A stretch of DNA of 64,000 bases, from positions 15,438,001-15,502,000 of the forward strand of contig OY740796.1 in NCBI GenBank assembly GCA_963514005.1. The letters are read 5' to 3'. Below, piece after piece: positions 1 to 64,000 of the stretch. A program made the position numbers and the translations under genes. This stretch comes from Raja brachyura. Its lineage: Eukaryota. Numbering within the stretch: the first letter of the stretch is position 1; every line of letters begins with the position of its first letter. A model generated the notes under the pieces. The model searched no databases, was not told where the DNA came from, and saw nothing but the letters and a program-made list of their open reading frames with translations.

Positions 1-410
1 ATTTTTATTGTTGTGCAGGGTGGTTGAAGAATCTGATAGTTAATGGTTAGAAACTATTCTTGACCTGGAGGTAACGTTACTCAGGTTTTTGTACCATCTT
101 CCAATGGTAGTAATGAGAAGAAAGCTTGGCCAGGGTAGTGTTGGTCTTTAATGATATTAGCCATCCTTTTGAGGCAGCACATCCTATAGATTCCTTTGAT
201 GGTAGGGAGGTCCATACCTGTGAGGGAATAACAATGTTCACCACAAACTGCAATGATCCTCATTCTTGAGCATTCGAATTATCGATAAATCCAATAAATA
301 TTCTCTCCATTGTACACCTGTAGAATTTCGATAGAGTATTCGGCGACATTCTGAATCTCCTCAAACTTCTGAGGAATGGAGGGATATAAAGCATGTACAA
401 GTAGAGGAGA
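1..410 (-). mobile_element. Rex1/Babar-type LINE 3' fragment
   Basis: Minus-strand peptide FLRSLRRFRMSPNTLSKFYRCTMERI matches the Rex1 RT C-terminus also seen at about 54.5 kb. Confidence 0.7.
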
Positions 411-3400
411 TTAGTTGAACGGCAGCATGTTTGGTGAAGCGCCTGTTCCCGTTTAAAGGTGAAGAATTGAGGAAAGATGTGCAATTTCTAAGCTTTTGGT
501 ACAAGGAGAAAACATTGGTGGTAGAAGTGAGTTTGAGAACTTGCTTTCAAAGTACTAAAGTGCTAGTAAGAATGAATGTATTGTATGGTGCATATATAAC
601 TTCAGTCCGTATCAGTGGCAATGAGATAATAGTAATAGAAATATGTCATAGTGTGCGGAAACAGGCCTTTTTACTTGATAGGTATTTGGGTAGGAAAGTA
701 GTAGAGGGACATAATTCTTGAAACTGAAGGGTATTGGATCTGAAACATTCATTAATTTGCCAGAGATCTGCTGAATGTTGCCAGCATTTCTGATTTAATT
801 TCAGTTATCCAGTGTCTGCAGTAGTTTTGATTTCTATAATTCTTGAACTTTGAATCACTTAATCCTGAGTTGGGAATGTAGCTATGTCAGTTTGCTATTC
901 GGTTAGTGAACTGCTCAGATTGATACTCTGTTCCAAACTGATCAGCTCTTTAACATGCAGACCTAATTACCTGTGCAGTAGGACTCAGCAAAGTATACAT
1001 ACGAAAGTTAATCATTCTGAACAATTGCTCTTGATGCTCTCATAAATGTATTGGTAAATGTTTCCTGTCATGAGTCATTTATTAATTTTATAGGCATGAA
1101 TGATTAAATACTTATAGAAAGGAGACACTTGTATTGTGTGTTGTAAGTGCCCCCGGTGAACTGGAGCATCCAAACAGTTGCTTGAAATGGCAGAGAGACC
1201 ATATTGCTCAAACCAAGTAATGCTGCAATATATCAGATACATATTATTCAAAAAGATACAAAAGATTTGGAAATAGAAATAAAACAATATTTGGCAACTT
1301 GAATAACGGTTTGAAATACTTTAGTTTAGATTCCATGAAATATTTTTTCCGAACAAAAATGTTGAGTATAAATGCAATTGACAACATCACTTGCAGTTAA
1401 TTTTCTTATCTTGGTGCAGATATAATATATCCTTGGTTTCATAGATACTCAGTTTGGTTGAATCTGAAATTATTAACAAGCCAATTCTATACATACATCA
1501 GTGCATTAATAACGCATTGATGGCTGTGCAACCTTGCTCCTTTTAGGTCAACTTAATACAAGTAGAATGCGTTGTCATATTTTGAATTGCCACCTGTTTA
1601 ATTACAATGACTAAACTCATTTGAATTTTATACAGGATTTATTTACATTTGTAGAGACCCAAGAGTCTAGCTGCTTGCTCGCTGACCTGATTTGCTCCCA
1701 AAATAGAATCCAAGTACTGTCAATGGTATGCTGTACGTTTGAGACTGTATAGTCCTGCTTGCACTTTGGGGATTGGCCTACATTTGTCCCACTATGCAAC
1801 AGAATGCTGGTTTACGGATTTAGGGCTATTGTTCTGTACTATGCTAACAGTAAATAATATCAGCAATTCCTGTTAATTAAATTATAACTTTTTCATACAT
1901 TTTTATTACAATTAAGGGAAAATTTGAATCGAAGCAAATTACTGTTAGTTTTATAACAATTAACTTTCTAAATGACCGCTTATTCCTTTATTTTCCTGCC
2001 CAGTATCCATTTTGGAATTTCAGCCAGATCTCTTCCTCCCAATTCTGCGCTTATCTTGTATAACCTTGTGGAGTATTATATTAAATTGTCATTAAATGTA
2101 ATTTAAATACATTCCAACCATTGGTTTCCCTACATCCATTCAGCTCAACTCACTCTAGCTCTAGATTTGTGAAATATGATTTCAATACATCTCTATAACC
2201 TTGCTCAATCCCATTTCCTATCCTTCCTTCAGCACGGTCATGTTAACCTTTTGTACTCCATAATCCTTGTCCCTCTGTGCCAGCAATTGAACATTTAACC
2301 GTGGGCAGAACAAACTGGCTGGAATTTTTTTTTCCTCTGAATCACTGTAAAAGTTCACTTCAATCCATTTCTTGGCCTGAGTTGTGGTTACTCATTTTAA
2401 TTGCTCCTGGCTCAACATTTGTTTCCTGTTCATCGTCTGACAAGTGTATGAGGCTTATTTGCTCTCAAAGATATTATATAAAATACATTATTGGTAGAAA
2501 ATTGACAAAATTGAGACCAAAAATATATTAAAAAGAAATAAAACTATTATCGAGTTCAAATGAGCATTTCAAAAATCTGCAAGGACTCATCTTGCAGTGT
2601 TATTTTTCAAGCCCCAATGGATTTGGCTTTGTGGCTATTAAAATAAATGTTCTGTCTGTAGATACCCTTGCATCCAAGTTGTGTACTTTAAATTACGTTT
2701 ATCCATTTTTCTGCACTTTGTATTACAAATCAAATTATTAAATAATTGATATCCTTGGCAGAAAATTGACAAGTGTTAGCTGTTCAGGAAAAAAGAAAAT
2801 GTGGGGATTTTTAAATCTCATTGCTCTAGCAAATATTATTGGTTGCAGGAAATCTTTGTACATTTTCCACTTGATGAGTGCAGGGTAGTGACCTGTTCCA
2901 TAAACCAATCACTTAATCTTTACTGTAAATGTCAGTAGAACTAGTCTATTATGAAGGCAGATAGCAGGTTATAGTTTGAGCGACTGGAATGACCTGGTGA
3001 TTGAACCCCAATGTCATAGTGTGAATATTGATGGAGAATAGATCTGCTCCAAGACATTTTGCTGTATGACTCCACCGAGCCTACTTGGCTATCAGAATAT
3101 TGACTGTATTTTTCCACTGTGAGTTAAGATTATAGGAGATGTATCTTTAGGCAGATATTGTACTTGTTGCTTGCATTGTAACAGTCTTCTTTAAAGGCTG
3201 AATGAAATGAATGTAAATTTGATTTTCAATTCCACATGAAGAGGACAGAAATTTGCAATTTGCACCACCAAATAACATTTGGGTGCCCAAAGCACAGATT
3301 TAGCTTCTCAATGGCAATAAATAAAATACAGTAACTTGTTGTCTACCTTTGTTAGGTTAGACAATTTGTAAAAGCGCATCCTTGCTAGAAGTCATAATCT

Positions 3401-3788
3401 GATTGACATGGATCCTCCATGTTTGCACCAACCTTCATATCTTTGCATTATTGTTAGCACACTTACGCATTCGCATTTCTACTCAAAACCTGTAGGAATA
3501 GTCTAGTAAAACAAAGGAATTGTTTCCTGATGCATCAATTCAAAAAACGTAATTGTAAATGGAAAGGCAGTGCATTTCTGACAGTGACAAGTTGTTATGT
3601 GTCACAACAATATTTCTAACAACTTCAGGATTGACAAATTTAAGCATCCATTTGTTAAGAATAGATCTGAAGAAAATATATATTTCCAGCAGCCACTTTG
3701 AAACTCATTTTGAATATTCTCAGTCAGGTTAAGTCAATTTCTACTATTAGGATACTATTGTTTTGAATGTATTTTGGCTTGCTTGATA

Positions 3789-3832
3789 TTGTGGAACAAT
3801 ATGGAAGGTTGTGGAACAATATGGAAGGTTGT
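3789..3832. repeat. Perfect 20-bp tandem duplication
   Basis: (TTGTGGAACAATATGGAAGG)x2 + TTGT. Confidence 0.9.
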
Positions 3833-4379
3833 ATAAAATAAATTCCTTGTTACTCGTTGAAACATTTTTCTGAGAGATCAATTTTAGCGCGGCTGCTTGG
3901 ACTGTCAGTGTAGGAGCTTCAATACTTCCTTTTTAAGTAATGATATTTTAAACTTTTTTTCTTTTTGAAAGCAACTCCAAAGCAGTGAAATGCCCATCTC
4001 ACCTTCCAGTCAATGTTAATAGCTTTGCCTGCGATCATTTGGGATTGTATAATGTAAATGTGCTCACAATTAGAAGCAGACCAGAAAATGAAGGGATGCA
4101 TTATTTAAATCAAAGTGCAATGCACGTTTTTATTGAAGGTATCCGTTTGGCTCACACTGCAGTGGAAATGCAAGTATTTACAAGCGTTTGGCAGGAATTT
4201 GTTTTAACCTGCATATACCTTTCCTGTTGAATTTCTCGCATTGCCCTTTACTGATGTCTATAACAAACTGTTTCACTGGATTCATAAGGCAGATTTACAT
4301 TCAGGAGTTTTCTGTGAATTAGTTTTTTACTGGATGATTGAAGGAAAGTAAAAAATAATGTCACACATTCATATGTTGG

Positions 4380-5160
4380 TGACGCTGCAAGTCGGCTGCC
4401 CTGCCAGCAGCATGTTTGTTATTTTGACTTTTTTTGTTTTTTTTGGTGTGTCCAAATGTTAGTTTAGGTGGTTCTTTGTATGTCTTGTGTAGGGGGTGGT
4501 GGGGGGGAGAAAGGGGAAACCGATTTTGGTCACCTCCTCGACGGAGAGGGGACTTTTTCCATGTCGCCTCCCTCGCGGCTAACAGTATGGATTGGAGCGG
4601 CCTTTCCCGGAGTCGGGCCCGGAGCTTCAGCAGCGGGCGCAGCGTGGACTTTTCCATCGTGGAGCGGGCGAACCCTTACCGGGGGTCGCCAGAGAGGAGT
4701 GCTCCGATCGCTGGCCTGGTAACTTTGACATCATGGGGCTGTGGTCTGCGGAGCTTCTAGCCGTAGACGTGGAGAGGGCTTACCATCTGGAGTCTGGCAT
4801 CCCTTTCCGGGGATCACCATAGAAGAGCTCCGACTGCCGGCCTGCGGCCTATAACATCGTGAAGTCGCGGTCTCCCTTATGGAAGTTCCAATTCGGGCAC
4901 TCCAAGCCATGGAGTATGTTTGACCATCCCGACGTCGGGAGTATTGATCATCCCGACGAGAGGGCCTGTACATCCGGCCGTCCATAGCAGCGACTACGGA
5001 GGGTTTATGGCCTCGACCACGGATGAACAAAGGAGGAGGACTGACTGAGCTTTGTTGCCTTCTACTACAGTGAAGAATGTTTGTGTTAAATTCTATTGTG
5101 TATTGTGTGTTCTTTATTTAAGTGTATCGCTGCTGGCACATTCATTTCACAATTCCTTCG
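4380..5160 (+). repeat. CpG-rich unclassified interspersed element, probably a non-autonomous retroposon
   Basis: Abrupt GC/CpG-rich block in an AT-rich intron. Internal repeated modules (ACATCGTGGAGC-like; GAGTAT..TGAYCATCCCGACG x2). No credible ORF. Confidence 0.5.
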
Positions 5161-5190
5161 TATTCACGGCTCAAATTTAAGTGTCATAGC

Positions 5191-5403
5191 CAAGGGTCTG
5201 AATACTTATGTAAATGTAATATTTCAGTTATTTCTTTTTAATTACTTTGCAAAAAATTCTAAACAGCTGTTTTCGCTTCTTCATTCTGGGGCATTGTGTG
5301 TAGATTGATGATAAAAACAAATAATTTAATCCATTTTAAAATAAGGCTGCAACGTAACAAAATGTGGAAAAAGTGAAGGTTTGAATACTTTCTGAATGCA
5401 CTG
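5191..5403 (+). mobile_element. Solo right-hand TIR of a Tc1-family DNA transposon
   Basis: Ends ...TGAATACTTTCTGAATGCACTG|TA, with inner direct repeat GGGTCTGAATACTT. Similar to, but distinct from, the TIR of the 43.8-kb Tc1. Confidence 0.8.
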
Positions 5404-6387
5404 TAAACAGCGCACTTGGATTGTTGGGTTGTATGTGGGTGTTGAGGCAGAAGCAATAATATGAAAGCGATTTAGGCGAGTTAGAAAAATTGCATAAAGA
5501 GAAAGAATATAAGCCATGAAGTGGGTTTATCATGAATTATTTTTATTGTATAAATGGGCATATCACAAATATGTTGGACTGAATTACCACTGAACAAGTT
5601 GGATGTGTCAATGAACTGGTTCTTTGCTAAATTGCTTTGCCTATAAGATAGACAATTTTGGGTATAAGTAGTAAAGTATAACTATTTGCTAGCAGTAAGA
5701 GCTGCATTGAAAAATACATTATATTGAACTGCCGTTATTTTGAGTAAGCCAGTTCTTTTTCTTCATTTGTGCCAGTGACTGGTAACATATTTCAACAAGT
5801 GCAAAGCCTACAATATGCAGCTGATTAAAAGAAATATGAACTTTTGCAATAGCAGTCTGCCTTTTTTAAATGACACCACTGCAGTAATTTAGGTCATTGT
5901 AAATTGTGGCTGCTGTGGGCAATCTAAGTGTTTGATTACCCAGTGATTTTTGTGGCACATTTTTAAGATTTTCTTATGCTTCGCTTCGCTCCTTTCTGTC
6001 GCGGTTGTAAAATAGCACGCCACTTGAAATACTTAAATTAAGAACAAAAATAAGATCATGATACAGCCAGAAATCTAACTAAGTAGCATCTGTAGCAGTG
6101 TGTCTTTAACATAAGTATAGGTTTGTGCCAGTAAGAGGAACTGCACCCTCTAATTAAATTCACTGAGCCTTAAAATATTTGACACTTGGTGGTGGTTGAA
6201 CAATTTGTCAAAATGCATGTAGCAGTTCTTTTTAAAGAAAATTGTTATTCTAATCTCCTCCTAATGTTTCCAGGGCCATAATTGTTCAGTTGTCTCCTCC
6301 AACAGCTAGGGGAGGAAAGAGAATTTGCCATTGAGGATTCTCAATGTTATTTTTCTTTTACAAAAGCTTAAATTGGATTATAATTTA

Positions 6388-7425
6388 CCGTATTTCCCGG
6401 CAATGAAGACGCTATTTATTTACCCAAAAATAAGGCACGAAAATTTACCTGCATCTTGGAGGCCGAAGGTTAGGTTGTTAGCCAAGAAAGATAGACTTGG
6501 CTATCCCTCAAGAATTATGTTGCTGTACTGAGGGAAGCAGCTGTGAAAGGACAGCGCAGTGTGTGGGTGGGTGGGGGGGGGGGGGGGGGGGGAAGAAGGG
6601 GAGAAGAGTACCTTTCACAGAGTGTGGGGAGTCTGGCCCGGGTCAGCACGGGCAGGAATGTTGAGAAGGAGGGGGTCGGGGATCTTGCCAATAACTCACT
6701 CACTCACCGCTCTATGATATTTGCTCTTGAAAGACACAGACCGGGCAGTGATTGCCATGCAGTGACACCTAGCGCAGCAAGTGAGGCCATGTCCTGCTCC
6801 CGGCGGCAGTTGGAATTTAAGGATTTGCGGGAAGCGGTTGACATGAGTGAGGCCGGTGAGCGGCAGGAGAGAGGTGTACAGATGGAGAGCACTGCCAGAT
6901 GTGAAAGGGCTGGCAGAAGGCACTGAGGTGGCAGCCGGTTCCGCTGTCCAGCCGCTTGGAGCCACCTGAGCTACTTCCCTCCCCGGCCACAATGCGGTGG
7001 TTCCGCACTCGGAATGCCGCGGCAGCGGTGAATCAGTGAGTTGCTGGCATGATCCCCGACCCCCTCCTCAACGCTCCTGCCCCGCTGACCCAGGCCAGAC
7101 TCCCCCTCACACCGTGGAAGGAACACTCCCCCCAATTGGTCCCTTGAACTAGTATTATCATTCAATAAGATCACAACTGATTCAACTTGTCCTAGTGTGC
7201 TCCCGTTTTTCCAACCATCTCTTCACCTGCCCTCACCCTCCACCCCACACCCATTTAGTCATTCAGAATGGAGGAGATCTGGAAGCCTTGGAAAAAATGA
7301 ATGACTTTTTTTATTTTTTTTGAGCGTGAGAAATTCTATGTCCCGCCAGCCTTTTTTCAAATTCAGCAACTCAAAATGGGGGTGCGTCTTCGATGCAGGT
7401 GCGCCTTCATTGCCGGGAAATATGG
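6388..7425. mobile_element. Non-autonomous Tc1/mariner-superfamily (Tc2/pogo-type) DNA element
   Basis: TA|CCGTATTTCCCGGCAATGAAGACGC ... GCGCCTTCATTGCCGGGAAATATGG|TA: 25-bp TIRs with 2 mismatches, TA TSD, no transposase. Confidence 0.88.
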
Positions 7426-9080
7426 TAATTGTTGTAGAATTCCAACTTGTAATTTTGTTTTGAATACGTTTGTTATGGTTTGTTATGCTATGAATCGATG
7501 AGAATCAGGAGAGGTGACCGGTGGTTAATAAGCTTTAAAAAAAATTATATTTACTATGAAATGGACTTTAACAGTAATCTTCAGGAGTTTAAACACACGA
7601 TTTGCTTGTCGAAATGCATGTCTATATCGCAGCATAGTAACGAACTGGACCATTGTGGAGTCTTTTAGATTCTGTGGATGTTGTATGAGAATAATCATTT
7701 GATTCTCGAATGTGGGTTTCAAATTTATTCTTTGTATGTAATGGGAATTTTGAAGTAGACGAAAAAATATTTCTCATACGCCACTCAATTTTGATTTGTC
7801 ACGGGGAACATATTGGTTGACAAAATCTGAATCCATATTTGAGTGGAAGAGCAACAATCGAGTTATCATTTAAGGTGTTTTTAAATTCATTATTCTCCAT
7901 AATAATTAGCTTTGTGATCTCAACTGTGCTCTAATGGGAAATGAAAGCAAAGCATTCTCGAAAGAGGGGGAAAACTGATCAGTAGCCCCAGGTAATTGCA
8001 TTATCCGGTTTTAAGCAAGCATCATCAGGGACCTGAGAGAGAAGCTCCAGATCATTCTCCCTTATGTGTGATAAGACTTGTGCGGGGCACTAAGGAAGGA
8101 ATAATAATGTATCTTGGCTTTTTTAAAAACTCTATTGAAGCCAGTGGATGTCCCTATTAAAATAAAAAAGATGGACATCAAATGTTGTTTATTTTAATTA
8201 ATAGGACTGAAATTAATTTTGAACCTTTTGGCGCCTGCTTGACTAAGTATCTTTAGTCTTTGCATTGTAAATATTTGAATTACCTTGATTTTCAGAAAAT
8301 GCTTTGAATCTCCAGATTTTAACAAAGGAGTTATTGATCCCAAAATCATTTATAAGAACTTTATATGTATGATGCTGTGAATATATGCAAACAACCATAT
8401 TTGTTCTGAGAGCTTTGGTTTGGTTTGAGTTCCACTCATTCAAATAAAAATCAATATAGTTTTGACCTGATACCCATTCAGATTGCTTCTTTTCTGTATG
8501 TATTGGAAGGAATCAATACCTTCCTGCATTCTGATTTAGATGAATTAAATCTTGAATACAATGCAATCAAATGGTGACATGTTAATTCCACGGAGACATA
8601 CAAAATCTAAATATTTGCATTGAGCATGTTGGGCAACATCTGTTGACTGATTAAAGATTATTGATCTGAAACATGAATCCCGTTTCCCCACCCTCCATCT
8701 AGATGCTGCCTGCCCAAATACATTTTTAGCATTTTCTGTTTTTATTTAAAATCTTCATCTTCCTTCCATTTTCCATCTTGTGAAATTGTTCCTTGTGAAG
8801 ATTATCTTAAGTAAGCTTTGCACTTTTAGTTTGCATCACCCACTGTCATCGCAATCTGACAGTAATAAAATCTTTATTATTATCTTACAGTAATAATGAT
8901 CTTGCAGATCGTAGCTAGTTTGGTCAATAGTGGAACCTAGCTGTTAGTGAAATACACTGTGCCTTGCAGCTATTGTATTCAACTATATTGAACACTATTT
9001 TGAAGAAGCACTGAAGGAGGTTCTCTTTCTGATGTTTGATTTGGTGCCATTGGACTTCATGGAGTCCAGAGTTTTAGTTG

Positions 9081-9260
9081 AGGATTTGCAAATCCTTTCT
9101 CTCCCAATTAGAATCCCATGGCCTAACTCCATGTATAGAAGTTGGGCTAGATGGGAGATTACTCCCAACAAAATATTGGAATTTTGGACAAGCCAGATTG
9201 TGGCCTGCCAACCCACCTGTTTCAGTAGAAATGCCACATTTTCACATTGATATTTGGGTT
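9081..9260 (+). repeat. Unclassified old repeat, copy A
   Basis: Aligns by eye to 13961-14150 (GGATTT.CAAATCCT...CATGTAT...GGAGATT.CTCCCAACAA.ATATTG.AATTT). Confidence 0.65.
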
Positions 9261-11639
9261 GAGTGTGGGGGAAACTTCAAGTGCTCTGGTTCACGTTAAC
9301 TTCAGAACAATGGTGGCCAGGCCCTTGTTTTACATCTAAGCTGATTGTGTTCCTGATGATCACTGTGCTACTCTGAGGGCTATCTTGAGGTGGAGCAGAA
9401 TACAAGGATATTCATGCAAAAGTATTAGATCAAAACAATAAATATATTTTTTTTATTATCTGGCTCAGTAAGCAGTAAAATATTTCCAACAGTTTATTTT
9501 GGTGTTCAATGTTCAAACATGTATGAGCAATCAAATCAAATTGCTAGTTTGTGTACAGATATGACTAATTGATGAGCAAACTAAAGGTATCTAAAGGTAG
9601 ATAAGAGAATGTTTGATAGAATCTGCTACATGTCCAAATGGTGTGTTGCTTTCTCTGAAGATAATTTTATTCACATAATTATCTAATTGAAAAATTATCA
9701 CTGAAATGCAAAAATCATGTCCTCACCTTAATACTTACAGAACCATTCTGACAAGAGTGTGCTTCTGCAACCATGTGTAATTTGCAGAGCTAAAGGCTAC
9801 ACAGTCGCATTTGTTTTTAAATTGATGCTTTTATTAAAAAGTAAATCTTGCTTAAAGGCGATGCAATCAAATAAGGCATTGTGTCTGTGCAGCCTTTACA
9901 GCAGGAACTGTAATAATTCATGATCAATGTTCACCAGTTTGTGAGTGACACAAAGTCAAATATAAGTTCCTCTACCTTCTCCTTTAGCAAACTGTCTATG
10001 ATATAATCAGCTAAATTGTCACTGGAATGTCCAGATATCCATCCCATACCTCTCCAAGTTAAACACTCAGAAGCATCAAACACGATGTAGGCAGTAGGGA
10101 GTCCAGTTTGTATTGTGCCTGGAAATAACTTGCAGACATATCGAGATTAACTGCTCCAGGGAGAGACAAGCGGACAGAATCTTGGTGTAAATGTAATATG
10201 ACCAGGAATTGCCTTTAGTGTTCCTGTTTCATTATTGTCACCTCATTGGAAAAAACCTGCTTATGCAGTGAACAGTTTCCTTTACACTTCTGGTAAAGAT
10301 AGACCAATAAAGCAAGAGCAATTTCATGAAATGCAAAGTATCATGTCTCTGGTATTGTGATTGTTTCTTGTCTCCCTCTCATTCTTAGTCAATATAATCT
10401 AATGGCGGCCATCACTTCTGGAACTATTTATCACCCCAACTAGTATATAAAAGACATTTCCCTAGGATGTCACCGGGATTGAGATGTGTTTCTCCTTTCC
10501 TTCAATGCAGCTACACAACATTAACACAAAAGCAATGAACACGGTTCCTTTATTAAAATGCCTCCAAAATGCCGTACCAATCAATACAATGGCAATGTAT
10601 GTTACTTAAAAAGTAGTGTTCTCTGTTTATTACATGCCGATTTTACATATTGGAAACTACTCCTCATTTGTTCTAAATGAGATTATTTTGCGATTATTGT
10701 TCAATATCAAGTCTTGAGTTAATCATGATGCCCTTCAGCCAAAAGTCAAGCTGAAGCTTTCATTTATAGAACTTGAATATCGTCCATCCCAGGACAATGA
10801 CTCCAATCCTCTCCCTGACTATTCAATCAAATTAAATAGCAATGTTGAAAAGTACCCCAGCTGCTGAAATTCATAGCTAACATATGGTAATTAATGTCAC
10901 AGCTGTGTGAAGCCTTGAACAATTACGCCCACTGTTGTAAATAAAGTTACTAATAAAGTTAATATAAACAAGGCATAACGATTTTATTCTGTTAATGTGC
11001 AAATCTGCAAAGTTTGTGATTGCCTGAAGCAATTCCGTTGAGACCCTACAGAGAGTTTAAGTACAGAATGTTTCATTATATGTCTGAAGACTTGTAAATT
11101 ATTAAGTCTCTAAGACTGTAACTTTATTTTATGGGCTGTATTGAACACCGTATATCACGAGCATCTATTTACTGTGGTTGTTCTGCTGCTAGATTATCAT
11201 TATAAATTAATCTTTTTGTTGACTCTGAAAAGCTCGCAGATCAAATGTTATTGAAGGACAAAGTAAAGTGTTGGCATTCTCTTTATCTTGGAGCTTATCA
11301 TTTGGTGTTGTTTGTGTCAGGAATGTGTGATATAATGCAGGCAGTTACCCAATGCATTAAGATATTTTTCCAAAGCATTCTTGTTTATTTCATCTATATT
11401 GTAATTTTTTTAGTCCCTCTACAAATTTCCATTGACATAAAGGATTGCAGTTCTTGGCTGCTTTTGTTGCACAATTTATAGTTCCATAGTTTTCATCGTA
11501 AATGATTCAGACAGTTAACATTCTTAAATGGGAATCCAGAAGTGTCTGATAGGCATATTAACAGTAAAAGGGTATTTCATGGCAGAGTGGTGCCTATTAA
11601 GGACAAAATGAAAACTTGTACTCCTAAGGTATCAAATAG

Positions 11640-13135
11640 GTACAGAGAACATTGAACTGTACAGCACAGGAACAGGCACTTTTTGGCCCACAATTTCAAT
11701 GGTGAACATGATGTCAGGTTAAATTAATCTCTTGCACATAATTCATATCCCTCCATTAGCTGCCCATCTAATAGCCTCGTATATGCCACTATTGTATATG
11801 CCTCCATCACCACTTCTGTTCGAGGCACCCACCACTCAATATGTTCAACTCCATTGAATTTTGCGCCGCTGTCCTTAAAGCTATGCTGCCTAGTCTTTGA
11901 CATTTCCACGCTGGTAAAAAGGTTCTGGTTGTCTACATATCTACGTCTCTCATAATTTTCTGTTTGTCCATCAGGTCTTTCCTCTGCCTCTGACACTTCA
12001 GGTTGTACAACCACGCTTTATAGCCAGTTCCCTCTAATCCAGTCAACGTTCTAGTAAACCTCCCCAGAGCCTCCACATCATCCCTGTAATGGGGAGACCA
12101 GAACTACACAATTAACCAAAGTCCTATAAATCTGCAACATGACTTCAACACTCTAATGCTCAGTACGCCAACTGATGAAGGCAAGAGCACCACACACTTT
12201 CTTTATCATTCAATCTACTTCTATTGCAATTTTCATGGTCTATGTTCTTGGACCCCAAGATCTTTCTGTACCTCAATTTTGTTAAGGGTTTTGTTATTGA
12301 TTATATATTTTGATTATATATTTTCCCTTAACACTTGATCTTCCAAAGTGTAACACCTTACAGTTGCTCAGATTAAATTCCATCTGCCATTTCTCTGCCC
12401 ACTTCTGTAATGAATCTTATGAACTGCTGTATACTTTGACATCCATGTTTATGTCCAAGTCATTTATATATATCTCACACCACAGAGGTGCCAGCACAGT
12501 TCCCTGCGGAACTCCACTGGTCACAGACCTCCAGTCAGAATAACACACTTCTACCACCTCCCTCTGTCTTTAATGAGTATGCATTTTCTAAATCCAAATA
12601 TCTAGGTCACCTTGTATCCCATGCATCTTACTCCTCTGGATCAGCCTACAGTGATGGACTTTATCAACTGTCTTACTAAATTCCGTGCCGATGACATCCA
12701 CCACCTTGCCCTCATCAATCATCTTTATCACCTCCTCAAAAAAAACTCAATCCAGTTCATATGACATGACCTGGTTCGCACAAAGCCATACTGACTGACC
12801 CTAATTAGCTAATTCTCTTCTAAATTAGAGTAAATCCTATCCTGATGAGTCTTCTCCAATAGCATCCTAACCACTGGAGTATCACTATTTTGCTTTTTAA
12901 ACAAGAAACAACATTGGCTACTCTCCTGTCCTCCAATACATTGTCTGTGGCTAGTTAAGATATATAGATCTTTGTCAAGGCCCCTGTAGTCTCCTCTTTT
13001 GTCCCTCTCAAAAAGTTGGGATAGATATCATTAGGTCCTGGGAATTCATCCAGCTTAATGTTCTTCAAGAGCCCCAACAGCACCACCTCTTTGATCTTAA
13101 ACTTCCCTAGTACATTCCCTGCTTTGATCTCACTG
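11640..13135 (-). mobile_element. CR1 LINE, decayed RT/3' region
   Basis: Minus-strand remnants such as LLKNIKLDEFPGPNDIYPNFLR..EETTGALTKI; typical CR1 3' tail at about 11650. Confidence 0.8.
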
Positions 13136-13249
13136 TTCTCCATTCTTCTTGATGAATACAGAAGACTAGAGAATGTTCTTTCCTTGCCCAAAGAAAGGCA
13201 GTAATAATAAACACAACAACTACATGTGAGATAATTTGACCTCGGTGTG

Positions 13250-14330
13250 GAGGAGCGTTTAGAATCATTCATTAGTGACGGAGCTTATAATTACCTGGAG
13301 GAAAATGGATTAAGGCATTTCAACATGTATTTGTTAAGGACAACTCATGCATTGCAATTTGATAGAACATTTTGATGAGGTAATGTAGTCAATGTGATGT
13401 ACATGGACTTCCAGAAGGCTTTTGTTAGATGCTGCTTAAACGGTTGATCAGCAAAGTTGAAGCATGGGATGAAGGGATGTTGACAGCACGGGTACTGAAT
13501 TGGCTCTATAATGGGTAGTATAGTGTCGTGGTGTTTGGTACTTTTCCTGATTGGATAAAGGTGAATAGTGGCATTCATTGGGGATTGCGGTTAGGACCTT
13601 TGCTTTTTTGATCTATAATGATGACCTAAACTTGGGAACAACTGAATTTACCCATGATGTAAACCCTAGTAGTGGTGTGAACTGCAAAGAGGCCAATGAT
13701 AAGTTGTGAGAGAATAGAAATACACTGGTAGAATGAATGGGCAGATGTGTAGAATACAAAGTTAATGCGGCGACATGTGAGGTAAAACAAGTGATGTAGG
13801 AGCAGAGAGACATGGGGTGAAGGTTCACAAGTCATTGAAAGTTGAAGAAATGGTTGAGAAGGCAATTAATAAGTAAATCTTAGCATTGAATGTAAATGTA
13901 GGACAGTCATGCCGATTCTTTCTATAACACTGGTCGGATCTCACTTTGAGTTCTTGTAGAGGATTTCCAAATCCTCACTCTCCTTTTTGAATTCCTTTGG
14001 CCCAACTACATGTATGGGACGGGCAGATTGGAGATTGCTCCCAACAAGATATTGCAATTTAAGACAAATAGCCCAAAAACCTGTTTCAATCAGGACGTCC
14101 TGGTCTCCGTTTCTGTGAACAATGCCACCCAGAATGCTATGTTCACATTAATAATGGGGATGGGCATGGCAGATATTGAGCGTCTTCTTACAGTAAAAAG
14201 TGGAGGCACTGGAGAGGGTACAGAGGAGATTTACAGGGATTATTGTTGGCATCAAGGTCTAAAAATTACAAGGTAAATTGAAGTCACTGTGACATTTTTC
14301 ACAAAGAAGAGATGGCTGAGGAGAGATAGT
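13250..14330 (+). mobile_element. Old CR1 RT fragments, interrupted by unclassified repeat copy B (13961-14150)
   Basis: DVMYMDFQKAF and GLRLGPLLFLIY-like motifs on the + strand. Confidence 0.65.
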
Positions 14331-15564
14331 TGGAACGCACAAAGTCCTTGTTATCCATTGACTTGTTGCTAACTATAGTACATTCCTCCAGAGCATTTTT
14401 TTTTTTGTAGCATCAGCAAATCCTGTTTGCAGTAAAATAGAATACTTTTGATGTGCTGTGTTGGCAGGTAATAAAATATCAATATTTGTGTGTTTCCAAT
14501 TTGAGAACGGAAATACCAGTGGGATTAAGAACAAGAATAGATTTGCAGCCTGAGCCTGTGTCCGGAGCGATTGTTCATTTCAACTTATTCTGTCAAATGA
14601 AGCCTATGAGTTGAAGCACATAAGCAAGTTGTTATATCCATGGAGTGGGTTGATTGCTGTATGTTATTGCATCTTCAGTGTCATTGCCAGAAATCTTATT
14701 GGTATCTACATTTTTTTTCCCCCATTACCTCCAGGAAGTTCATGCTCTATCCCTTTTGAGCAATGAGGACTTTGTATCCCTAAAATGATGAGGGGTCTAC
14801 ACAAGTTGAATAGTGGGAGGCTGTCCCTGTCGAAGGAGAGATCAAGGACTAAAGATCATGTGTATAAACTAATTTCGCGTGACATGAGGAAAACACTTAC
14901 AGAGAGTGTGTGGTTGACATTTGGAATGCAATGTCTAAAAATGTGGTGGAAGCAAGTTCCGTATGTCCTCCACAAGGGAGTTGAAAACATGTGCAATAAT
15001 GCAGAAAGGTCTGGAAAGCAGAACTAGAGAGTTGTTGTGGTAGAGAACCAGTCCAGGTACAATGGCTAACCAACCTCCTCCGCTGTTATAATCACTCTAT
15101 GATACCATGATTTTATTTGATGGAAGTTGTAAAATATGTTGGAAATCCAGTGTTCAGTGAACAATTCTGTCATCTATATTACTAAAAGTCTGACCTTGAC
15201 CACTTTCTGTTGTTCTGTATATTGATTTCCAGAAAAAACGCTGCCACTTACCGCTGTGATTTTTGGCCATCTTACTCAGTCCCACTCCGCTGCGCAGGAC
15301 AAGACGATTTTTCCCATCGATTTAAAATAAAAGAGTTATTAGTGTTTAAAAAATGTTGAGATTCTCTCTCCTGAAGTCCACGATCCTTCCGGAGGGACTA
15401 TAAAACCCGGAAGTGTTGAGTGCCTCAGTCAGTCTCTGCAAGATGGGGGAGGCAGAGGGTCACATCTCTCAATCTGAGCTGTGAATAACACTGAACACAT
15501 GACTACTAAACTGAGAGTGGTTTTACCGAACTGTCAGTGCCCTTAATGTGGTTTGAAAATATAG

Positions 15565-15829
15565 TTTGGAAATACTAAAGCTGTGTGGCCTTTGCTTTGG
15601 AAATGCTAAAGCTGTGTTGTCTTTGGTTTTGAAATGCTAAAGCTGTGTTGCCTTTGGTTTGCAAATGCTAAAGCTGTGTTGCCTTTGGTTTGCAAATGCT
15701 AAAGTTGCCTTGCCTAATTAAAGTTGCCTTGACTAATTAAAGTTGCCTTGCCTAATTAAAGTTGCCTTGCCTAATTAAAGTTGCCTTGCCTAATTAAAGT
15801 TGCCTTGATTAATTAAAGTTGCCTTGCCT
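15565..15829. repeat. Adjacent 31-bp and 19-bp minisatellites
   Basis: CTAAAGCTGTGTTGCCTTTGGTTTGCAAATG about 4 times, then TAATTAAAGTTGCCTTGCC about 6-7 times. Confidence 0.9.
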
Positions 15830-16159
15830 TCTAGATAATTAAAAGTCTAATCTTGACCACTTCCTGTATGCGCTTTATATTGATTTTAGAAAAAACACTA
15901 CCACGTACGGCTGTGATGTTTTGTCCATCTTACTCAGAGTCCCCCTTCGCTCATCAGGTGCCGAGGATTTTTCCCCATCAATGAAAAATAAAAGAGTTAT
16001 TAGTGTTTTAAAAATGTTGAGATTCTCTCCCCTGTCAATCATGCCATGCAGGCCACGCCCCTCTGGTGGGAGGGGGGAGGGACTATAAAACCCAGAAGTG
16101 TGGGCGTGGCTCAGTCTCTGCAAGAAGGAGGAGGGAGATGTCACAACTCGCTGTCTTTA

Positions 16160-16290
16160 GTGGCCTTGCACCCTGCTTGAAATGGTATGAAACTGCACTT
16201 GAATTTGGTGGCCTTGCACCCTGCTTGAAGTGGTAAGAAACTGCACTTGAATTTGGTGGCCTTGCACCCTGCTTGAAATGGAATTTCAAG
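16160..16290. repeat. 48-bp minisatellite (about 2.5 copies)
   Basis: GTGGCCTTGCACCCTGCTTGAAATGGTATGAAACTGCACTTGAATTTG repeated. Confidence 0.9.
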
Positions 16291-17113
16291 GCATAGCCGT
16301 GAGTCAACTGCCAGCCCACCAGCCGCGAGTGAGTGAGCTGCCAGCACAACAGGTTTGAGTGACTGAGCCGCCGGCCCAAAAATCCATTTGGCCCATGATG
16401 TCCATACTAGCCCTCTTTCAGCCCACAACACCCAATCAAGCGCTCCAGAAAGCCCCCACCCCCCGCCCCATTGGCCACCAATATTGGAATTGATGGAGGG
16501 GTGGAATATTGCGTTGGGGGACAAGCCCTCCCATGTGATCGTCCATCATTATATCCCTCGTGTGCATTGAATGATGATACTTTATTGTCACGTACCTAGG
16601 TACAGTAAAATTGTTTCTGCATAGAATGTGCACAAGAGTAGTCACAATGGTGAGGCCAAAGTTACAAAAAGTTCCCTTCATGGTGGGTATTCCTCTGTTT
16701 GCCAATCTGAATGAAGATCCATGCCCTTGATGTACATATGACAGACAGTTGTTAGAGCTGGAAGAAACAGGAATTCAGCAAAACATTTAGAAGCTCAGTG
16801 ATGCAGCTGCATGTGAATGATCGCTGCTTTCTAAGTAATGCCTATCAGATGGATTTTTATTTTCATGTATTATGAACTGTTGTAATATTATCGTCACTGT
16901 GTCCTATATTTCACTATTTTGTATAAACACATTGGAGTAATTGACAAGGATGTATCGCCAAAAGAAATATTAGACTTTATTTTAACAATAGTGCATCTAT
17001 CTTATTTTGAATGGAGTACCTTAGTGAAGTGACAATTATTCTTTAATAATTGTATTATTTTGTTGGTATAAATCTGGGAGCAGAGTTTTGACCTGACTGA
17101 GCATCTAAGGAGT

Positions 17114-17242
17114 CTTCTTCTTGCATATGGCCTAAAGTTGTAGGACAACTTGTTCTATTTGATCTTATTTGATTGTGCACGGCAAGTTGATTGGATTTGT
17201 CGAAACAGGGCGAACCACGTTAAGGTTACAATCTTCCACCCA
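17114..17242 (-). mobile_element. 129-bp SINE-like retroposon with (GAA)n tail and 11-bp TSD
   Basis: Perfect TSD ATCTAAGGAGT at 17103-17113 and 17243-17253; minus strand ends ...GCAAGAAGAAG. Confidence 0.85.
17189..17242 (-). ncRNA. HDV/CPEB3-like self-cleaving ribozyme fold (degenerate copy)
   Basis: Minus strand TGGGTGG-AA-GATTGTA-ACC-TTAACGT-GGT-TCGCCCT-GT-TTCG-A-CAAA-TCCAATC gives P1, P2, P3, L3, P3', P1', a minimal P4, J4/2 and P2' in the correct nested order. Confidence 0.72.
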
Positions 17243-19004
17243 ATCTAAGGAGTGAGATGACCATGACCAGAACAACAATGAAACTAAGAAGAATACCTTT
17301 TCCATTTTTTAAGATATCTTACCACACAGATGTCTGAGTGGTTTTAAAGAAGAAAGACAAAGTTCATTGAAGTGTTCAAGCCACATGAACAATGGTTTAT
17401 CATGCTAATGCCGTGCCAATCCAATTTGAAGAAGTGATATTCTGTAGAATTAATCACATGAGCACTTTTAAGATAGACTGGTGTTATTATGTCTGTTGGC
17501 CTGGTATGCATTCACACAGCACTTTCTTAGAATAGGCCCTTTAGCCCACAATATCTGTGTGGAACATGATGCCAAGTTAAACTAATCTCATTTGTCTGCA
17601 CATGATCCTTATCCCTCCTTTCCCTACATATTCATGTGCCGATCCAAAAGCTTCTTGAACACTGCTATCGTATCATATTCGTGAATTTTATTTGAACCTG
17701 AAAAAGGTTTGAGGCAGAAATCAAAGATGCACTTTAAACCCCTACCAATATTAAACGCACACACGCTTTACATCCATTTAATGCTTATTACCATGTAAGT
17801 GGTTGGCTGTCTTGTGAACTGAGGTTTTTGTGTCCTACTCTGAAGAAGCAATTTATTCTTTACAATATGATTTCTTGAACAGTGTATACTTCTACTTTGC
17901 TTCTGGGGGGTGGGAAACATTGCCAGGTGGGTTTTCCATCATTTTGCTCCAAGCAATTATGCAGAAATGTCTTTGTGCGGTCTACAAAAGGGACGTGACA
18001 ACCTGAGACGAAACTTGTAATTTTTGCAGCAAAGTAGTAATTGCAAGAGTCCCTCGTGCATGGCGTGATTACCTTTTCGTTTTCTCATAAAAAAAGCAGG
18101 ACAACAAGCATAATTGTTAGTTTTTATAAAGTGTAGAGGTGCGACACATCTTTTTAAGGTACTCTGGTCTTCATTGTTAGTGGATTCAATGTACAAATGT
18201 ACTGTAAACTCAATGGCTGAATATAGTGGTTGAAGAATCTAAAGTGCCAATGGAGATGGATAGTTCCATCATATTTGTAGCAACACAGTTAACAGGTATT
18301 GTTGATTCACCGCTGTTCACTTTCTAGTTCTGGTCTATTGAAGGCAATGCATTAGCATGGTGTCGTTATAACAACAAGTTAGATCCAATTTATGGCCACA
18401 TCTTTAATAGAATTGCTGCTGACATTCTGCTGTGTGCAAAACCCATTGGACTGATCCATAATTTACCCCAGAACTGCTCTGTGGCTACATTTGTTACAGA
18501 AAAAATCACCTTCCTTATCTTAACCTGCTACTTGTTAACAGAAATGTGTAGTACCGAAGCCACTATTCAAATAAGTTGGATGCAGAGGACTTGTTCTTGC
18601 ACCCTTTCATTTGAGTTGGGTGGTGACCCCCTCAGATGAAGTTGTGCTGAAGTCTGACTCTCCTGGATAATCCTGACAGACTTTAATTACAGACAAAGCT
18701 TTCAAATCAAATATCGTTAAAACTAAAAAATTGAACTAAAACATTAAAAACTCAAGACCTTAAATAATTAAAAGTACAAAGGTAAGAAATAAATTACTTA
18801 TTAAAAAAGTGACGGCTCCGTTTTGCCTGCTAATCTATGGGCCTAGAACAATCACATCCATTTGAAATGAAAGGATTCTGATGTTATGGCATATCTGAAT
18901 AAATTGTACCTGATTTGGAATTAGAGTGGACATAGGTTATGTCCCATTGTGGAATCAGTAGACATTGGTTCGGCTTGGACATCTGTCATTGGCAACGCAC
19001 AGGT

Positions 19005-19385
19005 GCGTGTGGCACAGTGGTGCAGCGCCAGAAGCACAGGTTTGCTCCTGACCTTGGGTACCGTTTGTGCGGTGTTTGCACTTTCTCCCCTTGACCGTGT
19101 GGGTTTCCTCTTGGTGCCCCGCCTTCCTCCTGCAACCCAAAGATGTGGAGGTCTGTAGGTTAATTAGCCTCTGTAAACTGCCCTGAATGCCTAGGGAGCC
19201 GATGAGAGAGTGGGGTAATATAGAACTAATTAAGGGGTACAATGACTGTAATACAACACAAGGGATGTACACTGATGTAACTTACAGTACCGCTAATAAA
19301 TAAAGATATAAAAAAAAACTAGTGGTCGGCTGGGAGTCAGTGGGCAGAAAGGCTTGTTTCCATGCTGATTCTCTGGCTAAATAAA
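19005..19385 (+). mobile_element. tRNA-derived V-SINE (HE1-like) with an internal poly(A)-tailed insert
   Basis: GGCACAGTGGTGCAGC head and V-core TTTGCACTTTCTCCCCTTGACCGTGTGGGTTTCCTC; CR1-like tail. Confidence 0.75.
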
Positions 19386-19936
19386 AATGAAAGTTAAAGT
19401 TTTCAATTTGCTACCCTTGATTCTAGCCAGCAAGATTAATCTCAATATTTCACTGGCCTGATTTAGCAGTCAGCAATGACACGATGGAGCTAGTCATTGA
19501 ACTAAAAAAAAAGTCCACATAGAACTGGCTACTGGCATCAACTTCCCCTTTTCCAAAAAACATTTACTGGAGTAATTCAGCAGGACAGGCAGCATCTCTG
19601 AAGAGAAGGAATGGTTGACCCTACTGTTTCTAGAGAGAGAGAGAGAGAGAGCACATTGTGTCCACTAGTGTTCTCAAATACATCAAAGGGACTGAAGCAT
19701 GTCATTCATCTCTGAGACAACATTTTAAGTTATATTTTTCTTCTCCATTTTCCAATCATTTCTGGATTTAAAATAAATTCAATGTTCCCTTAAGTATATG
19801 CACAGATGAATTCATTAATTGAGATATTGGGACATGTGCTGCTATGCCGAGAAGGTATTTTGAATTAGCATCTCATCTTTCTTAATGACAAATATGAGAT
19901 GGGAACTCTTTGATTATCTGAGGGAAGGATTGCTCC

Positions 19937-20056
19937 AGTCTCGACCCAAAACATCACCCATTCCTTCTCTCAAGAGATGCTGCCTGACCCGCTGAGTTAC
20001 TCCAGCATTTTGTGTCTACCTTTGGTTTAAACCGGCATCTGCAGTTCCTTCCTACA
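19937..20056 (+). mobile_element. Penelope-derived short element (hammerhead family), 5' clipped; a partial inverted mate lies at about 19565-19620
   Basis: TCTCGACCCAAAACATCACC...GATGCTGCCTGACCCGCTGAGTTACTCCAGC...GCATCTGCAGTTCCTT family body. Confidence 0.75.
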
Positions 20057-20374
20057 GAGTTAATGTCTGATGTCAGTCAGAGGATCCCTGCAGTCCAGCA
20101 ATTGTGATGTCATCAGGCTTGGTGCACAGCTTGAAGAATTGTTTTTTTCTGCATTGAAGAATTCTCGCAGCAAACAAAGACATTAATGTATAATTTACAG
20201 ATTGTATTTCAAATGTTTGATGGAGTATGAAATAAAGATGAGAAAATACAAAAGATGGCTGAGATAACCATTTTTGGGTTAATTTGTTATAATTGGTAGA
20301 ATAACATTTATAAAATAGTTTTAAATAGTATACTTTTAATAGTATGAAATAGTATTTTACTGATAGTTTGCTAA

Positions 20375-20720
20375 TAGAGTCATAGGGTGACACAGCATGG
20401 AAACAGGCCCTTCGTCCCAACTCGCCCAATGGCCAACATGTCCCTGCTACACTATTCCCACTAACCATGTCCTAGCCATGTACCTGTCTAACGTTTTCTT
20501 AAATGTTGGGATAGTCCCTGCCTCAACTGCCTCCTCTGGCAACTTGTTCCATACCCCTGCCACTCGGTGTGGGAAAGGTACCCCTCAGATTCCTATTAAA
20601 TCTTTCCCCTTTCACCTTAAACCCATGTCGTCTTCTCCTCGATTTGCCTACTCTGGGCAAGAGACTCTGTGCATCTACCTGAACTATTCCTCTCATGATT
20701 TTATACACCTCTATAAGATA
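20375..20720 (-). mobile_element. CR1 LINE 3' end
   Basis: YKIMRGIVQVDAQSLLPRVGKSRRRRHGFKVKGERFNRNLRG on the minus strand. Confidence 0.85.
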
Positions 20721-22034
20721 ATGAAATAATTATGTGGGAGTTTATCATTGCAAAATCGGTTATACTTCATGCAGCAAGGCAGAATATTTTCATGTGTTCT
20801 TCACAATAGGAACAGCTGTACAAACCAGAATTTTTTGTGAAATTATGCTGGAAACCTTCAACTGGTCAGACAGCATTTGTGGAAAGAATCAATCAATGTT
20901 TCAGGTCTGGGGACCCTTCATTGGACCAGGAGTTGAAAGGTCTTTGGGCCTGACATGTCAATTTTTTTCTCGCTTCCCACTGATTATCTGTCCTACTGTG
21001 CTTCCAGCATATTTGTTTTTTATTTCAAGTTTCCAACATGCACAGTTTTTTGATTTTATGATTTTGTTTTTCATCAGTTCACTGTTTTTATTTTTCACTG
21101 CAGTGGCGATGGATAAAATATAGTGCAGCTTATGAAAGAACACTTAATCACTGCCATCAGCTTCATGGATTTCCCATAAATTATGCAAGCGTGGAAATCC
21201 TGAAATTGCTTCCTGTTTCATTGTGGTATGCAAATGCTGATGGTTTCACCATCATTATTAATTCAAATTCCATTTCAAGGTTTTATAGTAAGTTGTCTCT
21301 CTGTAGCTGTGAATAAGGATACTTTTGTGCTCCCTGTTACTATGCTGCCTGGTGTGCAGAGATACAGCCTTGAATCAAAAATCGATATTTGGTTATGTTT
21401 CAAGGCATATCTTAGGTTACATTTTATTGCTTTTCTTTGTGGAAGCATATCAAGATAAAAACATGCAAGCATCTATCTTAAACAAAGTAAAATACCAAAA
21501 CATTTTAGGGTCGATTTTCTTGTCCAGCATTTTTTTTTCTATCATAGCAGATTATTTTTTTTACCTTATCTTGCTATGATACCTACTGAGACTGGATGTT
21601 ACTCCGGATTCGGTTAATTTAAATGGCATACATGAGTATCAGCTGGGTCTCCCTTTTTGGACCCACTGCATGTTCCATTTGAGGTACCTCCTGTAGCTTG
21701 TTGGGGCCAATTAGCATTTTGCTTTGCCATCAAATGCTGTGTAGTTGTGATTATTTCCACTCACAAAATGCAGCTCTGCCATTCTCTTATTTAAATTAAG
21801 ACCACCGAGGCTTAAAATAAGTTGTTGGTTATCTCTTTACAAATCCTTAGAGTAAAGAAACAAATTGAATAATTCCTTAATATCAGGATTAAATTCTTTC
21901 AAGGTGCATGGTTGGCTAATGCTATTTTTGTAAACTAAAATATTCCTCAATTACTTCCTCCAGAATACTTAGGCTTGAGTACATACAATCTCAAGCTTTA
22001 TAAAGACATTTGGACAGGTACATGGTTACATTAA

Positions 22035-22298
22035 TTGAATGGAAGATACAGCATGGAAACAGGCTCTTCCGCTCATGGAGTCTTTACTGACATTTGATTA
22101 TCCTAGTTCTATGTTATCCCACATTCGCATCCACTCCCTACCCTAGGGGCAATTCACAGAAGCTTACTAATTACGAAAGGAAATCCGCACAGTCATGAAG
22201 AACGTGCAAACTTCATGCAGCCATCACCAGAAGTCAGGATCAAACCCACTTATCTGGCGATGTGAGGCAGCAGCTTTATCAATTGTGCCACTGTGCCG
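22035..22298 (-). mobile_element. V-SINE (HE1-like)
   Basis: Minus strand begins GGCACAGTGGCACAATTG, with tRNA-like head and partial V-core. Confidence 0.7.
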
Positions 22299-22516
22299 AT
22301 AGGAAAGGGTGAGAGGAATAAAGGCCGAACACAGGACTAACTTAGTTTATTTTGATGTGAAAGTTATGAAATTGTATTATTTTTGCAGAAAGGAGACAAC
22401 TGTTCACCCCAACGTGTCTATGCCACGTGTAATAGAGGTACCCAACCTAATCCTACCTTCCATTACTTTGTTTCAATCAAGAAAGTCAAGAAAAAGTCAA
22501 GTGTGTTTAATTGTCA

Positions 22517-23010
22517 CTAGACTAAGTGGGACCCATTGGGTCCCATGTTCACAATGGAGGACTGATCCCCCGATGCAATAATCCACCTCTCCACCAATTC
22601 CAATATTGCTGGGTGGGGGCTTTCTGGAGCACTAGTATGGGTGTTGTGGGCCGAATGGATTCTTGGACTCACCGTTCAGTCACTCATGGCTGGTGGGCTG
22701 ACAGCTTAGTCACTCAGACCTGGTAGGCTGGCAGCTCAGTCACTCAGGACTGGTGAGCTGGCAGATGAGTCACTCAGGGCTGGTGGGCTGCTAGTTCACT
22801 CATGGCTATTCCGTGAAATTCTATTTCAAGCAGACTGCCGGCCACCAAATTCAATTTCATAGCATTTCAAGCAGAGTGCAGGCCACCAAATTGCCAAACA
22901 ACTCATTGCATTGTCATTAAGGGCTAACAAATCATTTATTGCAAGTACATTGCAGACTCACAGTTCAGTTGATTCACAGCTTAGAATCACAGTTGTCGAC
23001 TCTCCCTTGC
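22517..23010 (-). mobile_element. Helitron 3' portion with canonical terminus
   Basis: Minus strand ends ...TGGGACCCAATGGGTCCCA-CTTAGT-CTAG|T, i.e. subterminal hairpin + CTAG followed by T; internal repeats of about 27 bp. Confidence 0.85.
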
Positions 23011-23125
23011 GAGTCCACAAAGTTGGAGGGGATGATGGTGTTGAATGCCGAGCTGTAGTCGATGAAAAAACAGTCTGATGTACATGTTCTTATTGTCTAA
23101 GCAGTTCATTGCAGAGTGGAGAGCC
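23010..23125 (-). mobile_element. Rex1-type RT fragment
   Basis: ALHSAMNCLDNKNMYIRLF..IDYSSAFNTIIPS on the minus strand. Confidence 0.75.
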
Positions 23126-24734
23126 TTCTGTAGCTTTCTAGGTACACCTCCAGGCATTTTTTAAGTGCAGGGAAGATAACAGGCAGCAAGTTACATATCC
23201 TCATCTGCTTTGTGAAAAAATGTTTATCTCGTCTCGAAGCTTCCTACAATCCAACCGAGCCCCTGATAATTGTGTACATATCAATTATGTCTCGTGTTAA
23301 CCTTCCCTATTCCAAACGAAACAACTCCAGTCTATCCAATTGTCAACACACTCAAAATGTATGACCTTTTTAGCAATGTAGATGTGACAGAGGTCTTTTT
23401 CAGCAGAAAGAAATGAATCCAAACTATAGTATAAAATTAGAACAATGGTTTTGTGGTTGATGATGGTTTTATTAAATATCAAAATATCACGCGAGTCATA
23501 ACATTCTTCAGACATAGTACTCAGCGCATTATGGATTCCGATGGAGGAGGGAAGGAAACGTCCCAGAGTAAGTTAAGAGATTTGGATGTCATATTTTAAG
23601 CTCAAGATAGTAAACTAAAATGGCCTTAAAACCACAAGGTCTTAAAGATGATGCTTTAACAATTAATATTGAGTTTTACATTGGTGTAAGTTTAAACCTT
23701 AATTCTAAACCTTTTCCAATCGGTCTCTGATCTGAATGGACAAACTCTAGACTCATGAAAAAGACAGGCAGGAAACCAGTACATAATCTAATGGCCCTGT
23801 TGTATATCAACATTGTTCAATTCTGTGAGGAAATCTCTTTGCCATGATGCAGAAAAAAAACGAGGCAATTCACAAGGGGTGAAAAAAGCTGAAAGGAATG
23901 AAATACGTTCCTGTAGTCCACAGAGGCAGGACACCCCCATTACATCGTAAACCTGTCATCCCAATTTGAACAGGTACAGTGAAACATAATTCTTTAAACA
24001 ATCAATCATTTTGTCTCAAACGTCAGGAGCTCGATGTGATAGGAACGCTCATAATATCTAACCTTGTTGCATGTTTGAATATCTCTTGGGTTTCAATAAC
24101 CTAGCGAAGTCGAATAGCTAAACTAATTTTAATTATTTTATTACCTGGACAACTCATATCCACCATGCATGCGATCCTGCGTTTAATGAGAGATTATACA
24201 TTCAGCTTGCCATGTGAGAGCAATTAGAGGGCTAAATCCATATGCTACAATTGTGATACACTGAATGAAATTTGTACTTACACGGTCTCCTAGTTCTTCA
24301 GGATTAGTTTTGAAGTGCTATGGTGACTGTAAAACAGGCAGATTCTATTATATTTATTCACAGTAGGAGTGTAGCAGCAGAAAGTAACAGAACGTAAGTG
24401 ATCTGTTTCTTTGTTAACTTTGGTCATGTAATGTTGGATCAATACATTAGGCTGTCTTCCAAAGCTGGAAGTGCTTGCATTCAAATCACTCTAGAGATTT
24501 ATCAGCTAAAAGACAACAATTCAACACGAAAAGAAGAGGGAGGTTTAGTTGAAACAAATGCAAGAGATGCTCAGCAATATCATCGAGATGGAAGTTGTGG
24601 TTTGTTCTGCTTCATGCCAAACAAAATTGTATAGTGTCCAATTGAGATAAACTATTTGACCCAGTTGGTCTAAGATTGGCCATGCTTCACATGAATTTAA
24701 TCTCACCTCTCCTACACTAGTCCTAAAGTCATTT

Positions 24735-26200
24735 TATAGAATCATTACAGCACAGAACTGGGCCGTTCGGTTCAACTCGTCTATACCACTCAAGATGCCC
24801 ATCTAAGCTGGTTCTGTTTGCTTGTGTTTCAACAATATCCCTCTAAACCTTTCCTATCCATCTACACGTTCAAATGCCTTGTAAATGTTATTGTACCTGC
24901 CGCAACCATTTCCTCCACCAGCTTGTTTTATTTGTACCACTGTTTGTGTGAAAATGCCCCTGGATTCCTTTTAAATCTTCTCCCTCACACCTTTTGCCCC
25001 ATAGTTCTTGATTCCCAAATCCTAGGGAAAAATTGCGTGCATTCACCCTATTTTGTCCCTAATGAGTTTATATACCTTTATAAGATCACCATTTAGTCTC
25101 CTCCGTTCCAAGGAATATGGTCCTTGCATGCCCATCCTCTCCGTATAACTCAGTCCCTAGAGACGTGGCAACACCCTTGTTAATATTGTTTTGCCATTTT
25201 TCGGGAAGCTGGGTGACCAAAGCTGAACATAACATCCCAGGGTACTCGATGCCCTGATTAATAAATACCAGCATGCCCTAAGCTGCCTTCACCACTCTGT
25301 CTCCTTTCAGGGAACTATGTACTTGTATTCCTAGGTCCCTCTGATCTACAATTCTCCTTAGGACCTCCCGGTTCACTCTGAAACTCCTACCCTGTATTGA
25401 GTTCACAAAATGGCACACCCACATTTAACCCATTTATATGCCATTTGCCAATCCTCAGCCCATTTATCCAGCTGATCACAATTCCAATGCAGTTCTTCAT
25501 AATCATCTGCGCTGTCTACGAGACCATACAAGTGTCGTATGCAAATTTACTAACCAAGTCATACACATTGTCACCCAAATTATTGATATAGTTGTCCAAT
25601 AATGACCCCGGAGGGACCTCATTATTCACAGGCTTCCAATCTGTTCCTGGATTCCATGCGATCGAACCTTCCAGAGCAGCTTACTTTATCAAAGAGGGTA
25701 CACAAAGAGTGCTGGAGAAACTCAGCGGGTGCAGCAGCATCTATGGAGCGAAGGAGATAGGCAACGTTTCGGGCCGAACCCTTGAAGAAGGTTCGGCCCG
25801 AAACGTTGCCTATCTCCTTCGCTCCATTGATGCTGCTGCACCCGCTGAGTTTCTCCAGCATTTTGTGTACCCTCGATTTTCCAGCATCTGCAGTTCCTTC
25901 TTTAACACTTATTACTTTATCAAAGACATTGCTGAAGTCCATATAGACAATGGTTATGGTCCTCCCCTCATCAACCTGCTCAGATACTTCCTCAAGAAAT
26001 GCAATCAAATTCGTGAGGCATAATCTCCCCTGCACAAGGGCTGACTATATCTTTTTCAACCCCAGTCTTTCCAAATATATGTATATCCTCTCCCCCATAT
26101 AGTCTTCTCCATTAACTTACCTGCCACAGATATTATGCTGACTGGTCTTTAGATCCCATGTTTTTCTTTGCGCCCTTCTTAGACACAGCATTCGCCACCC
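24735..26200 (-). mobile_element. CR1 LINE RT/3' fragment, interrupted by a Penelope-derived hairpin
   Basis: QGRLCLTNLIAFLEEVSEQVDEGRTITIVYMDFSNVFDKV on the minus strand. Confidence 0.85.
25696..25911. mobile_element. Penelope-derived inverted-repeat insertion (hammerhead family) with 15-bp TSD
   Basis: Inverted arms of about 88 bp meet near 25785; TTACTTTATCAAAGA at 25681-25695 and 25912-25926. Confidence 0.88.
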
Positions 26201-26816
26201 TCCTTTGATTACCTTTTTAATTTCTTCCATATAATTCTCACTTGCCTCTGATGTTTGAGGTCCTAATTCACAAATGCTAGGCTACTTTTGCAATGCAGTG
26301 CTGATGGAGATGCCATCATTTAAATGAAGTGCGAAATTGAAGCTCTTGGATATGCGTATTTGAAAAAGAGCAGGTCTATTTCCCTGATGTTTAACCTTCA
26401 GCAACATCATGGCAACAGAACTAATCCGTAGCTGATGGATAGTTGCAGAAATTGAGTAGAACATTTCTACATGATAGTGGATGTCTACAGTTGTATGTGT
26501 AGTGCCATGAAATTGTAAAATTATGTTTAATTACAAGTCTTTGTGATATCGTCAATGATTAAGGTAGATTTTGGTGTCCTGTGATACCACATTTCCATTG
26601 GTAAAGAATTTTAAAATATTGGGAGTATGTTCCATATGATATTAGGGTTAGCCAAATGCCACTTGAAGACTACCAAGCATTTTGGGTAATTTATAAAAGA
26701 TCCTAAATATACAAGTCCTTACAACAAGTTTTAAATAACAGGTATATGTAAACAAGAAAATGATCCCAATTGTTTATTCCTGATCTAATTGAATTATTTT
26801 GTTTATCCATTTTCAG

Positions 26817-27455
26817 ATGGGATTCACAGCGTGACAGCACAGTGTGTGCTGAGAGTAATTGTCATTACAGAAGAAATGTTGATCAACAGTATTACGGTGC
26901 GCCTAGAAAACATGTCTCAGGAACGCTTTCTGTCTCCATCATTGAACCGCTTTGTGGAGGGTCTGGCAGCAGTCTTGTCTGCCCCCCAGGAGGACATCTT
27001 TGTTTTCAACATACAAAATGACACAGATGTCAGCGGGAGCATTCTGAATGTCAGTTTTTCTGCTCTGGTTCCTGGTGGAAGCCAGAGCCAGTTCTTCTCC
27101 TCAGAGGAGCTTCAAGAACAGCTATATATGAGTCGGATGCAGCTGACTTCAGTCTCTATGCTGGAGGTGCTCCCTTTTGATGACAATGTCTGCCTGCGGG
27201 AACCCTGTGAAAACTACATGAAATGCATCTCGGTGCTGAAGTTTGACAGCTCCTCTACATTCATTGCTTCAGGCTCCATGCTTTTCCGGTCCATCCATCC
27301 CATCACTGGGCTTCGCTGTCGTTGTCCACCAGGATTTACTGGAGATTACTGTGAGACAGAGATCAACCTTTGTTACTCAAATCCCTGCCAGAATTCTGGA
27401 GTATGTAGTCGCAGAGAGGGTGGTTACACATGCATTTGTGGAGAAGAGTTCACAG
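26817..27455 (+). CDS. CELSR3: CELSR3-like internal coding exon (exon 2 equivalent): end of the cadherin region, membrane-proximal region, first EGF repeats
   Basis: Acceptor ttttcag|AT, donor ACAG|gttagt, 639 nt. Translation DGIHSVTAQCVLRV...SSEELQEQLY...LPFDDNVCLREPCENYMKC...CRCPPGFTGDYCETEINLCYSNPC...RREGGYTC is clearly CELSR. TAQCVLRV, SSEELQEQLY and DDNVCL fit CELSR3 better than CELSR1/2 (from recalled sequences). Confidence 0.95.
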
Positions 27456-30400
27456 GTTAGTAAAACCAGAATTATTTTGCACCACAGTGAAGTAATCTTG
27501 TCTTTGTTTTAAAACCAATTTATAAAAAATATGCTTGTATAAATTTAATCTGTGCAATCTTCCTAAAACGCACATTTCGTTCAAAGAAATGGCTAGATGA
27601 ATGACAGCTGCTATGCACCACCATAAAAGAACCAAAACCTAATGGTACTGCCAGACATGGCATTATTTCAAATGCCTCGTTTCTTTCCAGCTATCCAGTT
27701 GGTATCAAGATGCGGTCAAGCCAGCCAGTCATCCTTTCCTTAAAAAAGACCAGGAGCAGCTGCTCACCAAATCCTCAGCATAATCACAGTGAAGGTTTTG
27801 TCGTACACCCAGTGATGGAGTATATGAATAGTATCAAGAATCTTAATATCATGTTATAATTCCACGGTGATCAGTATGAGTCAGGCTTCAACTTCTGGCA
27901 TTTGGAGATCTGTGATGTGCAATAGGCATTACACCGTAAAGCAATTATTCTTCTCAACAAGTATTGATGCTTACTTGTACTATGATCAGCATTTGATTTT
28001 GACCACATTTGCTTCCTGATGAGGCTTTAATGATGTCCAGTGTAGGCTCTACGTTAATTTAGTTTCAGTCCTTCTGTAGTAAAAAATGCACAAGCTCACG
28101 TCTACAAACCTTTACATTATTTCAGTTTTATTCCTGCAAGAAATGTCCGCCCAACATTTTTGATGCTTTGGATTTTTAATTATTTTGAAAATTCAATTTT
28201 GGCAGTGGATGTTAGGTCCATCCAATCATTTTTTTCCAGAGTTAAATAACTGCAATAACATTTATAGTTACATTTATTGACCGTCTGCATTGCAGATCCC
28301 TGCAGACTGTCTGAGATTAAATTCTTTGCTTAATGCGTGCAAAGGAAACAAACCACCTCTGGCTTATTTTGAACTTGCCCACTGCAGCCCCACTCCTTTA
28401 ATATGGGCCAAAAGGTCCATTATAGATTGGATCTGGATTACCCGTGTTTCATAATGAGCCCTCAAGAGAAATAAATAATTCCACTTCCACCTTCTCCATT
28501 TCTTGATTAAGTTCTTAGTGCAAAGCCAGGTTGAGTTCATGTATTGGAAGTGGGGGTTAGAGCTTACTGCAGCCCTATTAATTTCAGTTATCAAATGAAG
28601 CTTAGCACAGGAGTTACAGGGTCGCTAATTAGGTGTTTCTCAGTTCAAACACAAACTAAAGAATTCTGCACACAAAATGGAAATGATTTTTGGATATTTT
28701 TTACTACTTTTTAAAATTAAATTAAAACATTTCTGCCTCTGTAAGCTCGGTGCCGTGTTTCTCAATGGAATACTATGGTCATTTGCTCCCATTTTCTTAC
28801 TGAAGAATTGAGTAACAATTTATTTGAAAATAATTTATTATTGCTATTTAGGGTACAGTGACAGATGGTTATTTGTTTTGTAACTCTTGCTCTGCAATAA
28901 TCATAAGTTGAATGTAGTAAGTGAACATATTTTTTGTGATGTTAAGCTATCTGGATAGAATACGTGTAGAGAATTGAGCTTAATGTAGACAAATGTATGT
29001 TGATTAAAGAAATCAGCAGCCATGTGCACTTGCTAAAGTGGCCCCAATTTCAAATGGTGTCTGTTTGTTATAGGATGTTTCTTTAGATGCTAGAAGACTG
29101 TTGCATGTCACAACGCTGACATCAGCAGAGATAATCTGTAAAGTAGAATCCTTAAGGCATTGGGCGACATAGAGAGCAAAAGTTAATCAAAATGAAAACT
29201 CCTCATTGAATCCGTTGGTCGTGGAAATTGTCCTAGAAATTTAAAAACCATAAGCTGTCATTCAAAAGTCATGTGGGTACACACGATAGACCAGAATACT
29301 TGCAACAGCCAGGTAAAACCTACTGGCTGCTGTGCATGCCAGTAACCAGTGCTCTCAGGAAAGGACTGCAGGAGGAACTCTGATCAACTTAGTTATTGGT
29401 TGGCTGACCAACAGTCCTCAAGGCCTCTGTTATCGTCGAACGTGATTAAATGTTTGCATTTACCAACACTTTTCATTAATGCTCTATTGTAATCCCTCTG
29501 TAAGGAGATGTTATCTTATTTAAGTTTGGTGACTGTGTAATACTTCACATCCTTTAAGCATTTCCAATCTCATTATTTAATATCCTGATCTGTCTCCCTG
29601 CTAAATACTGGATAAAAGTAATAATTTAAATTTAATGCCGTGGTTTTATTTTATCAATCTTTAATGGGCCAATTTCCATCATTACTTTTGCATTTTATTT
29701 TGTTTATTAATTTAATTTCAGCATTCCTCCTTGTTTTCCTACATTTATCCTTCTCCCATCTCATCGTTTTTGTTGTTATCATCCTTTCTTCTGTTTTCCG
29801 TGTAGACTAAATGCTCGGTAAGTGCCTCTTAACCAAACATTTTCCCATATGTCACTTTGTGGCATCCCATTAGTGTTTATCTTTTTCTTGTTTTAATGTA
29901 ATGTATTTTTTCTGGACTCTTTTGTGTCATTTTAAACGTTTCCCATGGGTGCTGTACATCGTTATTTGCCAATATCATTACACCTTAGCTTTACAAGATT
30001 CTGTTTTCAGCTCCCAAAATTGCCTTTTATTTCGGTTTTCATCAATCTAATTCCTTCTCAAATATTGTTGTGCATTTTATTATGATGACTATTGCTTTGA
30101 TGCTATCCTGCTTTCACTTCCCCATCAATCCAGCTACTCCCTTTCCCAATACTGTATCCTGTTGGGAGCAGACTCCATTCTCGAAATAGCTCTTCAAAAA
30201 TGGTATCTTTCCATGTATTTCAAAAACACTTTGAACAAATAAAAAAAATCCAGTTGTTTTGAAACTCAGCCTCTGAACTCTCGGTGGCATCCTCAAAAGG
30301 AGCTTTTCACTTTTCCAGGCGGTGTAGCTAGTGAAATGAACCAAAACAATTGGATATTTTCCTCTCGAAATTCCTCTCCAGCCACCTTAAATGGCCTATC

Positions 30401-30887
30401 ATTTGACAATGGCAGCACACATTACGATAAGACATAATATGACTGTAATGTGCGACACAAAATTGCTGCTATTTTGTCTAATTTGGGTGTCTCATATCAT
30501 TTGTACATTTCTAGTCTGTTCTCCCCACACCCTATATCTTTTTCAACTCCTTATTTAGGCAACCTTCTAAGCCATAATGTCATGCCCTGTCTTTTGTCTA
30601 TGTATTCTGTCATCTTTTTCCTTGTCTTCATAGGAGAAATATGCATCATACTTGTTGGACTACAGCAATATCTGTGGAATTTCCTTCTCAACCTTTTGAA
30701 CATTTGCTCTTTGATATGCAAACCTTTATATTTGTGAATTCGTTCAGTATCTAACTGTGTTCGGGATGTAACTTTCCAGTAATTCTTGCCCCCTTAATTT
30801 AAGTGTGTCTCAGTTAGCAGTCTAGTTCACTGACTGTGAGCCAGATTTACTTATGGCTGAGGCATTTCCTGGATAAAGTCAGTGTAA

Positions 30888-31182
30888 AGGGCCTGTCCCA
30901 CTGTACAAGGTAATTCCCGAGTTTCCCCTGTTTCGAACTCGGAGAATTACGGTAATGGCCGCTCGTAGGTACTCGGGGCTCTCGTGGACATTTTTCAACA
31001 TGTTGAAAAAACTTCACGAGCTTACCGCGTTTCCCGAGTACCTGCCATTAGCGGTACGAGCCGCTAAGAGACGTCCCGAGCTCCGACGTACCCGCTACGT
31101 ACATTCTACGTACTTACCACCGGTTTGATTTTTTTAAACTCGGGAGAGCTCTTGGGTAAACTCGTATAGTGGGACAGGCCCT
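30888..31182. mobile_element. PIF/Harbinger-type MITE
   Basis: TAA|AGGGCCTGTCCCACT ... AGTGGGACAGGCCCT|TAA: 15-bp perfect TIR and 3-bp TAA TSD. Confidence 0.88.
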
Positions 31183-31582
31183 TAAGGGTTCCAAATTGGA
31201 GAAAGGCTATTTTTTTCTAGTCTGAGAAGTGATTTAGTAGAAATTGAGAGGAAATAGTTATTTGAGGGTAAATCAATCTCAGAGCAATGTTGTGCTGTTG
31301 TTTCGAAAAAGGAAGAAAGGATGAACAAAGTAATTAAAGATCAATTTATTTAATTGGTAATAGGCAAATTATTAGATCCCATTCTAAGGGTCATAAGACT
31401 ATAGACATAATTGAAAAAAATTCAGGGACAATCCATAATGATTTGTTATGAATTGTAGTGTGTGAATAATTTGATTTTTTTTTGCTGAGGCAATAAGGAA
31501 AGTTGAAGTGGATAATATGTTTGTTACACAATTCTGGGTCAGATTATAGTCAGGAACTATAATCTGACCCTTTCGGATTTTG

Positions 31583-31684
31583 GACTTTCTTTTTTGATGT
31601 TAAACACAAGTATAATAAACTGCAATGAATCCAGACTTTCTTTTTTGATGTTAAACACAAGTATAATAAACTGCAGTGAATCCA
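31583..31684. repeat. 51-bp tandem duplication (1 mismatch)
   Basis: GACTTTCTTTTTTGATGTTAAACACAAGTATAATAAACTGCARTGAATCCA x2. Confidence 0.9.
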
Positions 31685-31809
31685 ATAAAGGGAATGTGGA
31701 AAATGACATTCCGGTGAGTTTAAAAGGAATGCAGGAAACGGGAGCCTATTTACAAAGGTATTGAATTATGAGCATTTCTGAATTATTCAGTACCGGTTTA
31801 TTGGAGATT

Positions 31810-32070
31810 TAATGTTGTTCTGACAACAGCTTCCAAACCCATTGCCTGCAGCACCATGGAGGACTGGGACACCAAGCACATGGGAACATCATTTACTACA
31901 GGTTCCTTTGCAACTAACATACAATTGGTCTTGGAAATGCATCACTGTTCCTTCATTGTCACTGGGTCTAAATCTTGGAACTTCCTATCAACTGGCACTG
32001 TGGGTGCATCTTCAAGAACTGTGGCCTCTCAAGGGTAATTAGTGATAAGCAATAATTGTTGGCTTTGAAT
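31810..32070 (+). mobile_element. Old CR1-clade LINE 3' end
   Basis: SFIVTGSKSWNFL motif followed by a GGTAATTAGTGATAAGCAATAA tail. Confidence 0.55.
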
Positions 32071-33362
32071 AGATTGAATGTGGCAAATAATAACACGCCC
32101 ACAGATGGCAGGCAGTTTTAAAAAAAATGCCCATGGGTTTTCTGGGAGAGTGACAAATTGAATCCAAAATTGGTTCTGTGGTAGGAAGATATCAATGATC
32201 TAGTCCATTGGGTGGGAAATTGTTAAATTTAATTGAAAGTATTTGGGGAAGTGCAATAAGGCTCGAGGGTGCACAATAAATGGGAGATATTGAGTGGTGT
32301 GGATGATTATAGGGACCTTGAAATGTATGTCCACTTACTCTTAACCAAATAGGACAGGCCAAAAGTGGAATAAAAAGGCACATCAGAGTAGTAAACTATG
32401 CTGGATTGTGTACAATACTAATTAGTATATAGTTTGAGTACTGTGTAGAGTTCTAGTTGCTACTACAGGAGAGATCAGTAGGAAAGATCTTTTTTCTCTC
32501 AACTGATGGGATCACAAAGTAAATGCCATAGATTTAAAGTAATAGCATAAAGTGAAGATTAGGGTAATTCTTTGATCCTAATATGATGCATTTTAGGCTG
32601 CTGTGGGTGGTAAGGGAGAAGATTACTGGGGCTCTCAGAGAGATTTTTAAATCTTTACTGGCCACTGAATGTGGTATCTTTTATTCAGAAAGGGCAGCAT
32701 GGATAAGCCAGGAAATTGCAAGTCATGTAATTATAGACCTTCCTCTTATGTATCATATTAGAAAGCTGTCCTTGTAATAAAATCATGAAATTGCAAATTA
32801 CATTTCATTTCAGAGTGCAAAGAGCGTTCTTAATGACAGTAATGGTTGCCAAAATGGAGTAAATAGTTTCTGAAAGAAGTGAGCATTAGAGGGCCAATGG
32901 TGTTTACTCATTCTCTGCTGCTCATGCTGCCTGTGAATTACTTGTGCAGAATTGTTGAGGGTTTTTTTAAAGTATGAATGGTCAAAATGGAAGCAACTGA
33001 CAATTCTAACAATCCTTCTGATTCTATGTTAGTAAATCGTTAATAGCCACCTGGGCATCAAGTAGGAACAGATAGATTGTTATTGAGTCTTCAGTTATTT
33101 TCCAGTGAGAATTAATATCTGAATGACAGCTTGTGTAAAAGTACGGTTGCACCACAGATTTTTCCCATTGCGGTAGAAATAAGGGGTAGCGACAAATCTT
33201 ATAAACTGCTAGAGCTATTGGGATAAATCATTATTTTTTTAATCAAATCTCTTAAAATGCACTTCTAAATTTGAGAGTTACTGGATTTGTTATTTGTTTT
33301 TAACTAAGAGTCGACACTTACTAATGTTGCTCTACCTCTTATCAAAGGCTTGCGTTTGATAA

Positions 33363-33660
33363 GAGCGGCACTATGGTGCAGCGGTAGTGTTGTTGCCTTA
33401 AGGTGACAGACCCAGTTTCAATCTTGTCTGTACAGTGTTTGTACGTTCTCCCTGTGACTGTGTGGGTTTTCTCTGGGTGCTCCGGTTTCCTCCCACACTC
33501 CAAGAATGTACATGTTTGTAGGTTAATTGGCTTCGGTAAAATTGTAAATTGTCCCGAGTGTGCAGGATAGTGTTGGTGTATGTGGTAATCAGTGGTTGGT
33601 GCGGATTCGGTGGGCCGAACGGTCTGTTTCTGTGCTGTGTCTCTGAAGTAAAGTCTAAAG
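33363..33660 (+). mobile_element. V-SINE (HE1-like), near complete
   Basis: GCGGCACTATGGTGCAGCGG head; core GTTTGTACGTTCTCCCTGTGACTGTGTGGGTTTTCTCTGGGTGCTCCGGTTTCCTCCCACACTCCAA; CR1-like tail. Confidence 0.85.
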
Positions 33661-34156
33661 GTACCACTGAGGAGATAACCTCTCAATGTCTTTCCAAAAC
33701 CACGTCAAGCATTTCATTGAGCCACTGACTGCTAGCAGTTCTATAGGATACAACCGTGCAAGCTTAGCCAAATGTGGAAGTATGAAGAAGGCTGGAGGAT
33801 ACAACCTACCACTACTTTGAACATTACAATACGTGACCCACCACTCACATTGAACATTGTGATGATGCTGAGGAGATGGGATGGTTGTACAACATTGATC
33901 CCACTATTCTGAATGAGGTCACTGCCCCTGTGGTTAAAGACACAATTTGATTTATTTCACTTCAATGTTTTTAAATACTTATTTGTATTTTAGGGTGTTT
34001 CCAATGTTATTTTTTCTAAGTTATTTAAATTGATTTACACAGTTTGCAATAGTAATATTTAAAAATAGTTGAAAAGGTTTTGAAAATGGTAAGCTCCATG
34101 AAAGCTAGCATGATTCTACAGGGTAGATACTTGACTCCATGGCTTGGATCTGTCTC

Positions 34157-34200
34157 ATGGGACGCCTCACGAATTTGCGTGTTGTCCTTGCGCAGGGGCC

Positions 34201-34233
<33 letters not shown>

Positions 34234-34248
34234 CACATGTGCTGCCGA
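34157..34248 (-). pseudogene. U6 snRNA pseudogene (about nt 10-101)
   Basis: Reverse complement matches U6 (TCGGCAGCACAT.T.CTAAAATTGGAACGATACAGAGAAGATTAGCATGGCCCCTGCGCAAGG..) with 6 substitutions; lacks the first 9 nt and the oligo-T end. Confidence 0.92.
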
Positions 34249-34989
34249 CGTACAGAAAGCTGCCTCATCTGGCCCGCTGCTTTCAGAAATAGTCAGCCGG
34301 TGTAACACTACAGGGGCCAAGTTGGGCAGTGAGTTGGGTCCAATGTGATCTGGTCTCTCATAGTCATAACACTACAACTTTCCCAAACAGAGGCAGCACC
34401 TAAAAGAGCTGTTGCAATGCAGTTCCAGGGACCTAAGGTTTAACCCTGTTCTCAAATGCATTATATGAAGAGTTTGCACATTCGTGGGATTCTTTCAAAT
34501 GGTTCAGTTTCTTTCTTCATGCCAAAGATGTAGCTTTTTAAAATACATTTCTCCTGTGGTTGGCAGGTGATAGAATAGTTGGAAGTGGAGAGAAAAGGTA
34601 ACAGGGGAACACAATACTATTATTTCAGTGTATTTAAGTGTGGTTGAAAGTCAAATATCATTCAGTAGTGCAGCCAAATCATGTTAATTTATTTGAATGT
34701 TGTCTCACCTCAAATGATCAACCGTCCATTAGCGCAACAATGATTCAATTCACAATGAATGTCATTAACTGAATTTATATGGAACAGTAATGTTTATCAA
34801 TGTATTGAAAATAAACTGGTTCTGAGACACACTGTGGAGAAGCATTTGTCTTCCATTCATAAGATGGCAACAAGTGTTTTCACGTTTTGGCTTTGTTGCT
34901 TTAAGTATGATTGTGACATAGATTAATAGGCAGTCTGCTTCTTCTTGCATTTGAGGCAGCAGAAGTCTGCAGCAGGGTGATGCCATCCG

Positions 34990-35206
34990 GTTCGACATCC
35001 GTAGGTGCCCGTCCTAAAAAGCTTATTCAACATGTTAAAAATGTTCCGCGACCAAACTGAGGCCGCGAGTAATAACCACTGTGCGGGAACTCCACTCGAC
35101 CATGAAGGAGACTTACCAGAGACCACCTATGACCATGCTGCGAGCTTGTGGCGAACACAGATTCTCCTAAACTCGCCAATATGGTCGCCATAGTGAGACG
35201 GACCCT
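34990..35206. mobile_element. Harbinger-type MITE, left end lost
   Basis: Ends CTCCTAAACTCGCCAAT...AGTGAGACGGACCCT|TAA, homologous to the 38.5-kb and 31.2-kb ends. Confidence 0.7.
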
Positions 35207-35653
35207 TAATGTTAATATTTCTTCCATCAGTGGTTCACAATGTTTCCAAATGCTGAGATCCTTGAGCAAGTGACTAATAATATGATCTGGCAAATGGTGC
35301 TATGTTACATGTTTGGATTAGGTAATTGTAAATGCAATTTCATAAAAGTACAGTTTTTATTAGAGTGAGGTAAAATACAAAATAACACTGTTAATCTTGC
35401 AGATTGAGTATGTAATCTGTAAATGAATAACAAAGTCAGTGCACGAGTAGCCAATCTTATGAACAGAATAATGATTCAATTCATAATAAATATAATTATG
35501 GAGAAAGGCAAAAATAAGCATTTAAATGGTGTAATAGCATATAGTGAGGCAGGGTGCAAATTCATAGATCATTAAAAGTAAAAATCAAGAATTTATAAAG
35601 AATGCAAAAACCACTGGGATTCATTTATGAAGAAACAGAATTGAAATATGATA

Positions 35654-35749
35654 GTCTGAAGAAGGGTTTTGGCCCGAAACATTGCCTACTTCCTTCGCTC
35701 CATAGATGCTGCTGCACCCGCTGAGTTTCTCCAGTACTTTTGTCTACCT
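35654..35749 (+). mobile_element. 96-bp Penelope-derived hammerhead-core insertion with 13-bp TSD
   Basis: TTGAAATATGATA at 35641-35653 and 35750-35762; starts GT-CTGAAGA-AGGGTTTTGGCCC-GAAAC. Confidence 0.88.
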
Positions 35750-36539
35750 TTGAAATATGATATGTTGAACCACAGTTATTCACCATAGTTGTTATATGTG
35801 TATAATTCTGGTCTCCTTTTTACAAAAGCATAAATGAAGTTGTGAATAAAAGGTTTGGAAATAGAAATAGGGGAAATCATGAGCAAAATTAAAACGGAGA
35901 CATTAAATATAAAGCACTTGCTAATAAAGCATTTGCATTTGCAATTCATTGAAGAATTAATGGGAAAATAATTTCTTACCGGGGAGAGAACAGTCAGAAT
36001 TAAACTTACTGTACCATATTTAAGGTAAATAAGGTACTTTTAAGGGGAAGCTAAATAGATACATAAGGAAGAAAATAATTGAAAGTTATGTTGATAAGGT
36101 TGGATGAACTAGATTGGGAAGAGCCCTGTGAAATAGGCCAAAACACCAAAATAGTTTGAAAGTAAAACAAATGCTAGAAAAGCCTGAAATGTTTTGTAAT
36201 TCCAGCTCAACGCCTGTACATTTGCAGGTGCCAATATAATGATTCTGTGAACAATTGATGAAAGTCTAGGCATATGAAAGAATTAACTTCATGAGCACTC
36301 CTCTTTGAACATATCTCGTTTATTTTATTTAAGATAAACAAAAAACGCTGAAAACATTCAGCAGGTCAGACAGCGGTGGAAAGAGAAACTTGACATTGCC
36401 GGCTGAAATTCAATGAAGGGTTTAGACTCCCAGTGCCCAAAGTTTTTGATTTTCATCTCTTGTAATGTAATGTTGATTCATCAGCTACTTTATCAGGCAA
36501 TGCTTCTGAAGGCCGGCAAGCAGGGAAGAGTTGAAATAG

Positions 36540-37020
36540 GAGTGGGAATAGGCCAAACATTTCTTAGCATCTGCTCTGCTGTTCAATAATGTCAAGCTCG
36601 TTAGAACTCATTTTAATCGATTGCACCTCACTACCTGATCCCCATAACCTTCGTATCTCAGTGTTAAATCTACTTAATAACTTGGCATCCACAGCTCTTT
36701 AGAGATTTGCAAAGTTCACACCTATTCATGAGAAAAACAATTCCTTCTCATCTCATCTCAGATGGCTGACCCCTCGTCCTGACGCTTGAGCTCTCCCACC
36801 AGATGATAAATCTGTGCAACCTGATGTGCATCAGAATCTTTCACGTTTCAATTTCAAAGATTACCCTTTATTCCTCTGAATTCCTGAGAGTATATGCCTA
36901 TTCTGTCTAATACATTATGGGGAGAACCTCATCATCCCAGGCCTCAATCTAGTGAATCTTCTTAAGACTGGGCTGTTTCTTAAGGCAAATATAATCTTTT
37001 TGAATAAATAGACCAAATCT
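36540..37020 (-). mobile_element. Old CR1 3' fragment
   Basis: Degenerate match to the CR1 3' ends elsewhere in the window. Confidence 0.55.
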
Positions 37021-37285
37021 GCAGTAATGGTCCTGATATTCTGCCATGAATAAAGGAGTGTCAAATGAAGGTGAGGTTCGATCCAGGGTCAGGCAGAGTA
37101 CCAGTACTCAAGCGGTTGTTTGAGGATTTGAGTGGGAGCAGACAAAGAACAGTATTGCTCAACCAACAGAACATATCGCTGCCAAGTTTAACCATTTTTG
37201 ACACGCATCACCAAGGTTGTGAAGCGGATGCCCGACTTAAATGAAAGATTGTGGAGAAATTTGCCCAGTACTTGATTTATGTATT

Positions 37286-37515
37286 AAAGAAGGAACTGCA
37301 GATGCTGGAGAATCGAGGGTTACACAGAAAGCTGGAGAAACTCAGCGGGTGCAGCAGCATCTAAGGAGTGAAGGAGATAGGCGACGTTTCGGGTCGAGAC
37401 CCTTCTTCAGACCCTTCTTCAGTCTGAAGAAGGGTCTCGACCCGAAACGTCGCCTATCTCCTTCACTCCTTAGATGCTGCTGCACCCGCTGAATTTCTCC
37501 AGCTTTCTGTGTAAC
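37286..37515. mobile_element. Young Penelope-derived inverted pair with two hammerhead cores and 16-bp TSD
   Basis: ACTTGATTTATGTATT at 37270-37285 and 37516-37531; arms 37319-37412 and 37422-37515 differ at 1 position. Confidence 0.92.
37421..37455 (+). ncRNA. Minimal type I hammerhead ribozyme core
   Basis: CTGAAGA-A-GGGTC(TC)GACCC-GAAAC-GTC: CUGANGA box, stem II, GAAA box, palindromic ACGU stem III. Predicted cut after C37451. Stem I is very short. Confidence 0.7.
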
Positions 37516-38085
37516 ACTTGATTTATGTATTTGTTCTTCACCTCTCTTTGAATGTCAAGCTGTGTGGCTGTCAGCAATCCCCCTCCAATTTTTGAGAGAA
37601 TTGGTGCAATACGCATTTTCAGTCTTTTGCGAAGCCAAAAATGTGGCTGCCGGTCATTTTTTGTCTTGCACATTGTAATTAGACACAAACATGTGTAGCT
37701 GTCCTCATCCTTCCATTTTGCTCTGACCTTTGCTAATTTGTTTACTCCTCCTGATTCTTCTTCTCACTATTACCAATTTTTAATCTGCAATGATTGTTTG
37801 TCAAAGCTACAGAGACTACAAAATGTATTGTTGAAGCTGTCAAAAACCCTACATAGACAGAATTTATTTTCTACATCGAATAGCAACCAAACTTCAGTTG
37901 TGAGATGCAGGCAATTGAGATGTTGGCAGTAAACCAAGCCAAATGAACCCTAATGACTGGAAAGCACTGCCCTCTGAGCATAGCTAACAACTCAGCAATG
38001 AACAATATATGTGTACTCCCATCAGTTTCTATTCATACTCTGATTCATATTTTTGTACATCCTTTCAAGATTAAAGCTTGAATAA

Positions 38086-38581
38086 AGGGGCGAGTTTAGA
38101 AGAGTTTGCCCACGACTCATACTCGCAGCATGAGGTCCAAGGAGGTATTTTTAACTCTCCTTCGTGCTCGAGAGTAGTCCCCGCATACTCGAGGCCTCAG
38201 CTAGATCGTGGCGTATTTTTCAACATGTTGAGAAATGCCCGCGAGTAAAAAAAATCGATATTTTACTCGTAGGTTTAGTCGAAGTATGTCATAGTAGATT
38301 GGCATGTTAGTCATAAGTAATCGAGGGTAGTCGAAGGTAATCAAAGGTAGTTGAAGGTAGTCGTAGATAGTCTTCAACATAGTCAAAGGAGATCGAAGGA
38401 GGTTGTCTTCGCTCTCCACTATTCGGTGTCCAATTTTCCCGAAGTTAGTCGTAGCTAGTCTTCAACATCGTCAAAGGAGGTCGAAGGAGGTCTTCGACAT
38501 AGTCGAAGGAGGTCTTCAACATGACACTTTTTCAAACTCTCCTAAACTCGCCAATTAAGTCGCCGCAGTGGGACAGCCCCT
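38086..38581. mobile_element. Harbinger-type MITE with a deletion in the left TIR
   Basis: TAA|AGGGGCGAGTTTAG... and ...CTAAACTCGCC...CAGTGGGACAGCCCCT|TAA; internal GTCGAAGG repeats. Confidence 0.82.
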
Positions 38582-39689
38582 TAAGAGTTGAGAAAAACGT
38601 TATATTGTTAATGACGTTACATTAATCATGTTGTCGGAAAGGTTAGTGCACGGCATGTTTCATTCCCAAACACAAAAGCACTGTTATGGAGATATTGCTC
38701 CATTTTATTCAGCAGTTTGTTTTACTGATGATGAGGAATATGCCATTTTATCAGCTTCGAGGTGTAGGGTCTGTTTAGATCAAAGCAGGTTTCTTCAATG
38801 CCGAAATAAACTAAATTTCAATGATGACCACTTGGTGCATGTGTAATTCTGTTCCACACCCTCCCCCCCGCCCCCCCATCATCAAACATGTAGCGTATAC
38901 AATTTACTCCCCCTCCCCCACAACCCCTCACAGCAAGTACTCTTTGAGAGCTATCAAATGAGACTGCCACTGAATGCACTATGCACTGGATTGAAGTCTA
39001 TACCCGAATTAAAATGGAAATAGCCAAATATTCTCTGCCCATAGTATTAGCTTTTCTGTAGCAGTCTCTGCAGCCTCTTGGTTTTTCAGTCAGTTTGCTT
39101 GCTTTCTCACTGTGAATTGGAATTGTATGAGTTATTGTTTACAGAGTAACTGTAATACATTGTATTTGTTAATGCATTGAACATGCATTTACAATGAACA
39201 CTAAAATCTGAGAAAAACATCCTGCTCTACGATGCTGATCACCAGCTGGAGCGATCGATATTGGTAAAGTGCCGTGAGCTTAATGCCATCTCAGTTGGTT
39301 GCTTGCTCTACAGCTGTGCCTCTTCTATTATTTAGACGCCAACTCCAGGACTTATATTGACAATTGCCTATTGCAGTTTATTAGAAAGGGGCATCTTTTG
39401 GGGAATCGCAGTGTGGTTTGATGCTCATTGTGTTTAGTGTTCAGGTTTGTACATTTAATAAGTTAGCTGAATAAAGGCTTGCCTCTGGTCTACATTTTAT
39501 TTTGTTTTTTTGCAATAATCCCGAGGTTGTAATCTGTCGTATTTATATTTTCAAGCCTGACTATCGGCATCCTATTTTTGTATAACATACTCTTTATCGC
39601 ATTTAGTCTGGGTAATTTTCCCTAGAGGGAATTATCTCCTTAATTATGCAACGCATGGATCTGAATTACTGGCACAAGATGCCACCCGG

Positions 39690-39990
39690 TCCCTTGTGCC
39701 CAATCTGCCATTTAATGAGAACATGGCTGATCTGATTGTAGACTCCACATTCCCACCTCCACCTCATAACCTGTCACCCCTTGCTTCTCAAGAATTTATC
39801 TCCCTCTGCCTTAAAAACATTCAAAGCCTCAGCTTTCTCCACCCTTTGAAGCTGAGAGTTCCAAAGACTCCCACCCCACTGGAATGTTATCTCGTTGCTG
39901 CCATAAATAGGGTGAACGCTTTTTAAAATACGGTGACTCTTTGTCTGGATTCTCCAACAAAGAGAAACCTTTTTGCATCCACCTTTTTGC
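39690..39990 (-). mobile_element. CR1 3' fragment
   Basis: LWNSQLQRVEKAEALNVFKAEGDKFLRSKG on the minus strand. Confidence 0.75.
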
Positions 39991-42929
39991 ATCTGCCTTG
40001 CTTCAACTTGTTAAATCCAAAGCATTGTGCTGGCTATTTCCTTCCAACACGCAGCACCGATTGAGCATTTTTGTTTAAATCTCCTCTAAAGGGCTAATCT
40101 TCCACTGAGATGTGCGTGGTCTGGCCAGCAGAGAAGCTCATGTTCCTGTCCAGGAACAACATCCTGTTGAAATGGCAAACTGCATGTTGGCCCTTTTTTT
40201 TTGAAACAAGAGAATTTTAAGGCAAAAGTAAGAATGGCTTACTCCAACTTTATAGGGCTGCGATGATCCAACAGTTTGTATATTACACATATTGAAATAC
40301 AGTGTTCCAAAAAAAAAGAAAAATCAGTTGTTGGTAAAGTGTAGGTAGAGCTTTTTTTATTGATCTGGTTGTCAGTTTAAATGTTTTTAAGTGCATCTGT
40401 TCTTGTAGTTTTTAAAATATAATCCAAGTGATTTTGTGTAATTATAAATGTCAAAAGATATTCACCAATGTTCCATACAAATGACAGCTTTGTCAGCTGG
40501 TAAGGCAAAGTGTTGGCCTCACTGGTTGTCAAAGCCATTCTGTGAGTGTGACCGACTGCGTGCTGGGAGCCAGCAGCAAAGCTTGGAGTGCACGTGTCGT
40601 GCTGGGAGCTGGGCTCCCAGTGGATCAGTGCTTTTGGGACTATGCTGGAAGAAACTATATATATTCAGTTTATGGGTTCCCAGCCTCCCTAGCTTGCCAC
40701 CCCTCATACCCTCTCAATCCCTTAACTCGTCCCCCTTTGCTCCAACTCTCTGACTGCTTCGTGCCCTATCTTCAGTCTTCACATCCTCTTTTTCTCTGGG
40801 CACACTTGCCCATGCTCCCATGGACACACTTGTTCCTGGCCACTCACTATTTGCACACCCGGCCAATTTTGCACAACTGTCCATCTGCACATACTCCAAC
40901 CCTCAATTTGCATTTGGGGTTGAAGGGAGCTCTGGGCTTGTGGCCTTTGCAATGAAGATTACTGGCATGGATCATACTTTAATGGAAAACATGATGACAT
41001 TCCATTCACTGATGAAGCATTAAATCAGTGGAACTTCTGTCTCTTGAATACATTTTTACGTCTAAATTCTGTGTTTGTGATCTGGAGAATATTAAAGGAC
41101 CTAAGTGAATTGTCTATAGACATGTTAAAGTTGCTTTTAACAAGGCAAATAGCAGAGATATCCTTTACTGAAGCATTCTTTAAGGCAGTCAATTTGAACA
41201 AACAAACAACAGCAATGCATCAAAGGTCATACCAGTTATTAAACTCTGATCTCATATCTGTATACATTACTTGTTTTTTTGCCGGGAGATCTGGAAGTCA
41301 AGATGGCTTTTTTTCCCTTAGAAACAGTGTGAAAAACAAATTAGTTTGTCATAGAAATAATTTGATGTTGTGGAAATTAGCTATCTACTAATTGATATGC
41401 CAGTGTTATACCAGTGGCTCGGCTTGGAAAAATAATTAATTAGCTATGAAGTGTTTTGAAATATTGGGAGGCTTTGATAATGCACTGTTAAAACAGGTTT
41501 GATTTTTCAATGTAATCCAATGATTTGGTAAAGATTTGCAATGTAACTGAATTGACAAATTTTAGTCAATTTTATTCTAGTGATAATTTTAGAAGTGAAA
41601 TTGAAATAAAGTTGAATGCTTATTCTTCCTCCCAACCCCCCCCAAAAAAAATAATTATCATTCACATAATGCTGCTGTGTTAAATCTCATTTATTAACTT
41701 TCAATAAAGATCCCTAACATTGACTGTATTTGCATTTGACAGTACCATTTCTGAGACAGCTGCAGCATACTGTCTATCACAATCTTATCAAATCCTCAAC
41801 AGACATGAATTAGCTCCAGTCGTTATTCACGAAGAAGTCCGTGGTTCTAGACAGTTGATGGGTTAACAGATGAAATGTGACTATTACAAAGATAGAGCTT
41901 TGTTTTGAAATATTAAAGATCTTTAAACTTTGTAATTGTACATTAGAGATGAGGCTGGCAGGCAGGCAGGAACCTGGAGCATTTGGAAAACAGTATCTTT
42001 GGTATTCAGTGGAAAGTGTGTGTACAACATTGTTTCCCTATGAATAATACATTCCTAGTTCATCCCCTGCAGTGATGACTCCAGAGAATAAATTAATATC
42101 TGTATCAAAGAGAAGCCAATTCAGATTTTAATGAAGAGGAAACCCCTAAATTCCTTTGGGAGGAAGAGCGGAAAAGGGAAAACTGAGCAAAGCATATTAG
42201 AAGCATATTAATCTCAGGTGGAGATAAAATATTGTTATGGGGTTGCGAGAGCCACCGGCATCGCCCTTGGTGGTATAAGATCCTGAATATATCTTTGTAA
42301 TAAAGTTTCGTGCTTGGAAAAACTTGAAAGCCAGATGGTATTTGGTTCTGTGTTTTGATCTTTATTAATGAACAGAAGAAAACTAGTCCAAGGAAATAAT
42401 CTGAGAGAATTTAAATTTTAACACAGCACAAATTTAAACTGCATTACCTTGTCTACTTTTACTGTTACCCCCACAAAAGATCCAATTGAATTTGCCAAGC
42501 AAAAATTTTCCTTTTGAAATCTATGCTATCTATTCATTATTTTTCTTTTTCATCTCTCAGTGCTTTTCCAGTCTCAATCTTACAATAGGATTCTACTTTT
42601 CCTGACACGGATTAGAAATTGACTGGTCTATAATTCCCAGGACAAATTTTACTTTCCCTTCTTTGACAGATGTATTATGTTAGCTATCCATCAGGTTTCC
42701 AGCACCACTGCCTTTTCTCATAATTTCTCAAATATGTGTCATAATATCTCTGCTTCTCTAGATGTTTCTCAAAAATGTCAATACCATCCATCTGAGCTGG
42801 CAATTGTGTTTGACATGGTTATGGCATGCATCTACTTTATATATTAAATGCACGCATTTCTTTATTCATTTTACTATTCAAAGGCACGTCCACCTGTTTT
42901 ACATCCCCATTAAATACTGAAGCAAAATA

Positions 42930-43235
42930 ATAAGAGTTGTACAGCATGGAAACAGGCTCACTGCATCTATGCCGACCTTTATGCCTATCCATATTAATCC
43001 ATCTTGCCTGCATTAATATCGCACACCACTGTGCCTTGCATTTTCAAGTACTAGATGCCTCTGAACTGTTGTTACTGTTTTTGCCTGCACTACCTCCTCT
43101 GGCAGCTCGTTCCAGATACCAACAGATTTCAATCTTTGTGTGAAAATTTTATCCCGCAGATCCTTTTTAAATCTCCTATCTCTCACTATAAACCTATGTC
43201 TTGTAGTTTTAAACAACCCTACCACAGGAAATGTA
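42930..43235 (-). mobile_element. CR1 3' fragment
   Basis: TTRHRFIVRDRRFKKDLRDKIFTQR..VGIWNELPEEVV on the minus strand. Confidence 0.8.
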
Positions 43236-43797
43236 ATATTTACATAATCTCCCTCGTCTTATGTTTAAAATATTAATTTAAAGTAAGTATTTTTTAGTTT
43301 TTAAAAATCTATTCCTTTTGCATGGATTGTGACACCTATGCTGTCATCAGACAACTCAGAGGATGATTATGGTCTTTGACATCATTGTCACTCCGAAACT
43401 CTAATAATGTCATATGTAATTTATGTTCTCCTTTGAGATTGACGTTTCAACTAATAATAGCATTGGGTTCTACTTCTAAAGCACCTCTGACATAAGAACG
43501 GGGTTCCAAAGTTCTGCAGATATGACTAAAACCTGGATCAAGGTGTTAGATTTTAAACTACTCTTGAAGGAAGCAGTTGTAGTGAACAACATAACAGGAA
43601 GGACATGACTGCAGAAGGAATTCAAAGCAAGTAAGAACATTTTAAAATGTCATCGTTGTTTAACTGGGCACCAGTGTAAAAGTGTACCTTGTTCCTTGAA
43701 ATGAATCGTTTCATTTAAAATTCAAACCCAACTATACTCTGGCCAGAAGTGGAAAAACAAAATAATAGCCTCATTCCTTACTCTGAACTATAATATA

Positions 43798-45409
43798 CAG
43801 TGGCTTGCAAAAGTTTTCATACCTCTTGAACTTTTCCACATTTTGTCACGTTACAACCACAAACGTAAATGCATTTTATTGGGATTTTATGTGATAGACC
43901 AACACAAAGTGGGGCATAATTGTGAAGTGGAAGGAAAATGATACAGGGTTTTCAAATGTTTTTACAAATAAAAAACTGAAATGTGTGGCGTGCAAAAGTA
44001 TTCAGCCCCCTTTACTCTGATACCCCTAAATAAAATCCAGTGCAACCAATTGCCTTCAGAAGTCACCTAATTAGTAAATAGAGTCCACTTGTGTGTAATC
44101 TAATTTCGGTATAAATACAGCTGTTCTGTGAAGGCCTCAGAGGTTTGTTAGAGAACATTAGTGAACAAACAGCATCATGAAGCCCAAGGAACACACCAGA
44201 CAGGTCAGGGATAAAGTTGTGGAGAAGTTTAAAGCAGGGTTAGGTTATAAAAAAATGTCCCAAGCTTTGAACATCTCACGAAGCACTGTTCAATCCATCA
44301 TCCGAAAATGGAAAGAGTATGGCACAACTGCAAACCTACCAAGACATGGCCGTCCACCTAAACTGACAGGCCGGACAAGGAAAGCATTGATCAGAGAAGC
44401 AGCCAAGGGGCCCATGGTAACTGGAGGAGCTGCAGAGATCCACAGCTCAGGTGGGAGAATCTGTCCACAGGACAATTATTAGTCGTGCACTCCACAAATC
44501 GGGCCTTTATGGAAGAGTGGCAAGAAGAAAGCCATTGTTGAAACAAAGCCATAAGAAGTCCCGTTTGCAGTTTGCCACAAGCCATGTGGGGGACAGCAAA
44601 CATGTGGAGGAAGGTGCTCTGGTCTGATGAGACCAAAATTGAAGTTTTTGGCCTAAATGCAAAACGCTATGTGTGACGGAAAACTAACACTGCACATCAC
44701 CCTGAACACACCATCCCCACTGTGAAACATGGTGGTGGCAGCATCATGCTGTGGGGATGCTTTTCTTCAGCAGGGACAGGGAAGTTGGTCAGAGTTGATG
44801 GGAAGATGGATGGAGCCAAATACAGGGCAATCTTGGAAGAAAACCTGTTAGAGTCTGCAAAGGACTTGAGACTGGGGCGGAAGTTCACCTTACAGCAGGA
44901 CAACGACCATAAACATACAGCCAGAGCTACAATGGAATGGTTTAGATCAAAGCATATTCATGTGTTAGAATGGCCCAGTCAAAGTCCAGACCTAAATCCA
45001 ATTGAGAATCTCTGGCAAGACTTGAAAATTGCTGTTCACAGACGCTCTTCATCAACCTCACTGAGCTTGAGCTATTTTGCAAAGAAGAATGGGCAAATTT
45101 TTCAGTCTCTAGATGTGCAAAGCTGGTAGAGACATACACCAAAAGACTTGCAGCTGTAATTGCAGCAAAAGGTGGTTCTACAAAGTATTGACTTAGGGGG
45201 GCTGAATACTTTGGCACGCCACACTTTTCAGTTTTATATTTGTAATAAAATTTGGAAACCATGTATCATTTTCCTTCCACTTCACAATTATGCACCACTT
45301 TGTGTTGGTCTATCACATAAAATCCCAATAAAATACATTTACGTTTGTGGTGGTAACGTGACAAAATGTGGAAAAGTTCAAGGAGTATGAAAACCTTTGC
45401 AAGCCACTG
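43798..45409 (+). mobile_element. Full-length Tc1-family (IR/DR type) DNA transposon, 1612 bp
   Basis: TA|CAGTGGCTTGCAAA...TTTGCAAGCCACTG|TA. TIRs of about 213 bp (13 mismatches counted by eye), with inner direct repeat TGCAAAAGTATTCAGCCCCC. Confidence 0.97.
44177..45191 (+). pseudogene. Disrupted Tc1 DD34E transposase
   Basis: Paired-like HTH and GRPPK, WSDETK, QQDND and [11 protein letters not shown] (D to E spacing 34). Frameshifts near 44420 and 45055, in-frame TGA at 44674-44676, natural stop at 45189-45191. Confidence 0.95.
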
Positions 45410-46210
45410 TATTTGTTGGATTCAGGCATGCACCCTTTATAAATCGCATTGAGATTTGACTATTGTGCCAAATACTTTGAAGCTTAATATTACACCAGAA
45501 CCTTTTACTTGCACTTCCAACTGACAATTATTTCAAAAATACACTCTAATATTAATAAAATGAAAATTGAGCTAACTGTAGTAGAAATAATCGCAGTGGA
45601 AATAATGGGTTGCAAGTAGTAGGTATGTTGTCATCTTAACAGAATAATAGCTACCTGAAACACGCAAGTGCGCAACATAGAGACAACATATTCAAAAACA
45701 AATAACAATGTTCAAATATATTTTATAAATCATTATAATGTTAAGGGTAACATCTCTCAACCTCAAATGTTTTCTCGCAGATTGTGCCTGTTCAATCAGA
45801 GCATGTCTGTTTCCATGCTTCCAGGTACTCATAAAATTCCAGAACTGAATTTTTTCAATTTTATTATATCATCTGAACTAATTAAACTATGTGAACCCCC
45901 AAATAAAGATTAATGGATACATGTTTGATTCCATATCTGTGTCAACTCGTGCATTAGGGCTATTCGAAAACTGCAGAAGAGGGCTGTGCACTCTGAGCTA
46001 AGCATCATAAAAGTAAGTCCAGTTTGGTATTTGTTGATTCTTGGGGGCAGGAATGGTGAACACAATTTCTGGTTTTGCTCTCCAAGGAATCCAAGGTGAG
46101 ATAGCCAATTGAATTCAAAATTAGCTTGGAGGAAGGAGTCATAGAGCAGTGGTGTAGGGTTGTCTTTCTGATTGGAGATCTTTGACCAGCAGAGTGCTGC
46201 TGGGTCCACT

Positions 46211-46573
46211 TTCGTTTAGGGATACAGTGTATAAACAGATGCCTTGGCCCACCGAGTGTACCGACCACCGACCACCGACCGCCCTGTGCACTAGCATTAT
46301 CCTACACACCAGGATCAATTTACAATTCTACTGAAGCAAGAATTTCATTGTCCTATCTAAACTCTCGTGACTTGAACTAACTTGAATTAACCTACACACC
46401 TGCACGTCTTTGGTGTGTGGGAAAAAATCGGAGCACCAAGAGAAAACCCACGTGGTCACAGGGAGAATGCACAAACTCTGTACAGACAACACCCGTAGTC
46501 AGTATCGTAGTCGTAATCCCGGGTTTCTGACGCTGTAAGGCAGCAACTCTACAGCTGCCCCATTGTGCTGCCC
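46211..46573 (-). mobile_element. V-SINE (HE1-like) with a short internal insert
   Basis: Reverse complement of the 33363 element (GGGCAGCACAATGG head, V-core). Confidence 0.82.
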
Positions 46574-46579
46574 TAACTT

Positions 46580-48340
46580 CTCTCTACATAAATTATTTGG
46601 ATGACACTGTAGTGAACGTTGCTAGTACATTTGCAGATTACATCAAAATTAATTGCAAAGTGGATAGTGACAGAGGTTATCTAAGGTTACAAAAGGGTCT
46701 AAATCAGTTGGGAAGATGGGCCAAGGAATAGCAAATGGAATTTAACTCGGACAAGTGTGAGCTGCTGCATTTTGGCATTGTTTATTATTATCACGTGAAA
46801 GATACAGTGAAAATCTTTGCATCAAGTCGTAGTATATATGAGTATAATCAAGACATTACACGAGTACAACAGATAATGCAAAGAAAAATACAAATGCAGA
46901 ATGTAGTGTTGCAGCATTATAAGCATTACAGGAAAAAGTTCAGTGCAATTATATATAGTTCAAGATCCGCAATGAGGTAGTTTGAGAAATTCGGACTACA
47001 GCTTTAGCTTATGAGAAGACCGTTCATTAGTCTGCTAACAGCAGGAAAGAAGCTGTTTCTGAATCTTATGTGCTATGTGCTTTTAAGCAATTGTATCTTC
47101 TGCCCAACGGGAATGGGGAAGTGTGGGAATGACCGGGATGAAATTGGTCCTTGATATGTTGGCTATATACTTGAGGCAGCGCGAAGGGTAGATGGGAGTG
47201 CTGCCTCCTAAATCCTGTAGTTTGGACATGAGTTTGGTTTAGATTATGGTTCAGACTCGTTTTTTTAGTTACAGCGTGGAAACAGGCCCCTTGGCGCTGT
47301 TTACTGCTGTGCTGCCCACGGTGTTGAAAGCAGAGCTATAAACTATAAAAATAGGTCTGACATTAGTAAACTTGTTATTCAGATGTTCCAGTGATGAGTG
47401 TAGGGCCAGGGATTTGGCATGTACTGTGGTCCAGCTGTGGTGATAGGCTAACTGCTGTGGACCAAAGCTGGATGGGAGTCTAGAATTAATGTGTGCCATG
47501 ACCAGTGTCTTGAAGCATGTCATGATAATGGATGTCAGAACCACTGGACAGTGGTCATTAAGGCATGCTACCTTGCTTTTCTCTGGCAGCAGGATGCTGG
47601 TGGTCTTCTTAAAGCAGATGGGAAACGTAAAATGGAGTAAGGAGTGGTTAAAGATGAGTAGTCCTGCCAGCTAGTCTGCGCAGGCCCTGAGTTTTCCCGT
47701 GGGTTCATTTTCTGGTTGGGCCGATCAGGGCAGGATTTGCACAGTAAATGATAGAGCCCTGGACGGTGTTGCAGATGTCTGGGAGTATGGTTCATTGAAA
47801 GTAGGCTTACCTTCATTGGGAAGAATATTGAGTGTAGAAGTCAGGATATCATGATGCAGCTGTACATTGGTGAGACAAGTGTGCAGTTGTACAGTGCACA
47901 GTTCTAGTCACCATTAAGTTGGAAAGGCTACAGAAAAGATATCCATGATGTTACCTGGACTTGCCGAACTTGAGTTATTGTGAGCGGTTGCATAGGCTGG
48001 ACATTTAGACAAGAAGTGAACATTTAGGCTTTATCCCAGAATAAAGGATTCTAAAACTAGAGGGCATGAGCTTCACGTAAGAGGGAAGATATTTAAGAGG
48101 GACTTTAGGCAACCTTTTCATTCAGAGTGTAGTCCATATCTGGAATGATCGGCCAAAGGAAGCTATTGGAAGCTGATACAATTGTGACTTTCAAACCACA
48201 TTTGGACAGATGACAGGATAGGAAGGGTTTAGTGGATACTGCCAAGATGCAGGTGAAGGGTACGGGCCCAGAATGCCAACTTGCTCGGCAAGGACACGGT
48301 GGGCCGAAATGACTGCTTTCTTGCTGAATAGTTCTGCGAT
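46580..48340 (+). mobile_element. CR1 RT/3' fragment split by a nested minus-strand Rex1 piece (about 46780-47815)
   Basis: CR1 MEFNSDKCELLHFG before the nest and CR1 3' sequence after it; the nested piece reads ALHSSLEHLNNKFTNVRPIFIVYSSAFNT. Confidence 0.78.
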
Positions 48341-49295
48341 TCTCCATAGCTGAACATTCTACACCAAGGGTTCTGGCATGATTTAGGATATAATCAACCA
48401 GGAGACAATAGACTGCAACCAATCAGGAATTGCTGTCACAAGGTTGAAATGGCGATTCGGTGGCTGCTCATTAAGAGTAAATGGAAATGAATAGATTTTT
48501 TTTGTTTTGGAATGAATTATGTGATATTACATTACAGAAAGAGTACATTGGGAAATTAGAACTTTACTAAACATTTTAAAACAAGTCGATACAGTAGAGA
48601 TAACTAAAGTATTGTGGAGGACTTCTGCAAATTAATTATGCCAAGGTTTAATTAATTTGTTCCAATGATAGATCGTGCTCTTATGTAAGGTCCAACTGCT
48701 GCATAATGAGTTCAGTAGCAACATCTATTTAAGGTGTGCAAATCATAAAATTGTAGCCTTGCATTTCATCTTAACCAGTTTTATTTAGGGTTTTTTTCTG
48801 ATAATCTATACCCTTCCCATTCTTTTCTAAATGTTTTGAAGTATAATGCATTTGAGGTTATGAAGTTAATTGAGCAGTGTGACAATTGTATAAGTGAAGT
48901 GGTAGTCAGGTGGCACTCAGGAGCTAATAGTTTTAAAATTCTCAGCAGGATATACAATGACAAGTGGCTTTGCTTTAAAGATTCAATTTACAATTCACTA
49001 CTTGGAGTGTAATTATGATTTTTTTTTAGAATATTGAAACTATACAGCATATTAATATTCTGAAGCAGAAAATTACATACATTTGGGGGAAATTAGCAAC
49101 TTTATGAGATACAAGGCTGTGGTTGAAATGGATTCTGAAGACTTAACCAACTGTGAAGCTGTGATATTTAATTTCATTTTTATTTTTCATATTTTCACAT
49201 GGCATTGAAGATTATATTTGACTCATCAAGCCGTTGCTGACTCCCAGAGCAACCCCATCAATCCCATTCATCATTTTTGTACCATCAAGATAGTT

Positions 49296-49731
49296 AGAAA
49301 CATAGAAAATAGGTGCAGGAGTAGGCCATTTGGCCCTTCGAGCCTGCACCGCCATTCAATATGATCATGGCTGATCATCCAACTCAGTATCCTGTACCTG
49401 CCTTCTCTCCATACCCCCTGATCCCTTTAGCCACAAGGGTCACACCTAACTCCCTCTTAAATATAACCAATGAACTGGCCTCAACTACCTTCTGTGGCAA
49501 AGAATTCCACAGAATCACCACTCTCTGTGTGAAAAATGTTTTTCTCATCTCGGTCCTAAAAGACTTCCCCCTTATCCTTAAACTGGACCCCATGTTCTGG
49601 ACTTCCCCAACATCGGGCACAATCTTCCTGCATCTAGCCTGTCCAACCCCTTAAGAATTTTGTACGTTTCTATAAGATCCCCCCTCAATCTTTTAAATTC
49701 TAGTGAGTACAAGCCGAGTCTATCAAGTCTT
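49296..49731 (-). mobile_element. Young CR1 3' end
   Basis: LRIRGKSFRTEMRKTFFTQRVVILWNSLPQKVVEA; (TTTCTATG)n tail. Confidence 0.92.
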
Positions 49732-49877
49732 AATTTAAGTTATAATTTAAATCAACCAACATTTCTGTTGTTAAAAAAATGTCTAGTTCAGCATTAACAT
49801 CTGTTTTGGGGGGGTTTGAATAACATAGCAAATGTTGGGAAGTTGAAAGTGTAACTTTTAAACAAAATGGGGGCAAT

Positions 49878-50384
49878 CAGACTGATTCCTGGGATGTACC
49901 AGACTGATTCCTGGGATGTCAGGACTGTCTTATGAACAAAGACTGCATAGACTCGGTTTATACTCTCTAGAATTTAGGAGATTGAGAGGGGATCTTATGG
50001 AAACTTACAAAATTCTTAAGGGGTTGGACAGGCTAGATGCAGGAAGATTGTTCCCGATGTTGGGGAGGTCCAGGACAAGGGGTCACACCTTAAGGATAAG
50101 GGGAAAATCCTTTAGGACCGAGATGAGAAGGACTTTTTTCACACAGAGAGTGGTGGGTCTCTGGAACTCTCTGCCACAGAGGGTAGTTGAGGCCAGTTCA
50201 TTGGCTATATTTAAGAGGGAGTTAGATGTGGCCCTTGTGGCTAAGGGGATCAGAGGGTATGGAGAGAGGGCAGGTACGGGATACTGAGTTGGATGATCAG
50301 CCATGATCATATTGAATGGCGGTGCAGGCTCGAAGGGCCGAATGGCCTACTCCTGCATCTAATTTCTATGTTTCTATGTTTCTA
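49878..50384 (+). mobile_element. Young CR1 3' end, inverted relative to the previous copy
   Basis: Open 123-aa ORF2 C-terminus MSGLSYEQRLHRLGLYSLEFRRLRGDL...; tail TTTCTATGTTTCTATGTTTCTA; 20-bp duplication at the 5' junction. Confidence 0.93.
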
Positions 50385-50659
50385 ATCATTTTGCTGAGAC
50401 TGTAATGCGTGTCTTTAATAGAGCAGTAATGTCAGGAATCATAGAGAACCATAAGCTAAATGGTGTTGTGATGGGGGGGGAGGGATATTTCAGTTTCCCC
50501 AATATTAACTGGGATTACTTTAGTATCAATGGTGTGGGACAGGGGGAATTGGGGAAAGGCTGATTTCAATATCACATGACAGGCTTTGCAGATGACATGA
50601 AAATGGCTGCAAAACATTGACGATTCGTCAGATAAGAATGGCAGTTTGATAATGTATTG

Positions 50660-50888
50660 GCAGAACTGCTGATACTGGTTTACACCAAAGATGGACACAA
50701 AATGCTGGAGCAATTCAACGGATCATGCAGCATCTCCGGAGAAAAAGAATAGGTGACATTTCAGGTTGAGACTCTTCTTCCGACTTCAGACTAGTCTGAA
50801 GAAGAGTCCTGACCGAAAACATCATCTATTCCTTTTCTCCAGTGATGCTGCTTGACCCACTGAGTACTCCAGCATTTTGTGTCTATCT
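50660..50888. mobile_element. Older Penelope-derived inverted pair (hammerhead family), followed by a CR1 tail to about 51075
   Basis: Arms meet at TTCAGACTAGTCTGAAGAAGAG; cores are mutated. Confidence 0.82.
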
Positions 50889-53222
50889 GTCAGTTTAATA
50901 AGGTTTTCAAGAGAGAATTAGATTTAGCTCTTAGGGCTAATGGGAATCAAGGGATATGGGGAAAAAAGCCGGAACGGGGTACTGATTTTGGTAGATCAGC
51001 CATGATCATATTGAATGGCGGTGCTGGCTCGAAGGGCCTGCTCCTGCACATTTTCTATGTTTCTATATTTCTATGACAAAGCTCAAATTTATGTGTCAAG
51101 TGGCTAATAAAAATGAGTGCTATAGAATGTTACAGCACCGAACGGGCCATTTGGGCCACTGTCCTTGTGCAAGTCCCTGGTAAATCTTTCTATTTTGTCC
51201 TAATCCCTTCCTCTGTCCATGCACCCTGTATTTCTTTTTCCATTTCTCTTTTGACCATAATAAAACTTGATTCCACTATCCAATCATATCCAATCCAGTG
51301 GCACATACCAAGACAAATAAGCCTATTGTCACCAATGCCCAATCCTTAATGTTGATCTTCTCGTTATCATGCTTTGTACTTGAGGGCAGTTGAGAATAAA
51401 TGTTAATCATGTCATTGGTGCACACACCCTGTAAATTAATGAAACAAAAGGGTTTTGGTAGGCCATTAGTCCAAATATCGTATTGATGCATGGAATTGGT
51501 CTTTTGCACCACCAAAATTCAAGGTTGACAAGAAAATCAATGGGAAAGTATCATACCCAACATTAAGTGAACTTTGAAATTATTTTTGTTTAGCCAGATG
51601 TTTAGGTACAAAAGCAATGGTATAAATTAATTGTTGTGTTGCTTTCAGCCCCTTGTTGGAAGGTATGCATCTCCTATCAGTTGGTCAGAGAGCAGCATTA
51701 TTAGGCATCAGAGAATAACTCATCAGCCTAGGCAGAGACATTGTATAGGAATTCAAAAGAAAATTACCACAGATGTTGTGAGAAGAAACGTTTATGGAAG
51801 CAATAACTCGCAGAACTTAAAAATAAGTTGTGTTTGAGAGAGATAATTTAAGAATTAAATGCTGAAAGGCTTTCTGCTGTTACAATGTACGTTTGCCTGT
51901 ATCTAAAATGAGAAATCTACATTTCAACTTGGGAGCCAGATGGTCTTAACATTAAATTTAAATTATCTGAGAAGAAGTGCACATTACGCAGAAGCAAATG
52001 TTTTTGTGGCCAACAATTCTTCCTTTATTTATTTCTATATTTTGTCTATGGTGATGTATTGCTTTGAAGTAGATGATCTCACATTGTCCATTTGATAATT
52101 CACAGATGGGCATTGCCCTCTGACTCACTCCAGGCTCTTGGTGCAAAACTTGACCAATAGCTTGTTTTCCTTTTTAAATTGTTTGGGGGAGGGGAAGTTT
52201 TCTGAAATGGAAATTTATTGCTGACTTATCCTCATTGGAAACAGCTGCAGTGATGTGACGACTAGGTGGTTAGTGTTCTGCACTTAAGCCTCAATGCATT
52301 CCAAGTACTCCACTCTAATGATCCAGCAGTACAATCACATCAGCATTGCCCATTTCAAAATGTGCTGCAGAAGTTATGCAGAATTATGGTGAATATATTT
52401 TGCACAATTCACCCCATTTCGCTCGGCTTATTTATATTTAGAGTACTTAAGCTTTTTAATTTGCTGAGTAAAGGGAACAGAATTGAGTCAAAGCAGCATT
52501 TTCCCTGAATTTACGTGTCTTTATTATTGACAATTTGGGTATTTGAAAGTTCATTTCAATGTGTTGTTTAACCAGTGCGCTATAGAACATCATTAGTTGT
52601 CACTCCATTAGAAGGGAAATATTTCTGGGCGGTGGGGAGAAAGCAGTGGAATGGAACTAATTGGATGGCTTTTTTTCTCAAAAACCTGGCCCAGCGTAAT
52701 GGTGAGCTGTCTGATGATTCTATACAATTATTGAAACAAACAACAACAAAAAAATAGAATTTACTAATCTAATCTTACTGCCTTGTCACTTTGGCATTGA
52801 AAAAATACAACCCAAATGATTGGAGAGAGGTTAATAGCCTTACAGTATTTGTGATGAAAACACCATCAGTACCACCTTTGGATGTGTTCAATGTGTGAAT
52901 TCTAATGTTCAGATTGAATTGGAGGTATTTTGTCTTTGTCCTCATTAGTGTCTGTCAAATGTAATTGTGAGAATTTTGTGTACAATTCCATTTTTGTACA
53001 ATCTGTTTTGCACAGCTGGTATGATTTTCAAAATACAACAGCATTTTTTTTAACATGGAGTTGCTTTGTATCAGCAAGAATCACCCTGAACAGCAACATT
53101 CCAGCTTATAAAGTGTTCATAAACAATGGGCAGGCTCGGGCAATGCTTAAATCCCAGTTCTATCATATTTAGTTACAGAAACTTAACATTTGCATTGACT
53201 TTTGCACTTTAATCCTGGTTAG

Positions 53223-53445
53223 GTGATCACTGCGAAGTGGACATTCGGTCTGGCCGCTGTTCTCCAGGTGTGTGTAGAAACGGTGGATCCTGCATGAATC
53301 TCCCAGAAGGTGGCTTCAAGTGTAATTGCCCTTCAGGAGGATTTGAGAAGCCATATTGTGAAGTGACTGCACGATCTTTTCCACCAAAATCTTTTGTGAT
53401 GTTTCATGGCCTGAGACAAAGGTTTCACATGACAATATCTCTGAC
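53223..53445 (+). CDS. CELSR3: CELSR3-like exon 3 equivalent: EGF repeat and start of laminin-G domain 1
   Basis: ttag|GT GAT CAC TGC...; 223 nt; DHCEVDIRSGRCSPGVCRNGGSC...ARSFPPKSFVMFHGLRQRFHMTISL; donor AC|gtgagt; phase continues from the previous exon (G|GT). Confidence 0.95.
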
Positions 53446-53744
53446 GTGAGTATTTACCGATTCTTCCTGCTTTCCCGATTAGAAGGTGTTTTGATGAATG
53501 CAGTAATTTAAAATGTTGAAGGCAGTTTCGGCAAATGCACTTTCTGAAATGTATTGGTTAGAAGGTCGTTCCATGGAACCGATATTTCTGGAGAGACAAT
53601 GGAAAGGATCACCATCATAAGGAAATTATGATCCAGCAATCACGGAACATGTCTAATGTGTGATCCTGGCAGACTTTAACTACACAGATCGTAATCATGT
53701 TCAAAGTTGCCATTTTTGTAGCCTAAAATGAAATGCATGCTAGT

Positions 53745-53865
53745 CGAAGAGATAGACACAAAGTGCTGGAGCAACTCAGCGGGTTAGGCAGTATCTCTGG
53801 AGGAAAGGTACAGGTGACGTTTCGGGTCGGAAGCCATCTTCAGACTGAAAATATGGGGGGTGGGG
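53745..53865 (-). mobile_element. Penelope-derived element with hammerhead core (53816-53843)
   Basis: Minus strand CAGT-CTGAAGA-TGGCTTCCGACCC-GAAAC-GTC-ACC plus family body. Confidence 0.8.
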
Positions 53866-54089
53866 GAAACTGGTGGGAGCTTTGTCTCATCGAAGAGATC
53901 TCAGGGTTATTCTCATGATGAATAGAGTGCCTCGACTTTGCTCGTGTTTTTGTCCATAGAGAAAGAGGGTACTTGCGGCCTTATAAATTGTTATCTGTTA
54001 GAGGCTTCTAAAGCTATGAATCGTACTTTAATTAAAATACGTAACTTGATCTGTAAACAGTGGACACCAGGCCTGCAGTTCAACAGTGG

Positions 54090-54960
54090 TAAAGTTTATT
54101 GTCATACTCACCAGTACAGTGAGGAGCAGGTACAATGAAATATCTTGCTTGCAGCAGCAGCATCATAGATGACTCAGAAAAATGGACAAAAATACATTGT
54201 ATAAATTATACATAAATTACACATACAATTCTAAGGAAAGGAGACTGGAAATCAAGGCGTTGGTACAAATACACAATTGGAAAAACAATCAAGCCCATAG
54301 TAGTGCAAGAGGTGAGCTGTGGTGTTCCATTTTCCCAATATGATCAGGGTTATGAAGGTTGGCTCGGGAACATGATAGATGTAGGAAGTAGCTATTCCTA
54401 AACATAGTAGTGGGGGATGTGTCCGTGATGGACCAGTTGAGTGCAGCACTGTCTGTTCTGTACATTGGAATTGCCATACCATGTCATAATGTAGTCAGGC
54501 TATTTTCTACGGTACATCTGAAAAAGTTTTGTAGCGTATTCAGAAACACACCAAATCTCTTTAAACTTCTAAGAAAGTAGAGGTGCTGGCATGTCTTCTT
54601 TGCTTGTGCTGTGCTTCGCCCAGCACAAGCCATCTGAGATGCTATGTCCAGGAATTTGAAGTTGCTAAGTCTCTCTACCACTGATCCACCAATCAAAGCT
54701 GGTATGCGGTCTCCCGACCTACCCTGTCTGGAGTCAGCGAACAGTTCCTTAGTCTTGTTGACACTGAGCGAGAGGTTGTTGAGGTACCACTCAACCAGGT
54801 ATTCTATCCTTTTCCTGTACTCTGACTCATCACCACCAGTGATTCGGCCAGCCTTAGTGATGTTGTCGCTGAATTTGTAGATGGCATTGGTGCTGTGCCA
54901 AACCACCTAGTCATGGGTGTAAAGTGAATAGAGCAGGGGGGCTTAACATGCAGCCTTGAG
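54090..54960 (-). mobile_element. Rex1/Babar LINE RT C-terminus and 3' end
   Basis: NAIYKFSDNITKAGRITGGDESEYRKRIEYLVEW..NNLSLSVNKTKEL...LYFLRSLKRFGV; TGACAATAAA 3' end. Confidence 0.88.
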
Positions 54961-55164
54961 AATTTCTTGTGTTCCTGTGTTGTGTCTTCCTGTTCCATTG
55001 TTCAGGGTGCCGAGAGTAAATGAAGATTGAGTTTTGCGTGTTGAATGCGAGAAGTGGATGTATTTTATTAATGGAACTACCTGCTAATTGAAAAGGTGGG
55101 GCAGTGAGATCCTCTGGCAAATATGCGAATGTTGGAATTGCTGACTCTTAGAGGAGCAGCCAGG

Positions 55165-55258
55165 CTGAAAAATGGTCTCGACCCGAAACATTGCCTATTT
55201 CCTTCGCTCCATAGATGCTGCCTCACCCGCTTGAGTTTCTCCAGCATTTCTGTCTACC
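55165..55258 (+). mobile_element. Penelope-derived hammerhead-family element (core mutated)
   Basis: CTGAAAAATGGTCTCGACCCGAAACATTGCC plus family body. Confidence 0.8.
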
Positions 55259-57202
55259 GAGGTTGATTTTTGAAGTACTTTTCACAGAATTGCTACAGCA
55301 CATTGTAACAATTTTATATGAAATGGCAGGAAAATATCTGAAGCTGCTGGGATCTTTATTTGTGGCAGATGAAGTGAGTTTGCAAGTGAAGAACATGTGT
55401 GCTTGAATTTATTCTTCAGTAGATCAGATGGGGACTCGGAAAAAAATGAGTTCCCCATCCTGAACAGTAGAAAATGCCTTCAGTTTCATTGTAGTAGATT
55501 AAAAATTGGTTTTAACAAATGTTAAACTTTATTGTGCAATAGTTTATGATCAAAAGGTTTTTAATTGAATTGGAATTTGCAGAACAAACTATATTTCATA
55601 TGATATTTGTATTATTTTAATCCTAATTTTTAATCTGGCCATTTTAATACAATTGAGCACAGCACATTGTAGCTTTCCCTGCCATCCATGTGCAACTCAT
55701 TTCACAGGTACCAGGCAGTGCAGTGATACACATGATGTGCTTCCTTTCCTGAATGTGGCTCTCCATTAAAGTGTAAAGTGGGTGGAGAGAGGTGAGAACA
55801 GGCTAGGTTAATGATGTTCGGTGACAATGATAATGGATTAAACTTCAATTCAGATGAAATCAAATAAAGGATACTATTCATTTTACAGTAATGACATCTC
55901 ATTATAGTTGCCCGCTGTTGCAATTTTATTATGCAAAGGAAGCAACCGCAGGGGGCTGTCTTGGTTGCCATTCAGATATTTTATCAGTTTCTAGCACAAA
56001 GAAATAAAATGCCTTTACATTACCAAACAAATTAAAATTCACAGCTGAATTCTGTCAGAAATATCAAATCAACTGCTCAGCAAAAAAATATGCTGTTTAA
56101 CTTATTTTATGCCCCATTATTGTGATGCAATATACCTTAATATTCGCCTTGCAAAAAACAGAGCTGGACAAATTCCATTTATTTGGTGTCTTTCACAACC
56201 TCAGGATCCTCCACAGCATTTTACTGGCAATGATGTACCACTGTTTTTGTAAGGTAGTAAATATGTGGGAAACATCTGGTGTGGCAAGATGGACAATATA
56301 ATGCTGAGCAATAAGTCTTGTTACTAAGAAGAGTACTGACTGTGGCATTTGAAATTGAGTTGAAATTAAAATAGAGCTACTGTTCTGTGAAATGCATTTG
56401 AGCATGCTCAGTCTGATTCCAACTGGTTCAAAAACGTTTCTGTTCCTGAACGGCGTTTGCAGCAATTGGCAATTTTGTTTTCTCATTACTAGATAGCTGA
56501 TGTGGAAATAGAAAATATAACTTATTCAGTGGAAAATTTTGTTTTTGAAGTTGGAACTGAGAGGAGTTTCTGTTTGTGGACAATGAGCAACTCTGGTGCA
56601 ATTGCATGGGTTCTAAAACTTTTCTTCCACTCTTCTTCCAATAACAGTTTCTTCTCAACTTGATTTGTTTAGTTTTTAGCACAAAATCTACTGTGAACCA
56701 GCAAAATTGGACAAATGTTTCACAACATTTTATTTGTTTTTTTTGCTTTGAAAATGATGTCTAGATCTTGTGGATTCTTATAGCTAAAACGTGTTTATCA
56801 ACCATCTTCATTTAAACTCAGTGTCAGTCCAAAAATTGTAAAGAGCATGACTTGAAGTTACAAAACACGACTTTCATAAAGGCAACAATACTATTTACTT
56901 GTGAGTAGAGAAAAGGATTCATTTTTCAGAAATTCATTTAAGACTTTTACAAAGTTGGTGGCACTGTTCCCAATTGATCCATCAACGACCTGAAAATGAA
57001 ATCTGGGATAGAATCCCCCTTTGTAGATTTTTTTCACTGTGATGGCCTGATTAGACTTTTGGGAGAGGCGTGCTTCCGGTGCAGTACAACGATGTAAGAA
57101 GATTGCAGAAGTTTGAGGTGCATTGAATATAATTGATGTTGTTTGCAACAGTTGCACCACATTTATTATTGCACTGATGGAAAACAAGTGGAAACTTCAG
57201 TA

Positions 57203-57436
57203 CATAGAAACATAGAAAATAGGTGCAGGAGTAGGCCATTCGGCCCTTCGAGCCTGCACCGCCATTCAATGTGATCATGGCTGATCATCCAACTCAGTAT
57301 CCCATACCTGCCTTCTCTCCATACCCCCTGATCCCTTTAGCCACAAGTGCCACATCTAACGCCCTCTTAAATATAGCCAATGAACTGGCCTCAACTACCT
57401 TCTGTGGCGGAGAATCCCAGAGACTCACCACTCTGT
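57203..57436 (-). mobile_element. Young CR1 3' end (same family as the 49.3/49.9-kb copies)
   Basis: Very similar to 49296-49530. Confidence 0.9.
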
Positions 57437-57689
57437 ACTACTCTGGAGCGGGGTCAGGTACGAAAGGAATGTTACCATTTTCTTTTGTATGCTCTGTGAC
57501 TTTAGTGATACTGTGCGGAAATAGGCCCTTCGGCCCACCTAGTCCATGCTGACTGGTGACCACCCCGTACACTAACACTCAGCAGCTCAGGCAGCATCAG
57601 CAGGTGCAGGGTGTCTAGGATGATGGGAAAAATCTGTGCTCGCTGGGGTAATGGGATGGGATACGAAGTACTTTTTCTTCCTCCATATG

Positions 57690-58185
57690 TTCATCTCCTT
57701 CCCCGTGCCCCATACTTTTTTTATCCCCTCTATCTCCTCCCACCTATACCCTTCCTCAGGCTTTACATTTCACCACTCTTCTTTCTTTATCTGATACCTG
57801 TTATCTTGGGGAGAAGGGAGGGAGAGATAGATCAACCATGATTGAATTGCGGAGTAGACTTGATGGGCCGAATGGCCTAAATATACTCCTATCACTTGTG
57901 ACCTTATACCCTTTGCCTCCTTTTCACTTCCAGCCTTTATCACTTGCTCCACCCATCAGCCAGTCAATCTCCTTATGTCTAATTATCTTGGTAACTCAAA
58001 TTTCACTCTACCTTCATTGGTACATGTGGCAATAAACTGACCTTGAAACCTTACATTTGCCAGGATTTGCTCCCGCCCCCCCCCCCACCCCCGCCCCCAC
58101 AAACCACTCTTTTCCAGCTTTCTAACCCTACTTCATCATTCTGAAAAAGAGTACCGACCCGAAACGTCACCTGTTCATTCTACAG
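57690..58185 (+). mobile_element. Penelope-like pyrimidine-rich 3' region ending in a degenerate hammerhead core, with nested tails
   Basis: CTGAAAAAGAGTACCGACCCGAAACGTCACC at 58141-58171; CR1-type tail nested at about 57807-57905. Confidence 0.6.
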
Positions 58186-58574
58186 TCCATTTTGTCTCTA
58201 ACTAATTGAGAAGATGGGTTTGACTTTCACTAGCAACATTGAACATTATTCAGTAGCGGGCCTGCCCTTCTTGACATAAGTAATAATTGTGAAACATGAG
58301 TTATGCCCTGTGTAGACTGACCATGTGAAGGTAGTCCTGCAGCCCTTATACCAACTACAAAGCACAAGAAAAACAAGACACCTCTCACAAATTCCGCCCC
58401 CCTCCCCATTCTCCCCCACACCCTCCCTTTCTCCCCCTCCCCTGTGCCCCACCTGGAGTCCCAGCTATTTTTGCCCTTCCCCACCCCTTTGCCCTCCGCC
58501 TACATGCCTTCCTCTGGCAATTCGCAACTCTTCAAATTGCAAAGAGGAAGGTATCCATATTGGTATTGGTTTAT

Positions 58575-58883
58575 ACCGAAGATAGACACAAAAAACTGGA
58601 GTAACTCAGCGGGCCAGGCAGCATCTCCGGAGAGAAGGAATGGGTGACATTTCGGGTCGAGACCCTTCTTCAGACTAGTCAGGGGAAAGGGAAACAAGAG
58701 ATATAGACGATGATGTAGAGAGATAAAGAACAATTAATGAAAGATATGCAAAAAAGTAACGATTATAAAGGAAACAGACCATTGTTAGCTGTTGTTGGGT
58801 GAAAACGAGAACCTAGTGCAACTTGGGTGGGAGAGGGAGGGAATGTCAGGGTTACTTGAAGTTGGAGAAATCAATACTCATAC
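58575..58883 (-). mobile_element. Penelope-like element 3' end: ORF C-terminus, UTR, hammerhead core; 14-bp TSD
   Basis: TGGTATTGGTTTAT at 58561-58574 and 58884-58897. Minus strand encodes ..SMSIDFSNFK* (stop 58854-58852), followed about 180 nt later by CTGAAGAAGGGTCTCGACCCGAAATGTCACC. Confidence 0.85.
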
Positions 58884-58889
58884 TGGTAT

Positions 58890-59265
58890 TGGTTTATTAT
58901 TGTCATGCGTACCAAGATGCAGTGAAAAGCTTGAGTTTGCATATTATCAAATCAGATAATACCATATGTGAATACAATCAAGTCACAATTATGTGAAAAC
59001 AGAGAAAACAAAGAAAAATACCAGAGCACAGAATATACTTTTCCACCATTGAGGCGCAACAAGTCTGTAGTTTGCAATGGGGTAGATTGAAAATGTGTAA
59101 TCTAGTTTATGGGTGGACCATTCAGAAGTCTGATAACAGAGGGGAAGGAGCTGTTCCTGATTCTGGTGATATGTTCTTTCAAGCTCTTATATCTTCTGCC
59201 TGAGCGGGGAGAAGAGGGAATGGCTGGGGTGGAAAATTGCTTTGATTATGTTGGCCGGAGCCTGA
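58890..59265 (-). mobile_element. Rex1-type LINE 3' end
   Basis: Same TGACAATAATAAA end and 3' region as at 46780 and 54090. Confidence 0.65.
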
Positions 59266-59269
59266 GCTT

Positions 59270-60410
59270 TTACCCTTGTCTAATACATATGAGGATCTTG
59301 CTTCTTGTTTGGATGAGGATGGGGACTGCAGGGAGGATGTGCAAATTGTTCATGGAATAGGGAGCCATTCATGTGGGGGTGGGCGTGGGGGGAGAACAAT
59401 AGTTGGGGGAACAACCACTGCTGCAATGATCCAGTCCAGGTCCATTTTGCCTGCCCGATACCCGGGTACGGACATCCCTACTGACGTTGAGAAAACCTTG
59501 GACTGGGATGGGGTGGATTCTGCTGTTATGGTCAGCTACTAATGAAATGGGAGGTCTAGGTTGCTGAGACAATATGAGCAAAACCACAGGGCATAATTTA
59601 AAACCAGATTCACAACAGTGACAATCTCTGATTTTCTACCTGAGCCACTTGCACATTGGCAGAGGGTGAACAAGGTTAGAAAATTAAATGTGTGGCTCAA
59701 AGGTTGGCGTGGGAGAAATATATTCTGATTTATGGGGCACTGGCACCAGTACTGGGGAGAAGAAAGCTTTTCCGTGAAGATGTGCTTCACCTGAACCATG
59801 CTGGGCCTAGTGGCCTGGCAAAACACACTGCGGTTAAAGATAAGATTATAAACTAACAGGGGGACGGGTTCTAGTAATGGAAGGTTTAATGGAGCTAAAG
59901 TAAATGAGAAACTAGTGGCACATAATAGCAAATGGGAGAATGGAAGTCAGAGTAGGACTGAAGGGAATTAAGATATAAGCAATTGTGTGTGGCAGAAAGT
60001 GAATCCAGATTAAGTAAGCTAAATGCACATAGCATTTGTAACAATTGAATTGACAGCACAAATTGTAACAAATGAGTCTGATCTAATAGCTACTACAAGT
60101 TATGGTTGCAGGGTGACCAGGTCTGGGAACTGAATATTCCATGTAATTCAGTGAGCCAAAAGAGAAAGTGAAAAGAGAAAAGTAGTGGGATGCGATAGTT
60201 AATCAAGGAGTTATCATTGTAATACCGAGTTGTGAGATGGATCCAGTCATCGGTACTTTCAAAATCTGATTGGGGTTAAAATAATCAATGGCAGGGAAGG
60301 ATAGCGTGGAGGAGGAGTTTATGGGATTGTTTCTTAGAGCAATTTGCAGAATGTACTTAATATAAAAAAAAAACATGAGCTTCAATAGAGATATAAAAGC
60401 AGCAAGAGTT
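59270..60410 (+). mobile_element. Decayed CR1 ORF1 (SGNH-esterase-like) and ORF2 endonuclease start
   Basis: Remnants KVRKLNVWLKGWRGR..FMGHWHQYWG..HLNHAG and LNAHSICN..DLIA..WLQGDQVWELNIP. Confidence 0.7.
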
Positions 60411-60457
60411 TCTGTGGATCTATATGGTTATGTACACTACACAGCAGTATGATTTGT

Positions 60458-60548
60458 CTGAAGAAGGGTCTCGACCTGAAACGTCACCTATTCCTTTGCT
60501 CCATAGATGCTGCCGCACCCGCTGAGTTTCCCCAGCATTTTTGTCTAC
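60458..60548 (+). mobile_element. 91-bp Penelope-derived hammerhead insertion with 16-bp TSD
   Basis: CAGCAGWATGATTTGT at 60442-60457 and 60549-60564; the insert begins exactly at CTGAAGA. Confidence 0.88.
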
Positions 60549-60928
60549 CAGCAGAATGATTTGTTCAGCCAAGGATTGGAGATACAAATTTAATGACAAA
60601 AGAAGAGCTGGATGATTTGTGGATCTTGGACCATGAATGAAATCTTTCCTCATGCAATTTTGGCAGACTGTGCCCAGTGGCCATTGACCATTGAGAGCTT
60701 TTAGATTCGCTTTAGTCTTTAGACCAGTGCCTGTCTGTATATGAAGCCTCAGGACCTGTCAGAAAGAGACCATTATTTCAATGCTGTGATTGTCTGTCAG
60801 TTAGAATTAGTTCACGGTAGAATGTTAGTGACAGATTAGATTCACATGCTTTCTGTCCAAAGAAGTTGGAAAGGAGAGCCACTAAAATAGAAATATATTC
60901 TTCAGTTGAATCTATTCTCTACTTTCAG

Positions 60929-61044
60929 GTTCGCTACACAAGAAAATAATGGGCTCCTGTTTTACAACGGTCGATTTAATGAAAAACATGATTTTATTGC
61001 AGTGGAAATCATTGAAGGACAAGTTCAGTTGAAGTACTCAACAG
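60929..61044 (+). CDS. CELSR3: CELSR3-like exon 4 equivalent (laminin-G)
   Basis: tttcag|G TTC GCT ACA...; 116 nt; FATQENNGLLFYNGRFNEKHDFIAVEIIEGQVQLKYST; donor G|gtttgt. Not in the ORF track; read by hand. Confidence 0.93.
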
Positions 61045-61363
61045 GTTTGTTCTAAAAATATTTTTACATTAAACATTCAATTCAATTACATCAGTTCCTA
61101 ATCTGCAAATAAATTCCCATTATATATTGAATCATACCTAGTCAATTTTTTGGGATCTCATGGAATGATATAACAATTAAACTACTACTGTGGTTCTTGG
61201 GTGTTAACTGTTTGTCGTGCACGGAAAATAGGAGGTGGCAGTCATCATGAAGATTTTTGTTTGCCTTTTACCCACCTTAAATGTAGCTGAAATGGGACAG
61301 GTGACATCTGTTTATTTCAGAATACATAATTAAGGTCCACTCTCTATAATGTTCTCTTCACAG

Positions 61364-61452
61364 GGGAGTTGATGACAGTTGTAACCCCGTATCTTCCTGG
61401 TGGAGTCAGTGATGGGCAATGGCACACGGTACAGATCCAATACTACAACAAG
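61364..61452 (+). CDS. CELSR3: CELSR3-like exon 5 equivalent (laminin-G)
   Basis: ttcacag|GG GAG TTG...; 89 nt; GELMTVVTPYLPGGVSDGQWHTVQIQYYNK; donor AAG|gtagaa. Confidence 0.93.
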
Positions 61453-61658
61453 GTAGAAAATTAAGACTAATTACTAATGGGGTTTCCTTTACACTTTAAT
61501 TTGTGTGTGCAATATTTTCTAAGCAATTAAGCTCCTGACGTCAAAACTCTTATAAGAGAAAAAAAGAGGGCCCCTGCACTCCCCGAACTGCTCTGTACTT
61601 ATTAGATCATGGCTGATCTTTTGCCTAAGTGCTACTTTCCTGCACTAACCCCACATTC

Positions 61659-61798
61659 TTCCTTTCCCTTGACTCTCAGTCTGAAGAAGGGTCTCGACCC
61701 AAAACGTCACCTATTCCTTTTCTCCAGAAATGCTGTTTGACCTTTGAGTGCTTTTAGATTCATTTTAGTCTTTAGTTACTCCAGCTTTTTGTGTCTAT
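61659..61798 (+). mobile_element. Penelope-derived hammerhead-family insertion nested in a minus-strand CR1 3' fragment (about 61570-62130)
   Basis: CCCACATTC repeated at 61650-61658 and 61799-61807; core CTGAAGAAGGGTCTCGACCCAAAACGTCACC (G12 mutated). Confidence 0.82.
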
Positions 61799-63412
61799 CC
61801 CACATTCCTTGATTTGCTAAGAAATTGATGATCTGATATCCAGCAACTGAGCCTCCAGTTGGATGGTGAATTTAAACGTTTTTGTACCTTTTGAGTGAGG
61901 AACTTTCTTTTCCTTTCAGTCCTGAATAGGCAACCCCTTACTTTCAGATTATGACCCTTGGTTCTAGATAATTGACCCAGAGGAAACATTATGTGAAATT
62001 CTGTAAGAATTTTGTAAGTTTCAATAATCAACTCACACTCTTATGAACTCAAGTCAAGTCTATTTAACCTCTCCTTAGAAAGCTCTCCTCAGAAATCACT
62101 CTGATAGACTTTTGTTGCATTCCCTATGCTTCTTATTCTTTGTTCAAATATATTTAAATTTGTGAATTCCAATAACTGAACGTTCTACCATGAATCGTTC
62201 TCAAATCATCAAAACCCTTCTTGATTTTGAATGGTTTCTTCCCTTGCAAGAGGAGGGGATCAATCAGCTTCTCACGTAAATTAAATCTTGTATCTATGCT
62301 ACTATTCCATTAAATCTGCTCTGCAACCTGTTGAAGCTTTAGACAACCTTTGTAATGTACCCAAAATTGAGTTTCCTACTACCTGTTGAGTTTTCATTTT
62401 TAATTAGACCTGTAGCAGGTTATTATTTTTCTCACTATCTCCTCTCGTTTATGATTTAAAGATATTTCACTGTGGTGCACCTTTGTAGATGCCAATGATG
62501 TAAGTTTGAATAGTCAGAAGAAATGTACCTTTATTGTTCTGCAGACTGTTTTATTATACAATCTTTAACACTGTATTTAATACTGCCGTTGATAGCCTCT
62601 CAGACTTCCGTCTTTGTTGGGAGATTTGTCAAAGGAAGTATGTAAGGAAGTTTGAAGGCACCCCCAATACAACATTACCAGCAACACAAATCATGAGCTG
62701 GCCTATTGATTACACCTGGGGACAATATTTCCACTTACTTCCTCATGTAGGAGGTTTATTAACAAGTAGGTTGCAGCACAATTGCCAAGGTAATGTTTTT
62801 GGGCAATGACAGTCCCATCTGGATTCAATCAGCTCATCTTTCACAAGTACTGAAATTAACTTCTAAAGTGTCATAAGCAAATTTGCAAATGATTAGAAAA
62901 TCCACTGGATAATTTAACTTCCATAAATCTGAAGATATGGCAATCGTGGGTAAATACCTCTGAGTTTGATTCTCTTTCTATGTAAAAGTTTGATAAATAG
63001 GAGAAAAAGAAATAAAGTGGGTGGATACCTGATGTTTCTTTTTTTTATTAAGAAAGGGCAGGTCAGTAAAAACAACATAGGAGATTATTTGAAATTACCT
63101 TGAAAGCCAACAATCATATTTATAGAATTAGCAAAGTTTACTTTTAAGAAAAAGGGGGAAAAAAGTGAAAGGAGAAAATAATTGATTGCCAATTTTTGGA
63201 AAATGCATTCCAAACAAACAGTACAAACAACAAGCAATTCTTTAAAAATCTGACGTGTTGTTGTAAGAAGCTAAGTCGTGTTAATGAGAAAGTCAAAAGT
63301 GTTTGCTCTATATATTTATATTTTTATAATCATCTTGCTGTGGTGGCTACTTTTATTTACAATCCTCTTCATTAGTATGTGTTATTTTTATGTTTGTGTA
63401 TATTTCTTTCAG

Positions 63413-63570
63413 CAAAAAATCGGGTCATTAGGAGTTGCGCAAGGTCCCTCAGAACAGAAAGTAGCAATCTTAACCATAGATGATTGTGACACCTCAATTG
63501 CTGTTCGTTTTGGAGATGAGATCGGTAACTATTCATGTGCTGCTGAAGGTGTACAGTCCAGCTCCAAGAA
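63413..63570 (+). CDS. CELSR3: CELSR3-like exon 6 equivalent (laminin-G)
   Basis: ctttcag|CAA AAA...; 158 nt; QKIGSLGVAQGPSEQKVAILTIDDCDTSIAVRFGDEIGNYSCAAEGVQSSSK; donor AA|gtaagt. EIGNYSCAA..VQ.SSKK is CELSR3-like. Confidence 0.93.
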
Positions 63571-64000
63571 GTAAGTGTATAAAGTATGCCTGGAAACATA
63601 ACTGATAACATGCAAAATCTTTTTGGAGAAAAGTATTGTTTGGTGGCTAATAGCATAATTAAAAGTTTTACTTAAAAGATTGAACAGGCTGCTCTAATGC
63701 TATATAATTTTGGATGTGATTATTTACTTCCCGATACATTGTGTGGTAACGCTGCATGTCATTTCCACATCACTCAATAAAGCTGCATGGAGCAAAGGCC
63801 AAAGTCATCAAAAATTTACATTGATGTCTATTTCCCATTGTACTGATGATGAATATTTCCCTTCGATGGTTCTGATGGTTAATTTAAATCAGATCACCTG
63901 TTATGTTACACATGAGAATTTGATGGTGCACTGCTCCATAGAAGTCCTCCAGAACTCGAGTAGCAACTCTTTATTCCACCTTGGAGTAGAGATCCTTCAT

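Follow-up and report, generated by a model that had tools for sequence, protein, structure and literature searches.

A 138-nt LINE-derived retroposon family with a predicted minimal HDV-like ribozyme head in the genome of Raja brachyura

In the 64,000 nucleotides of Raja brachyura DNA that we analysed (contig OY740796.1, positions 15,438,001 to 15,502,000; the window, below), an exact 11-bp direct repeat at 17103-17113 and 17243-17253 flanks 129 bp on the minus strand. An earlier note, made from the letters alone, had taken the repeat for a perfect target-site duplication (TSD) and the insert for a SINE with an independent ribozyme head of the HDV family. The locus raises three questions: whether the insert belongs to a mobile family, whether its head is plausible as a ribozyme, and where that head came from. 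The duplication is there as described, and so are the first 54 nt with the pairings that the note wrote for them.

Reading along the minus strand, on which every part of the element lies, the 5' TSD copy (17243..17253) is followed by the 54-nt HDV-like head (positions 1-54, 17189..17242), which is decayed in this copy. Positions 1-77 (17166..17242) are common to the 5' end of the parent LINE described below. Next comes a junction region (17149..17165) in which, judged by eye, the end of the 5' part appears to be duplicated in short tandem, and then the portion common to the parent's 3' end (17114..17148), which holds the last codons, the stop and a short 3' UTR. Compared with the full family length of 138 nt, the window copy is missing 9 nt here, near its 3' end. 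The tail (17114-17122), read by the note as (GAA)3, is (AAG)3 and does not hold three complete GAA units. The 3' TSD copy (17103..17113) closes the insertion.

The insertion had been called antisense to a host gene, and this is right. A plus-strand cadherin-repeat frame of 1467 aa stops about 4.8 kb before the start of the window, and the first exon that we found after it is inside the ORF at 26789..27460, which matches CELSR1. Both are on the plus strand, and the element is in the intron preceding this exon of a CELSR gene and antisense to it. The window also contains a U6 snRNA-like copy (34151-34253, minus strand, 84 bits with Rfam), which has no terminal T run and is likely a retrocopy, and what we take to be a Tc1/mariner transposase-like fragment (44677-45129, plus strand).

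The element belongs to a high-copy family, as had been proposed. In the 2.7-Gb genome, a first look gave 2469 candidates for the window element. Exact patterns found 5531 heads and 3274 tails, and a pattern with four CpGs left free had 9935 matches. Calibrated on sampled copies, the pattern counts correspond to 16,600-20,800 copies, while a count of five full copies over 380 kb of sequence taken without selection scales up to about 35,000, though with a wide margin of error. From these we estimate the family at about 17,000-35,000 copies. The pattern counts are slightly inflated by a tandem segmental array (G000:C1:14.57-14.96 Mb) in which two element copies are repeated about 13 times. In sequencing runs under eight organism labels, covered as contigs only and with runs of few words left out, an intact copy was present at 0.86-1.00 of the sampled words.

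The 5' ends are well defined. We chose 30 loci by nothing but their tail: 25 extend into the first 6 nt (later insertions split two of these), one starts at position 13 and four are truncated. TSDs were found for 71/96 full copies, compared with 9/284 shuffled pairings, and their length peaks at 11-12 bp. The duplication abuts G1 in 48/71 copies and is 1-2 nt off in 16, which places 64/71 within 2 nt; in 7 it is further away. Many loci, TSDs and the parent's tail together show that copies were retrotransposed independently. The end of the element thus coincides with the predicted cleavage site, which lies directly 5' of position 1, as the note had expected. Ends clustered at G1 fit cleavage there, and they fit a precise transcription start equally well. 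The 23/71 TSDs that do not abut G1 count against cleavage as the source of every 5' end.

We took the predicted fold from the column majority of 101 near-full copies, including 30 chosen by likeness to the window copy and 30 loci chosen by head pattern, and checked it with a descriptor. P1 has seven pairs with a G1•U wobble, between positions 1-7 (17236..17242) and 30-36 (17207..17213). After a 2-nt J1/2, the 5' strand of P2 (10-16, 17227..17233) forms seven pairs with positions 48-54 (17189..17195). P3 has three pairs and closes the loop L3, UUCACGU (P3-L3-P3, 17-29, 17214..17226). G37-U38, the P1.1 partner, and a 5-nt linker in place of P4 occupy 17200..17206, and J4/2 (17196..17199) consists of the predicted catalytic C44, at 17199, followed by N-A-A. 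A46 and A47 are present in 98-99 of the 101 copies. Since part of this sample was selected on the head, we also looked at 47 copies that were not: G1 is present in 43/47 and C44 in 45/47, the fold is strictly intact in 13/47, and 27/47 pass a looser test. The majority therefore restores G1, L3 UUCACGU, a full P2 and the catalytic C, as the note had predicted it should.

Intact copies have 7/7 pairs in P1, 7/7 in P2 and 3/3 in P3, together with C22-G37 as P1.1, and as modelled they form a nested double pseudoknot in the order P1, P2, P3, P1.1. The putative catalytic C is first in J4/2, is followed by a conserved A, and is present in the parent as well. If the 13/47 fraction holds for the family, thousands of ribozymes may sit in this genome.

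The window copy is not one of them. Against the family majority its head has G1U, C15U, C22A, C30U and G49C, plus the variants G8A and G45A, and it fails the descriptor. The note had suspected inactivating changes at position 1, in L3 and in J4/2. The first two are damaging: G1U changes the first nucleotide, and C22A in L3 (17214..17226) costs the copy its P1.1 pair. To these we add the break that C15U and G49C make in P2. The J4/2 G>A change, however, is probably tolerated, because the parent has U at this place and A is over-represented genome-wide. We regard the window copy as an old and likely inactive insertion.

How far the fold can be trusted depends on how it was detected. The descriptor is our own, and it matched 13/16 natural heads tried (from the element, from the parent, Vingi D, from four other Vingi-type families and from an RTE family) and failed on 3. 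It matches an intact natural copy of the element and none of 5000 dinucleotide shuffles of the same copy (0/5000). In its strict form it had 2 matches in 760 kb of randomly chosen sequence, searched on both strands, and both were copies of the family. The note had also suggested a check with the Rfam HDV and CPEB3 models, and here the outcome was negative: they did not match the window copy, the copy L006 or the parent head L398 even at E<=5, and neither the element nor the parent head reached the gathering threshold of the HDV, CPEB3 or HDV-F-prausnitzii model. An Rfam search of the window gave nothing HDV-like at the window copy; the only match was the U6 copy. The fold was judged by descriptor and comparison. 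With ViennaRNA, which cannot model a pseudoknot, the isolated head folds to P1 and P3. The minimum-energy fold of the whole 138-nt RNA keeps P2 and loses P1 and P3, and the 3' 84 nt fold on themselves.

One could read the fold as a relic of a ribozyme that was catalytic in ancestral LINEs, now a P4-less form that does not cleave and is kept only as a protective or protein-binding 5' structure. The lack of an Rfam match and the low count of strictly intact heads would fit this, and some well-folded trypanosomatid SIDER heads are inactive in vitro (PMC4035085; here and below, PMC numbers and preprints stand for the part of each source that was available). On the other hand, P4-less HDV-like ribozymes are active in silkmoth R2 (PMC3774820) and among the theta ribozymes (preprint), and C44 and L3 are constant between the parent and all subfamilies seen. 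We find a relic improbable and strongly expect that intact heads self-cleave.

Another reading is that the element is a SINE transcribed by Pol III from a degenerate promoter of the tRNA type, in which the UUCGA linker serves as a B box. The linker does include TTCGA, the core of such a box, and a stretch of four T is absent from the element. However, the best A-box and B-box matches (3 and 2 mismatches) are no better than those in shuffles, a tRNA scan of the element found no tRNA, and the same bases are present in the parent LINE. We consider this reading very improbable, and we rejected the tRNA, 5S and 7SL classes of SINE because Rfam, the tRNA scan and the box search found no small-RNA head and no A or B boxes. 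To this extent the note's statement that there is no Pol III promoter is supported. To say that there is no promoter at all would go too far, as the head of the related L1Tc acts as a ribozyme and as an internal promoter (PMC3383444).

The head was explained by the parent. A scan with PF14529 led to a Vingi-type LINE, and the endonuclease of this LINE led to several related families, including Vingi D, a 3.1-kb LINE in the same genome. The note had proposed looking for a LINE that shares the head or the tail, and Vingi D carries both ends and has the same tail. In 21 distinct LINE copies, family positions 1-77 stand directly before a 5' UTR and an APE-RT frame, six LINE 3' ends bear family positions ~95-138, and one copy (L404) has the two at a distance of 3.1 kb. 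In a contig of a run from another organism, too, the head is joined to a LINE body. Compared with the 47 element copies, Vingi D has on average 65 of 77 matches at the 5' end and 27 of 35 at the 3' end. The averages fall to 24 of 80 (5') and 9 of 60 (3') with Vingi A, the next Vingi-type family, and to 16 of 80 (5') and 10 of 65 (3') with RTE. From these comparisons, the element is almost certainly an internally deleted, bipartite, non-autonomous LINE, made of the 5' 77 nt and the 3' ~40 nt of one parent. It is not a SINE that acquired a ribozyme independently, as the minimal P4-less head is already present on the autonomous parent. Longer deleted derivatives exist too (L395, of ~470 bp, and L033).

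The note had named R2 and RTE retrotransposons as bearers of HDV-like ribozymes; the parent is neither of these. The first candidate partner to be found, through PF20049, was the RTE family, which has an (AAG)n tail and an HDV-like head of its own. We rejected it, and with it the class of RTE derivatives, because only a 19-nt head core and the AAG tail are common to the two. Vingi A has the same fold layout but low sequence identity, and was rejected as the parent and kept as a possible mobiliser. For one head-bearing LINE copy (L357) we considered a chance fusion of a truncated element with a LINE; the 21 distinct loci rule this out. The parent is rare, with 44 matches in the genome. Two negative-letter patterns aimed at it gave 49 and 91 matches, nearly all of them family copies with indels or truncations. 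These patterns were blind to the parent because it has the same short linker and differs from the element just after position 70.

Across the seven parent fragments scanned, PF14529 and PF00078 matched and RNase H did not, and the translation has a C-terminal Cys/His motif. All translated copies are broken, and the single ORF was read from fragments. The ESM Atlas returned only hypothetical-protein clusters for the C-terminal piece. On its length, its domains, the published definition and an RT motif that resembles that of Vingi, we think that the parent likely belongs to the Vingi clade. Its organisation is that of the definition, a compact single-ORF LINE with APE and RT and without RNase H (PMC13708176). 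The supplement of Kojima 2018 has a Vingi 5' end of the type that starts with G and has UUCACGU (PMC5786205).

The 5' and 3' UTRs of the parent contain complementary 8-nt stretches (family positions 60-69 and 113-123). In the main subfamily, A61G extends this pairing to 10-11 bp and closes the 3' part into one stem. The complementarity may reflect an interaction between the 5' and 3' ends. In several Vingi-type copies (L357:681-724, L354 and L401), a short piece of the 5' end is inverted or duplicated, a pattern that twin priming or template jumping would produce.

We looked at how the head varies between the parent and the subfamilies. Beyond CpG decay at 41-42, the only changes are at 8, in J1/2, at 32, where U-A becomes U•G, and at 45, immediately 3' of the catalytic C, and all three are structure-neutral. 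The remaining 84 nt vary at about 8 sites. The CpG of C44 and G45 provides a further comparison. Genome pattern counts are 2761 intact, 367 with C44>T and 856 with G45>A, while the CpG in L3 has 5531 intact and decays evenly (524 vs 461). C44>T is thus 0.13 of intact and not rarer than L3 decay (0.08-0.09). It seems that the tolerated G45>A was re-amplified and the catalytic C44>T was not, although the excess of A45 could come from one master copy.

Covariation was another of the note's suggestions. It is present across LINE families and absent within this family, where we saw no double-sided pair changes. Between the element and the Vingi A head, three P1 pairs and three P2 pairs have changed on both sides, one has changed on a single side and none is broken. 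Between the element and the RTE head, six P1 pairs and one P2 pair have changed on both sides, and two pairs are lost, the outer one of P3 and one at an end of P2. At P1.1 the element has C-G, RTE has G-C and Vingi B has U-A. In all, the heads of five other LINE families in this genome retain the fold by way of double-sided changes. Because double-sided changes keep the pairing and not the sequence, they fit an RNA structure, and covariation among the LINE families of this genome supports the predicted stems.

Where the element has a 5-nt linker, the other LINE heads in the genome have 36-95 nt. HDV-like heads with P4 regions of 36-46 nt are found in at least four further Vingi-type families, A (L322, L323, L329), B (L341, L351), E (L367) and F (L368-L371), which have (AAG)n tails as well. 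The Rfam HDV or CPEB3 models match only two of these heads, those in L367 and L371, and do so below threshold; the heads of the element, Vingi D, Vingi A, Vingi B and RTE are not matched. Full-length copies of the RTE family (L221-L241, L142, L145) begin exactly at the HDV-like fold, with C1 and a 95-nt P4 region. They have (AAG)n tails and 11-12 bp TSDs, and 13/21 head-bearing loci are internally deleted derivatives. In the RTE head the P1.1 pair is swapped and P3 has A·A as its outer pair; alternatively, P1 could be lengthened by U8-A29. Inserted in a Vingi A copy (L331:~675-820) is another RTE-like 5' head, the second one seen; its L3 is UUGUCGU, and it points to a further ribozyme-headed family.

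These other families bear on which protein moved the element. It could come from Vingi D and still have been amplified mainly by the protein of another LINE, either Vingi A or the GAA-tailed RTE. Vingi A is far more abundant (5313 first-look candidates), and its 7-nt terminal motif, followed by (AAG)n, is one base from the end of the element. The RTE family has the same kind of tail, the same TSD length and deleted derivatives of its own, and the Vingi D parent is rare. The (AAG)n tail is thus shared with two LINE families more abundant than the parent, and this counts against the parent. However, the ~40-nt 3' end is common only to the Vingi D parent, and the head divergences of the element and the parent from the column majority are similar (7% vs 4%). 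We judge amplification mainly by another LINE to be unlikely, and think that the Vingi D parent is probably the mobiliser.

The more serious question is whether the head serves chiefly as an internal Pol II promoter, or combines promoter and ribozyme, as Pr77 does in L1Tc and NARTc, in which case host transcripts would not be needed. In L1Tc and NARTc the first 77 nt do the work of both (PMC3383444), and Ingi is the sister clade of Vingi (PMC13708176). The element retains 77 nt of the parent's 5' end, which is 23 more than the fold needs, and Kojima 2018 considers bipartite LINEs to be Pol II transcribed. An internal promoter would likewise give a precise 5' end. The double-sided changes across LINE families fit RNA structure, but a second role as a promoter is compatible with them. 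We think that a promoter-driven element is rather unlikely, and we slightly favour release from host transcripts as the main route.

Our preferred explanation is that the family is a deletion derivative of a Vingi-type LINE whose head self-cleaves before G1 and whose RNA is likely copied by the parent's RT. Taken as a whole, we consider this fairly likely. In detail, transcription would likely start at a host promoter or a neighbouring one and read through a source copy, and the head would then fold into the nested double pseudoknot. C44 would catalyse a cut just before G1 and so give the exact 5' end, and the compact 5' fold may also protect the end of the RNA. The parent protein would bind the 3' end with its (AAG)n, and target-primed reverse transcription would insert the copy with an 11-12 bp TSD.

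Ribozyme-headed deleted LINEs are already known as a general kind. The closest are NARTc/RIME and SIDER of trypanosomatids, short deleted derivatives of L1Tc/Ingi, a sister clade, with an HDV-like cut 5' of +1 (Pr77/L1TcRz; PMC3383444, PMC4035085; the ribozymes of L1Tc, NARTc and SIDER are also treated in PMC6765202). Our element differs from these in its vertebrate host, its 138-bp length, its 54-nt P4-less head and its (AAG)n tail. The Vingi-1_EE derivatives of hedgehog and SINE2-1_ACar are bipartite 5' plus 3' Vingi derivatives as well (Kojima 2018). Drosophila R2 SIDEs combine a 5' HDV-like ribozyme with the parent's 3' end and are released from a host co-transcript (PMC3414825), but they are rare and confined to 28S rDNA, whereas our family has tens of thousands of dispersed copies and an APE-type parent. 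Bov-A, RTESINE1/2, WALLSI3 and RTE-N1/N2_Lch show the same bipartite architecture in vertebrates (Kojima 2018). Their parent is RTE, unlike ours, which gave a shorter unit and a ribozyme without a long P4.

The fold has relatives too. The drz-Mtgn, theta, silkmoth R2 and abalone ribozymes lack P4, and the abalone ribozyme has a 5-nt replacement (PMC3774820, theta preprint). Theta ribozymes are phage elements beside tRNAs, which our element is not, and silkmoth R2 has a J1/2 of 216-498 nt (PMC3774820), compared with 2 nt in a whole fold of 54 nt here. In the Rfam consensus line, mammalian CPEB3 (RF00622) shares L3 UUCACGU, a G-rich P1 start and, with one subfamily, CGAAU at J4/2. It differs in that our element has other stems, no P4 and no Rfam match, and is mobile and multicopy where CPEB3 is a single intronic locus. 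A literature search, mostly of open-access papers, found no paper on this family, none that links Vingi to a ribozyme and none that links CPEB3 to Vingi. The family is not described in the available parts of PMC4494074, PMC3747384, PMC5753468, PMC13708176 and two 2026 preprints, although it may already be catalogued in Repbase or Dfam. What looks new is a ribozyme head on Vingi LINEs, its 54-nt P4-less form in a vertebrate, and the copy number.

The likeness to CPEB3 goes further in other Vingi elements. By eye, the 5' end of the crocodilian Vingi-2_Gav in the supplement of PMC5786205 agrees with the Rfam CPEB3 consensus at 34/36 positions, counted over Vingi bases 2-37, and again in the final 10 bases given there. 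The same supplement has SINE2-1_AMi, the middle of which is also nearly identical to this consensus. The human genome contains Vingi remnants (X12_LINE; PMC5753468). The Vingi-2_Gav match suggests that a Vingi 5' end was exapted as the CPEB3 ribozyme. In its widest form, the idea is that the Vingi clade starts with CPEB3-type HDV-like ribozymes, that our family is a 138-nt minimal retroposon spreading thousands of intact ribozymes, and that the mammalian CPEB3 ribozyme was exapted from an old Vingi insertion, of which it is the 5' end. We hold it tentatively, with slightly less than even confidence.

If the head cleaves, 5' ribozymes extend to the Vingi clade, and the element is a very compact design for a mobile RNA, with 54 nt for the 5' end and ~40 nt for copying. 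Such a design is relevant to the Vingi-based gene-insertion systems in development (PMC13708176). Sense copies would then cut host pre-mRNAs, and with possibly several thousand intact ribozymes in the genome, an effect on host introns can be tested by orientation bias. The Vingi match, for its part, gives a concrete and checkable origin for the mammalian CPEB3 ribozyme.

Follow-up and report, generated by a model that had tools for sequence, protein, structure and literature searches.

The window, a stretch of 64 kb, carries a dense series of short repeats built around the core of a minimal hammerhead ribozyme, many of them inside a CELSR3-like gene. This locus raises the question whether the repeats are a ribozyme family amplified in its own right or the remains of a larger element, and what part the ribozyme has had in their spread. 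The answer that we consider likely is that they are solo and inverted pseudo-LTR (pLTR) remnants of an autonomous Neptune-type Penelope-like element (PLE) with RT, a C-x4-C-xx-C linker and a GIY-YIG endonuclease (EN), copied from uncut RNA and decaying neutrally.

A profile made from six window copies was scanned against the window and 20 shuffled windows. It has detected 17 arms in 14 loci of the window and none in the shuffled windows. All 12 places named by the initial annotation (19.6, 19.9, 25.7, 35.65, 37.3, 50.7, 53.8, 55.2, 58.15, 58.6, 60.46 and 61.7 kb) were recovered, together with two loci beyond its list, at 20.9 and 36.4 kb. The unit is comprised of a hammerhead core, a body of ~65 nt and an optional tail of ~35 nt. 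The features, with their target-site duplications (TSDs), are the following.

Near 26810-27457, 53222-53446, 60903-61046, 61360-61452 and 63401-63571, + strand: CELSR3-like exons; copies in 26810..63571 are intronic
19565..19620, - strand: 5'-truncated unit beginning at ~+26, without the CUGAAGA half (profile scan; no TSD found)
19937..20055, + strand: unit beginning at +11, CUGAAGA absent, tail present (profile scan; no TSD found)
20845..20928, - strand: old diverged unit with broken core, absent from the initial annotation (profile scan; no TSD found)
25696..25911, both strands: head-to-head inverted pair whose two cores are clipped where the arms join, only the + arm being tailed; 15-bp TSD 25681-25695 / 25912-25926
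35654..35749, + strand: solo unit from G(-2), core bases intact, G16.2 to A (triplet AUU); 13-bp TSD 35641-35653 / 35750-35762
36332..36408, - strand: old fragment, absent from the initial annotation (profile scan; no TSD found)
37286..37515, both strands: young head-to-head inverted pair, two intact cores, tail on the - arm only; 16-bp TSD 37270-37285 / 37516-37531
50653..50890, both strands: head-to-head inverted pair, two broken cores, tail on the - arm; 11-bp TSD with 1 mismatch
53753..53889, - strand: unit with ~45 nt of pyrimidine-rich sequence upstream, no core base changed, a single mismatch in helix II; 9-bp TSD
55161..55259, + strand: solo unit, G8A; doubtful 8-bp TSD
58138..58180, + strand: fragment, G8A, without body (profile scan; no TSD found)
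58575..58883, - strand: 5'-truncated PLE with the end of the RT/GIY-YIG ORF (final codons and stop), 3' UTR, core 58673-58646 and body; 14-bp TSD 58561-58574 / 58884-58897
60458..60548, + strand: solo unit, complete minimal hammerhead core 60458-60485, predicted cut after 60485, CELSR3 sense; 16-bp TSD with 1 mismatch
61659..61798, + strand: unit with G12A and an internal insertion, ~20 nt of 3' UTR lying upstream; 9-bp TSD

TSDs of 9-16 bp have been identified at 8 of the 14 loci (25.7, 35.65, 37.3, 50.7, 53.8, 58.6, 60.46 and 61.7), which supports the independent insertion claimed earlier for six copies. The search found none at 19.6, 19.9, 20.9, 36.4 and 58.15, and at 55.2 a doubtful 8-mer only. 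The pairs at 25.7, 37.3 and 50.7 had been overlooked as head-to-head inversions, and the description of the copies as tiny insertions does not extend to the one at 58.6, which measures ~310 bp.

This longer copy matches a GIY-YIG-bearing locus at 83% over 218 nt. The unit lies within 500 nt downstream of the ORF in 24 of 30 GIY-YIG loci, in agreement with the Penelope origin proposed before. It is present at both element ends, ~290 nt past the stop codon and ~160 nt ahead of the ORF ATG. A full-length unit of ~3.95 kb (L221) has cores 3946 bp apart and its ATG at +164, and another locus (L126) contains a tandem junction; pLTRs at both ends or as a partial tandem, as in EN+ PLEs, are thus represented by these two loci. 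RT, along with a C-terminal GIY-YIG, occurs in one repeat-linked ORF, as RVT_1 and GIY-YIG matches in a single 577-aa frame (E 5e-5 and 5e-4, neither reaching its curated cut-off); in two partial frames no domain was matched. The Neptune linker CX2-5CxxC is found as C-x4-C-xx-C between RT and EN in the translated loci, and the optional 30-40 bp tail, the head-to-head inverted copies and the TSDs of EN+ PLEs are also observed. None of the ORFs found is both intact and autonomous; L221 carries a frameshift, and the longest frame among young copies has 577 aa. On sequence grounds the window repeat is assigned to the pLTR/5' UTR unit of a Neptune-type PLE. Its minimal hammerhead, its optional tail and its head-to-head inversions have all been published before for PLEs.

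Splice-like signals flank the 3' UTR; there are 0 spliced genomic copies and no splice joint among the joints listed. A start produced by splicing, in which the 3' UTR would be an intron and its removal would bring the end of the ORF in frame with the core, was considered and rejected: it has 0 genomic matches, the young subfamily is without donor and ATG, and the real ATG is at +164.

The high copy number claimed earlier has been substantiated by a genome-wide motif search, which gave 58,883 exact canonical cores, and by a sample of 40 stretches of 10 kb from contigs C1-C7, in which the unit makes up 12,176 of 400,000 bases (~3%). This corresponds to an estimate of ~0.8 million loci (0.61-0.99 M). 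The 184 sampled loci comprise 143 single units, 37 head-to-head pairs and 4 others. One alignment row, L057, was disregarded for its faulty coordinates. A second sample of 80 young copies, from the first 2.6 Mb of C1, is made up of 25 long, 37 short and 18 inverted copies. Direct tandem units each with a complete hammerhead, as in non-LTR retrozymes, were not found in the window. A few direct tandem pairs exist elsewhere (L148, L157), and the one tandem array that was checked, of 66 bp x 6, is without CUGAAGA.

The consensus has the CUGANGA, GAAA and UH elements, the extra base after A9, the G10.1-C11.1 pair and the palindromic 15.2-16.2 of PLE minimal hammerheads, and with the exact copies it upholds the minimal type I anatomy recognised earlier. 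The individual window copies are less regular. The motif CTGAAGA...GAAAC-GTY, said to be shared, is complete in its core bases in six of 17 arms (35.65, 37.41, 37.42, 53.85, 58.68 and 60.46) and in none of the rest; only three of these (37.41, 37.42 and 60.46, judged by eye) have in addition the C15.2-G16.2 palindrome and a helix II paired throughout. The CUGAAGA half is missing from the copies at 19.6 and 19.9, the two arms at 25.7 are clipped where they join, and G8A is present at 55.2 and 58.15 and G12A at 61.7. The rule of GUC or GUU wherever the core is intact breaks down at 35.65, where the triplet is AUU. Helix II is better read as 4 bp with a tetraloop, and its variants, earlier taken as variation with pairing kept, are one-sided (G-U) changes or decay with no two-sided compensation. 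Helix I is of 2 bp, as pair 1 forms in 69 of 70 arms, pair 2 in 65 and pair 3 in 3, and is not the 4-5 bp helix of PLE minimal hammerheads. Rfam hammerhead models gave no match to the window at E <= 1, the only matches being chance miRNA matches on inverted pairs. Six of seven folds of isolated units were no better than shuffles (z between -0.15 and +1.9), an unconstrained cofold did not yield the dimer fold, and the junction hairpin of the pair at 37286..37515 sequesters CUGAAGA (fold z = -4.75). With its 2-bp helix I the hammerhead is predicted to be at best weakly active, cleavage requiring a dimer or a protein.

The initial annotation had made its reading depend on core nucleotides being better conserved than the flanks. 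The outcome is divided. The core columns are among the least variable, with 36 mismatches observed against 76 expected from base-matched body columns, and this is consistent with intact source elements; in the inserted copies G12 decays at the rate usual for a CpG, being mutated in 22 of 76 arms (29%), and the G's of other CpGs in 56 of 236 (24%). The low core mismatch is attributed to source-element variation and alignment-edge bias, and selection after insertion may contribute to it.

Insertions end at two 3' sites, ~+92 and ~+128 from C3, and have TSDs of 9-19 bp; their 5' ends pile up at the 5' edge of the core or run hundreds of bases into the ORF. In the young sample 48 of 80 copies end within -8..+11 of the core's first base, 2 in -199..-9 and 1 at +29, the predicted cut site; 2 of 39 apparent 5' ends in this set were reclassified as subfamily UTR divergence. 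In the unselected sample, where some apparent 5' ends are the point at which a rarer subfamily's UTR diverges from the library, the interval -10..+10 holds the ends of 59 of 141 single arms, and +26..+30 those of 4. Among the exact cores genome-wide, 19,252 lose the element's base at -3 and 13,672 at -4, and 47,785 keep both. An independent run, whose contigs are not registered as RNA and cannot reveal RNA starts, has loose ends at the same three positions. For older single copies a strict TSD search gave a weak signal, 10 of 128 as against 0-2 in controls. With 48 of 80 ends at the core edge and a single one at the cut site, the templates were therefore most likely uncut RNA, probably starting just before the core; since both RT start sites of the course proposed below lie 3' of the cut site (+28), any core-containing copy would have been made from uncut RNA. 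This mapping of 5' ends against the cut site is a new result.

The 5' junctions were searched for an additional G left by the cap, which was not established; one of 40 junctions had a clean single extra G beside a TSD. The base before A(-3) is G in 39, A in 43 and T in 18 of the first 100 listed (hand count), and that before G(-2) is G in 60, T in 33 and C in 7 of the first 100 listed. Only 5,949 of the latter G's are without a second G, so that microhomology with the inverted arm can explain the G excess.

Exactly one arm is tailed in 17 of 18 young inverted pairs and in 24 of 32 unselected ones (p = 0.002), and TSDs flank 13 of 32 inverted pairs as against 0-3 in controls. The one-tail rule in inverted pairs, 17 of 18 among the young ones, is new here.

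The same 5' pile-up could have arisen on long RNAs of the same element if a folded hammerhead or a bound protein acted as a roadblock to RT. This is possible, though we hold it to be the less probable course, as RT would have gone beyond helix II before the stop, isolated units are no better folded than shuffles in the comparison given above, the next 190 nt are almost free of ends (2 of 80) and D. virilis Penelope has an internal Inr/DPE promoter (PMC2377424). A roadblock would agree with the spread of the ends over ~19 nt rather than a single base, with long copies that read through the same point, and with the cap signature that was looked for and not established. The initial annotation had described a non-autonomous family built around ribozyme cores. 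This does not agree with the occurrence of the same diagnostic bodies on long copies reaching the 3' UTR or ORF (25 of 80 young); the short copies resemble products from the 5' end of an autonomous element. An ORF-free lineage with a fixed 5' end, as in SINE-like families, was not found in 4 of 5 clusters, where long copies are present, and the 5' ends are spread. It is unlikely that solo units, as SINE-like elements or retrozyme monomers with a promoter and RT start sites of their own, have been recopied in trans by the Neptune protein, the exact 33-nt motif being common to long and short copies (25 vs 55 of 80) and the 5' junctions individual. Such a unit would presumably hold an initiator-like start. 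It would also hold both 3' end sites, and it matches the Penelope downstream promoter element at 5 of 8 positions (RGACGTGY, PMC2377424); short and inverted forms are 55 of the 80 young copies, one old cluster is almost without long copies, and non-autonomous pLTR derivatives of vertebrates are among the proposals of Li et al. 2026. The RNA of the anole element, as described in PMC11167929, must reach ORF position +172, past the RT start at 111-118, and by analogy a solo would therefore lack the needed 3' part.

The host gene, on the + strand at 26810..63571, is CELSR3-like (best named matches 83%). That intronic cores are active ribozymes under selection, cutting host pre-mRNA such as that of CELSR3 as cis dimers or in trans, is highly improbable. 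In its favour are the tens of thousands of intact cores, the intact single arms in CELSR3 (2 sense and 6 antisense, not significant) and the few direct tandem pairs mentioned above. Against it, the strand bias over 171 kb of CELSR3 is not significant in this underpowered comparison (Fisher p = 0.42, binomial p = 0.39), helix I is of 2 bp and inverted pairs fold as hairpins. In the assays described, monomers were uncleaved and dimers weak (PMC4209133), 8 of 9 Xenopus dimers remained uncleaved, and the anole hammerhead needed the element's protein (PMC11167929). The effect on the CELSR3 pre-mRNA hinted at earlier is unsupported, the window having one single-arm fully intact sense core (60.46).

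For the preferred origin from an autonomous Neptune-type PLE, we propose the following course after the example of the anole PLE in vitro. The endonuclease of the element would nick the target and RT would start internally at the two 3' sites. Read-through (tandem) RNA would give the long copies, and RNA with its 5' end 2-3 nt before CUGAAGA the solos of 90-130 bp; this 5' end is probably the element's own start site and otherwise an RT stop. Both target strands would be primed, one per site, and the cDNA 3' ends would join by microhomology into a head-to-head pair with one tail. Inserted copies would be dead on arrival and then decay neutrally, the hammerhead being a hitch-hiker maintained in source elements. 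Some members of the family may have been propagated in the absence of the ORF, since in the oldest cluster long upstream sequence is present in 1 of 15 singles.

A further-reaching reading, which we put forward as a conjecture with the chances rather against it, is that PLE reverse transcription has left a fossil record at ~0.8 million sites of this genome, in which the hammerhead is bases 4-31 of the transcript, overlaps the internal promoter and is almost never cut in retrotransposing RNAs, and two-strand priming uses the two start sites one each. If so, the ribozyme would oppose retrotransposition, by taking off the cap with the first 31 nt or by trimming tandems, or would survive partly as promoter sequence instead of making templates, and 59,000 to 135,000 intact cores would form a genome-wide pool that the element's protein could switch on inside host pre-mRNAs.

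The role of PLE hammerheads is described as still open (PMC8557442, PMC11167929), and this family, with its very many copies, allows it to be tested on the genome sequence alone, by cDNA stops against the cut site and by tail-site use. About 3% of a vertebrate genome can be one short unit. Since the parts are known and most copies are dead, the surprise lies in scale and precision and not in kind.

The pLTR minimal type I hammerheads of PLEs, reported from fish, coelacanth and frog among others, are mostly single motifs thought to belong to truncated PLEs (Cervera & de la Pena 2014, PMC4209133). The present ones share with them the CUGANGA core, the extra base between A9 and G10.1, the G10.1-C11.1 pair, the palindromic 15.2-16.2, the absence of loop 3 and the pLTR location. 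Helix I is of 2 bp here, like the D. virilis variant, whereas that of S. mansoni has 4-5 bp; the copy number is far above the 4,000 (coelacanth) and 9,000 (Xenopus) given there, and 5' ends have been mapped here.

Neptune-clade EN+ PLEs (Craig et al. 2021, PMC8557442; Arkhipova et al. 2013, PMC3846280) have the same RT, CX2-5CxxC linker and C-terminal GIY-YIG, the same strong 5' truncation, partial tandems, solo pLTRs and TSDs, and the same head-to-head inverted pLTRs with a palindromic junction and a 30-40 bp tail often at one end. In contrast, solos and pure pLTR-pLTR inversions dominate here (55 of 80 young) at ~0.8 M loci, a count of ~37,000 being reported there for Naiad in a crab, and the pLTR excludes the ORF start.

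PAc, the Anolis Poseidon (Frangieh et al. 2024, PMC11167929), also has two internal RT start sites that define a tail, with the hammerhead upstream of both, uses uncut RNA as template and extends both target strands; the present data lend in vivo support, in another clade, to the in vitro result on uncut templates. The PAc ORF begins inside helix II, whereas the ATG is ~160 nt downstream here, and the in vitro start sites as reported for PAc have no strand difference, whereas a tailed and an untailed arm are almost always paired here. The animal non-LTR retrozymes (Li, Clavereau & Pollet 2026 preprint; PMC7229834) are likewise non-coding, hammerhead-bearing, pLTR-related and dispersed as monomers; as defined there they are direct tandems with a hammerhead per unit, whereas the window copies are solos and inverted pairs.

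Positions are numbered from C3, the first C of CUGAAGA, as +1, with the predicted cut after +28. A search profile derived from six copies in the window has detected 17 arms, each a copy of the unit (hammerhead core, body of ~65 nt and optional tail of ~35 nt), spread over 14 loci from 19.5 to 61.8 kb; the same profile gave no matches on 20 shuffled windows. All 12 places of the initial annotation were recovered, together with two additional loci at 20.9 and 36.4 kb, and TSDs, which it had reported for six copies, are present at 8 of the 14 loci (9-16 bp). Head-to-head inverted pairs within a single TSD have been identified at 25.7, 37.3 and 50.7 kb. The core said to be shared by the copies holds in part: every catalytic base is kept in 6 of the 17 arms, and by-eye reading finds helix II and the C15.2-G16.2 palindrome also kept in three of those six. 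A possible copy, weak and very old (E = 0.011), lies at 8654-8715 (+), outside the range first annotated.

As had been proposed, the unit belongs to a Penelope-like element (PLE), of which it forms the end. Among 30 genomic loci chosen for the GIY-YIG region of the ORF, 24 are followed downstream by a same-strand copy of the unit no more than 500 nt away, and a single 577-aa frame carries matches to RVT_1 (E 5e-5) and GIY-YIG (E 5e-4), both below the curated cut-offs. This frame has a C-x4-C-xx-C linker, the motif by which the element is assigned to the Neptune type. Upstream of the window copy at 58575-58883 (-) are a pyrimidine-rich UTR and then the last codons of the ORF. A full-length frameshifted element (L221) has cores 3946 bp apart and an ATG at +164, so that core, body and tail constitute the pLTR/5' UTR; a tandem junction is seen in another locus (L126). 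The N-terminal region of the element (L221:4121-5941) is long and Pro/His-rich, with ~600 aa preceding the RT and no match in a Pfam search. The RT regions of young copies share 97-98% identity. In older subfamilies (L031-L059) the 3' UTR opens, at the stop codon, with a GT resembling a splice donor and closes immediately before the core with a pyrimidine tract and AG, an arrangement reminiscent of the D. virilis intron that ends at helix I; a search for spliced genomic copies lacking such a 3' UTR found none.

The diagnostics published for minimal hammerheads of PLEs, namely the extra base after A9, the G10.1-C11.1 pair and a palindromic ACGU replacing helix III, are all present in the unit (PMC4209133, in its available text). 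Helix II has 4 bp and a tetraloop; its variation had been read as retaining pairing, and the changes prove to be either one-sided or products of decay. In helix I two pairs form, in 69/70 and 65/70 arms, the first being U-A or U-G and switching between subfamilies, and its third position is a near-invariant A-C mismatch (paired in 3/70 arms). Predicted folds of isolated units are no better than shuffles, and the inverted-pair junction at 37.3 kb is predicted to form a strong hairpin burying CUGAAGA. The expected excess of core over flank conservation is found only in one respect. Mismatches affect 36 of 787 cells at non-CpG core bases, against 76 expected from base-matched body columns, a deficit consistent with intact source elements, to which alignment-edge bias also contributes. 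For G12, a CpG base, the loss is 29% compared with 24% for other CpG G's, and post-insertion protection is therefore not visible.

The high copy number suggested for the family is borne out genome-wide. Forty evenly spaced 10-kb stretches of the seven largest contigs contain 117 loci, the unit making up 3.0% of sampled bases, and extrapolation from these largest contigs alone gives ~0.79 M loci (bootstrap 0.61-0.99 M). The 30-nt canonical core pattern has 58,883 exact matches and the 33-nt young-body motif 67,600, with zero in both reversed controls. In 143 sampled arms the core is not spanned in 71, broken in 40, present alone in 12 and accompanied by a paired helix II in 20, the last class extrapolating to ~135,000 arms. 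For comparison, ~4,000 minimal hammerhead motifs are given for coelacanth and ~9,000 for Xenopus in the available text of Cervera & de la Pena (PMC4209133). Copies frequently adjoin or sit inside other copies, and tail-to-tail or back-to-back neighbours also occur (L168, L184, L219). Two loci 220 kb apart (L234 and L237) have both flanks in common, and hence reflect duplication of a host segment and not independent insertions.

Insertion ends were analysed in the first 80 loci on one of these contigs (C1) that match the young-body motif (+48 to +80) exactly, core presence not being required; 25 are long, 37 short and 18 inverted (two reclassified). The 5' end falls at -8 to +11 in 48 of the 80, at +12 to +38 in seven (one at +29) and at -199 to -9 in two, and 23 extend to ~-200 or further. 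Unselected single arms show a similar pattern, ending at -10..+10 in 59 of 141 and at +26..+30 in four, some of these being subfamily-divergence edges. Among exact cores genome-wide, the A of the element at -3 is absent in 19,252 and its C at -4 in 13,672, the latter partly a subfamily with T there; 47,785 keep both. Loose contig ends at -4, -3 and -2 are found in the contigs of an independent run. The 3' ends defined by TSDs cluster at +87..98 (23/45) and +119..131 (15/45). Exactly one arm bears the tail in 17/18 young and 24/32 unselected inverted pairs (p = 0.002), and 2,029 perfect 21-nt inversion centres were counted.

In the anole element PAc, as far as the available text of PMC11167929 goes, RT has two internal start sites, whose positions define the tail, cutting and extension take place on both target strands, RNA past the start sites is required, the hammerhead cleaves only with protein present and the dominant template is uncut RNA. 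By analogy, this layout would explain the copies of the skate unit. RT would initiate at two internal sites 3' of the cut site, so that each core-bearing copy would be made from uncut RNA; cut RNA would yield +29 ends, which are rare. Long copies may derive from read-through RNA, solos (single pLTR remnants) from RNA starting just upstream of the core, and inverted copies from priming on both strands. The pile-up of 5' ends suggests a transcription start at -3/-2, where the sequence matches the initiator consensus; the Penelope of D. virilis has an internal Inr/DPE promoter (PMC2377424). The same pile-up could possibly be an RT roadblock instead, and a cap signature, looked for in exact-core flanks and sampled junctions, was not established. 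By analogy with PAc, which requires RNA beyond its start sites, solos are probably unable to re-mobilise.

The host gene on the + strand is CELSR3-like (83% to named CELSR3-like proteins vs ~73% to CELSR1), with its exons mapped. An action on its pre-mRNA, raised from the sense orientation of several cores, finds no support: across its 171 kb, 14 single-arm copies lie sense and 20 antisense (p = 0.39), the counts for intact copies being 2 and 6 (Fisher p = 0.42), a weak test. The window also contains the following features.

34151-34253 (-): full-length U6 snRNA copy in a CELSR3 intron (Rfam, 84 bits), several substitutions; probably a retrocopy
43795-45412: Tc1/mariner-type DNA transposon, 223-bp inverted ends, DDE_3 transposase broken
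49288-50383 and 57202-57434: LINE 3' fragments, which we take by resemblance to be CR1-like
15561-16299 and 22646-22795: minisatellite clusters, units of 31, 19, 48 and 30 nt

Two of the LINE fragments form a ~1.1-kb inverted arrangement (arms of 294 and 146 nt), and the minisatellite regions at 16.3 and 22.7 kb are mutually related in inverted orientation.

At L148 and L157 the unit, core included, is duplicated in short direct tandem within one TSD, and these duplications are natural candidate cis dimers. Tandem arrays of the body without CUGAAGA have also been identified at L037:3047-3441 (66 bp x 6), L051 (~54-bp units) and L097; their layout is retrozyme-like, with the full core missing.

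Literature searches covering the main texts of mostly open-access papers turned up no account of the family, of such a copy number or of a map of 5' ends against the cut site. The skate PLE family is new and unusually abundant, and its component features are already known: the available texts describe minimal hammerheads in pLTRs and widespread solos (PMC4209133, PMC8557442, PMC3846280), and one-end tails and head-to-head inversions of PLEs (PMC8557442, PMC3846280). Its copies serve as a useful mechanistic footprint. Retrozymes, in the available descriptions, are defined by direct tandem units, and the skate PLE-unit family falls outside that definition.
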